Assembly (NCBI RefSeq): GCF_036365525.1
Contig: NC_090403.1
Coordinates: 26,297,461-26,361,460 of the forward strand
Length of the DNA: 64,000 nucleotides
DNA from: Heterodontus francisci
Lineage: Eukaryota
Reading direction: 5' to 3'
The position numbers and the translations under genes are program-made. This document shows, in pieces, positions 1 to 64,000 of the stretch (positions within the stretch are counted from its first letter, which is position 1; every line of letters starts with the position of its first letter). The notes beneath the pieces are model-generated. The model was not told the origin of the DNA. It saw only the letters and a list, made by a program, of their open reading frames with translations, and made no database searches.

Positions 1-520
1 ATTGAAATTCATACATCACACAACTCACTTGTGTGATAGGCAGGATGATGTTTGCCTTGACAGCAGCATCAGGTTAGTGGTGAACACCATGCGTGTTGCT
101 ACTGCATAGCGAACTTTACCTGTTGATCAATGTTTTGGGATACATTACCTCCAGGGTAATTTGAGGTAGACTGGGCATTTCTCAGGGCCACAAATAATGG
201 CCTTACGTACGTTTCTATGTTTCCGTGATTTCCAGTGAGAAATGATCTGATCAGGGTCACCAATGTCACACAGCATTTAATTGATTCACCCTATTTCAGC
301 ATCAAGATTGCATGGTGAGCAAATGGCTCGGGCCCTATTTACGAGGTTGACCATAAAGTCAATCTTATAGCGCGTGGAACTGTAGGAATCCCAATACTTG
401 TATTGAACAATGAAGTATAAGATGTTGTTTTCCCTTACATTGGTTATTCCTGCGTGTTGTCCTGATGAGTGCAAAATGAAAAGCTTCGACAACATATCTC
501 TATTTTAAGCAATTCTCAAA
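1..520 (-). mobile_element. Penelope-like retroelement remnant, partial (cut by window start)
   Basis: Minus strand reads YxxWDSYSSTRYKIDFMVNLVNRARAICSPCNLDAEIG (Penelope RT thumb-like), next to an inverted terminal repeat with a hammerhead motif. Homologous to about 14845-15363. Confidence 0.8.
455..494 (+). ncRNA. Minimal type I hammerhead ribozyme motif
   Basis: TGTTGTC-CTGATGA-GT gcaaa AT-GAAA-AGCT-TC-GACAACA: perfect 7-bp stem I, CUGAUGA and GAAA cores, 2-bp stem II (G-U, U-A), palindromic AAGCTT stem III, UUC cleavage triplet. Confidence 0.8.
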
Positions 521-2036
521 AACTAGGACAAGCGAGCGGAAAGTCCTCTTTGCTTTTTGTTAATTCTAAATTCCTATCCACCATTTATTTTGAGACTTGC
601 ATTATAAAATTGATGGTCTGAGTGCATAAAACAAGGCACTTCAGATGAAAAGAGGTAGAAATTATGATGTCACTTCGTGGGTGGGAGACAAAGGAATGAA
701 TAGAGGGTCGATGGAATGTTCGGGATGCAAAGCGGCAATAAACTGAACCATTTGGTCGCTGCGTAAAAGATAATGGGAGATTGACTAACAATTTAGGTGA
801 AGCTGTTTGTCAGCATTTATCATTGTAAATTGCTATGTTAGCATTTGAAATCCAATTTTGACATGGCAACTGCCAAACTGCCATGATATAATTGCAGCCT
901 TTGGTCATAAGGTTGCTCTTTCCATATCTTCCTATTATTCGCTTGGAGAGAATAGTGCGAACGAATGGAAGGATTTGCAGGATTTTTAACAGTCTGACAA
1001 ATGGCGTCTTGAGCATTCCTTCCATGGCCATAAACATACCAATTGACAGATTGATCAGTCCAAGACAACAGGAGAGTATTATAGGCTCCCATAAACCATG
1101 CGGAGTATGGGGAATCCACTGGATACATGTGCACACGTGGATGTCAACCCAGAATTCAGAACCAGAATTTGGACCCTCCATTGAGACACTCTGGGACATC
1201 CCATCCTCTGACCCGAGGCAGTAATCAAAATACTAAGCCAAAGGTTCACTCCAGGCCCTGGCGTGATCCTGTGGAATAAGTCTCTGAAGTTTTCCAACAT
1301 GCATAGAAAAAATGTATATTGATGAATTGACTGTGGACAAACCCAGGGGAAATGTATTCATAAGAAATGAGAGGATAGTCAGTGAAGGGCTGTGTGCACT
1401 TGTGGATGAATGAAGACTTGTGTTTGAACAAATGGTAGAAATATTGAGATGAATACACAAAAGCAAGGATGAAGTGCATATCAGTGGACCAAAGGGAAGG
1501 GAGGATAAAACAAGTAAGTGTGAATGACAGTAGAAAATACACCTGGTCCAGATCATATGCAGTCTAAGAAACTATGAAATAAGGTCAATGAGAGAAAGAA
1601 CAAATCATAATTTTCCAATCAACTTCAGAAACAAGTATTGTGCCAAAGGATTGCAGGGTGGCAAGATATTAGACTTAATTCAACTGTATGTAACTCTATG
1701 GAGTCCATAGTATGGGGTGAAATAATTGAGAAGTCGGAGAAGCATGAGGGACAGTCAACACGAATCTGTAAATAATACTTGTGCTTGCAGAATACCGTTT
1801 AAGTTTTCAATAAGCTCACATACAAATCGACAGAAATGCAATCAGTGTTAAAGATATAGATTTTCAGAAGGTGTAAGACACTCCCACTTTTCACTCATTC
1901 TCACTCATCACACCCATTGACTGATTTCCCCGTCTGTACTCTGTGTCAGATACTCCAGTCATCTCCTGCCGCCACCCATTCCTTTTCTCCGTCCATTTCC
2001 AATTGATGGCTTTATTTTGCCCTTTCCTGTTTAACA

Positions 2037-4935
2037 GGAACTGGTGGTCTGAGGTGTATTTGTTTTAATGCAAGAAGTGTAGTAGGTAAGGCAGATGAAC
2101 TTAGGGCTTGGATTAGTACCTGGGTGTATGATGTTATTGCTATTACTGAGACTTGGTTAAGGGAAGGGCATGATTGGCAACTAAATATCCCAGGATACCG
2201 ATGCTTCAGGCGGGATAGAGAGGGAGGGAAAAGGGGGGGAGGAGTTGCATTACTGGTCAAAGAGGATATCACAGCTGTGCTGAAGGAAGGCACTAAGGAG
2301 GACTCGAGCTGTGAGGCAATATGGGCAGAACTCAGAAATAGGAAGGGTGCGGTAACAATGTTGGGGCTGTACTATAGGCCTCCCAACAGCGAGCGTGAGA
2401 TAGAGGTACAAATATGGAAACAGATTATGGAAAGCTGTAGGAGCAACAGGATGGTGGTGATAGGAGATTTTAATTTTCCCAACATTGACTGGGATTCACT
2501 TAATGTTAGAGGTCTAGATGGAGCAGAATTTGTAAGGAGCATCCAGGAGGGTTTTCTAGAACAGTATGTAAATAGTCCAACTCGGGAAGGGGCCATACTG
2601 GACCTGGTGTTGGGAAATGAGCCGAGCCAGGTGGTTGACGTTTCAGTAGGGGACTACTTTGGGAATAGTGATCACAATTCCGTAAGTTTTAGAATACTCA
2701 TGGACAAAGACGAGAGTGGTCCTAAAGGAAGAGTGCTAAACTGGGGGAAGGCCAACTATACCAAAATTCGGCAGGAGCTGGGGAATGTAGATTGGGAGCA
2801 GCTGTTTGAAGGTAAATCCACTTTTGATATGTGGGAGGCTTTTAAAGAGAGGTTGATTAGCGTGCAGGAGAGACATGTTCCTGTGAAAATGAGGGGTAGA
2901 AATGGCAAGATTAGGGAACCATGGATGACAGGTGAAATTGTGAGACTAGCTAAGAGGAAAAAGGAAGCACACATAAGGTCTAGGCGGCTGAAGAAAGACG
3001 AAGCTTTGAAAGAATATCGGGATTGTAGGACCAATCTGAAACGAGGAATTAAGAGGGCTAAAAGGGGTCATGAAATATCTTTAGCAAACAGGGTTAAGGA
3101 AAATCCCAAAGCCTTTTATTCATATATAAGGAGCAAGAGGGTAACTAGAGAAAGGATTGGCCCACTCAAGGACAAAGGAGGAAAGTTATGCGTGGAGTCA
3201 GAGAAAATGGGTGAGATTCTAAACGAGTACCTTGCATCGGTATTCACCGAGGAGAGGGACATGACGGATGTTGAGGTTAGGGACAGATGTTTGATTACTC
3301 TAGGTCAAGTCGGCATAAGGAGGGAGGAAGTGTTGGGTATTCTAAAAGGCATTAAGCTGGACAAGTCCCCAGGTCCGGATGGGATCTATCCCAGGTTACT
3401 GTGGGAAGCGAGAGAGGAAATAGTTGGGGCCTTAACAGATATCTTTGCAACATCCTTAAACACGGGTGAGGTCCCGGAGGACTGGAGAATTGCTAATGTT
3501 GACCCCTTGCTTAAGAAGGGTAGCAGGGAAAGTCCAGGTAATTATAGACCGGTGAGCCTGACGTCAGTGGTAGGGAAGCTGCTGGAGAAGATACTGAGGG
3601 ATAGGATCGATTCCCATCTGGAAGAAAATGGGCTCATCAGTGATAGGCAACATGGTTTTGTGCAGGGAAGGTCATGTCTTACCAACTTAATAGAATTCTT
3701 TGAGGAAGTGACAAAGTTGATTGATGAGGGAAGGGCTGTAGATGTCACATACATGGACTTCAGTAAGGCGTTTGATAAGGTTCCCCATGGTAGGCTGATG
3801 GAGAAAGTGAAGGCGCATGGGGTCCAAGGTGTACTAGCTAGATGGATAAAGAACTGGCTGGGCAACAGGAGACAGAGAGTAGCAGTGGAAGGGAGTTTCT
3901 CAAATTGGAGACGTGTGACCAGTGGTGTTCCACAGGGATCCGTGCTGGGACCACTGTTGTTTGTGATATACATAAATGATTTGGAGGAAAGTATAGGTGG
4001 TCTGATTAGCAAGTTTGCAGACGACACTAAGATTGGTGGAGTAGCAGATACTGAAGGGGACTGTCAGAGAATACAGCAGAATATAGATAGACTGGAGAGT
4101 TGGGCAGAGAAATGGCAGATGGAGTTCAATAGGGCAAATGCGAGGTGATGCATTTTGGAAGATCCAATTCAAGAGTGAACTATACAGTAAATGGAAAAGT
4201 CCTGGGGAAAATTGATGTACAGAGAGATTTGGGTGTTCAGGTTCATTGTTCCCTGAAGGTGGCAACGCAGGTCAATAGAGTGGTCAAGAAGGCATACGGC
4301 ATGCTTTCCTTCATCGGACGGGGTATTGAGTGCAAGAGTTGGCAGGTCATGTTACAGTTGTATAGGACTTTGGTTCGGCCACATTTGGAATACTGCGTGC
4401 CGTTCTGGTCGCCCCATTACCAAAAGGATGTGGATGCTTTGGAGAGGGTGCAGAGGAGGTTCACCAGGATGTTGCCTGGTATGGAGGGCGCTAGCTATGA
4501 AGAGAGGTTGAGTAGATTAGGATTATTTTCATTAGAAAGACGGAGGTTGAGGGGGGACCTGATTGAGGTGTACAAAATCATGAGAGGTATCGACAGGGTG
4601 GATAGCAAGAAGCTTTTTCCCAGAGTGGGGGATTCAATTACAAGGGGACACGAGTTCAAAGTGAAAGGGGAAAAGTTTAGGGGGGATATCTGTGGAAAGT
4701 TCTTTACGCAGAGGGTGGTGGGTGCATGGAACGCATTACCAGCGGAGGTGGTAGACGCGGGCACGATAGCGTCTTTTAAGATGTATCTGGACAGATACAT
4801 GAATGGGCAGGAAGTAAAGAGATACAGACCCTTAGAAAATAGGCGACAGGTTTAGATAGAGGATCTGGATCGGCGTAGGCTTGGAGGGCCGAAGGGCCTG
4901 TTCCTGTGCTGTAATTCTCTTTGTTCTTTGTTCTT
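2037..4935 (+). mobile_element. CR1-clade LINE, ORF2 (APE endonuclease + RT) with a 1-bp frameshift; ORF1 absent
   Basis: EN motifs CFNARS, ITETW, GDFN, SDH; RT motifs DFSKAFDKVPH, GVPQGSVLGP, FADD; 3' tail (TTCTTTG)n. A C is missing after 4130 relative to the other two copies, splitting the ORF into 674 aa and 236 aa. Confidence 0.96.
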
Positions 4936-5206
4936 CTAACACCTCAGGCTTAATCCTCTCTCATTTGGAGTGTGGATATGAAGTTGAGAAAAGAGTGGAA
5001 AATCAGGTAAATTGGGTTTGAAATGGATTGACAGCTTTGAGCAGTGAGGGAAAATCAGACAGCAGAGAGAGGAGACTTGAGCAGAGATTGTATCAGTAAC
5101 AGACAGCAAGGAGAAAAATCCAGAGCATTTATAGTGAGTATGGAAAACTGATCAACACAAATGAGAAATAGATATTATTCTTGTAAATGTGAATTTTTGA
5201 AAACAA

Positions 5207-5795
5207 TTTATTTACACCAACATATATTCATTCAGTATAAAAGATTTCCAGTTTACAAAAACATTGTCTATCCCACAACTCTTAATAAATATCAATAAGT
5301 TAATTTTTAAACTCACTTTACACATTGTATAACACTGTAACATTTCATTATGTGAACAAATCACAACAATAAATATCAATGAATTAGGATGAATTGAGAT
5401 GGATTGTAGTTTGGGCTCTTTGGAGAGCAGAATTGTAAAGGTCAGTGTGACTCAGGGTTCATTGATCTGCAAGCCTACACCCTTGAAAGCCCAATAGGGC
5501 ATTCAAAACCAGACTCCCCACAATGAGCCCTTTAGCATTTCATCACAGGAAGTTATCACAGTAATAAATATAAATAAATTAAAATAAATAATTAAATATG
5601 AAAAAATATTAAGCCAGTCATTCTTCTCTATCGGTCATTTTGCTGCCAATGGCATCATTACAGCAATCCAATTGCATTAAAATATTAAATAAAATAAATA
5701 TTGTTGAATAAAATATATGTAGTTATACATTTAAGGCATTTAAAATAAATATTTATTTTTTCCAGTCTGTACTGAAACATGTCTTTGGAAAGTCT
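5207..5795 (-). promoter_or_regulatory. Probable IFN 3' UTR with AU-rich elements and candidate polyA signal (present in all five copies)
   Basis: Many ATTTA pentamers on the minus strand (taaat on plus) at about 5565-5755, directly after the stop codon. AATAAA on the minus strand at 5207-5212. AU-rich 3' UTRs are typical of cytokine mRNAs. Confidence 0.7.
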
Positions 5796-8700
5796 TCAGT
5801 TTCTTCTTCTGATTTTTGCTGTTATAACAAGGATCTGTTGTAAACAGGCTCTGGTCTCAGTGCGGATTATTTCCCAGGCACAGTCACTGAATATCTGAAG
5901 GAAGGAAATATTCGGGAAAATCCATTAGAGAATCAATAGATTTAAATGGGGTGAAATGAACTAAATGCTAGTAATTACACAGAAAATACCAATTGTCCCA
6001 CCTTCTGTTTGAGAAACTTTTCCAGTTTCCTGAAGTATTTGTGAATGGCAGTCTTGCTCCTGGGCTTGGACTCTGATCTCAATTTCCAGACACATTCTTC
6101 CAGCTCTCCGAGTTGCCGATCGAGGAGAAGACGAAAGTTTTCCACCTTGTCTCGGGGCCATGTAACTGAGCCCAGGTTCATGCTGTAGATCTTGTTGATG
6201 TGACGCAGGGTTTGATGGACAATCTGGATGCTGTCCTGGGCCTGTGCACAATAGACACAATGACATTAGAGGGGGTCTTATACCTTTTCGGTTTAAAGTA
6301 GTTATGGAAAGGAACAAGGAATAGGTCAACAGTAAATAAGCAACGGGAGGCTTTAATAGTGAAGACATCTTGGGTACAGACTGGGTTCATTCCTATGAAG
6401 CAGTAAGTAAGGACATGCAAAAATTCGAGCTCCGTGGATAGAGAGCTTAAATAGATAGTGAAAAGGAAGGCTTCTCATAAATATTAGGCTCATAATAACG
6501 TGGGGAACGAAGCTGAATATAAACAGTGCAGAGAAGAACTATCAAAGAAATGAGGGGCAGAGTGCAGAGAAAATAGACTAGCTGCAAACATAAAAGGGAA
6601 GCTACAAATCTTTTACAAGCATGTAAAGGGAAAGAAGGGTTAGTAATTAGTGGCCGGAAAAGCAATTTTCTTCTGGAGCAGGGGGTACAGCTGAGGATCT
6701 AAATGATTAATTTGCACGTGTCTTCACTAAATAGGATGGTTCGAATATCACAGTAAAGATGGGTGTTTGGCAGAGGTGGAGGTAGAAGAAAAATTGGATA
6801 GGGTGAAAATAGATACAGAGGAGGTAGTTAAAAGATTGATAGCACTCTAAGTAGGAAAGTCACCCGGTCTGGATAGAATATGTCTCAGGTTGCTGAGGAA
6901 AGTAAGTGCTGAAATAATGGAAGTTCTGGCCACAATTTTCCAGTCCTCCTCAGATGTGAGAGTGATGCCAAAGGACTGGAAGTTTTCTTCCTGTTCAAAA
7001 AAGAAAGAGGGTAAACTTGACAACCACAGGCCAGTTCGCCCTTCATGGGTGGCGGGAAGTTTGTCGACACTATTTTTCCAAGGTAAAAGGAATTGTCACT
7101 TACCAAAATATGACTTAGTAAATGTCAACCAGTAAAAATTTGTTAAGGTAAAATCATGTTGCCTAACTTGATTGAGTTATTGTATCAAGTAGCAGAAAGG
7201 ATTGCTGAGGGAGGTGTGGTGATTGTTGTGTATGTAGATCTTCAAAATATCTGTATACGGATTTGCTGAATTGATGGTGAAAAAATTCAATAATAGGTTT
7301 GAAAGGGAAATTGAGTAAATAGTTGAAGAGGAAAGGTTTGCATGGCTATGGGAAATAGTGAGGGGAGTGGGAATAATTGGATAATTCATTCAAAGAGCCT
7401 GCACAAGCATGATGAGCCACATGGCCTCTTCTGTACCATTCAATGATTCTATGACGTAACCTGCCCTGATGGTGCAAACCACACAGCCAATCACTGTAGC
7501 TCAGGAGTGAGATGGTTAGAGGGAGGCAGATTGTTACATTGTGTAAGATGAATGGGTGAGTTTAAATAATTGGAGGAAGTGAGATGATGAGAAGCAAAGT
7601 AATTTGACAAGATTCATGGTTAACATAGATGGAGGTTGTGAAATGGTTAAAAGAATGATTAGGGGACACTGGCGTACTGATAATGTTACTTGAATACTAA
7701 TTCAGACGCCAGGAAAAAGCTCTGGGAACATGAGTCCAAATCCCACCAGAGTGGCTGGTGGAAATTAAATTTAATTATTAAATCTGCGGTTAAAAGCTAG
7801 TCTCATTTATGGTTACCATGAAACTATTGGATTGTCAATAGAAACACATCTATTTCATCATTGCCAAATCTACTGTCCTTACCTGGTCTGGCCTACATGT
7901 GACTCCAGACCTGACTCTGAAAGGGCCTAGCAAGCCATTCAGTTGTATCAAACCACTGTAGAAAAGTTGAATAAGAATAAAACTTGACAGATTGACCACA
8001 GCACCAGAAATGACAATGTCAGACTCTGACCAGTCAACCCTACAAAATCCTCCTTACTATTTATCTGGGGACCTGTGCCAAAATAAAGAGAACTGTCCCA
8101 CAGACTGCACAAGTTTGCCTGGCAGATTCATACTCACTGAATCATACCATACAGCTATTGTCCCAGACTACTCCATCATCATCGCAATGGGACAAGATAT
8201 ACCCACCAGAAGTAGTTGCACAGTATTAAACAGTGGGGAGGGAGTGTGCTCAACATTGACTCCAGACCCCATGAATTCTTACACCATCAGGCCAAACATG
8301 GGCAAGGAAATCACCTGCTGATTACCACCTAAAACCTCCCTCAGACGATCAAACTTGCTCTGCCACACAATAAGATCATGGCTGATCCGATTGTGACATT
8401 AACTCCACTTTCCTCCCTTAACCAGCACCACCCCCATATCTCTTGACTCCCCAGTAGATCAAAAATCTGTCTAACTCAGCCTTGAATATGTTCGGTGAAT
8501 CAACCACCACTGCTCTCTGGGGAAGAGAATTCCAAATATTAAAGACCCTCTGAGAGAAGAAAGACCTCCTCGTTTCCATCTTAAAAAGAGACTCCTTATT
8601 TTAAAATTGTGCCCCCTTGTCTATCTCATGAAGAAAAACATCCTGTCAGCATCTACGCTGTCAAGCCCCCTCAGAATATTATATGTTTCAATGAGATCAC

Positions 8701-11700
8701 CTCTCATTCTTCTAAACTCCAATGAATATAGACCCAACCTCATCAACCTTTCCTCATAAGACAACCCTTTCATCCTAGGAATCAGCCCAGAGAGCTTTTG
8801 CTGAACTGCTTCCAATGCATGTATATCCCTCAGATGATGAATCAGTACTCCTTCATGTTTAACACCACTTTGAGGAAGCAGTGTGGGTCGTAATGGCACT
8901 GAATGTACTCTTGGTGGAGAACCTCAATGCCCATCACCAAGAGTGGCTCAGTAGCAGCACTACTGACCGAGCTAGTCCAGTCCTGATAGATGTAACATCC
9001 AGACTGGGCCTGCAGCAAGTGGTGATGATCCAGGAAAAAGGAAATTTGCCTGACATCGCCCTCACCAAGCGACCTGTTGCAGATGCATCTGTCCATGACA
9101 GTATTGGTAGGAGTGAGTACCACATAGTCCTTATGGAGATGATGTCCTATCTTCACTCTGAGGATACTGTCCATTGTGTGCAATGGCACGACCACGGTGC
9201 TAAATGGGATACATTCAGGACAGATCTAGCAGCTGTAAACTGGGCATCCATGAGGCACTGTGAGCCATCAGCAGCAGCAGAATTGTATTCAATCACACTC
9301 TGTAACTGCATGGCCTGACATACCCCTCACTCGACCATCACCATCAAGCCAGAGGATCAGACCTGGTTCAATGAGGAGTTTAAGAGAGCAAGCCAGGAGC
9401 AGCACCAGGGATATCTAAAAATGAGATATCAACCTGGTGAAGCTACCACACAGGACAACATGCATGTTAAACAGCAGAAGCAGCATGCCATAGAGCTAAG
9501 AGATCCCACACCAATGGATCAGATCAAAGCTCTGCAGCCCTGCCACATCCAGTTGTGTGTGGTGGTGGACAATTAAACAACTGACAGGAGGAAAAGGCTC
9601 CACAAACATCCCCAGTGTCAATGCTGAGGGAGCCCAGAACATTAGTGCAAAAGACAAGGCTAAAGTATTTGCATCCATCTTGGCCTCCTCGTGAGGTCCC
9701 CAGCATCATAGATGCAAATCTTCAACCAATTCAATTCACTCCACGTGATATCAAGAAATGGCTGAAGGGACAGGATACAGCAAAGGCTATAGGGCCTGAC
9801 AACATCCTGGCAGTAGAATTGAAGACTTGTTCTCCAGAATAAGCTGCACCCTTAGCCAAGCTTTTCCAGTACAGCTACAACATTGCGATCTACCCAACAA
9901 AGCAGAAAATTGCCCAGGTGTGTCATGTGCACAAAAGACAGTTCAAATCCAATCTGGCCAATTTCCATCCCATCAGTCTGCTCTCGATCATCAGCAAAGT
10001 GCTGGAGGGTGTGGTCAACAGTTCTATCAAGTGGCACTTACACAGCAATAACCTGTTCACTGATGCACAGTTTGGGTTCCAACAGGGCTATCCAGCTCCA
10101 GGCCTCATAATAGCCTTTGTCCAGACATGGACAAAAGGGCTGAATTCAAGTGGTAAGATGAGAGTGACTGACTTGACATCAAGGCAGCATTTGACTGAGT
10201 GTGGAATCAAAGAGCCCTAGCAAAATTGAAGTCAATGTGAATCAGGGGGTAAACTCTTCATTGATTGGAGTCATACCTAGAACAAATGAAGATGATTGTG
10301 GTTGTTGACAGCCAAACATCTAAGCCCCAGGACATCGCTGCAGGAGTTTCACAGGTTAATGTCCCAGACCTAACCATCTTCAGCCGCTTCATCAATGACC
10401 TTCCCACCATCAGAAGCTCAGAAGTGGGAATGTTCACTGATGACGTTATTCAGTACCAACCGTGACTCCTCAGGTACTCAAGCAGTTCATCTCCACCTGC
10501 AGCAAGAGCTGAACAACATTCAGGCTTCGGCTGATAAGTGACAAGTAACATTCATGACCACAAGTGCCAAGCAATGACCATCTCCAACAAGAGAGAATCT
10601 AACCATCTCCACTTGATATTCAACAACATTACCATCACTGAATATCCCACTATCAACATCCTGAGGGTTATCATTGACCAGAAACTTAACCGGACCAGTC
10701 ATATAAATACTGTGGCAACAAGAGCAGCTCAGAGGCTGGTAATTCTGCGGGAGTAATTCACCTCCTGACTCCCCAATGCCAGTCCACCACCTACAAGGCA
10801 CAAGTCAGGAATGTGATGGAATACTCTCCACTTGCCTGGATGAGTGCAGCTCCAACAACACTCAAGATGCTCGACACCATCCAGGACAAAGCAGCCCAAT
10901 TGATTGACACCTGATCCAACACCTTCAACATTCTCTCCCTCCACCAGCATTGCAGTGTGTAACTTGTACAAGATGCACTGCAGCAAATCACCAAGAATTC
11001 TTCGACAGCACTTTCCAAAGCTGCAACCTCTACCACAGCAGCTGCTTGGCAACACTATCACCTGCGTGTTCCCCTCCAAGCTACAAACCATCCTGACTTG
11101 GGAGTATATCGCCGTTCCTCCACTGTTAGAATTAAGGAGAAAGTAAGTGCTGTCATTGTGAGTGATATAGTTAGTGAGTGAATGACTGAGTAGTTCTGCT
11201 GTCCTTCTCACACCAATGGGCGGAAAACACTGGATTTAAATTTCCTGGTGTTGAAATTTCTGATCAGGTTGATGATCTTACTCATACTCTCAATAAAACT
11301 CCAGTTCGAATAAAATAAACCCAGTGTTCACTCACCTCGAATCCCTTCGAAAGTTTCATCAGGTTCAAGGGCTTAGTTTTCAGCGAGAGCCTCTGTTTTA
11401 CACAGTGTCGAGGAAAGGGACCGCCCTGAGAGGAGATAACAATCACTGTTACAATCAGCCCCAGAAACTGAAATACTACAGAATCACTGACTATTAATTA
11501 GCAAAATTATAAACTGCAAACTATTTCTCCAAATATGGCTTTTCACAACAAACAAACCCTGTGTGGTCCGGTTATGGTTCTGAATGTGTTTTAAACTCAC
11601 CATTTCATTCAGTTTGCTCAGAGTCTCTGTGTTGAGAACTTGCTGTAACTGCAACCTCTCACAGCCCAGACTCAGGGTCCCGGGCAACAAGACCAACACC

Positions 11701-11732
11701 ATCCAAAATCTCCAAACACTGGGCAAAGCCAT
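5796..11732 (-). CDS. ifn1: Type I interferon, copy 1 (4 exons, 186 aa)
   Basis: Exons 11732-11601, 11425-11336, 6241-6002, 5894-5796, all GT-AG and phase 0. Protein: MALPSVWRFWMVLVLLPGTLSLGCERLQLQQVLNTETLSKLNEM|GGPFPRHCVKQRLSLKTKPLNLMKLSKGFE|AQDSIQIVHQTLRHINKIYSMNLGSVTWPRDKVENFRLLLDRQLGELEECVWKLRSESKPRSKTAIHKYFRKLEKFLKQK|IFSDCAWEIIRTETRACLQQILVITAKIRRRN*. Shows a signal peptide, MGGxFPxxC, YFxKLxxFL and CAWE type I IFN motifs. Confidence 0.95.
6380..7450 (+). mobile_element. Old, degenerate CR1-like LINE fragment in IFN intron 2 (repeated in every unit)
   Basis: Frameshifted RT-like remnants (KSPGLDRICxRLLRKVSAEIMEVLATIFQSSxDxxVMPKDWK; GKSCxxNLIE; VVYVDLQ). Boundaries approximate. Confidence 0.75.
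7670..11127 (+). mobile_element. Degenerate L2/CR1-group LINE with a SINE-like 5' segment in IFN intron 2
   Basis: EN remnants (LNAHHQEWL, HDSIGRSEYH) and RT remnants (KAIGPDNI, NFHPISLLSIISKVLE, QFGFQQG, GVSQ...FINDLP, MFTDD) with many stops and frameshifts. Boundaries approximate. Confidence 0.85.
8350..8825 (-). mobile_element. CR1-like 3' fragment nested in the older LINE (repeated in every unit)
   Basis: Reads ALEAVQQKLSGLIPRMKGLSYEERLxRLGLYSLEFRRMRGDLIETY. Flanked by a TSD-like repeat TCCCTCAGA(C/T)GAT at 8337-8349 and 8826-8838. Confidence 0.85.
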
Positions 11733-11830
11733 CCCAAGCGACCCAGAGTAAAACACTGATCTGAAGGATGAGTAACCGACGGCTTCGATGTTCAGCGCCA
11801 AAACGCGTCTTGTTCACTGACTTAAACTGT

Positions 11831-12772
11831 GAAAGTGGAATTGCAGCCGATTCTGATCCAGGAGCGACCGTCTGTGTTGCTGAATGGTGTGAGAGTGCGG
11901 CTGGATTCTGCTGGGATCTCTCACTGACACTGCCATGCTGTCGGATTTAATGTGTGGGATTACATTCGAAAAGTGAAAATATTCTGCAGGATTTTTGGAG
12001 TTTGTGCTATTTCTTTCTGATGTAAGGAATCGAAAAGCTGGAGAGTCCAGAGGCAGCAACTGGAAAATCCCCGGTAGAAAAACATTGAACCAGCTCTCGA
12101 TTCCAGTTCAACGTTGTGTGGGTTCAGATCACCGGGGCATGAAGGGAGAGTCTGTATTGGGGGGAGTGTGAACATGTATTGGGGGCTGTATTTTATAATC
12201 CGGGTTTAGAGAGACACTGACAGCGGTAATCCGGTGCCGCGGCTTTTAATGCTGACATTCGGCTCCAGAAAGAGCGATTCCCTTTTAAATCCATTCTCTC
12301 CCCGGTGTGCTCACATCGCGCTTTTACTGTTCACACTTCGCAGGTTGGACATTGCAGAGATCCCGGGTCACAGCCCAGGGTCACCGCTTGATGCCGAATG
12401 TCACCGCTCGGATTCACCTGTCGGAGAATCTGCTCTTTAAGTGGAAGAAGTTTGTCATTTCTGGGCTCTTTTCTGCGGTCATTTTCAGAGTTTGTTTGAA
12501 AGAAAATTTAATCTGCTTCGACTCTGAGTCCCAAAGTGATCCCGCTCCCTTTTCCTTCATCATTTCTTTCTTGTCTCCCTCCCGGGAAAGTGTCCGTGTC
12601 AGTTTCTCTGTGGAAATGAACCTTGTGTCAATTACATCGAAAGTGAAAGTGCCTCAGGGAAAGTGACGAGTTTTGTCATTTCCGAAAGGGAGGAGAGTTT
12701 GTAAACAGAGCGGGTCACACTGAGAGGGCTGAGGGGGAGCTGCAACAGGGTTTGGGATATCCGGGATATCCC
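11831..12772 (-). promoter_or_regulatory. IFN copy 1 upstream region with IRF-E/ISRE and NF-kB-like sites
   Basis: GAAAGTGGAA 11831-11840; GAAAAGTGAAAA 11968-11979; GGGATTTTCC (minus) at 12062-12071; TATAAAA (minus) 12191-12197; GAAAGTGAAAGT 12639-12650; tandem GGGATATCC/GGGATATCCC 12754-12772. TSS not determinable from sequence. Confidence 0.72.
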
Positions 12773-12905
12773 CGATTCCAAAGGGAATGTCACAAAATCA
12801 ATCTCATCTGAAACTGTGATCAAAAAATTCCGTCCGGGTGGATGTGGGACTGAGATCCCACGAGCACCAGCTTTAGACGGGAGAAAAACTGCAATTTAGA
12901 ATAAT

Positions 12906-13260
12906 TTTTTACTGATTAGATTAGAGATACAGCACTGAAACAGGCCCTTCGGCCCACCGAGTCTGTGCCGAACATCAACCACCCATTTATACTAATCCTA
13001 CACTAATCCCATATTCCTACCAAACATCCCCACCTGTCCCTATATTTCCCTACCACCTACCTATACTAGTGACAATTTATAATGGCCAATTTACCTATCA
13101 ACCTGCAAGTCTTTTGGCTTGTGGGAGGAAACCGGAGCACCCGGAGTAAACCCACGCAGACACAGGGAGAACTTGCAAACTCCACACAGGCAGTACCCGG
13201 AATCGAACCCGGGTCCCTGGAGCTGTGAGGCTGCGGTGCTAACCACTGCGCCACCCTGAT
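12906..13260 (-). mobile_element. V-SINE (tRNA-derived, shark HE1-like), unique to unit 1
   Basis: A box TGGCGCAGTGG, B box GGTTCGATTCC, V-domain-like TGTGTGGAGTTTGCA...CTCCGGTTTCCTCCCACA, 3' tail GGGCCGAAGGGCCTGTT shared with the CR1. The empty site (ataatgctgatgg) is seen in the three other units. Confidence 0.9.
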
Positions 13261-14231
13261 GCTGATGGTAACAGGATAATGGTGAATAAAACTGTAGGAA
13301 TTGTAAATAGTTTCGAATGGAGGCGGAAGGAGGGTTAGGGAATTTAAGGAGGAATGTTTAAAACACTGGTGGGTAACATAATAGGAAGTAGCAAGGACTC
13401 TTAGCAGCGCGTCCATTATAATCTTACACCGTGCCTTTATCATTCTGCATAATTGGACTTCCGAATGTCAACATCTTGTCACCCCATTGGGGTAGAGATT
13501 CCGCTTTGTAGGAATTCATGGGGAGAGCAAATAGATGGGGTTGTCCCCAATTTTGCCTCATTGCGCTCCGAACGAAATTGTATGTTTTGAGATCTTGTTC
13601 TCGAGTTTCCGCTCAAATTCGTTTGCCAATCCCCAAACGCAAAATCTGCCATGAACCAACAAATCGGTCAGGGATTTCAAATGTAGTTTTAATAAAACTG
13701 CCTTAAAATGTTCGATTAGATATTTAAGAGTGGAAACAGTTGCAGTTTGATTCATACAGCAGAAAATGGATTTATCACAAAAAGTAAACATTTTAAATGA
13801 CACTATCAATCCTGCACCTGTGAGATTTTAAATAACTGAAATTGGCATTTTAAAATATATAGGCCCATTTGTTAGTTTTATTTGGGTGCAATAGTCATTT
13901 TCTTCGTAAAGTAAACTTGCCGAATCTTGTCCTTATTGCCCAAATGAAGCACTTTAAGATTTGGATCCTCCGGAGAGGCCTGCAATTACAATGGTGATTA
14001 ATTTATCCTGGCAATAAAGCCACTATTTTGGCACAACCAGCTTCCAGTGCAATCTTTTTTGTGAACTGGCGTTGAGAGTGGAAACTCAATTTGCCCTGGA
14101 CGTAATTTGCAGGTAACAGCGGGCAATCTTTCACAGTTATTTCACTGACTTTGGGTGAGTTGCACTGAGAAAACCAGGACAAATAGTCATGTGGTAAGTA
14201 CAGAACTTGTGAACTGCTGAAAATAGAGACA

Positions 14232-14271
14232 TATTGTGGAAGCTTTTGGTCTTGCACTCATCAGGACAACA
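14232..14271 (-). ncRNA. Degenerate hammerhead motif (GAAA core changed to CAAA)
   Basis: TGTTGTC-CTGATGA-GT gcaag AC-CAAA-AGCT-TC-CACAATA. Homologues at 25898-25937, 40366-40405 and 52171-52210. Confidence 0.65.
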
Positions 14272-15298
14272 GGCAAGAATAACCAATGAAAGGGGAAACA
14301 ACAACTTATTCTGTTTGAGAACAGAGTGCTGATTGGTTGGTAAGTGAAATCTGATTGGTGGAGGCTTTGCCACGGAGCATGCACCAGTTTATGGTGACTG
14401 ACAGTTAACTGTCAAGCTTTGTTTGAAATTTAAACCAGGCAGCTTGACTGTGGTTGGTCAAGGCATTTCTCTGAGGAATGAACCAGCAAATGGCTGAAAC
14501 AGCGGCAATGTGTGTACATGTTCATTCTGTGTGCAACCAACAGAACCCTGTGTAATAAGGTATGTAGCTTCCAGTACACACAAATGCGCCACACTGTGAG
14601 CCCGACTGACAATCTTCAATTAGTTGTCAGTGTAATTCTTAGCATACTGCGGATTATTTAGCAAATGTTGTCCAATTGCAGAATCACATCTAATGTTGGA
14701 CTCTGTGTTCTGAGTTTTGCAACCAAGGGCTGGTTGGTTACGGCCTGTCCGTTGCCTGCTGCAAACAGTGGAAGGGACATGTTGTTTGATACAATTCACC
14801 AGTCTTTGGGATGTACAGCCTAAATACTAAGCATCACACTGGCATTGAAATTCATACATCACACAACTCACGTTGTGCGATAGGCAGGATGATGTTTGCC
14901 TTGACAGCAGCATCAGGTTAGTGGTGAACACCATGCGTGTTGCTACTGCATAGCGAACTTTACCTGTTGATCAATGTTTTGGGATACATTACCTCCAGGG
15001 TAATTTGAGGTAGACTGGGCATTTCTCATGGCCACAAATGATGGCCTTACGCACGTTTCTATGTTTCCGTGATTTCCAGTGAGAAATGATCTGATTAGGG
15101 TCACCAATGTCACACAGGATTTCATTGATTCACCCTATTTCAGCATCAAGCTTGCATGGTGAGCAAATGGCTCGGGCCCAATTTACGAGGTTGACCATGA
15201 AGTCAATCTTATAGCGCGTGGAACTGTAGGAATCCCAATGCGTGTATTGAACAATGAAGTATAAGATGTTGTTTTCCCTTACATTGGTTATTCCTGCG

Positions 15299-15338
15299 TG
15301 TTGTCCTGATGAGTGCAAAATGAAAAGCTTCGACAACA
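15299..15338 (+). ncRNA. Minimal type I hammerhead ribozyme motif
   Basis: Identical to 455-494. Confidence 0.8.
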
Positions 15339-17437
15339 TATCTCTATTTTAAGCAATTCTCAAAAACTAGGACAAGCGAGCGGAAAGTCCTCTTTGCTTT
15401 TTGTTAATTCTAAATTCCTATCCACCATTTATTTTGAGACTTGCATTATAAAATTGATGGTCTGAGTGCATAAAGGAAGCCACTTCAGATGAAAAGAGGT
15501 AGAGATTATGATGTTATTTCGTGGGTGGGAGACAGAGGAATGAATAGAGGTTCTATGGAATGTTCGGGATGCAAAGTGGCAATAAACTGAACCATTTGGT
15601 CGCTGCGTAAAAGATAATGGGAGATTGACTAACAATTTAGGTGAAGCTGTTTGTCAGCATTTATCATTGTAAATTGCTATGTCAGCATTTGAAATCCAAT
15701 TTTGACATGGCAACTGCCAAACTGCCATGATATAATTGCAGCCTTTGGTCATAAGGTTGCTCTTTCCATATCTTCCTATTATTCCATTGGAGAGAATAGT
15801 GCAAATTAATGGGAGGATTTGCAGGATGGTTAACAGTCTGACAAATGGCGTCTTGAGCATTCCTTCCATGGCCATAAACATACCAATTGACAGATTGATC
15901 AGTCCAAGACAACAGGAGTGTATTATAGGCTCCCATAAACCATGCGGAGTATGGGGAATCTATTGGGTACATGTGCCCACGTGGATGTCAACCCAGAATT
16001 CAGAACCAGAATTTGGATCCTCCGTTGAGACACTCTAGCATATCCCATCCTCTGACCCGAGGCAGTAATCATAATACTAAGCCAAAGGTTCACTCTAGGC
16101 CCTGGCGTGATCCTGTGGAATAAGTCTCTGAAGTTTTCCAACATGCATAGAAAAAATGTATATTGATTAATTGACTGTGGACAAAGCCAGGGGAAATGTA
16201 TTAATAAGAACTAACAGGACAGTCAGTGAAGGGCTGTGTGCACTTGTGGATGAATGAAGACTTGTGTTTGAACAAATGGTAGAAATATTGAGATGAATAC
16301 ACAAAAGCAAGGATGAAGTGCATATCAGTGGACCAAAGGGAAGGGAGGATAAAAACAAGTAAGTGTGACTGACAGTAGAAAATACACCAGGTCCAGATCA
16401 TATGCAGTCTAAGAAACTATGAAATAAGGTCAATGAGAGAAAGAACAAATCATAATTTTCCTATCAACTTCAGAAACAAGTATTGTGCCAAAGGATTGCA
16501 GGGTGGCAAGATATTAGACTTAATTCAGCTGTATGTAACTCTATGGAGTCCATAGTATGGGGTGAAATAATTGAGAAGTCGGAGAAGCATGAGGGACAGT
16601 CAACACGAATCTGTAAATAATAACAATGAGAAAAGAGTGGAAAATCAGGAAAATTGGGTTTGAAATGGATTGACAGCTTTGAGCAGTGAGGGAAAATCAG
16701 ACAGCAGAGAGAGGAGACTTGAGCAGAGATTGTATCAGTAATAGACAGCAAGGAGGAAAATCCAGAGCATTTATAGTGAGTATGGAAAACTGATCAACAC
16801 AAATGAGAAATAGATATTATTCTTGTAATTGTGAATTATTGAAAACAATTTATTTACACCAACATATGTTCATTCAGTATAAAAGATTTCCAGTTTACAA
16901 AAACATTGTCTATCCCACAACTCTTAATAAATATCAATAAGTTAATTTTTAAACTCACTTTACACATTGTATAACACTGTAACATTTCATGCTGTGAACA
17001 AATCACAACAATAAATATCAATGAATTAGGATGAATTGAGATGGATTGTAGTTTGGGCTCTTTGGAGAGCAGAATTGTAAAGGTCAGTGTGACTCAGAGT
17101 TCATTGATCTGCAAACCTACACCCTTGAAAGCCCAATAGTGCATTCAAAACCAGACTCCCCACAATGAGCCCTTTAGCATTTCATCACAGGAAATTATCA
17201 CAGCAATAAATATCAATAAATTAAAATAAATAATTAAATATGAAACAATATTAAGCCAGTCATTGTTCTCTATCGGTCATTTTGCTGCCAATGGCATCAT
17301 TACAGCAATCCAATTAAATTAAAATATTAAATAAAATAAATACTGTTAAATAAAATATATGTAGTTATACATTTAAGGCATTTAAAATAAATATTTATTT
17401 TTTCCAGTCTGTACTGAAACATGTCTTTGGAAAGTCT

Positions 17438-20400
17438 TCAGTTTCTTCTTCTGATTTTTGCTGTTATAGCAAGGATCTGTTGTAAACAGGCTCTGGTCTC
17501 AGTGCGGATTATTTCCCAGGCACAGTCACTGAATATCTGAAGGAAGGAAATATTCGGGAAAATCCATTAGAGAATCAATAGATTTAAATGGGGTGAAATG
17601 AACTACATGCTAGTAATTACACAGAAAATACCAATTGTCCCACCTTCTGTTTGAGAAACTTTTCCAGTTTCCTGAAGTATTTGTGAATGGCAGTGTTGCT
17701 CCTGGGCTTGGACTCTGATCTCAATTTCCAGACACATTCTTCCATCTCTCCGAGTTGCCGATCGAGGAGAAGACGAAAGTTTTCCACCTTGTCTCGGGGC
17801 CATGTGACTGAGCCCAGGTTCATGCTGTAGATCTTGTTGATGTGACGCAGGGTTTGATGGACAATCTGGATCCTGTCCTGGGCCTGTGCACAATAGACAC
17901 AATAACATTAGAGGGGGTCTTATACCTTTTCGGTTTAAAGTAGTTATGGAAAGGAACAAGGAATAGGTCAACAGTAAATAAGCAACGGGAGGCTTTAATA
18001 GTGAAGACATCTTGGATACAGACTGGTCTCATTCCTCTGAAGCAGAAAGTAAGGACATGCAAAATTCGAGCTCCGTGGATATAGAGCTTAAATAGATAGT
18101 GAAAAGGAAGGCTTCTCATAAATATTAGGCTCATAATAACGTGGGGAACGAAGCTGAATATAAACAGTGCAGAGAAGAACTATCAAAGAAATGAGGGGCA
18201 GAGTGCATAAAAAATGGACTAGCTGCAAACAAAAAAGGGAAGCTACAAATCTTTTACAAGCATGTAAAGGGAAAGAAGGGGTAGTAATTAGTGGCCGGAA
18301 AAGCAATTTTCTTCTGGAGCAGGGGGTACAGCTGAGGATCTAAATGATTAATTTGCACGTGTCTTCACTAAATAGGATGGTTCGAATATCACAGTGAAGA
18401 TGGGTGTTTGGCAGAGGTGGAGGTAGAAGAAAAATTGGATAGGGTGAAAATAGATACAGAGGAGGCAGTTAAAAGATTGGTGGCACTCTACGTAGGAAAG
18501 TCACGCAGTCTGGATAGAATATGTCTCAGGTTGCTGAGGAAAGTAAGTGCTGAAATAATGGAAGTTCTGGCCACAATTTTCCAGTCCTCCTCAGATGTGA
18601 GAGTGATGCCAAAGGACTGGAAGTTTTCTGCCTGTTCAAAAAAGAAAGAGGGTAAACTTGACAACCACAGGCCAGTTCGCCCTTCATGGGTGGCGGGAAG
18701 TTTGTCGACAGTATTTTTCCAAGGTAAAAGGAATTGTCACTTACCAAAATATGACTTAGTAAATGTCAACCAGTAAAAATTTGTTAAGGTAAAATCATGA
18801 TGCCTAACTTGATTGAGTTATTCGATCAAGTAGCAGAAAGGATTGCTGAGGGAGGTGTGGTGATTGTTGTGTATGTAGATCTTCAAAATATCTGTATACG
18901 GATTTGCTGAATTGATGGTGAAAAAATTCAATAATAGGTTTGAAAGGGAAATTGAGTAAATAGTTGAAGAGGAAAGGTTTGCATGGCTATGGGAAATAGT
19001 GAGGGGAGTGGGAATAATTGGATAATTCATTCAAAGAGCCTGCACAAGCATGATGAGCCACATGGCCTCTTCTGTACCATTCAATGATTCGATGACTTAA
19101 CCTGCCCTGATGGTGCAAACCACACAGCCAATCACTGTAGCTCAGGAGTGAGATGGTTAGAGGGAGGCAGATTGTTACATTGTGTAAGATGAATGGGTGA
19201 GTTTAGATAATTAGAGGAAGTGAGATGATGAGAAGCAAGGTAATTTGACAAGATTCATGGTTAACATAGATGGAGGGTGTGAAATGGTTAAAAGAATGAT
19301 TAGGGGACACTGGTGTACTGATAATGTTACTTGAATACTAATTCAGACGCCAGGAAAAAGCTCTGGGGACATGAGTCCAAATCCCACCAGAGTGGCTGGT
19401 GGAAATTAAATATAATTATTAAATCTGCAGTTAAAAGCTAGTCTCATTTATGGTTACCATGAAACTATTGGATTGTCAATAAAAACACATCTATTTCATC
19501 AATGCCAAATCTACTGTCCTTACCTGGTCTGGCCTATATGTGACTCCAGACCCGACTCTGAAAGGGCCTAGCAAGCCATTCAGTTGTATCAAACCACTGT
19601 AGAAAAGTTGAATAAGAATAAAACTGGACAGATTGACCACAGCACCAGAAATGACAATGGCAGACTCTGACCAGTCAACCCTACAAAATCCTCCTTACTA
19701 CTTATCTGGGGATCTGTGCCAAAATAAAGAGAACTGTCCCACAGACTGCACAGGTTTGCCTGGCAGATTCATACTCACTGAATCATGCCATAGAGCCATT
19801 GTCCCAGACTACTCCATCATCATCGAAATGGGACAAGATACAGCCAGCAGAGTTAGTTGCACAGTATTAAACAGTGGGGAGGGAGTGTCCTCAACATTGA
19901 TGCCAGACCCCATGAATTCTTACACCATCAGGCCAAACATGGGCAAGGAAATCACCTGCTGATTACCACCTAAAACCTCCCTCAGACAATCAAACTTGCT
20001 CTGCCACACAATAAGATCATGGCTGATCCGATTGTGACATTAACTCCACTTTCCTCCCTTAACCAGCACCACCCCCATATCTCTTGACTCCCTTGTAGAT
20101 CAAAAATCTGTCTAACTCAGCCTTGAATATGTTCGGTGAATCACCCACCACTGCTCTCTGGGGAAGAGAATTCCAAATATTAAAGACCCTCTGAGAGAAG
20201 AAAGACCTCCTCGTTTCCATCTTAAAAAGAGACTCCTTATTTTAAAATTGTGCCCCCTTGTCTATCTCATGAAGAAAAACATCCTATCAGCATCTACGCT
20301 GTCAAGCCCCCTCAGAATATTATATGTTTCAATAAGATCACCTCTCATTCTTCTAAACTCCAATGAGTATAGACCCAACCTCCTCAACCTTTCCTCATAA

Positions 20401-23371
20401 GACAACCCTTTCATCCTAGGAAACAGCCCAGAGAGCATTTGCTGAACTGCTTCCAATGCATGTATATCCCTCAGATGATGAATCAGCACTCCTTCATGTT
20501 TAACACCACTTTGAGGAAGCAGTGTGGGTCGTAATGGCACAGAATGTACTCTTGGTGGAGAACCTCAATGCCCATCACCAAGAGTGGCTCAGTAGCAGCA
20601 CTACTGACCGAGCTGGTCCAGTCCTGATGGATGTAACATCCAGACTGGGCCTGCAGCAAGTGGTGATGATCCAGGAAAAAGGAAATTTGCCTGACATCAT
20701 CCTCACCAAGCGACCTGTTGCAGATGCATCTGTCCATGACAGTATTGGTAGGAGTGAGTACCACATAGTCCTTATGGAGGTGATGTCCTGTCTTCACTCT
20801 GAGGATACTGTCCATTGTGTGCAATGGCACTACCACGGTGCTAAATGGGATACATTCAGGACAGATCTAGCAGCTGAAAACTGGGCATCCATGAGGCACT
20901 GTGAGCCATCAGCAGCAGCAGAATTGTATTCAATCACACTCTGTAACTGCATGGCCTGACATATCCCTCACTCGACCATCACCATCAAGCCAGAGGATCA
21001 GACCTGGTTCAATGAGGAGTTTAAGAGAGCAAGCCAGGAGCAGCACCAGGGATACCTAAAAATGAGATATCAACCTGGTGAAGCTACCACACAGGACAAC
21101 ATGCATGTTAAACAGCGGAAGCAGCATGCCATAGAGCTAAGAGATCCCACACCAATGGATCAGATCAAAGCTCTGCAGCCCTGCCACATCACGTTGTGTA
21201 TGGTGGTGGACAATTAAACAACTAACAGGGGGAAAAGGCTCCACAAACATCCCCAGTGTCAATGTTGGGGGAGCCCAGAACATTAGTGCAGAAGACAAGG
21301 CTAAAGTATTTGCATCCATCTTGGCCTCCTCGTGAGGTCCCCAGCATCATAGATGCAAATCTTCAACCAATTCAATTCACTCCACGTGATTTCAAGAAAT
21401 GGCTGAAGGGACAGGATACAGCAAAGGCTATAGGGCCTGACAACATCCTGGCAGTAGAATTGAAGACTTGTTCTCCAGAATAAGCTGCACCCTTAGCCAA
21501 GCTTTTCCAGTACAGCTACAACATTGCGATCTACCCAACAAAGCAGAAAATTGCCCAGGTGTGTCATGTGCACAAAAGACAGTACAAATCCAATCTGGCC
21601 AATTTCCATTCCATCAGTCTGCTCTCGATCATCAGCAAAGTGCTGGAGGGTGTGGTCAACAGTTCTATCAAGTGGCACTTACACAGCAATAACCTGTTCA
21701 CTGATGCTCAGTTGGGGTTCCAACAGGGCTATCCAGCTCCAGGCCTCATAATAGCCTTGGTCCAAACATGGACAAAAGGGCTGAATTCAAGTGGTAAGAT
21801 GAGTGACTGACTTGACATCAAGGCAGCATTTGACTGAGTGTGGCATCAAAGAGCCCTAGCAAAATTGAAGTCAATGGGAATCAGGGGGTAAACTCTTCAT
21901 TGATTGGAGTCATACCTAGAACAAATGAAGATGATTGTGGTTGTTGACAGCCAAACATCTAAGCCCCAGGACATCGCTGCAGGAGTTTCACAGGTTAATG
22001 TCCCAGACCTAACCATCTTCAGCCGCTTCATCAATGACTTTCCCACCATCAGAAGCTCAGAAGTGGGAATGTTCACTGATGACGTTATTCAGTATCAACC
22101 GTGACTCCTCAGGTACTCAAGCAGTTCATCTCCACCTGCAGCAAGAGCTGAACAACATTCAGGCTTCGGCTGATAAGTGACAAGTAACATTCATGACCAC
22201 AAGTGCCAAGCAATGACCATCTCCAACAAGAGAGAATCTAACCATCTCCACTTGATATTCAACAACATTACCATCACTGAATATCCCACTATCAACATCC
22301 TGAGGGTTATCATTGACCAGAAACTTAACAGGACCAGTCATATAAATACTGTGGCAACAAGAGCAGCTCAGAGGCTGGTAATTCTGCGGGAGTAATTCAC
22401 CTCCTGACTCCCCAATGCCAGTCCACCACCTACAAGGCACAAGTCAGGAATGTGATGGAATACTCTCCACTTGCCTGGATGAGTGCAGCTCCAACAACAC
22501 TCAAGATGCTCGACACCATCCAGGACGAAGCAGCCCAATTGATTGACACCTGATCCAACACCTTCAACATTCTCTCCCTCCACCAGCATTGCAGTGTGTA
22601 ACTTGTACAAGATGCACTGCAGCAAATCACCAAGAATTCTTCGACAGCACTTTCCAAAGCTGCAACCTCTACCACAGCAGCTGCTTGGCAACACTATCAC
22701 CTGCGTGTTCCCCTCCAAGCTACAAACCATCCTGACTTGGGAGTATATCGCCGTTCCTACACTGTTAGAATTAAGGAGAAAGTAAGTGCTGTCATTGTGA
22801 GTGATGTAGTTAGTGAGTGAATGACTGAGTAGTTCTGCTGTCATTCTCACACCAATGGGCGGAAAACACTGGATTTAAATTTCCTGGTGTTGAAATTTCT
22901 GATCAGGTTGATGATCTTACTCATACTCTCAATAAAACTCCAGTTCGAATAAAATAAACCCAGTGTTCACTCACCTCGAATCCCTTCGAAAGTTTCATCA
23001 GGTTCAAGGGCTTGGTTTTCAGTGAGAGCCTCTGTTTTACACACTGTCGAGGAAAGGGACCGCCCTGAGAGGAGATAACAATCACTGTTACAATCAGCCC
23101 CAGAAACTGAAATACTACAGAATCACTGACTATTAATTAGCAAAATTATAAACTGCAAACTATTTCTCCTGATATGGCTTTTCACAACAAACAAACCCTG
23201 TGTGGTCCGGTTATGGTTCTGAATGTGTTTTAAACTCACCATTTCATTCAGTTTGCTCAGAGTCTCTGTGTTGAGAACTTGCTGTAACTGCAACCTCTCA
23301 CAGCCCAGACTCAGGGTCCCGGGCAACAAGACCAACACCATCCAAAATCTCCAAACACTGGGCAAAGCCAT
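17438..23371 (-). CDS. ifn1: Type I interferon, copy 2 (4 exons, 186 aa)
   Basis: Exons 23371-23240, 23064-22975, 17883-17644, 17536-17438; intact frame and splice sites. Differs from copy 1 by H51Q, S78R, L121M, K137N, V177A. Confidence 0.95.
18021..22766 (+). mobile_element. Intron 2 block of decayed LINEs (old CR1, L2/CR1-group LINE, nested inverted CR1 at about 19991-20466)
   Basis: Collinear with 6380-11127. Confidence 0.8.
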
Positions 23372-23469
23372 CCCAAGCGACCCAGAGTAAAACACTGATC
23401 TGAAGGATGAGTAACCGACGGCTTCGATGTTCAGCGCCAAAACGCTTCTTGTTCACTGACTTAAACTGT

Positions 23470-24259
23470 GAAAGTGGAAATGCAGCCGATTCTGATCCAG
23501 GAGCGACCGTCTGTGTTGCTGAATGGTGTGAGAGTGCGGCTGGATTCTGCTGGGATCTCTCACTGACACTGCCATGCTGTCGGATTTAATGTGTGGCATT
23601 ACATTCGAAAAGTGAAAATATTCTGCAGGATTTTTGGAGTTTGTGCTATTTCTTTTTGATGTAAGGAATCGAAAATCTGGAGACTCCAGAGCCAGCGACT
23701 GGAAAATCCCCGGTAGAAAAACATTGAACCAGCTCTCGATTCCAGTTCAATGTTGTGTGGGTTCAGATCACCGGGGCATGAAGGGAGAGTCTGCATTGGG
23801 GGGAGTGTGAACATGTATTGGGGCTGTATTTTATAATCGGGTTTAGAGAGACACTGACAGCGGTAATCCGGTGCCGCGGCTTTTAATGCTGACATTCGGC
23901 TCCAGAAAGAGCGATTCCCTTTTAAATCCACTCTCTCCCCGGTGTGCTCACATCGCGCTTTTCCTGTTCACACTTCGCTTGTTTGAAAGAAAATTTAATC
24001 TGCTTCGACTCTGAGTCCCAAAGTGATCCCGCTCCCTTTTCTTTCATCATTTCTTTCTTGTATCCCTCCCGGGAAAGTGTCCGTGTCAGTTTCTCTGTGG
24101 AAATGAACCTTGTGTCAATTACATCGAAAGTGAAAGTGTCTCAGGGAAAGTGACGAGTTTTGTCATTTCCGAAAGGGAGGAGAGTTTGTAAACAGAGCGG
24201 GTCACACTGAGAGGGCTGAGGGGGAGCTGCAACAGGGTTTGGGATATCCGGGATATCCC
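23470..24259 (-). promoter_or_regulatory. IFN copy 2 upstream region (IRF-E and kB-like sites; 150-bp deletion)
   Basis: Same motifs as copy 1. The proximal site reads GAAAGTGGAAA. Deletion junction at 23978/23979. Confidence 0.7.
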
Positions 24260-24975
24260 CGATTCCAAAGGGAATGTCACAAAATCAATCTCATCTGAAA
24301 CTGTGATCAAAAACTTCCGTCCGGGTGGATGTGGGACTGAGATCCCACGAGCACCAGCTTTAGCCGGGAGAAAAACTGCAATTTAGAATAATGCTGATGG
24401 TAACAGGATAATGGTGAATAAAACTGTAGGAATTGTAAATAGTTTCGAATGGAGGCGGAAGGAGGGTTAGGGAATTTAAGGAGGAATGTTTAAAACACTG
24501 GTGGGTAACATAAAAGGAAGTAGCAAGGACTCTTAGCAGCACGTCCATTATAATCTTACTCTGTACCTTTCTCATTCTGCATAATTGGACTTCCTAATGT
24601 CAACATCTTGTCACCCCATTGGGGTAGTGATTCCGCTTTGTAGGAATTCATGGGGAGAGCAAATAGATGGGTTTATCCCCAATTTTGCCTCATTGCGCTC
24701 CGAACGAAATTGGATGTTTTGAGATTTTGTTCTCGAGTTTCCGCTCAAATTCGTTTGCCAATCCCCAAACGCAAAATCTGCCATGAACCAACAAATCGGT
24801 CAGGGATTTCAAATGTATTTTTAATAAAACTGCCTTAAACTGTTCGATTAGATATTTAAGAGTGGAAACAGTTGCAGTTTGATTCATACAGCAGAAAATG
24901 GATTTATCACAAAAAGTAAGCATTTTAAATGACACTATCAATCCTGCACCTGTGAGATTTTAAATGACTGAAATT

Positions 24976-25505
24976 AAGAACAAAGAACAAAGAAAATTAC
25001 AGCACAGGAGCAGGCCCTTCGGCCCTCCAAGCCTACGCCGATCCAAATCCTCTCTCTAAACCTGTCGCCTATTTTCTAAGGGTCTGTATCTCTTTACTTC
25101 CTGCCCATTCATGTATCTGTCTAGATACATCTTAAAAGACGCTATCATGCCCGCGTCTACCACCTCCGCTGGCAAAGCGTTCCATGCACCCACCACCCTC
25201 TGCGTATAGAAATTTCCACGCATATCCCCCCTAAACTTTTCCCCTTTCACTTTGAACTCGTGTCCCCTTGTAATTGAATACCCCACTCTGGGAAAAAGCT
25301 TCTTGCTATCCACTCTGTCTATACCTCTCATGATTTTGTACACCTCAATCAGGTCCCCCCTCAACCTCTGCCTTTCTAATGAAAATAATCCTAATCTGCT
25401 CAACCTCTCTTCATAGCTAGCGCCCTCCAAACCAGGCAACATCCTGGTGAATCTCCTCTGCACCCTCTCCAAAGCATCCACATCCTTTTGGTAATGTGGC
25501 GACCA
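24976..25505 (-). mobile_element. 5'-truncated CR1 (530 bp), same family as the long CR1
   Basis: Encodes WSPHYQKDVDALERVQRRFTRM...ENRRQV plus the 3' tail. Flanked by an AAATT TSD (24971-24975, 25506-25510). Empty site at about 13840 and 39975. Confidence 0.95.
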
Positions 25506-25864
25506 AAATTGGCATTTTAAAATATATAGGCCCATTTGTTAGTTATATTTGGGTGCAATAGTCATTTTCTTCGTAAAGTAAACTTGCCGAATCTTGTCCT
25601 TATTGCCCAAATGAAGCACTTTAAGATTTGGATCCTCCGGAGAGGCCTGCAATTACAATGGTGATTAATTTATCCTGGCAATAAAGCCACTATTTTGGCA
25701 CAAACTGCTTCCAGTGCAATTTTTTTTCTAAACTAGCGTTGAGAGTGGAAACTCAATTTGCCCTGGACGTAATTTGCAGGTAACAGCGGTCAATCTTTCA
25801 CAGTTATTTCACTGACTTTGGGTGAGTTGCACTGAGCAAACCAGGACAAATAGTCATGTGGTAG

Positions 25865-27014
25865 TACAGAACTTGAGAACTGCTAAAAATAGAGACATAT
25901 TGTGGAAGCTTTTGTTCTTGCGCTCATCAGGCCAACAGGCAAGAATAACCAATGTCAGGGGAAACAACAACTTATTCTGTATGAGAACAGAGTGCTGATT
26001 GGTTGGCAAGTGAAATCTGATTGGTAGAGGCTTTGACATGGAGCATGCACCAGTTTATGGTGACTGACAGTTAACTGTCAAGCTTTGTTTGAAATTTAAA
26101 CCAGGCAGCTTGACTCTGGCTGGTCAAGGCATTTCTCTGAGGAATGAACCAGCAAATGGCTGAAACAGCGGCAATGTGTGTACATGTTCATTCTGTGTGC
26201 ACCGAACAGAACCCTGCGTAATAAGATATGTAGCTTCCAGAACACACAAATGCGCCACACTGTGAGCCCGACTGACAATCTTCAGTTAGTTGTCAGTGTA
26301 ATTCTTAGCACACTGCCGATTATTTAGCAAATGTTGTCCAATTGCAGAATCACATCTAATGTTGGACATTGTGTTCTGAGCTTTGCAACCTAGGGCTGGT
26401 TGGTTACGTCCTGTACGTTGCCTGCTGCAAACAGTGGAAGGGACAATTCACCAGTCTTTGGGATATGCAGCCTAAATACTTAGCATCACACTGGCATTGA
26501 AATTCATACATCACACAACTCACTTGTGTGATAGGCAGGATGATGTTTGCCTTGACAGCAGCATCAGGTTAGTGGTGAACACCATGCGTGTTGCTACTGC
26601 ATAGCGAACTTTACCTGTTGATCAATGTTTTGGGATACATTACCTCCAGGGTAATTTGAGGTAGACTGGGCATTTCTCAGGGCCACAAATAATGGCCTTA
26701 CGCACGTTTCTATGTTTCCGTGATTTCCAGTGAGAAATGATCTGATCAGGGTCACCAATGTCACACAGGATTTCATTGATTCACCCTATTTCAGCATCAA
26801 GCTTGCATGGTGAGCAAATGGCTCGGGCCCTATTTACGAGGTTGACCATAAAGTCAATCTTATAGCGCGTGGAACTGTCGGAATCCCAATACTTGTATTG
26901 AACAATGAAGTATAAGATGTTGTTTTCCCTTACATTGGTTATTCCTGCGTGTTGTCCTGATGAGTGCAAAATGAAAAGCTTCGACAACATATCTCTATTT
27001 TAAGCAATTCTCAA
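25865..27014 (-). mobile_element. Penelope-like retroelement remnant with inverted terminal repeats
   Basis: Homologous to 14200-15363, with a 14-bp internal deletion near 26444. Confidence 0.83.
26950..26989 (+). ncRNA. Minimal type I hammerhead ribozyme motif
   Basis: Identical to 455-494. Confidence 0.8.
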
Positions 27015-28532
27015 AAACTAGGACAAGCGAGCGGAAAGTCCTCTTTGCTTTTTGTTAATTCTAAATTCCTATCCACCATTTATTTTGAGACTTGCATTAT
27101 AAAATTGATGGTCTGAGTGCATAAAACAAGGCACTTCAGATGAAAAGAGGTAGAAATTATGATGTCACTTCGTGGGTGGGAGACAGAGGAATGAATAGAG
27201 GTTCTATGGAATGTTCGGGATGCAAAGTGGCAATAAACTGAACCATTTGGTCGCTGCGTAAAAGATAATGGGAGATTGACTAACAATTTAGGTGAAGCTG
27301 TTTGTCAGCATTTATCATTGTAAATTGCTATGTTAGCATTTGAAATCCAATTTTGACATGGCAACTGCCAAACTGCCATGATATAATTGCAGCCTTTGGT
27401 CATAAGGTTGCTCTTTCCATATCTTCCTATTATTCGCTTGGAGAGAATAGTGCGAACGAATGGAAGGATTTGCAGGATTTTTAACAGTCTGACAAATGGC
27501 GTCTTGAGCATTCCTTCCATGGCCATAAACATACCAATTGACAGATTGATCAGTCCAAGACAACAGGAGAGTATTATAGGCTCCCATAAACCATGCGGAG
27601 TATGGGGAATCCACTGGATACATGTGCACACGTGGATGTCAACCCAGAATTCAGAACCAGAATTTGGACCCTCCATTGAGACACTCTGGGACATCCCATC
27701 CTCTGACCCGAGGCAGTAATCAAAATACTAAGCCAAAGGTTCACTCCAGGCCCTGGCGTGATCCTGTGGAATAAGTCTCTGAAGTTTTCCAACATGCATA
27801 GAAAAAATGTATATTGATGAATTGACTGTGGACAAAGCCAGGGGAAATGTATCAATAAAAAATGAGAGGATAGTCAGTGAAGGGCTGTGTGCACTTGTGG
27901 ATGAATGAAGACTTGTGTTTGAACAAATGGTAGAAATATTGAGATGAATACACAAAAGCAAGGATGAAGTGCATATCAGTGGACCAAAGGGAAGGGAGGA
28001 TAAAAACAAGTAAGTGTGAATGACAGTAGAAAATACACCTGGTCCAGATCATATGCAGTCTAACAAACTATGAAATAAGGTCAATGAGAGAAAGAACAAA
28101 TCATAATTTTCCAATCAACTTCAGAAACAAGTATTGTGCCAAAGGATTGCAGGGTGGCAAGATATTAGACTTAATTCAACTGTATGTAACTCTATGGAGT
28201 CCATAGTATGGGGTGAAATAATTGAGAAGTCGGAGAAGCATGAGGGACAGTCAACACGAATCTGTAAATAATACTTGTGCTTGCAGAATACCGTTTAAGT
28301 TTTCAATAAGCTCACATACAAATCGACAGAAATGCAATCAGTGTTAAAGATATAGATTTTCAGAAGGTGTAAGACACTCCCACTTTTCACTCATTCTCAC
28401 TCATCACACCCATTGACTGATTTCCCCGTCTGTACTCTGTGTCAGATACTCCAGTCATCTCCTGCCGCCACCCATTCCTTTTCTCCGTCCATTTCCAATT
28501 GATGGCTTTATTTTGCCCTTTCCTGTTTAACA

Positions 28533-31432
28533 GGAACTGGTGGTCTGAGGTGTATTTGTTTTAATGCAAGAAGTGTAGTAGGTAAGGCAGATGAACTTAG
28601 GGCTTGGATTAGTACCTGGGTGTATGATGTTATTGCTATTACTGAGACTTGGTTAAGGGAAGGGCATGATTGGCAACTAAATATCCCAGGATACCGATGC
28701 TTCAGGCGGGATAGAGAGGGAGGGAAAAGGGGGGGAGGAGTTGCATTACTGGTCAAAGAGGATATCACAGCTGTGCTGAAGGAAGGCACTAAGGAGGACT
28801 CGAGCTGTGAGGCAATATGGGCAGAACTCAGAAATAGGAAGGGTGCGGTAACAATGTTGGGGCTGTACTATAGGCCTCCCAACAGCGAGCGTGAGATAGA
28901 GGTACAAATATGGAAACAGATTATGGAAAGCTGTAGGAGCAACAGGATGGTGGTGATAGGAGATTTTAATTTTCCCAACATTGACTGGGATTCACTTAAT
29001 GTTAGAGGTCTAGATGGAGCAGAATTTGTAAGGAGCATCCAGGAGGGTTTTCTAGAACAGTATGTAAATAGTCCAACTCGGGAAGGGGCCATACTGGACC
29101 TGGTGTTGGGAAATGAGCCGAGCCAGGTGGTTGACGTTTCAGTAGGGGACTACTTTGGGAATAGTGATCACAATTCCGTAAGTTTTAGAATACTCATGGA
29201 CAAAGACGAGAGTGGTCCTAAAGGAAGAGTGCTAAACTGGGGGAAGGCCAAATATACCAAAATTCGGCAGGAGCTGGGGAATGTAGATTGGGAGCAGCTG
29301 TTTGAAGGTAAATCCACTTTTGATATGTGGGAGGCTTTTAAAGAGAGGTTGATTAGCGTGCAGGAGAGACATGTTCCTGTGAAAATGAGGGGTAGAAATG
29401 GCAAGATTAGGGAACCATGGATGACAGGTGAAATTGTGAGACTAGCTAAGAGGAAAAAGGAAGCACACATAAGGTCTAGGCGGCTGAAGAAAGACGAAGC
29501 TTTGAAAGAATATCGGGATTGTAGGACCAATCTGAAACGAGGAATTAAGAGGGCTAAAAGGGGTCATGAAATATCTTTAGCAAACAGGGTTAAGGAAAAT
29601 CCCAAAGCCTTTTATTCATATATAAGGAGCAAGCGGGTAATTAGAGAAAGGATTGGCCCACTCAAGGACAAAGGAGGAAAGTTATGCGTGGAGTCAGAGA
29701 AAATGGGTGAGATTCTAAACGAGTACCTTGCATCGGTATTCACCGAGGAGAGGGACATGACGGATGTTGAGGTTAGGGACAGATGTTTGATTACTCTAGG
29801 TCAAGTCGGCATAAGGAGGGAGGAAGTGTTGGGTATTCTAAAAGGCATTAAGCTGGACAAGTCCCCAGGTCCGGATGGGATCTATCCCAGGTTACTGTGG
29901 GAAGCGAGAGAGGAAATAGTTGGGGCCTTAACAGATATCTTTGCAACATCCTTAAACACGGGTGAGGTCCCGGAGGACTGGAGAATTGCTAATGTTGACC
30001 CCTTGCTTAAGAAGGGTAGCAGGGAAAGTCCAGGTAATTATAGACCGGTGAGCCTGACGTCAGTGGTAGGGAAGCTGCTGGAGAAGATACTGAGGGATAG
30101 GATCTATTCCCATCTGGAAGAAAATGGGCTCATCAGTGATAGGCAACATGGTTTTGTGCAGGGAAGGTCATGTCTTACCAACTTAATAGAATTCTTTGAG
30201 GAAGTGACAAAGTTGATTGATGAGGGAAGGGCTGTAGATGTCACATACATGGACTTCAGTAAGGCGTTTGATAAGGTTCCCCATGGTAGGCTGATGGAGA
30301 AAGTGAAGGCGCATGGGGTCCAAGGTGTACTAGCTAGATGGATAAAGAACTGGCTGGGCAACAGGAGACAGAGAGTAGCAGTGGAAGGGAGTTTCTCAAA
30401 TTGGAGACGTGTGACCAGTGGTGTTCCACAGGGATCCGTGCTGGGACCACTGTTGTTTGTGATATACATAAATGATTTGGAGGAAAGTATAGGTGGTCTG
30501 ATTAGCAAGTTTGCAGACGACACTAAGATTGGTGGAGTAGCAGATACTGAAGGGGACTGTCAGAGAATACAGCAGAATATAGATAGACTGGAGAGTTGGG
30601 CAGAGAAATGGCAGATGGAGTTCAATCAGGGCAAATGCGAGGTGATGCATTTTGGAAGATCCAATTCAAGAGTGAACTATACAGTAAATGGAAAAGTCCT
30701 GGGGAAAATTGATGTACAGAGAGATTTGGGTGTTCAGGTTCATTGTTCCCTGAAGGTGGCAACGCAGGTCAATAGAGTGGTCAAGAAGGCATACGGCATG
30801 CTTTCCTTCATCGGACGGGGTATTGAGTGCAAGAGTTGGCAGGTCATGTTACAGTTGTATAGGACTTTGGTTCGGCCACATTTGGAATACTGCGTGCCGT
30901 TCTGGTCGCCCCATTACCAAAAGGATGTGGATGCTTTGGAGAGGGTGCAGAGGAGGTTCACCAGGATGTTGCCTGGTATGGAGGGCGCTAGCTATGAAGA
31001 GAGGTTGAGTAGATTAGGATTATTTTCATTAGAAAGACGGAGGTTGAGGGGGGACCTGATTGAGGTGTACAAAATCATGAGAGGTATCGACAGGGTGGAT
31101 AGCAAGAAGCTTTTTCCCAGAGTGGGGGATTCAATTACAAGGGGACACGAGTTCAAAGTGAAAGGGGAAAAGTTTAGGGGGGATATCTGTGGAAAGTTCT
31201 TTACGCAGAGGGTGGTGGGTGCATGGAACGCATTACCAGCGGAGGTGGTAGACGCGGGCACGATAGCGTCTTTTAAGATGTATCTGGACAGATACATGAA
31301 TGGGCAGGAAGTAAAGAGATACAGACCCTTAGAAAATAGGCGACAGGTTTAGATAGAGGATCTGGATCGGCGTAGGCTTGGAGGGCCGAAGGGCCTGTTC
31401 CTGTGCTGTAATTCTCTTTGTTCTTTGTTCTT
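28533..31432 (+). mobile_element. CR1-clade LINE with uninterrupted ORF2 (EN + RT); ORF1 absent
   Basis: ORF track gives 910 aa (28620-31352, GTG start). The frame is open further upstream through the EN N-terminal LRCICFNARS motif. FADD catalytic motif and 3' tail present. Confidence 0.97.
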
Positions 31433-32292
31433 CTAACACCTCAGGCTTAATCCTCTCTCATTTGGAGTGTGGATATGAAGTTGAGAAAAGAGTGGAAAAT
31501 CAGGTAAATTGGGTTTGAAATGGATTGACAGCTTTGAGCAGTGAGGGAAAATCAGACAGCAGAGAGAGGAGACTTGAACAGAGATTGTATCAGTAACAGA
31601 CAGCAAGGAGAAAAATCCAGAGCATTTATAGTGAGTATGGAAAACTGATCAACACAAATGAGAAATAGATATTATTCTTGTAAATGTGAATTTTTGAAAA
31701 CAATTTATTTGCACCAACATATGTTCATTCAGTATAAAAGATTTCCAGTTTACAAAAACATTGTCTATCCCACAACTCTTAATAAATATCAATAAGTTAA
31801 TTTTTAAACTCACTTTACACATTGTATAACACTGTAACATTTCATTATGTGAACAAATCACAACAATAAATATCAATGAATTAGGATGAATTGAGATGGA
31901 TTGTAGTTTGGGCTCTTTGGAGAGCAGAATTGTAAAGGTAGGTGTGACTCAGGGTTCATTGATCTGCAAGCCTACACCCTTGAAAGCCCAATAGTGCATT
32001 CAAAACCAGACTCCCCACAATGAGCCCTTTAGCATTTCATCACAGGAAATTATCACAGCAATAAATATAAATAAATTTAAATAAATAATTAAATATGAAA
32101 CAATATTAAGCCAGTCATTCTTCTCTATCGGTCATTTTGCTGCCAATGGCATCATTACAGCAATCCAATTACATTAAAATATTAAATAAAATAAATACTG
32201 TTGAATAAAATATATGTAGTTATACATTTAAGGCATTTAAAATAAATATTTATTTTTTCCAGTCTGTACTGAAACATGTCTTTGGAAAGTCT

Positions 32293-35200
32293 TCAGTTTC
32301 TTCTTCTGATTTTTGCTGTTATAACAAGGATCTGTTGTAAACAGGCTCTGGTCTCAGTGCGGATTATTTCCCAGGCACAGTCACTGAATATCTGAAGGAA
32401 GGAAATATTCGGGAAAATCCATTAGAGAATCAATAGATTTAAATGGGGTGAAATGAACTACATGCTAGTAATTACACAGAAAATACCAATTGTCCCACCT
32501 TCTGTTTGAGAAACTTTTCCAGTTTCCTGAAGTATTTGTGAATGGCAGTCTTGCTCCTGGGCTTGGACTCTGATCTCAATTTCCAGACACATTCTTCCAG
32601 CTCTCCGAGTTGCCGATCGAGGAGAAGACGAAAGTTTTCCACTTTGTCTCGGGGCCATGTGACTGAGCCCAGGTTCATGCTGTAGATCTTGTTGATGTGA
32701 CGCAGGGTTTGATGGACAATCTGGATGCTGTCCTGGGCCTGTGCACAATAGACACAATGACATTAGAGGGGGTCTTATACCTTTTCGGTTTAAAGTAGTA
32801 ATGGAAAGGAACAAGGAATCGGTCAACAGTAAATAAGCAACGGGAGGCTTTAATAGTGAAGACATCTTGGGTACAGACTGGGTTCATTCCTATGAAGCAG
32901 AAAGTAAGGACATGCAAAAATTCGAGCTCCGTGGATAGAGAGCTCAAATAGATAGTGAAAAGGAAGGCTTCTCATAAATATTAGGCTCATAATAACGTGG
33001 GGAACAAAGCTGAATATAAACAGTACAGAGAAGAACTATCAAAGAAATGAGGGGCAGAGTGCATAGAAAATGGACTAGCTGCAAACAAAAAAGGGAAGCT
33101 ACAAATCTTTTACAAGCATGTAAAGGGAAAGAAGGGTTAGTAATTAGTGGCCGGAAAAGCAATTTTCTTCTGGAGCAGGGGGTACAGCTGAGGATCTAAA
33201 TGATTAATTTGCACGTGTCTTCACTAAATAGGATGGTTCGAATATCACAGTAAAGATGGGTGTTTGGCAGAGGTGGAGGTAGAAGAAAAATTGGATAGGG
33301 TGAAAATAGATACAGAGGAGGTCTTTAAAAGATTGGTGGCACTCTGCGTAGGAAAGTCACCCAGTCTGGATAGAATATGTCGCAGGTTGCTGAGGAAAGT
33401 AAGTGCTGAAATAATGGAAGTTCTGGCCACAATTTTCCAGTCCTCCTTAGATGTGAGAGTGATGCCAAAGGACTGGAAGTTTTCTGCCTGTTCAAAAAAG
33501 AAAGAGGGTAAACTTGACAACCACAGACCTGTTCGCCCTTCATGGGTGGCGGGAAGTTTGTCGACAGTATTTTTCCAAGGTAAAATGAATTGTCACTTAC
33601 CAAAATATGACTTAGTAAATGTCAACCAGTAAAAATTTGTTAAGGTAAAATCATGTTGCCTAACTTGATTGAGTTATTCGATCAAGTAGCAGAAAGGATT
33701 GCTGAGGGAGGTGTGGTGATTGTTGTGTATATAGATCTTCAAAATATCTGTATACAGATTTGCTGAATTGATGGTGAAAAAATTCAATAATAGGTTTGAA
33801 AGGGAAATTGAGTAAATAGTTGAAGTGGAAAGGTTTGCATGGCTATGGGAAATAGTGAGGGGAGTGGGAATAATTGGATAATTCATTCAAAGAGCCTGCA
33901 CAAGCATGATGAGCCACATGGCCTCTTCTGTACCATTCAATGATTCTATGACTTAACCTGCCCTGATGGTGCAAACCTCACAGCCAATCACTGTAGCTCA
34001 GGAGTGAGATGGTTAGAGGGAGGCAGATTGTTACATTGTGTAAGATGAATGGGTGAGTTTAGATAATTAGAGGAAGTGAGATGATGAGAAGCAAGGTAAT
34101 TTGACAAGATTCATGGTTAACATAGATGGAGGGTGTGAAATGGTTAAAAGAATGATTAGGGGACACTGGCGTACTGATAATGTTACTTGAATACTAATTC
34201 AGACGCCAGGAAAAAGCTCTGGGAACATGAGTCCAAATCCCACCAGAGTGGCTGGTGGAAATTAAATTTAATTATTAAATCTGCGGTTAAAAGCTAGTCT
34301 CATTTATGGTTACCATGAAACTAATGGATTGTCATTAAAAACACATCTATTTCATCAATGCCCAATCTACTGCCCTTACCTGGTCTGGCCTATATGTGAC
34401 TCCAGAACCGACTCTGAAAGGGCCTCGCAAGCCACTCAGTTGTATCAAACCACTGTCGAAAAGTTGAATAAGAATAAAACTGGACAGATTGACCACAGTA
34501 CCAGAAATGACAATGGCAGACTCTGACCAGTCAACCCTGCAAAATCCTCCTTACTATTATCTGGGGACCTGTGCCAAAATAAAGAGAACTGTCCCACAGA
34601 TTGCTCAAGTATTGGCCTGGCAGATTCATACTCACTGAATCATACCATTCAGCCATTGTCCCAGACTACTCCATCATCATCGCAGAGGGACAAGATACAG
34701 CCAGCAGAGTTAGTTGCACAGTCGTAAACAGTCGGGAGGGAGTGTCCTCAACATTGACTCCAGACCCCGTGAATTCTCACACCATCAGGCCAAACATGGG
34801 CAAGGAAATCACCTGCTGATTACCACCTAGTGCCTCCCTCAGACAATCAAACTTGCTCTGCTACACAATAAGATCATGGCTGATCCGATTGTGACATTAA
34901 CTCCACTTTCCTCCCTTAACCAGCACCACCCCCATATCTCTTGACTCCCCTGTAGATCAAAAATCTGTCTAACTCAGCCTTGAATATGTTCGGTGAATCA
35001 CCCACCACTGCTCTCTGGGGAAGAGAATTCCAAATATTAAAGACCCTCTGAGAGAAGAAAGACCTCCTCGTCTCCATCTTAAAAAGAGACTCCTTATTTT
35101 AAAATTGTGCCCCCTTGTCTATCTCACGAAGAAAAACATCCTGTCAGCATCTACGCTGTCAAGCCCCCTCAGAATATTATATGTTTCAATAAGATCACCG

Positions 35201-38200
35201 CTCATTCTTCTGAACTCCAATGCGTATCGACCCAACCTCCTCAACCTTTCCTCATAAGACAACCCTTTCATCCTAGGAATCAGCCTAGAGAGCTTTTGCT
35301 GAACTGCTTCCAATGCATGTATATCCCTCAGATGATGAATCAATACTCCTTCATGTTTAACACCACTTTGAGGAAGCAGTGTGGGTAGTAATGGCACAGA
35401 ATGTACTCTTGGTGGAGAACCTCAATGCCCATCACCAAGAGTGGCTCAGTAGCAGCACTACTGACCGAGCTGGTCCAGTCCTGATGGATGTAACATCCAG
35501 ACTGGGCCTGCAGCAAGTGGTGATGATCCAGGAAAAAGGAAAATTTGCCTGACATCGCCCTCACCAAGCGACCTGTTGCAGATGCATCTGTCCATGACAG
35601 TATTGGTAGGAGTGAGTACCACATAGTCCTTATGGAGATGATGTCCTATCTTCACTCTGAGGATACTGTCCATTGTGTGCAATGGCATTACCAGGGTGCT
35701 TATTGGGATACATTCAGGACAGATCTAGCAGCTGAAAACTGGGCATCCATGAGGCACTGTGAGCCATCAGCAGCAGCAGAATTGTATTCAATCAGACTCT
35801 GTAACTGCATGGCCTGGCATGTCCCTCACTCTACCATCACCATCAAGCCCAAGGATCAGACCTGGTTCAATGAGGAGTTTAAGAGAGCAAGCCAGGAGCA
35901 GCACCAGGGATATCTAAAAATGAGATATCAACCTGGTGAAGCTACCACACAGGACAACATGCATGTTAAACAGCAGAAGCAGCATGCCATAGAGCTAAGA
36001 GATCCCACACCAATGGATCAGATCAAAGCTCTGCAGCCCTGCCACATCCAGTTGTGTATGGTGGTGGACAATTAAACAACTGACAGGAGGAAAAGGCTCC
36101 ACAAACATCCCCAGTGTCAATGCTGGGGGAGCCCAGAATATTAGTGCAAAAGACAAGGCTAAAGTATTTGCATCCATCTTGGCCTCCTCGTGAGGTCCCC
36201 AGCATCATAGATGCAAATCTTCAACCAATTCAATTCACTCCACGTGATATCAAGAAATGGCTGAAGGGACAGGATACAGCAAAGGCTATAGGGCCTCACA
36301 ACATCCTGGCAGTAGAATTGAAGACTTGTTCTCCAGAATAAGCTGCACCCTTAGCCAAGCTTTTCCAGTACAGCTACAACATTGCGATCTACCCAACAAA
36401 GCAGAAAATTGCCCAGGTGTGTCATGTGCACAAAAGACAGTACAAATCCAATCTGGCCAATTTCCATCCCATCAGTCTGCTCTCGATCATCAGCAAAGTG
36501 CTGGAGGGTGTGGTCAACAGTTCTATCAAGTGGCACTTACACAGCAATAACCTGTTCACTGATGCAGTTCCAACAGGGCTATCCAGCTCCAGGCCTCATA
36601 ATAGCCTTTGTCCAGACATGGACAAAAGGGCTGAATTCAAGTGGTAAGATGAGAGTGACTGACTTGACATCAAGGCAGCATTTGACTGAGTGTGGAATCA
36701 AAGAGCCCTAGCAAAATTGAAGTCAATGTGAATCAGGGGGTAAACTCTTCATTGATTGGAGTCATACCGAGAACAAATGAAGATGGTTGTGGTTGTTGAC
36801 AGCCAAACATCTAAGCCCCAGGACATCGCTGCAGGAGTTTCACAGGTTAATGTCCCAGACCTAACCATCTTCAGCCGCTTCATCAATGACCTTCCCACCA
36901 TCAGAAGCTCAGAAGTGGGAATGTTCACTGATGACGTTATTCAGTACCAACCGTGACTCCTCAGGTACTCAAGCAGTTCATCTCCACCTGCAGCAAGAGC
37001 TGGACAACATTCAGGCTTCGGCTGATAAGTGACAAGTAACATTCATGACCACAAGTGCCAAGCAATGACCATCTCCAACAAGAGAGAATCTAACCATCTC
37101 CACTTGATATTCAACAACATTACCATCACTGAATATCCCACTATCAACATCCTGAGGGTTATCATTGACCAGAAACTTAACAGGACCAGTCATATAAATA
37201 CTGTGGCAACAAGAGCAGCTCAGAGGCTGGTAATTCTGCGGGAGTAATTCACCTCCTGACTCCCCAATGCCAGTCCACCACCTACAAGGCACAAGTCAGG
37301 AATGTGATGGAATACTCTCCACTTGCCTGGATGAGTGCAGCTCCAACAACACTCAAGATGCTCGACACCATCCAGGACGAAGCAGCCCAATTGATTGACA
37401 CCAGATCCAACACCTTCAACATTCTCTCCCTCCACCAGCATTGCAGTGTGTAACTTGTACAAGATGCACTGCAGCAAATCACCAAGAATTCTTCGACAGC
37501 ACTTTCCAAAGCTGCAACCTCTACCACAGCAGCTGCTTGGCAACACTATCACCTGCGTGTTCCCCTCCAAGCTACAAACCATCCTGACTTGGGAGTATAT
37601 CGCCGTTCCTACACTGTTAGAATTAAGGAGAAAGTAAGTGCTGTCATTGTGAGTGATGTAGTTAGTGAGTGAATGATTGAGTAGTTCTGCTGTCATTCTC
37701 ACACCAATGGGCGGAAAACACTGGATTTAAATTTCCTGGTGTTGAAATTTCTGATCAGGTTGATGATCTTACTCATACTCTCAATAAAACTCCAGTTCGA
37801 ATAAAATAAACCCAGTGTTCACTCACCTCGAATCCCTTCGAAAGTTTCATCAGGTTCAAGGGCTTGGTTTTCAGTGAGAGCCTCTGTTTTACACACTGTC
37901 GAGGAAAGGGACCGCCCTGAGAGGAGATAACAATCACTGTTACAATCAGCCCCAGAAACTGAAATACTACAGAATCACTGACTATTAATTAGCAAAATTA
38001 TAAACTGCAAACTATTTCTCCTGATATGGCTTTTCACAACAAACAAACCCTGTGTGGTCCGGTTATGGTTCTGAATGTGTTTTAAACTCACCATTTCATT
38101 CAGTTTGCTCAGAGTCTCTGTGTTGAGAACTTGCTGTAACTGCAACCTCTCACAGCCCAGACTCAGGGTCCCGGGCAACAAGACCAACACCATCCAAAAT

Positions 38201-38223
38201 CTCCAAACACTGGGCAAAGCCAT
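32293..38223 (-). CDS. ifn1: Type I interferon, copy 3 (4 exons, 186 aa)
   Basis: Exons 38223-38092, 37916-37827, 32738-32499, 32391-32293; intact. Differs from copy 1 by H51Q. Confidence 0.95.
32877..37618 (+). mobile_element. Intron 2 block of decayed LINEs (nested inverted CR1 at about 34848-35323)
   Basis: Collinear with 6380-11127. Confidence 0.8.
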
Positions 38224-38321
38224 CCCAAGCGACCCAGAGTAAAACACTGATCTGAAGGATGAGTAACCGACGGCTTCGATGTTCAGCGCCAAAACGCTTC
38301 TTGTTCACTGACTTAAACTGT

Positions 38322-39261
38322 GAAAGTGGAAATGCAGCCGATTCTGATCCAGGAGCGACCGTCTGTGTTGCTGAATGGTGTGAGAGTGCGGCTGGATTCT
38401 GCTGGGATCTCTCACTGACACTGCCATGCTGTCGGATTTAATGTGTGGCATTACATTCGAAAAGTGAAAATATTCTGCAGGATTTTTGGAGTTTGTGCTA
38501 TTTCTTTTTGATGTAAGGAATCGAAAATCTGGAGACTCCAGAGCCAGCGACTGGAAAATCCCCGGTAGAAAAACATTGAACCAGCTCTCGATTCCAGTTC
38601 AATGTTGTGTGGGTTCAGATCACCGGGGCATGAAGGGAGAGTCTGCATTGGGGGGAGTGTGAACATGTATTGGGGCTGTATTTTATAATCGGGTTTAGAG
38701 AGACACTGACAGCGGTAATCCGGTGCCGCGGCTTTTAATGCTGACATTCGGCTCCAGAAAGAGCGATTCCCTTTTAAATCCACTCTCTCCCCGGTGTGCT
38801 CACATCGCGCTTTTCCTGTTCACACTTCGCAGGTTGGACATTGCAGAGACCCCGGGTCACAGCCCAGGGTCACCGCTTGATGCCGAATGTCTCCGCTCGG
38901 ATTCACCTGTCGGAGAATCTGCTCATTCAGTGGAAGAAGTTTGTCATTTCTGGGCTCTTTTCTGCGGTCATTTTCAGAGTTTGTTTGAAAGAAAATTTAA
39001 TCTGCTTCGACTCTGAGTCCCAAAGTGATCCCGCTCCCTTTTCTTTCATCATTTCTTTCTTGTATCCCTCCCGGGAAAGTGTCCGTGTCAGTTTCTCTGT
39101 GGAAATGAACCTTGTGTCAATTACATCGAAAGTGAAAGTGTCTCAGGGAAAGTGACGAGTTTTGTCATTTCCGAAAGGGAGGAGAGTTTGGAAACAGAGC
39201 GGGTCACACTGAGAGGGCTGAGGGGGAGCTGCAACAGGGTTTGGGATATCCGGGATATCCC
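38322..39261 (-). promoter_or_regulatory. IFN copy 3 upstream region (IRF-E and kB-like sites)
   Basis: Same motifs as copy 1. The proximal site reads GAAAGTGGAAA, as in copy 2. Confidence 0.7.
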
Positions 39262-40333
39262 CGATTCCAAAGGGAATGTCACAAAATCAATCTCATCTGA
39301 AACTGTGATCAAAAACTTCCGTCCGGGTGGATGTGGGACTGAGATCCCACGAGCACCAGCTTTAGACGGGAGAAAAACTGCAATTTAGAATAATGCTGAT
39401 GGTAACAGGATAATGGTGAATAAAACTGTAGGAATTGTTAATAGTTTCGAATGGAGGCGGAAGGAGGGTTCGGGAATTTAAGGAGGAATGTTTAAAACAC
39501 TGGTGGGTAACATAAAAGGAAGTAGCAAGGACTCTTAGCAGCACGTCCATTATAATCTTATTCTGTACCTTTCTCATTCTGCATAATTGGACTTCCTAAT
39601 GTCAACATCTTGTCACCCCATTGGGGTAGAGATTCCGCTTTGTCGGAATTCATGGGGAGAGCAAATAGATGGGTTTATCCCCAATTTTGCCTCATTGCGC
39701 TCCGAACGAAATTGTATGTTTTGAGATCTTGTTCTCGAGTTTCCGCTCAAATTCGTTTGCCAATCCCCAAACGCAAAATCTGCCATGAGCCAACAAATCG
39801 GTCAGGGATTTCAAATGTAGTTTTAATAAAACTGCCTTAAAATGTTCGATTAGATATTTAAGAGTGGAAACAGTTGCAGTTTGATTCATACAGCAGAAAA
39901 TGGATTTATCACAAAAAGTAAACATTTTAAATGACACTATCAATCCTGCACCTGTGAGATTTTAAATAACTGAAATTGGCATTTTAAAATATATAGGCCC
40001 ATTTGTTAGTTTTATTTGGGTGCAATAGTCATTTTCTTCGTAAAGTAAACTTGCCGAATCTTGTCCTTATTGCCCAAATGAAGCACTTTAAGATTTGGAT
40101 CCTCCGGAGAGGCCTGCAATTACAATGGTGATTAATTTATCCTGGCAATAAAGCCACTATTTTGGCACAACCAGCTTCCAGTGCAATCTTTTTTGTGAAC
40201 TGGCGTTGAGAGTGGAAACTCAATTTGCCCTGGACGTAATTTGCAGGTAACAGCGGGCAATCTTTCACGATTATTTCACTGACTTTGGGTGAGTTGCACT
40301 GAGAAAACCAGGACAAATAGTCATGTGGTAAGT

Positions 40334-41496
40334 ACAGAACTTGTGAACTGCTGAAAATAGAGACATATTGTGGAAGCTTTTGGTCTTGCACTCATCAGGA
40401 CAACAGGCAAGAATAACCAATGTAAGGGGAAACAACAACTTATTCTGTTTGAGAACAGAGTGCTGATTGGTTGGTAAGTGAAATCTGATTGGTGGAGGCT
40501 TTGCCACGGAGCATGCACCAGTTTATGGTGACTGACAGTTCACTGTCAAGCTTTGTTTGAAATTTAAACCAGGCAGCTTGACTGTGGTTGGTCAAGGCAT
40601 TTCTCTGAGGAATGAACCAGCAAATGGCTGAAACAGCGGCAATGTGTGTACATGTTCATTCTGTGTGCAACCAACAGAACCCTGTGTAATAAGGCATGTA
40701 GCTTCCAGTACACACAAATGCGCCACACTGTGAGCCCGACTGACAATCTTCAATTAGTTGTCAGTGTAATTCTTAGCATACTGCGGATTATTTAGCAAAT
40801 GTTGTCCAATTGCAGAATCACATCTAATGTTGGACTCTGTGTTCTGAGTTTTGCAACCAAGGGCTGGTTGGTTACGTCCTGTCCGTTGCCTGCTGCAAAC
40901 AGTGGAAGGGACATGTTGTTTGATACAATTCACCAGTCTTTGGGATGTACAGCCTAAATACTAAGCATCACACTGGCATTGAAATTCATACATCACACAA
41001 CTCACTTGTGCGATAGGCAGGATGATGTTTGCCTTGACAGCAGCATCAGGTTAGTGGTGAACACCATGCGTGTTGCTACTGCATAGCGAACTTTACCTGT
41101 TGATCAATGTTTTGGGATACATTACCTCCAGGGTAATTTGAGGTAGACTGGGCATTTCTCATGGCCACAAATGATGGCCTTACGCACGTTTCTATGTTTC
41201 CGTGATTTCCAGTGAGAAATGATCTGATTAGGGTCACCAATGTCACACAGGATTTCATTGATTCACCCTATTTCAGCATCAAGCTTGCATGGTGAGCAAA
41301 TGGCTCGGGCCCAATTTACGAGGTTGACCATGAAGTCAATCTTATAGCGCGTGGAACTGTAGGAATCCCAATGCGTGTATTGAACAATGAAGTATAAGAT
41401 GTTGTTTTCCCTTACATTGGTTATTCCTGCGTGTTGTCCTGATGAGTGCAAAATGAAAAGCTTCGACAACATATCTCTATTTTAAGCAATTCTCAA
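40334..41496 (-). mobile_element. Penelope-like retroelement remnant with inverted terminal repeats
   Basis: Near-identical to 14200-15363. Confidence 0.83.
41432..41471 (+). ncRNA. Minimal type I hammerhead ribozyme motif
   Basis: Identical to 455-494. Confidence 0.8.
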
Positions 41497-43570
41497 AAAC
41501 TAGGACAAGCGAGCGGAAAGTCCTCTTTGCTTTTTGTTAATTCTAAATTCCTATCCACCATTTATTTTGAGACTTGCATTATAAAATTGATGGTCTGAGT
41601 GCATAAAGGAAGCCACTTCAGATGAAAAGAGGTAGAGATTATGATGTTATTTCGTGGGTGGGAGACAGAGGAATGAATAGAGGTTCTATGGAATGTTCGG
41701 GATGCAAAGTGGCAATAAACTGAACCATTTGGTCGCTGCGTAAAAGATAATGGGAGATTGACTAACAATTTAGGTGAAGCTGTTTGTCAGCATTTATCAT
41801 TGTAAATTGCTATGTCAGCATTTGAAATCCAATTTTGACATGGCAACTGCCAAACTGCCATGATATAATTGCAGCCTTTGGTCATAAGGTTGCTCTTTCC
41901 ATATCTTCCTATTATTCCATTGGAGAGAATAGTGCAAATTAATGGGAGGATTTGCAGGATGGTTAACAGTCTGACAAATGGCGTCTTGAGCATTCCTTCC
42001 ATGGCCATAAACATACCAATTGACAGATTGATCAGTCCAAGACAACAGGAGTGTATTATAGGCTCCCATAAACCATGCGGAGTATGGGGAATCTATTGGG
42101 TACATGTGCCCACGTGGATGTCAACCCAGAATTCAGAACCAGAATTTGGATCCTCCGTTGAGACACTCTGGGACATCCCATCCTCTGACCCGAGGCAGTA
42201 ATCATAATACTAAGCCAAAGGTTCACTCTAGGCCCTGGCGTGATCCTGTGGAATAAGTCTCTGAAGTTTTCCAACATGCAGAGAAAAAATGTATATTGAT
42301 TAATTGACTGTGGACAAAGCCAGGGGAAATGTATTAATAAGAACTAACAGGACAGTCAGTGAAGGGCTGTGTGCACTTGTGGATGAATGAAGACTTGTGT
42401 TTGAACAAATGGTAGAAATATTGAGATGAATACACAAAAGCAAGGATGAAGTGCATATCAGTGGACCAAAGGGAAGGGAGGATAAAAACAAGTAAGTGTG
42501 ACTGACAGTAGAAAATACACCAGGTCCAGATCATATGCAGTCTAAGAAACTATGAAATAAGGTCAATGAGAGAAAGAACAAATCATAATTTTCCTATCAA
42601 CTTCAGAAACAAGTATTGTGCCAAAGGATTGCAGGGTGGCAAGATATTAGACTTAATTCAGCTGTATGTAACTCTATGGAGTCCATAGTATGGGGTGAAA
42701 TAATTGAGAAGTCGGAGAAGCATGAGGGACAGTCAACACGAATCTGTAAATAATAACAATGAGAAAAGAGTGGAAAATCAGGAAAATTGGGTTTGAAATG
42801 GATTGACAGCTTTGAGCAGTGAGGGAAAATCAGACAGCAGAGAGAGGAGACTTGAGCAGAGATTGTATCAGTAATAGACAGCAAGGAGGAAAATCCAGAG
42901 CATTTATAGTGAGTATGGAAAACTGATCAACACAAATGAGAAATAGATATTATTCTTGTAATTGTGAATTATTGAAAACAATTTATTTACACCAACATAT
43001 GTTCATTCAGTATAAAAGATTTCCAGTTTACAAAAACATTGTCTATCCCACAACTCTTAATAAATATCAATAAGTTAATTTTTAAACTCACTTTACACAT
43101 TGTATAACACTGTAACATTTCATGCTGTGAACAAATCACAACAATAAATATCAATGAATTAGGATGAATTGAGATGGATTGTAGTTTGGGCTCTTTGGAG
43201 AGCAGAATTGTAAAGGTCAGTGTGACTCAGAGTTCATTGATCTGCAAACCTACACCCTTGAAAGCCCAATAGTGCATTCAAAACCAGACTCCCCATAATG
43301 AGCCCTTTAGCATTTCATCACAGGAAATTATCACAGCAATAAATATCAATAAATTAAAATAAATAATTAAATATGAAACAATATTAAGCCAGTCACTGTT
43401 CTCTATCGGTCATTTTGCTGCCAATGGCATCATTACAGCAATCCAATTAAATTAAAATATTAAATAAAATAAATACTGTTAAATAAAATATATGTAGTTA
43501 TACATTTAAGGCATTTAAAATAAATATTTATTTTTTCCAGTCTGTACTGAAACATGTCTTTGGAAAGTCT

Positions 43571-46500
43571 TCAGTTTCTTCTTCTGATTTTTGCTGTTAT
43601 AACAAGGATCTGTTGTAAACAGGCTCTGGTCTCAGTGCGGATTATTTCCCAGGCACAGTCACTGAATATCTGAAGGAAGGAAATATTCGGGAAAATCCAT
43701 TAGAGAATCAATAGATTTAAATGGGGTGAAATGAACTACATGCTAGTAATTACACAGAAAATACCAATTGTCCCACCTTCTGTTTGAGAAACTTTTCCAG
43801 TTTCCTGAAGTATTTGTGAATGGCAGTGTTGCTCCTGGGCTTGGACTCTGATCTCAATTTCCAGACACATTCTTCCATCTCTCCGAGTTGCCGATCGAGG
43901 AGAAGACGAAAGTTTTCCACCTTGTCTCGGGGCCATGTGACTGAACCCAGGTTCATGCTGTAGATCTTGTTGATGTGACGCAGGGTTTGATGGACAATCT
44001 GGATGCTGTCCTGGGCCTGTGCACAATAGACACAATAACATTAGAGGGGGTCTTATACCTTTTCGGTTTAAAGTAGTTATGGAAAGGAACAAGGAATAGG
44101 TCAACAGTAAATAAGCAACGGGAGGCTTTAATAGTGAAGACATCTTGGATACAGACTGGTCTCATTCCTCTGAAGCAGAAAGTAAGGACATGCAAAATTC
44201 GAGCACCGTGGATAGAGAGCTCAAATAGATAGTGAAAAGGAAGGCTTCTCATAAATATTAGGCTCATAATAACGTGGGGAACGAAGCTGAATATAAACAG
44301 TGCAGAGAAGAACTATCAAAGAAATGAGGGGCAGAGTGCATAAAAAATGGACTAGCTGCAAACAAAAAAGGGAAGCTACAAATCTTTTACAAGCATGTAA
44401 AGGGAAAGAAGGGGTAGTAATTAGTGGCCGGAAAAGCAATTTTCTTCTGGAGCAGGGGGTACAGCTGAGGATCTAAATGATTAATTTGCACGTGTCTTCA
44501 CTAAATAGGATGGTTCGAATATCACAGTGAAGATGGGTGTTTGGCAGAGGTGGAGGTAGAAGAAAAATTGGATAGGGTGAAAATAGATACAGAGGAGGTA
44601 GTTAAAAGATTGGTGGCACTCTACGTAGGAAAGTCACGCAGTCTGGATAGAATATGTCGCAGGTTGCTGAGGAAAGTAAGTGCTGAAATAATGGAAGTTC
44701 TGGCCACAATTTTCCAGTCCTCCTCAGATGTGAGAGTGATGCCAAAGGACTGGAAGTTTTCTGCCTGTTCAAAAAAGAAAGAGGGTAAACTTGACAACCA
44801 CAGGCCAGTTCGCCCTTCATGGGTGGCGGGAAGTTTGTCGACAGTATTTTTCCAAGGTAAAAGGAATTGTCACTTACCAAAATATGACTTAGTAAATGTC
44901 AACCAGTAAAAATTTGTTAAGGTAAAATCATGATGCCTAACTTGATTGAGTTATTCGATCAAGTAGCAGAAAGGATTGCTGAGGGAGGTGTGGTGATTGT
45001 TGTGTATGTAGATCTTCAAAATATCTGTATACGGATTTGCTGAATTGATGGTGAAAAAATTCAATAATAGGTTTGAAAGGGAAATTGAGTAAATAGTTGA
45101 AGAGGAAAGGTTTGCATGGCTATGGGAAATAGTGAGGGGAGTGGGAATAATTGGATAATTCATTCAAAGAGCCTGCACAAGCATGATGAGCCACATGGCC
45201 TCTTCTGTACCATTCAATGATTCGATGACTTAACCTGCCCTGATGGTGCAAACCACACAGCCAATCACTGTAGCTCAGGAGTGAGATGGTTAGAGGGAGG
45301 CAGATTGTTACATTGTGTAAGATGAATGGGTGAGTTTAGATAATTAGAGGAAGTGAGATGATGAGAAGCAAGGTAATTTGACAAGATTCATGGTTAACAT
45401 AGATGGAGGGTGTGAAATGGTTAAAAGAATGATTAGGGGACACTGGTGTACTGATAATGTTACTTGAATACTAATTCAGACGCCAGGAAAAAGCTCTGGG
45501 GACATGAGTCCAAATCCCACCAGAGTGGCTGGTGGAAATTAAATATAATTATTAAATCTGCAGTTAAAAGCTAGTCTCATTTATGGTTACCATGAAACTA
45601 TTGGATTGTCAATAAAAACACATCTATTTCATCAATGCCAAATCTACTGTCCTTACCTGGTCTGGCCTATATGTGACTCCAGACCCGACTCTGAAAGGGC
45701 CTAGCAAGCCATTCAGTTGTATCAAACCACTGTAGAAAAGTTGAATAAGAATAAAACTGGACAGATTGACCACAGCACCAGAAATGACAATGGCAGACTC
45801 TGACCAGTCAACCCTACAAAATCCTCCTTACTACTTATCTGGGGACCTGTGCCAAAATAAAGAGAACTGTCCCACAGACTGCACAGGTTTGCCTGGCAGA
45901 TTCATACTCACTGAATCATGCCATAGAGCCATTGTCCCAGACTACTCCATCATCATCGAAATGGGACAAGATACAGCCAGCAGAGTTAGTTGCACAGTAT
46001 TAAACAGTGGGGAGGGAGTGTCCTCAACATTGATGCCAGACCCCATGAATTCTTACACCATCAGGCCAAACATGGGCAAGGAAATCACCTGCTGATTACC
46101 ACCTAAAACCTCCCTCAGACAATCAAACTTGCTCTGCCACACAATAAGATCATGGCTGATCCGATTGTGACATTAACTCCACTTTCCTCCCTTAACCAGC
46201 ACCACCCCCATATCTCTTGACTCCCTTGTAGATCAAAAATCTGTCTAACTCAGCCTTGAATATGTTCGGTGAATCACCCACCACTGCTCTCTGGGGAAGA
46301 GAATTCCAAATATTAAAGACCCTCTGAGAGAAGAAAGACCTCCTCGTTTCCATCTTAAAAAGAGACTCCTTATTTTAAAATTGTGCCCCCTCGTCTATCT
46401 CATGAAGAAAAACATCCTATCAGCATCTACGCTGTCAAGCCCCCTCAGAATATTATATGTTTCAATAAGATCACCTCTCATTCTTCTAAACTCCAATGAG

Positions 46501-49500
46501 TATAGACCCAACCTCCTCAACCTTTCCTCATAAGACAACCCTTTCATCCTCGGAAACAGCCCAGAGAGCATTTGCTGAACTGCTTCCAATGCATGTATAT
46601 CCCTCAGATGATGAATCAGCACTCCTTCATGTTTAACACCACTTTGAGGAAGCAGTGTGGGTCGTAATGGCACAGAATGTACTCTTGGTGGAGAACCTCA
46701 ATGCCCATCACCAAGAGTGGCTCAGTAGCAGCACTACTCACCGAGCTGGTCCAGTCCTGATGGATGTAACATCCAGACTGGGCCTGCAGCAAGTGGTGAT
46801 GATCCAGGAAAAAGGAAGTTTGCCTGACATCATCCTCACCAAGCGACCTGTTGCAGATGCATCTGTCCATGACAGTATTGGTAGGAGTGAGTACCACATA
46901 GTCCTTATGGAGGTGATGTCCTGTCTTCACTCTGAGGATACTGTCCATTGTGTGCAATGGCACTACCACGGTGCTAAATGGGATACATTCAGGACAGATC
47001 TAGCAGCTGAAAACTGGGCATCCATGAGGCACTGTGAGCCATCAGCAGCAGCAGAATTGTATTCAATCACACTCTGTAACTGCATGGCCTGACATATCCC
47101 TCACTCGACCATCACCATCAAGCCAGAGGATCAGACCTGGTTCAATGAGGAGTTTAAGAGAGCAAGCCAGGAGCAGCACCAGGGATACCTAAAAATGAGA
47201 TATCAACCTGGTGAAGCTACCACACAGGACAACATGCATGTTAAACAGCGGAAGCAGCATGCCATAGAGCTAAGAGATCCCACACCAATGGATCAGATCA
47301 AAGCTCTGCAGCCCTGCCACATCACGTTGTGTATGGTGGTGGACAATTAAACAACTAACAGGGGGAAAAGGCTCCACAAACATCCCCAGTGTCAATGTTG
47401 GGGGAGCCCAGAACATTAGTGCAGAAGACAAGGCTAAAGTATTTGCATCCATCTTGGCCTCCTCGTGAGGTCCCCAGCATCATAGATGCAAATCTTCAAC
47501 CAATTCAATTCACTCCACGTGATTTCAAGAAATGGCTGAAGGGACAGGATACAGCAAAGGCTATAGGGCCTGACAACATCCTGGCAGTAGAATTGAAGAC
47601 TTGTTCTCCAGAATAAGCTGCACCCTTAGCCAAGCTTTTCCAGTACAGCTACAACATTGCGATCTACCCAACAAAGCAGAAAATTGCCCAGGTGTGTCAT
47701 GTGCACAAAAGACAGTACAAATCCAATCTGGCCAATTTCCATCCCATCAGTCTGCTCTCGATCATCAGCAAAGTGCTGGAGGGTGTGGTCAACAGTTCTA
47801 TCAAGTGGCACTTACACAGCAATAACCTGTTCACTGATGCACAGTTGGGGTTCCAACAGGGCTATCCAGCTCCAGGCCTCATAATAGCCTTGGTCCAAAC
47901 ATGGACAAAAGGGCTGAATTCAAGTGGTAAGATGAGTGACTGACTTGACATCAAGGCAGCATTTGACTGAGTGTGGCATCAAAGAGCCCTAGCAAAATTG
48001 AAGTCAATGGGAATCAGGGGGTAAACTCTTCATTGATTGGAGTCATACCTAGAACAAATGAAGATGATTGTGGTTGTTGACAGCCAAACATCGAAGCCCC
48101 AGGACATCGCTGCAGGAGTTTCACAGGTTAATGTCCCAGACCTAACCATCTTCAGCCGCTTCATCAATGACTTTCCCACCATCAGAAGCTCAGAAGTGGG
48201 AATGTTCACTGATGACGTTATTCAGTACCAACCGTGACTCCTCAGGTACTCAAGCAGTTCATCTCCACCTGCAGCAAGAGCTGAACAACATTCAGGCTTC
48301 GGCTGATAAGTGACAAGTAACATTCATGACCACAAGTGCCAAGCAATGACCATCTCCAACAAGAGAGAATCTAACCATCTCCACTTGATATTCAACAACA
48401 TTACCATCACTGAATCTCCCACTATCAACATCCTGAGGGTTATCATTGACCAGAAACTTAACAGGACCAGTCATATAAATACTGTGGCAACAAGAGCAGC
48501 TCAGAGGCTGGTAATTCTGCGGGAGTAATTCACCTCCTGACTCCCCAATGCCAGTCCACCACCTACAAGGCACAAGTCAGGAATGTGATGGAATACTCTC
48601 CACTTGCCTGGATGAGTGCAGCTCCAACAACACTCAAGATGCTCGACACCATCCAGGATGAAGCAGCCCAATTTATTGACACCTGATCCAACACCTTCAA
48701 CATTCTCTCCCTCCACCAGCATTGCAGTGTGTAACTTGTACAAGATGCACTGCAGCAAATCACCAACAATTCTTAGACAGCACTTTCCAAAGCTGCAACC
48801 TCTACCACAGCAGCTGCTTGGCAACACTATCACCTGCGTGTTCCCCTCCAAGCTACAAACCATCCTGACTTGGGAGTATATCGCCGTTCCTCCACTGTTA
48901 GAATTAAGGAGAAAGTAAGTGCTGTCATTGTGAGTGATGTAGTTAGTGAGTGAATGACTGAGTAGTTCTGCTGTCATTCTCACACCAATGGGCGGAAAAC
49001 ACTGGATTTAAATTTCCTGGTGTTGAAATTTCTGATCAGGTTGATGATCTTACTCATACTCTCAATAAAACTCCAGTTCGAATAAAATAAACCCAGTGTT
49101 CACTCACCTCGAATCCCTTCGAAAGTTTCATCAGGTTCAAGGGCTTGGTTTTCAGCGAGAGCCTCTGTTTTACACACTGTCGAGGAAAGGGACCGCCCTG
49201 AGAGGAGATAACAATCACTGTTACAATCAGCCCCAGAAACTGAAATACTACAGAATCACTGACTATTAATTAGCAAAATTATAAACTGCAAACTATTTCT
49301 CCTGATATGGCTTTTCACAACAAACAAACCCTGTGTGGTCCGGTTATGGTTCTGAATGTGTTTTAAACTCACCATTTCATTCAGTTTGCTCAGAGTCTCT
49401 GTGTTGAGAACTTGCTGTAACTGCAACCTCTCACAGCCCAGACTCAGGGTCCCGGGCAACAAGACCAACACCATCCAAAATCTCCAAACACTGGGGAAAG

Positions 49501-49504
49501 CCAT
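43571..49504 (-). CDS. ifn1: Type I interferon, copy 4 (4 exons, 186 aa)
   Basis: Exons 49504-49373, 49197-49108, 44016-43777, 43669-43571; intact. Differs from copy 1 by L3F (signal peptide), H51Q, L121M, K137N. Confidence 0.95.
44154..48899 (+). mobile_element. Intron 2 block of decayed LINEs (nested inverted CR1 at about 46124-46599)
   Basis: Collinear with 6380-11127. Confidence 0.8.
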
Positions 49505-49602
49505 CCCAAGCGACCCAGAGTAAAACACTGATCTGAAGGACGAGTAACCGACGGCTTCGATGTTCAGCGCCAAAACGCTTCTTGTTCACTGACTTAAACT
49601 GT

Positions 49603-50532
49603 GAAAGTGGAATTGCAGCCGATTCTGATCCAGGAGCGACCGTCTGTGTTGCTGAATGGTGTGAGAGTGCGGCTGGATTCTGCTGGGAACTCTCACTGAC
49701 ACTGCCATGCTGTCGGATTTAATGTGTGGCATTACATTCGAAAAGTGAAAATATTCTGCAGGATTTTTGGAGTTTGTGCTATTTCTTTTTGATGTAAGGA
49801 ATCGAAAATCTGGAGAGTCCAGAGCCAGCGACTGGAAAATCCCCGGTAGAAAAACATTGAACCAGCTCTCGATTCCAGTTCAATGTTGTGTGGGTTCAGA
49901 TCACCGGGGCATGAAGGGAGAGTCTGTATTGGGGGGAGTGTGAACATGTATTTTATAATCCGGGTTTAGAGAGACACTGACAGCGGTAATCCGGTGCCGC
50001 GGCTTTTAATGCTGACATTCGGCTCCAGAAAGAGCGATTCCCTTTTAAATCCACTCTCTCCCCGGTGTGCTCACATGGCGCTTTTCCTTTTCACACTTCG
50101 CAGGTTGGACATTGCAGAGACCCCGGGTCACAGCCCAGGATCACCGCTTGATGCCGAATGTCTCCGCTCGGATTCACCTGTCGGAGAATCTGCTCTTTAA
50201 GTGGAAGAAGTTTGTCATTTCTGGGCTCTTTTCTGCGGTCATTTTCAGAGTTTGTTTGAAAGAAAATTTAATCTGCTTCGACTCTGAGTCCCAAAGTGAT
50301 CCCGCTCCCTTTTCTTTCATCATTTCTTTCTTGTCTCCCTCCCGGGAAAGTGTCCGTGTCAGTTTCTCTGTGGAAATGAACCTTGTGTCAATTACATCGA
50401 AAGTGAAAGTGCCTCAGGGAAAGTGACGAGTTTTGTCATTTCCGAAAGGGAGGAGAGTTTGTAAACAGAACGGGTCACACTGAGAGGGCTGAGGGGGAGC
50501 TGCAACAGGGTTTGGGATATCCGGGATATCCC
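49603..50532 (-). promoter_or_regulatory. IFN copy 4 upstream region (IRF-E and kB-like sites; 12-bp deletion beside the TATA-like motif)
   Basis: Same motifs as copy 1. Reads aacatgtattttataatc versus aacatgtattgggggctgtattttataatc in copy 1. Confidence 0.7.
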
Positions 50533-51248
50533 CGATTCCAAAGGGAATGTCACAAAATCAATCTCATCTGAAACTGTGATCAAAAACTTCCGTCCGGGTG
50601 GATGTGGGACTGAGATCCCACGAGCACCAGCTTTAGCCGGGAGAAAAACTGCAATTTAGAATAATGCTGATGGTAACAGGATAATGGTGAATAAAACTGT
50701 AGGAATTGTAAATAGTTTCGAATGGAGGCGGAAGGAGGGTTAGGGAATTTAAGGAGGAATGTTTAAAACACTGGTGTGTAACATAATAGGAAGTAGCAAG
50801 GACTCTTAGCAGCACGTCCATTATAATCTTACTCTGTACCTTTATCATTCTGCATAATTGGACTTCCTAATGTCAACATCTTGTCACCCCATTGGGGTAG
50901 AGATTCCGCATTGTAGGAATTCATGGGGAGAGCAAATAGATGGGTTTATCCCCAATTTTGCCTCATTGCGCTCCGAACGAAATTGGATGTTTTGAGATTT
51001 TGTTCTCGGGTTTCCGCTCAAATTCGTTTGCCAATCCCCAAACGCAAAATCTGCCATGAGCCAACAAATCGGTCAGGGATTTCAAATGTATTTTTAATAA
51101 AACTGCCTTAAAATGTTCGATTAGATATTTAAGAGTGGAAACAGTTGCAGTTTGATTCATACAGCAGAAAATGGATTTATCACAAAAAGTAAGCATTTTA
51201 AATGACACTATCAATCCTGCACCTGTGAGATTTTAAATGACTGAAATT

Positions 51249-51778
51249 AAGAACAAAGAACAAAGAAAATTACAGCACAGGAACAGGCCCTTCGGCCCTC
51301 CAAGCCTACGCCGATCCAAATCCTCTCTCTAAACCTGTCGCCTATTTTCTAAGGGTCTGTATCTCTTTACTTCCTGCCCATTCATGTATCTGTCTAGATA
51401 CATCTTAAAAGACGCTATCGTGCCCGCGTCTACCACCTCCGCTGGCAAAGCGTTCCATGCACCCACCACCCTCTGCGTCAAGAAATTTCCACGCATATCC
51501 CCCCTAAACTTTTCCCCTTTCACTTTGAACTCGTGTGCCCTTGCAATTGAATCCCCCACTCTGGGAAAAAGCTTCTTGCTATCCACTCTGTCTATACCTC
51601 TCATGATTTTGTACACCTCAATCAGGTCCCCCCTCAACCTCTGTCTTTCTAATGAAAATAATCCTAATCTGCTCAACCTCTCTTCATAGCAAGCGCCCTC
51701 CATACCAGGCAACATCCTGGTGAATCTCCTCTGCACCCTCTCCAAAGCATCCACATCCTTTTGGTAATGTGGCGACCA
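51249..51778 (-). mobile_element. 5'-truncated CR1 (530 bp)
   Basis: Same insertion as 24976-25505, with the same AAATT TSD. Confidence 0.95.
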
Positions 51779-52138
51779 AAATTGGCATTTTAAAATATAT
51801 AGGCCCATTTGTTAGTTATATTTGGGTGCAATAGTCATTTTCTTCGTAAAGTAAACTTGCCGAATCTTGTCCTTATTGCCCAAATGAAGCACTTTAAGAT
51901 TTGGATCCTCCGGAGAGGCCTGCAATTACAATGGTGATTAATTTATCCTGGCAATAAAGCCACTATTTTGGCACAACCAGCTTCCAGTGCAATTTTTTTT
52001 CTAAACTAGCGTTGAGAGTGGAAACTCAATTTGCCCTGGACGTAATTTGCAGGTAACAGCGGTCAATCTTTCACAGTTATTTCACTGACTTTGGGTGAGT
52101 TGCACTGAGCAAACCAGGACAAATAGTCATGTGGTAGT

Positions 52139-53287
52139 ACAGAACTTGAGAACTGCTAAAAATAGAGACATATTGTGGAAGCTTTTGTTCTTGCACTCAT
52201 CAGGCCAACAGGCAAGAATAACCAATGTAAGGGGAAACAACAACTTATTCTGTATGAGAACAGAGTGCTGATTGGTTGGCAAGTGAAATCTGATTGGTAG
52301 AGGCTTTGCCATGGAGCATGCACCAGTTTATGGTGACTGACAGTTAACTGTCAAGCTTTGTTTGAAATTTAAACCAGGCAGCTTGACTGTGGTTGGTCAA
52401 GGCATTTCTCTGAGGAATGAACCAGCAAATGGCTGAAACAGCGGCAATGTGTGTACATGTTCATTCTGTGTGCACCGAACAGAAACCTGCGTAATAAGAT
52501 ATGTAGCTTCCAGTACACACAAATGCGCCACACTGTGAGCCCGACTGACAATCTTCAATTAGTTGTCAGTGTAATTCTTAGCACACTGCGGATTATTTAG
52601 CAAATGTTGTCCAATTGCAGAATCACATCTAATGTTGGACATTGTGTTCTGAGCTTTGCAACCTAGGGCTGGTTGGTTACGTCCTGTACGTTGCCTGCTG
52701 CAAACAGTGGAAGGGACAATTCACCAGTCTTTGGGATATACAGCCGAAATACTAAGCATCACACTGGCATTGAAATTCATACATCACACAACTCACTTGT
52801 GTGATAGGCAGGATGATGTTTGCCTTGACAGCAGCATCAGGTTAGTGGTGAACACCATGCGTGTTGCTACTGCATAGCGAACTTTACCTGTTGATCAATG
52901 TTTTGGGATACATTACCTCCAGGGTAATTTGAGGTAGACTGGGCATTTCTCAGGGCCACAAATAATGGCCTTACGTACGTTTCTATGTTTCCGTGATTTC
53001 CAGTGAGAAATGATCTGATCAGGGTCACCAATGTCACACAGGATTTCATTGATTCACCCTATTTCAGCATCAAGCTTGCATGGTGAGCAAATGGCTCGGG
53101 CCCTATTTACGAGGTTGACCATAAAGTCAATCTTATAGCGCGTGGAACTGTCGGAATCCCAATACTTGTATTGAACAATGAAGTATAAGATGTTGTTTTC
53201 CCTTACATTGGTTATTCCTGCGTGTTGTCCTGATGAGTGCAAAATGAAAAGCTTCGACAACATATCTCTATTTTAAGCAATTCTCAA
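52139..53287 (-). mobile_element. Penelope-like retroelement remnant with inverted terminal repeats
   Basis: Near-identical to 25865-27014. Confidence 0.83.
53223..53262 (+). ncRNA. Minimal type I hammerhead ribozyme motif
   Basis: Identical to 455-494. Confidence 0.8.
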
Positions 53288-54805
53288 AAACTAGGACAAG
53301 CGAGCGGAAAGTCCTCTTTGCTTTTTGTTAATTCTAAATTCCTATCCACCATTTATTTTGAGACTTGCATTATAAAATTGATGGTCTGAGTGCATAAAAC
53401 AAGGCACTTCAGATGAAAAGAGGTAGAAATTATGATGTCACTTCGTGGGTGGGAGACAAAGGAATGAATAGAGGGTCGATGGAATGTTCGGGATGCAAAG
53501 CGGCAATAAACTGAACCATTTGGTCGCTGCGTAAAAGATAATGGGAGATTGACTAACAATTTAGGTGAAGCTGTTTGTCAGCATTTATCATTGTAAATTG
53601 CTATGTTAGCATTTGAAATCCAATTTTGACATGGCAACTGCCAAACTGCCATGATATAATTGCAGCCTTTGGTCATAAGGTTGCTCTTTCCATATCTTCC
53701 TATTATTCGCTTGGAGAGAATAGTGCGAACGAATGGGAGGATTTGCAGGATTTTTAACAGTCTGACAAATGGCGTCTTGAGCATTCCTTCCAGGGCCATA
53801 AACATACCAATTGACAGATTGATCAGTCCAAGACAACAGGAGTGTATTATAGGCTCTCATAAACCATGCGGAGTATGGGGAATCCACTGGATACATGTGC
53901 ACACGTGGATGTCAACCCAGAATTCAGAACCAGAATTTGGACCCTCCATTGAGACACTCTGGGACATCCCATCCTCTGACCCGAGGCAGTACTCAAAATA
54001 CTAAGCCAAAGGTTCACTCCAGGCCCTGGCGTGATCCTGTGGAATAAGTCTCTGAAGTTTTCCAACATGCATAGAAAAAATGTATATTGATGAATTGACT
54101 GTGGACAAACCCAGGGGAAATGTATTCATAAGAAATGAGAGGATAGTCAGTGAAGGGCTGTGTGCACTTGTGGATGAATGAAGACTTGTGTTTGAACAAA
54201 TGGTAGAAATATTGAGATGAATACACAAAAGCAAGGATGAAGTGCATATCAGTGGACCAAAGGGAAGGGAGGATAAAAACAAGTAAGTGTGAATGACAGT
54301 AGAAAATACACCAGGTCCAGATCATATGCAATCTAAGAAACTATGAAATAAGGTCAATGAGAGAAAGAACAAATCATAATTTTCCAATCAACTTCAGAAA
54401 CAAGTATTGTGCCAAAGGATTGCAGGGTGGCAAGATATTAGACTTAATTCAACTGTATGTAACTCTATGGAGTCCATAGTATGGGGTGAAATAATTGAGA
54501 AGTCGGAGAAGCATGAGGGACAGTCAACACGAATCTGTAAATAATACTTGTGCTTGCAGAATACCGTTTAAGTTTTCAATAAGCTCACATACAAATCGAC
54601 AGAAATGCAATCAGTGTTAAAGATATAGATTTTCAGAAGGTGTAAGACACTCCCACTTTTCACTCATTCTCACTCATCACACCCATTGACTGATTTCCCC
54701 GTCTGTACTCTGTGTCAGATACTCCAGTCATCTCCTGCCGCCACCCATTCCTTTTCTCCGTCCATTTCCAATTGATGGCTTTATTTTGCCCTTTCCTGTT
54801 TAACA

Positions 54806-57705
54806 GGAACTGGTGGTCTGAGGTGTATTTGTTTTAATGCAAGAAGTGTAGTAGGTAAGGCAGATGAACTTAGGGCTTGGATTAGTACCTGGGAGTATGA
54901 TGTTATTGCTATTACTGAGACTTGGTTAAGGGAAGGGCATGATTGGCAACTAAATATCCCAGGATACCGATGCTTCAGGCGGGATAGAGAGGGAGGTAAA
55001 AGGGGGGGAGGAGTTGCATTACTGGTCAAAGAGGATATCACAGCTGTGCTGAAGGAAGGCACTAAGGAGGACTCGAGCTGTGAGGCAATATGGGCAGAAC
55101 TCAGAAATAGGAAGGGTGCGGTAACAATGTTGGGGCTGTACTATAGGCCTCCCAACAGCGAGCGTGAGATAGAGGTACAAATATGTAAACAGATTATGGA
55201 AAGCTGTAGGAGCAACAGGATGGTGGTGATAGGAGATTTTAATTTTCCCAACATTGACTGGGATTCACTTAATGTTAGAGGTCTAGATGGAGCAGAATTT
55301 GTAAGGAGCATCCAGGAGGGTTTTCTAGAACAGTATGTAAATAGTCCAACTCGGGAAGGGGCCATACTGGACCTGGTGTTGGGAAATGAGCCGAGCCAGG
55401 TGGTTGACGTTTCAGTAGGGGACTACTTTGGGAATAGTGATCACAATTCCGTAAGTTTTAGAATACTCATGGACAAAGACGAGAGTGGTCCTAAAGGAAG
55501 AGTGCTAAACTGGGGGAAGGCCAACTATACCAAAATTCGGCAGGAGCTGGGGAATGTACATTGGGAGCAGCTGTTTGAAGATAAATCCACTTTTGATATG
55601 TGGGAGGCTTTTAAAGAGAGGTTGATTAGCGTGCAGGAGAGACATGTTCCTGTGAAAATGAGGGGTAGAAATGGCAAGATTAGGGAACCATGGATGACAG
55701 GTGAAATTGTGAGACTAGCTAAGAGGAAAAAGGAAGCACACATAAGGTCTAGGCGGCTGAAGAAAGACGAAGCTTTGAAAGAATATCGGGATTGTAGGAC
55801 CAATTTGAAACGAGGAATTAAGAGGGCTAAAAGGGGTCATGAAATATCTTTAGCAAACAGGGTTAAGGAAAATCCCAAAGCCTTTTATTCATATATAAGG
55901 AGCAAGAGGGTAACTAGAGAAAGGATTGGCCCACTCAAGGACAAAGGAGGAAAGTTATGCGTGGAGTCAGAGAAAATGGGTGAGATTCTAAACGAGTACC
56001 TTGCATCGGTATTCACCGAGGAGAGGGACATGATGGATGTTGAGGTTAGGGACAGATGTTTGATTACTCTAGGTCAAGTCGGCATAAGGAGGGAGGAAGT
56101 GTTGGGTATTCTAAAAGGCATTAAGCTGGACAAGTCCCCAGGTCCGGATGGGATCTATCCCAGGTTACTGTGGGAAGCGAGAGAGGAAATAGTTGGGGCC
56201 TTAACAGATATCTTTGCAACATCCTTAAACACGGGTGAGGTCCCGGAGGACTGGAGAATTGCTAATGTTGACCCCTTGCTTAAGAAGGGTAGCAGGGAAA
56301 GTCCAGGTAATTATAGACCGGTGAGCCTGACGTCAGTGGTAGGGAAGCTGCTGGAGAAGATACTGAGGGATAGGATCTATTCCCATCTGGAAGAAAATGG
56401 GCTCATCAGTGATAGGCAACATGGTTTTGTGCAGGGAAGGTCATGTCTTACCAACTTAATAGAATTCTTTGAGGAAGTGACAAAGTTGATTGATGAGGGA
56501 AGGGCTGTAGATGTCATATACATGGACTTCAGTAAGGCGTTTGATAAGGTTCCCCATGGTAGGCTGATGGAGAAAGTGAAGGCGCATGGGGTCCAAGGTG
56601 TACTAGCTAGATGGATAAAGAACTGGCTGGGCAACAGGAGACAGAGAGTAGCAGTGGAAGGGAGTTTCTCAAATTGGAGACGTGTGACCAGTGGTGTTCC
56701 ACAGGGATCCGTGCTGGGACCACTGTTGTTTGTGAAATACATAAATGATTTGGAGGAAAGTATAGGTGGTCTGATTAGCAAGTTTGCAGACGACACTAAG
56801 ATTGGTGGAGTAGCAGATACTGAAGGGGACTGTCAGAGAATACAGCAGAATATAGATAGACTGGAGAGTTGGGCAGAGAAATGGCAGATGGAGTTCAATC
56901 AGGGCAAATGCGAGGTGATGCATTTTGGAAGATCCAATTCAAGAGTGAACTATACAGTAAATGGAAAAGTCCTGGGGAAAATTGATGTACAGAGAGATTT
57001 GGGTGTTCAGGTTCATTGTTCCCTGAAGGTGGCAACGCAGGTCAATAGAGTGGTCAAGAAGGCATACGGCATGCTTTCCTTCATCGGACGGGGTATTGAG
57101 TGCAAGAGTTGGCAGGTCATGTTACAGTTGTATAGGACTTTGGTTCGGCCACATTTGGAATACTGCGTGCCGTTCTGGTCGCCCCATTACCAAAAGGATG
57201 TGGATGCTTTGGAGAGGGTGCAGAGGAGGTTCACCAGGATGTTGCCTGGTATGGAGGGCGCTAGCTATGAAGAGAGGTTGAGTAGATTAGGATTATTTTC
57301 ATTAGAAAGACGGAGGTTGAGGGGGGACCTGATTGAGGTGTACAAAATCATGAGAGGTATCGACAGGGTGGATAGCAAGAAGCTTTTTCCCAGAGTGGGG
57401 GATTCAATTACAAGGGGACACGAGTTCAAAGTGAAAGGGGAAAAGTTTAGGGGGGATATCTGTGGAAAGTTCTTTACGCAGAGGGTGGTGGGTGCATGGA
57501 ACGCATTACCAGTGGAGGTGGTAGACGCGGGCACGATAGCGTCTTTTAAGATGTATCTAGACAGATACATGAATGGGCAGGAAGTAAAGAGATACAGACC
57601 CTTAGAAAATAGGCGACAGGTTTAGATAGAGGATCTGGATCGGCGTAGGCTTGGAGGGCCGAAGGGCCTGTTCCTGTGCTGTAATTCTCTTTGTTCTTTG
57701 TTCTT
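54806..57705 (+). mobile_element. CR1-clade LINE with uninterrupted ORF2; ORF1 absent
   Basis: ORF track gives 859 aa (55046-57625). It is called shorter only because the GTG start used in the other copies is GAG here; the frame is open upstream. Confidence 0.96.
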
Positions 57706-58565
57706 CTAACACCTCAGGCTTAATCCTCTCTCATTTGGAGTGCGGATATGAAGTTGAGAAAAGAGTGGAAAATCAGGTAAATTGGGTTTGAAATGGATTG
57801 ACAGCTTTGAGCAGTGAGGGAAAATCAGACAGCAGAGAGAGGAGACTTGAGCAGAGATTGTATCAGTAACAGACAGCAAGGAGAAAAATCCAGAGCATTT
57901 ATAGTGAGTATGGAAAACTGATCAACACAAATGAGAAATAGATATTATTCTTGTAAATGTGAATTTTTGAAAACAATTTATTTACACCAACATATGTTCA
58001 TTCAGTATAAAAGATTTCCAGTTTACAAAAACATTGTCTATCCCACAACTCTTAATAAATATCAATAAGTTAATTTTTAAACTCACTTTACACATTGTAT
58101 AACACTGTAACATTTCATTATGTGAACAAATCACAACAATAAATATCAATGAATTAGGATGAATTGAGATGGATTGTAGTTTGGGCTCTTTGGAGAGCAG
58201 AATTGTAAAGGTAGGTGAGACTCAGGGTTCATTGATCTGCAAGCCTACACCCTTGAAAGCCCAATAGTGCATTCAAAACCAGACTCCCCACAATGAGCCC
58301 TTTAGCATTTCATCACAGGAAATTATCACAGCAATAAATATAAATAAATTTAAATAAATAATTAAATATGAAACAATATTAAGCCAGTCATTCTTCTCTA
58401 TCGGTCATTTTGCTGCCAATGGCATCATTACAGCAATCCAATTACATTAAAATATTAAATAAAATAAATACTGTTGAATAAAATATATGTAGTTATACAT
58501 TTAAGGAATTTAAATTAAATATTTATTTTTTCCAGTCTGTACTGAAACATGTCTTTGGAAAGTCT

Positions 58566-59011
58566 TCAGTTTCTTCTTCTGATTTTTGCTGTTATCACAA
58601 GGATCTGTTGTAAACAGGCTCTGGTCTCAGTGCGGATTATTTCCCAGGCACAGTCACTGAATATCTGAAGGAAGGAAATATTCGGGAAAATCCATTAGAG
58701 AATCAATAGATTTAAATGGGGTGAAATGAACTACATGCTAGTAATTACACAGAATATACCAATTGTCCCACCTTCTGTTTGAGAAACTTTTCCAGTTTCC
58801 TGAAGTATTTGTGAATGGCAGTCTTGATCCTGGGCTTGGACTCTGATCTCAATTTCCAGACACATTCTTCCAGCTCTCCGAGTTGCCGATCGAGGAGAAG
58901 ACGAAAGTTTTCCACCTTGTCTCGGGGCCATGTGACTGAGCCCAGGTTCATGCTGTAGATCTTGTTGATGTGACGCAGTGTTTGATGGACAATCTGGATG
59001 CTGTCCTGGGC
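58566..59011 (-). CDS. ifn1: Type I interferon, copy 5, exons 3-4 only (exons 1-2 expected just beyond the window)
   Basis: Exons 59011-58772 and 58664-58566; intact, with S136I relative to copy 1. Confidence 0.9.
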
Positions 59012-59149
59012 CTGTGCACAACAGACACAATTACATTAGAGGGGGTCTTATACCTTTTCGGTTTAAAGTAGTAATGGAAAGGAACAAGGAATAGGTCAAC
59101 AGTAAATAAGCAACGGGAGGCTTTAATAGTGAAGACATCTTGGGTACAG

Positions 59150-62100
59150 ACTGGGTTCATTCCTATGAAGCAGAAAGTAAGGACATGCAAAAATTCGAGC
59201 TCCGTGGATAGAGAGCTCAAATAGATAGTGAAAAGGAAGGCTTCTCATAAATATTAGGCTCATAATAACGTGGGGAACGAAGCTGAATATAAACAGTGCA
59301 GAGAAGAACTATCAAAGAAATGAGGGGCAGAGTGCGTAAAAAATGGACTAGCTGCAAACAAAAAAGGGAAGCTACAAATCTTTTACAAGCATGTAAAGGG
59401 AAAGAAGGGGTAGTAATTAGTGGCCGGAAAAGCAATTTTCTTCTGGAGCAGGGGGTACAGCTGAGGATCTAAATGATTAATTTGCACGTGTCTTCACTAA
59501 ATAGGATGGTTCGAATATCACAGTAAAGATGGGTGTTTGGCAGAGGTGGAGGTAGAAGAAAAATTGGATAGGGTGAAAATAGATACAGAGGAGGTCTTTA
59601 AAAGATTGGTGGCACTCTGCGTAGGAAAGTCACCCAGTCTGGATAGAATATGTCGCAGGTTGCTGAGGAAAGTAAGTGCTGAAATAATGGAAGTTCTGGC
59701 CACAATTTTCCAGTCCTCCTTAGATGTGAGAGTGATGCCAAAGGACTGGAAGTTTTCTGCCTGTTCAAAAAAGAAAGAGGGTAAACTTGACAACCACAGG
59801 CCTGTTCGCCCTTCATGGGTGGCGGGAAGTTTGTCGACAGTATTTTTCCAAGGTAAAATGAATTGTCACTTACCAAAATATGACTTAGTAAATGTCAACC
59901 AGTAAAAATTTGTTAAGGTAAAATCATGTTGCCCAACTTGATTGAGTTATTCGATCAAGTAGCAGAAAGGATTGCTGAGGGAGGTGTGGTGATTGTTGTG
60001 TATGTAGATCTTCAAAATATCTGTATACGGATTTGCTGAATTGATGGTGAAAAAATTCAATAATAGGTTTGAAAGGGAAATTGAGTAAATAGTTGAAGTG
60101 GAAAGGTTTGCATGGCTATGGGAAATAGTGAGGGGAGTGGGAATAATTGGATAATTCATTCAAAGAGCCTGCACAAGCATGATGAGCCACATGGCCTCTT
60201 CTGTACCATTCAATGATTCTATGACTTAACCTGCCCTGATGGTGCAAACCTCACAGCCAATCACTGTAGCTCAGGAGTGAGATGGTTAGAGGGAGGCAGA
60301 TTGTTACATTGTGTAAGATGAATGGGTGAGTTTAGATAATTAGAGGAAGTGAGATGATGAGAAGCAAGGTAATTTGACAAGATTCATGGTTAACATAGAT
60401 GGAGGGTGTGAAGTGGTTAAAAGAATGATTAGGGGACACTGGCGTACTGATAATGTTACTTGAATACTAATTCAGACGCCAGGAAAAAGCTCTGGGAACA
60501 TGAGTCCAAATCCCACCAGAGTGGCTGGTGGAAATTAAATATAATTATTAAATCTGCGGTTAAAAGCTAGTCTCATTTATGGTTACCATGAAACTAATGG
60601 ATTGTCATTAAAAACACATCTATTTCATCAATGCCCAATCTACTGCCCTTACCTGGTCTGGCCTATATGTGACTCCAGACCCGACTCTGAAAGGGCCTCG
60701 CAAGCCACTCAGTTGTATCAAACCACTGTCGAAAAGTTGAATAAGAATAAAACTGGACAGATTGACCACAGTACCAGAAATGACAATGGCAGACTCTGAC
60801 CAGTCAACCCTGCAAAATCCTCCTTACTATTATCTGGGGACCTGTGCCAAAATAAAGAGAACTGTCCCACAGATTGCTCAAGTATTGGCCTGGCAGATTC
60901 ATACTCACTGAATCATACCATTCAACCATTGTCCCAGACTACTCCATCATCATCGCAGAGGGACAAGATACAGCCAGCAGAGTTAGTTGCACAGTAGTAA
61001 ACAGTCGGGAGGGAGTGTCCTCAACATTGACTCCAGACCCCGTGAATTCTCACACCATCAGGCCAAACATGGGCAAGGAAATCACCTGCTGATTACCACC
61101 TAGTGCCTCCCTCAGACAATCAAACTTGCTCTGCTACACAATAAGATCATGGCTGATCCGATTGTGACATTAACTCCACTTTCCTCCCTTAACCAGCACC
61201 ACCCCCATATCTCGTGACTCCCCTGTAGATCAAAAATCTGTCTAACTCAGCCTTGAATATGTTCGGTGAATCACCCACCACTGCTCTCTGGGGAAGAGAA
61301 TTCCAAATATTAAAGACCCTCTGAGAGAAGAAAGACCTCCTCGTCTCCATCTTAAAAAGAGACTCCTTATTTTAAAATTGTGCCCCCTTGTCTATCTCAC
61401 GAAGAAAAACATCCTGTCAGCATCTACGCTGTCAAGCCCCCTCAGAATATTATATGTTTCAATAAGATCACCTCTCATTCTTCTGAACTCCAATGCGTAT
61501 CGACCCAACCTCCTCAACCTTTCCTCATAAGACAACCCTTTCATCCTAGGAATCAGCCTAGAGAGCTTTTGCTGAACTGCTTCCAATGCATGTATATCCC
61601 TCAGATGATGAATCAATACTCCTTCATGTTTAACACCACTTTGAGGAAGCAGTGTGGGTAGTAATGGCACTGAATGTACTCTTGGTGGAGAACCTCAATG
61701 CCCATCACCAAGAGTGGCTCAGTAGCAGCACTACTGACCGAGCTGGTCCAGTCCTGATGGATGTAACATCCAGACTGGGCCTGCAGCAAGTGGTGATGAT
61801 CCAGGAAAAAGGAAAATTTGCCTGACATCGCCCTCACCAAGCGACCTGTTGCAGATGCATCTGTCCATGACAGTATTGGTAGGAGTGAGTACCACATAGT
61901 CCTTATGGAGATGATGTCCTATCTTCACTCTGAGGATACTGTCCATTGTGTGCAATGGCACTACCACGGTGCTTATTGGGATACATTCAGGACAGATCTA
62001 GCAGCTGAAAACTGGGCATCCATGAAGCACTGTGAGCCATCAGCAGCAGCAGAATTGTATTCAATCAGACTCTGTAACTGCATGGCCTGGCATGTCCCTC

Positions 62101-63899
62101 ACTCTACCATCACCATCAAGCCCGAGGATCAGACCTGGTTCAATGAGGAGTTTAAGAGAGCAAGCCAGGAGCAGCACCAGGGATATCTAAAAATGAGATA
62201 TCAACCTGGTGAAGCTACCACACAGGACAACATGCATGTTAAACAGCAGAAGCAGCATGCCATAGAGCTAAGAGATCCCACACCAATGGATCAGATCAAA
62301 GCTCTGCAGCCCTGCCACATCCAGTTGTGTATGGTGGTGGACAATTAAACAACTGACAGGAGGAAAAGGCTCCACAAACATCCCCAGTGTCAATGCTGGG
62401 GGAGCCCAGAACATTAGTGCAAAAGACAAGGCTAAAGTATTTACATCCATCTTGGCCTCCTCGTGAGGTCCCCAGCATCATAGATACAAATCTTCAACCA
62501 ATTCAATTCACTCCACGTGATATCAAGAAATGGCTGAAGGGACAGGATACAGCAAAGGCTATAGGGCCTGACAACATCCTGGCAGTAGAACTGAAGACTT
62601 GTTCTCCAGAATAAGCTGCACCCTTAGCCAAGCTTTTCCAGTACAGCTACAACATTGCGATCTACCCAACAAAGCAGAAAATTGCCCAGGTGTGTCATGT
62701 GCACAAAAGACAGTTCAAATCCAATCTGGCCAATTTCCATCCCATCAGTCTGCTCTCGATCATCAGCAAAGTGCTGGAGGGTGTGGTCAACAGTTCTATC
62801 AAGTGGCACTTAGACAGCAATAACCTGTTCACTGATGCTCAGTTTGGGTTCCAACAGGTCAATCCAGCTCCAGGCCTCATAACAGCCTTGGTCCAAACAT
62901 GAACAAAAGGGCTGAATTCAAGTGGTAAGATGAGAGTGACTGACTTGACATCAAGGCAGCATTTGACTGAGTGTTGCATCAAAGAGCCCTAGCAAAATTG
63001 AAGTCAATGGGAATCAGGGGGAAAACTCTTCATTGATTGGAGTCATACCGAGAACAAATGAAGATGGTTGTGGTTGTTGACAGCCAAACATCTAAGCCCC
63101 AGGACATCGCTGCAGGAGTTTCACAGGTTCGTGTCCCAGACCAAACCATCTTCAGCCGCTTCATCAATTACTTTCCCACCATCAGAAGCTCAGAAGTGGG
63201 AATGTTCACTGATGACTTTTTTCAGTACCAACTGAGACTCCTCAGGTACTCAAGCAGTTCATCTCCACCTGCAGCAAGAGCTGAACAACATTCAGGCTTG
63301 GGCTGATAAGTGACAAGTAACATTCATGACCACAAGTGCCAAGTAATGACCATCTCCAACAAGAGAGAATCTAACCATCTCCACTTGATATTCAACAACA
63401 TTACTATCACTGAATATCCCACTATCAACATCCTGAGGGTTATCATTGACCAGAAACTTAACAGGACCAGTCATATAAATACTGTGGCAACAAGAGCAGC
63501 TCAGAGGCTGGTAATTCTGCGGGAGTAATTCACCTCCTGACGCCCCAATGCCAGTCCACCACCTACAAGGCACAAGTCAGGAATGTGATGGAATACTCTC
63601 CACTTGCCTGGATGAGTGCAGCTCCAACAACACTCAAGATGCTCGACACCATCCAGGACGAAGCAGCCCAATTGATTGACACCAGATCCAACACCTTCAA
63701 CATTCTCTCCCTCCACCAGCATTGCAGTGTGTAACTTGTACAAGATGCACTGCAGCAAATCACCAAGAATTCTTCGACAGCACTTTCCAAAGCTGCAACC
63801 TCTACCACAGCAGCTGCTTGGCAACACTATCACCTGCGTGTTCCCCTCCAAGCTACAAACCATCCTGACTTGGGAGTATATCGCCGTTCCTCCACTGTT
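59150..63899 (+). mobile_element. Intron 2 block of decayed LINEs (nested inverted CR1 at about 61121-61596)
   Basis: Collinear with 6380-11127. Confidence 0.8.
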
Positions 63900-64000
63900 A
63901 GAATTAAGGAGAAAGTAAGTGCTGTCATTGTGAGTGATGTAGTTAGTGAGTGAATGACTGAGTAGTTCTGCTGTCATTCTCACACCAATGGGCGGAAAAC

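Follow-up and report, generated by a model that had tools for sequence, protein, structure and literature searches.

The published picture of interferons in cartilaginous fishes is based on the genome of the elephant shark and on a handful of elasmobranch sequences, a single partial catshark IFN1 being tabulated in PMC6640115. In the elephant shark (Callorhinchus milii), type I interferon genes with four exons and three introns form a tandem cluster of three (PMC5332411), and a lineage-specific interferon expansion in cartilaginous fishes has been published together with a model of birth-death turnover (PMC6640115). The type I interferon locus of rainbow trout holds about forty ORFs (PMC5127012), and a link between trout interferons and retrotransposons is mentioned in PMC5332411. 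The human IFNA cluster contains conserved subtypes alongside 'variant' ones that are species-specific and arose through duplication and conversion (PMC7850986). An array structured like the one reported here was not found in the literature searched, which did not extend to bioRxiv supplements or subscription journals.

The window, a 64-kb stretch of the genome of the horn shark Heterodontus francisci, carries five head-to-tail copies of an interferon gene on the minus strand within 5796..59011, bounded by the stop codon of copy 1 (5796) and the start of exon 3 of copy 5 (59011). The gene has four exons (132, 90, 240 and 99 nt) and three phase-0 introns, the canonical intron 3 being absent. Four copies are complete: copy 1 at 5796..11732 (exons 11601-11732, 11336-11425, 6002-6241 and 5796-5894, with introns of 175, 5094 and 107 bp), copy 2 at 17438..23371 (exons 23240-23371, 22975-23064, 17644-17883 and 17438-17536), copy 3 at 32293..38223 (exons 38092-38223, 37827-37916, 32499-32738 and 32293-32391) and copy 4 at 43571..49504 (exons 49373-49504, 49108-49197, 43777-44016 and 43571-43669). 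Copy 5 (58566..59011) is represented by exons 3 and 4 (58772-59011 and 58566-58664), as the window ends inside its intron 2; from the repeat offset, its exon 2 is expected at about 64,100, beyond the window end. The reading frame stays open through each of the 18 visible exons, with neither stop codons nor frameshifts, and the splice sites are canonical (13/13 GT donors, 14/14 AG acceptors). Each of the four complete copies encodes a spliced product of 186 aa; exactly seven residues vary among the copies (3, 51, 78, 121, 136, 137 and 177), and the proteins of complete copies differ pairwise at only 1–5 residues. A preliminary description of this DNA is thus borne out in its account of in-frame exons, canonical splicing, a 186-aa protein and seven variable positions. 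Its claim of at least five intact genes holds for the number of copies, but intactness is seen in four, the fifth being visible as exons 3 and 4. It also had the array running off both window ends: the right end does cut a gene, but the left end cuts only spacer homologous to 26,496, beyond which a further gene probably lies. No flanking gene that could indicate growth hormone/CD79 linkage was found in the 64-kb window.

The gene is a type I interferon, as had been proposed: Pfam, fold and PDB sequence matches agree. Exon 3 alone matches Pfam Interferon (PF00143; E=2e-11) with 44.8 bits, above the curated cut-off of 26.8, while exon 4 scores 25.8 bits, slightly below it, and the Pfam search assigned exons 1 and 2 to no family. 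The structure model (pLDDT 82) of P0002, a database protein 96–97% identical to the window copies, has the long-helix type I fold and is nearer to type I interferons than to IFN-lambda, IFN-gamma or the IL-10 family. Among the Foldseek matches listed for this model, down to rank 39, all are type I interferons or their complexes, the best being grass carp IFNa (E=2e-7, TM 0.77/0.89), and IFN-gamma and IFN-lambda are absent both from these and from 23 PDB sequence matches. The CAWE motif is present, as are four conserved cysteines (24, 52, 124 and 159) that line up with their counterparts in solved IFN-omega and IFN-alpha1; Cys171 is an extra fifth. Its apparent uniqueness (1/39 hits) had to be rejected, as two other sharks carry it in a wider set, where it occurs in 7 of 52 rows, four of these seven being window copies. 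A hydrophobic stretch, residues 1–23, precedes the position aligned with the mature N-terminus and is a candidate signal peptide.

Shark or ray names are carried by 72 of the 73 protein hits, the best being from H. francisci, in agreement with the cartilaginous-fish origin suggested earlier. The closest named protein is P0002 (H. francisci), with 5–8 differences in 186 residues; it forms one clade with the window copies (SH support 99), which upholds the earlier idea of a lineage-specific amplification, and the closest relatives are elasmobranch IFN1 proteins in a tree built without holocephalan or bony-vertebrate outgroup. P0002 is an independent gene model, alike in length (186 aa), junctions and five-cysteine pattern, yet it is not encoded in the window and so represents a sixth protein variant. 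P0002 belongs to a cluster of nine, so that this gene family is already multi-copy in the automatic annotation. The name 'interferon alpha-like', borne by P0002 and other elasmobranch proteins, is automatic and has no subtype meaning. The 73 hits include 11 named 90%-identity clusters from 9 elasmobranch species, with 7–24 members that may be paralogs, isoforms, alleles or from other species. With multi-member clusters in nine species, and with the four-exon gene, tandem clusters and expansion already published (PMC5332411, PMC6640115), the rarity that the preliminary description attached to such an array is weakened.

The array is not a simple monomer repeat but a higher-order one, a feature previously missed along with its block mosaicism. 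A units (about 15.0 kb) alternate with B units (11.1–11.3 kb) at a dimer period of about 26.3 kb, next-but-one units are most alike (0.59% divergence between units 2 and 4, 0.99% between units 3 and 5, against 2.25–2.69% for adjacent units), and site patterns are incompatible in tracts. The units are 1 (type A, 1..12903, its leftmost 2.1 kb or so lying outside the window), 2 (type B, 13259..24390, 11.1 kb, with a private 150-bp deletion upstream of the gene, after 23978), 3 (type A, 24391..39392, 15.0 kb), 4 (type B, 39393..50663, 11.3 kb, with a private 12-bp deletion after 49951) and 5 (type A, 50664..64000, cut by the window end). A units contain a plus-strand 3.2-kb segment with a non-LTR retrotransposon (LINE; endonuclease and RT), located at 1778..4980 in unit 1, with a 1-bp frameshift near 4130, and at 28274..31477 and 54547..57750 in units 3 and 5, each with a 949-codon open frame (28503-31352 and 54776-57625). 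They are further marked by an inverted 533-bp fragment from the 3' part of this LINE family (24976..25508, minus strand, and 51249-51781; 96% identity). Decayed LINE fragments were also seen in unit 4 by tblastn. Private to the junction of units 1 and 2 is a 355-bp insertion (12904..13258, minus strand), presumably SINE-like, the tail of which is shared with the LINE 3' end (51 bp, 82%). There was no Rfam match in 1-26,500 and no tRNA in the whole window (ARAGORN), Tandem Repeats Finder reported only one 35-bp AT-rich repeat, and three further long open frames, located in intron 2, matched no Pfam family.

By itself such an array is the expected kind of immune-gene expansion; the unexpected part is the apparent exchange of blocks at intron 2. 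The 5' block of copy 2 (22975..24390, minus strand; exon 2, exon 1 and upstream region) is near-identical to the block 37827-39392 of copy 3, with 0/397 and 2/1018 differences as compared to 2–3.6% in most other segments, and the longest identical run between the two copies covers 22826-23978. This pattern suggests a conversion or crossover tract that starts in intron 2. At the informative sites of units 1–4, a 13|24 split prevails up to 10400 and a 14|23 split from 11120 (copy-1 coordinates), and site patterns fall into 7 runs where 24.4 are expected (P=1e-5). The intron-2 boundary seen in the window recurs across other sharks, where exons 1–2 retain an ancient subtype identity while the exon 3 sequences cluster according to lineage (AU p≤2e-5). 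The AU tests used 32 shark proteins and copy 1, leaving out rays, the divergent paralog P0061 and the frameshift-looking model P0039; the shark alignment comprised 48 named near-full-length proteins of the 73 hits, without the one unnamed hit, P0055. Neither the reverse clade tests on mature exons 1–2 (p=0.13 and 0.08) nor a test of subtype restricted to exon 4 (p=0.09) reached significance. A mosaic in which exons 1–2 and exon 3 have separate histories is well supported by these comparisons, and we hold it to be quite likely.

The helices encoded by exon 3 are those that in mammals contact IFNAR1. A receptor-based reason for the mosaic is conceivable, and we offer it tentatively, as the less likely side of the matter: shark type I interferon genes might be built of two modules that meet in a long, recombination-prone intron 2. 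The 5' module, promoter and exons 1–2 (helix A, AB loop and, hypothetically, the IFNAR2-binding face), would have kept its subtype identity across shark orders, two IFNAR2 chains separating the subtypes, while the 3' module, exon 3 (helices C–E and, again hypothetically, the IFNAR1-binding face), would have been homogenised repeatedly within lineages, tracking a single shared IFNAR1. Each lineage would amplify one subtype into a copy-variable array, and the window would capture such an exchange in progress.

The coding variants comprise 7 nonsynonymous and 7 synonymous changes on 435 and 123 sites, respectively (one-sided P=0.02). The coding sequence is under purifying selection and the gene lineage is constrained, although a signal from 14 variants is not evidence that the extra copies are selected. 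Positive selection among copies is unsupported, and there is no nonsynonymous excess. Transition/transversion ratios near 1 raised sequencing error as a source of divergence; this was rejected, as shared (79/89) and private (75/72) sites have like spectra. Since, in addition, 168 of the 315 sites with two states are of the kind shared by two copies, and no more than 9 small indels are listed, the divergence is real and not read error. At a shark mutation rate of 7e-10 per generation (PMC10587355), 0.59–2.69% corresponds to about 4–19 million generations; the limits of this estimate are wide and the clock is reset by conversion, so that the youth formerly ascribed to the array is weakened.

Upstream of copy 1 (11733..12903, minus strand) are putative sites that, by their consensus motifs, are IRF-element-like (11970 and 12640) and NF-kB-like (12062-12071 and 12763-12772). 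They are kept in copies 2–4, and thus in all four visible upstream regions, which differ by up to 2.7% plus deletions. Of the five upstream motif patterns, two showed no enrichment (P=0.24 and 0.17), one enriched pattern was chosen after sequence inspection, and the NF-kB count takes one palindrome twice. The 3' untranslated region of copy 1 (5200..5795, minus strand; AATAAA at 5212) is rich in ATTTA, with 10 elements in 600 nt where 3.4 would be expected (P=0.001).

We think it probable that this is a real tandem array of one functional type I interferon gene, the copies of which exchange tracts and which mainly raises dosage. An early duplication would have produced the A and B units, told apart by the gain or loss of LINE sequence, and unequal crossing-over would then have multiplied the A-B dimer. 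Copies appear to keep swapping tracts, one breakpoint lying within the 5-kb intron 2, by which promoter and exons 1–2 would move apart from exons 3–4. Virus sensing may activate the predicted IRF and NF-kB sites in front of each copy, yielding a short-lived, AU-rich mRNA and a secreted, disulphide-bonded helical cytokine predicted to act on IFNAR1/IFNAR2. As the proteins differ at 1–5 residues, the main effect would be more of one interferon rather than new specificities; judged from one assembled sequence, an array that is dosage-type and copy-number-variable is plausible.

The extra copies could instead have drifted neutrally in number, arising by mis-pairing around a functional gene and kept intact by conversion. 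Long near-identical units, passenger LINE copies and the private upstream deletions in copies 2 and 4 are compatible with such drift, as are multi-member clusters falling in different subtypes in different species and birth-death turnover as a published model. We nevertheless consider it unlikely, as none of the five copies is broken, nonsynonymous change is deficient, and the IRF- and NF-kB-like sites persist in all visible upstream regions. Alternatively, the A and B copies could be at an early stage of subfunctionalisation, differing in receptor affinity or inducibility and so diversifying the response. L121M and K137N do separate all A copies (1, 3, 5) from all B copies (2, 4), and the upstream regions have diverged, but the few residue differences, the lack of a nonsynonymous excess and the exchange of 5' blocks across the A/B divide make this very improbable.

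Near-identical tandem units are a known assembly hazard, and two haplotypes of a shorter array might have been concatenated, the mosaic reflecting switch errors between copies. Outside the 5' block, units 2 and 4 differ by 0.50% (49/9715), and the LINE of units 1 and 3 by 4/3203 (0.12%); as these values are near the 0.2% diversity reported for another shark (PMC10587355), part of the array could be allelic. An artefact of the whole is, in our estimate, improbable. The three A units are mutually 0.99–1.61% apart, more than two alleles can supply, so that no fewer than three genes would remain on the most pessimistic view; divergence between units 1 and 3 reaches 4.2% in intron 2, the sixth variant P0002 with its nine-member cluster is not encoded here, and the intron-2 boundary is found in other sharks.

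Together with the database hits, the window suggests that shark interferon repertoires are larger than described and turn over quickly. If exons 1–2 and exon 3 do differ in history, whole-protein trees mix two signals, which would matter for the dispute on whether type I interferons evolve in a concerted or a birth-death manner, and for the weakly supported position that shark genes take in trees of the vertebrates. It would also tie the exon boundaries, in a testable way, to the two sides of the cytokine that face its receptors.

Among described systems, the elephant shark cluster at the growth hormone/CD79 locus resembles the window in its tandem arrangement and in its four exons and three introns (PMC5332411). 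Compared by eye with the PMC6640115 supplement, the near-identical pair IFN1_cami/IFN6_cami is closer to the window protein than IFN4/5_cami, and a partial catshark transcript has the window's exon-2 type. The likeness to IFN1/6_cami may point to the IFN-f-related cartilaginous-fish clade of Redmond et al. 2019, which is defined by its grouping with IFN-f of teleosts and amphibians; such sequences were absent from the protein hits. The elephant shark has three or four mostly divergent genes (IFN1/2/3/6_cami), whereas the window holds at least five copies, 97–99% identical over 11–15 kb units in a higher-order repeat. The rainbow trout locus (PMC5127012) is likewise a large tandem expansion of intron-containing genes with retrotransposons nearby, but its genes have five exons and fall into six subgroups of a teleost, in contrast to a four-exon gene of one subtype. 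The human IFNA cluster (PMC7850986) shares near-identical copies within a species, conversion and IRF-driven promoters, the IRF sites of the window being putative; its genes are intronless, however, and thus lack the long intron that in the horn shark array forms the boundary between 5' and 3' blocks.

The interferon (IFN) gene occurs five times on the minus strand of the window (copies 1 to 5, at 5796..11732, 17438..23371, 32293..38223, 43571..49504 and 58566..59011), four times completely, with exons of 132, 90, 240 and 99 nt and phase 0 introns of 175, ~5,090 and 107 bp, and a fifth time as exons 3 and 4 only. The reading frame is open in all 18 visible exons, and the splice sites are GT at 13/13 donors and AG at 14/14 acceptors. 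The preliminary description of five intact genes was overstated, as the window ends within intron 2 of copy 5; that the array continues past both ends is evident on the right from this truncated copy, while on the left it is unit homology that points to a further IFN gene. The spliced products of 186 aa vary at seven positions, exactly as had been described. Four exons and three introns are also the form published for cartilaginous-fish type I IFN (PMC5332411).

The assignment to type I interferon is borne out by exon 3, which matches Pfam Interferon (E=2e-11) and 17 PDB sequences, interferons in every case; the 39 homologues found with this exon all come from sharks or rays, in agreement with the suggested cartilaginous-fish origin. 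The nearest full-length homologue, the H. francisci protein P0002 (96% identity in exon 3), agrees with our splice prediction in length and junctions and differs from the four complete copies at 5–8 residues; it is not encoded in the window, and at least one further variant therefore exists. Its structure model (pLDDT 82; helices 27–44, 50–59, 66–70, 75–92, 104–126, 134–153 and 158–185) finds type I interferon structures as best matches. In alignment, four cysteines of the product coincide with those of type I IFNs whose structures are solved, and a fifth, Cys171 in exon 4, is found in all window copies and is probably unpaired. At this place in the last helix, Arg is found in 30 of 52 aligned proteins, and Cys also in one Stegostoma and one Heptranchias protein.

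Nearly all of the window is one repeat, with self-matches 6–14 kb long at 97–99% identity. Type A units (1..12903, 24391..39392 and 50664..64000; units 1, 3 and 5) are ~15.0 kb long and carry a 3.2-kb segment with a non-LTR retrotransposon which we take to be CR1-like, whereas type B units (13259..24390 and 39393..50663; units 2 and 4) are 11.1–11.3 kb long and lack both this segment and an inverted 533-bp fragment of the same family, present in units 3 and 5 (the equivalent position of unit 1 is outside the window). Units 2 and 4 differ by 0.59%, 3 and 5 by 0.99%, 1 and 3 by 1.46% and 1 and 5 by 1.61%, against 2.22–2.69% between A and B units, and the array is a higher-order dimer repeat with a period of ~26.3 kb. 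The retrotransposon retains an unbroken 949-codon endonuclease-RT frame at 28503–31352 and 54776–57625 (both plus strand; 10 residues apart, first Met at codon 118), while the copy at 2007–4855 (plus strand) has a 1-bp frameshift. Since the segment extends ~45 bases past the LINE tail and no obvious target-site duplication flanks it, its absence from the B units may be due to deletion. Of the events visible in the array, the newest is a SINE-like insertion at 12904–13258, private to one unit junction, whose tail matches the LINE 3' end (51 bp, 82%).

At 113 informative sites in units 1–4, 100 group 13|24, 11 group 14|23 and two 12|34, in 7 runs where 24.4 are expected (P=1e-5); the 13|24 pattern extends up to copy-1 position 10,400 and 14|23 covers 11,120–12,652, although 4 of the 11 sites of the latter stem from one small misaligned indel. 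Independently of these sites, copies 2 and 3, compared directly, show 0/397 and 2/1,018 differences from exon 2 through exon 1 into the upstream region, as against 2–3.6% across the spacer and the greater part of intron 2. Copy 3 thus has the 3' half of an A unit but has its 5' block in common with the adjacent B-type copy, with the switch between them in intron 2, and we infer conversion or unequal crossover.

An assembly switch error between copies is an alternative source of this block pattern, and it is possible that some units reflect haplotype concatenation instead of real tandem copies: outside the 5' block (exons 1–2 and upstream region) units 2 and 4 are only 0.50% apart, and the LINEs of units 1 and 3 differ at 4/3,203 positions. 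The whole array cannot be explained in this way, as three distinct A units exceed two alleles, so that at least three genes exist even under concatenation. Among 8,013 columns common to all five units, 168 of the 315 two-state sites are shared by two units; their substitution balance is that of the private sites, and this speaks against read error. Across the whole array, transitions are about as frequent as transversions in shared and private variants alike.

A boundary at the same place is seen across sharks, in a comparison based on automatic gene models of proteins alone. One subtype, which we call QDC from its signal-peptide junction, is present in each of the six shark orders represented in the alignment of homologues. 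Trees of the full protein and of exons 1–2 recover it as a single clade (SH 94–100); AU tests on exon 3 reject a monophyletic QDC (p=2e-5, or 5e-9 under a mixture model and 2e-6 when carpet sharks are left out). Exons 1–4 have 12, 4, 0 and 0 columns diagnostic of subtype, the exon-1 count being partly circular, and 1, 0, 12 and 1 residues common to subtypes within one order. The two Heptranchias subtypes differ at 31/74 residues in exons 1–2 and at 5/80 in exon 3. Exon 3 is not simply slower, its between-order difference being 0.25–0.30 against 0.24–0.43 for exons 1–2. Counting against such a boundary, carpet sharks retain distinct exon-3 types (26/80 different), the subtype test on exon 4 alone gave p=0.09, and reverse clade tests on exons 1–2 were not significant. 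P0004, a second Heterodontus paralog, differs from the window copies at 2/44 residues in exon 1 and 11/30 in exon 2, which suggests an exon-1 exchange between the two non-QDC subtypes in this lineage. The ray models P0001 and P0040, with duplicated exon 2–3 segments or excess length, are probably chimeric predictions spanning tandem copies, a warning about automatic gene models at this locus.

A functional reason for the two blocks can be imagined. In the P0002 model exon 3 covers residues 75–154 and three helices, which by order would correspond to C–E, the helices that contact IFNAR1 in mammals, and exons 1–2 would supply helix A and the AB loop, on the IFNAR2 side. Since IFNAR1 is single in elephant shark and IFNAR2 is present in two copies (PMC5332411), selection could treat the modules differently, holding exons 1–2 subtype-specific and leaving exon 3 free to homogenise. 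A purely physical explanation, in which the long intron 2 sets the boundary, fits at least as well, since exon 4 (helix F, the IFNAR2 face) carries no subtype signal.

The coding variants (7 nonsynonymous/435 sites, 7 synonymous/123 sites) indicate constraint (one-sided P=0.02). Over 600 nt of the 3' region ATTTA occurs 10 times, where 3.4 occurrences would be expected (P=0.001). Of the five IRF/NF-kB patterns sought upstream of copy 1, which follow presumed consensus motifs and one of which was selected after inspecting the sequence, three are enriched (P=0.002, 0.004 and 0.017) and two are not, with 0/10 tests enriched in two control regions; whole-window counts, inflated by the repeat, served for positions only. 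Private upstream deletions of 150 bp in copy 2 (after 23978) and 12 bp in copy 4 (after 49951, adjoining a TATA-like sequence at copy-1 position ~12195) may alter the promoter. At 12586–12772, ~0.9–1.0 kb before the start codon, a second cluster of IRF-/NF-kB-like sites might represent a distal promoter; two promoter regions are described for teleost IFNa genes (PMC5127012).

At a rate of 7e-10 per generation (interval 1.4–14.1e-10), taken from another species (PMC10587355), unit divergences of 0.59% and 2.69% correspond to 4.2 (2.1–21) and 19 (9.5–96) million generations, and the claimed recent amplification therefore holds in relative terms only. The array is real and was correctly identified as IFN, yet it is a known kind of locus: tandem IFN genes in shark (PMC5332411) and cartilaginous-fish IFN expansion with birth-death turnover (PMC6640115) are published, and our 73 homologues include 11 named clusters from nine shark and ray species, with 7–24 members at 90% identity that are not necessarily separate genes. 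The literature searched, mostly outside subscription journals and including PMC8455134 and PMC13176653, yielded no description of a near-identical shark IFN array or of exon-block exchange. What specialists may not expect is the mosaic bounded by intron 2, found both among the window copies and in the comparison of shark orders. Among known systems, rainbow trout has about forty type I IFN ORFs (PMC5127012), and conversion is described among the human IFNA genes (PMC7850986).
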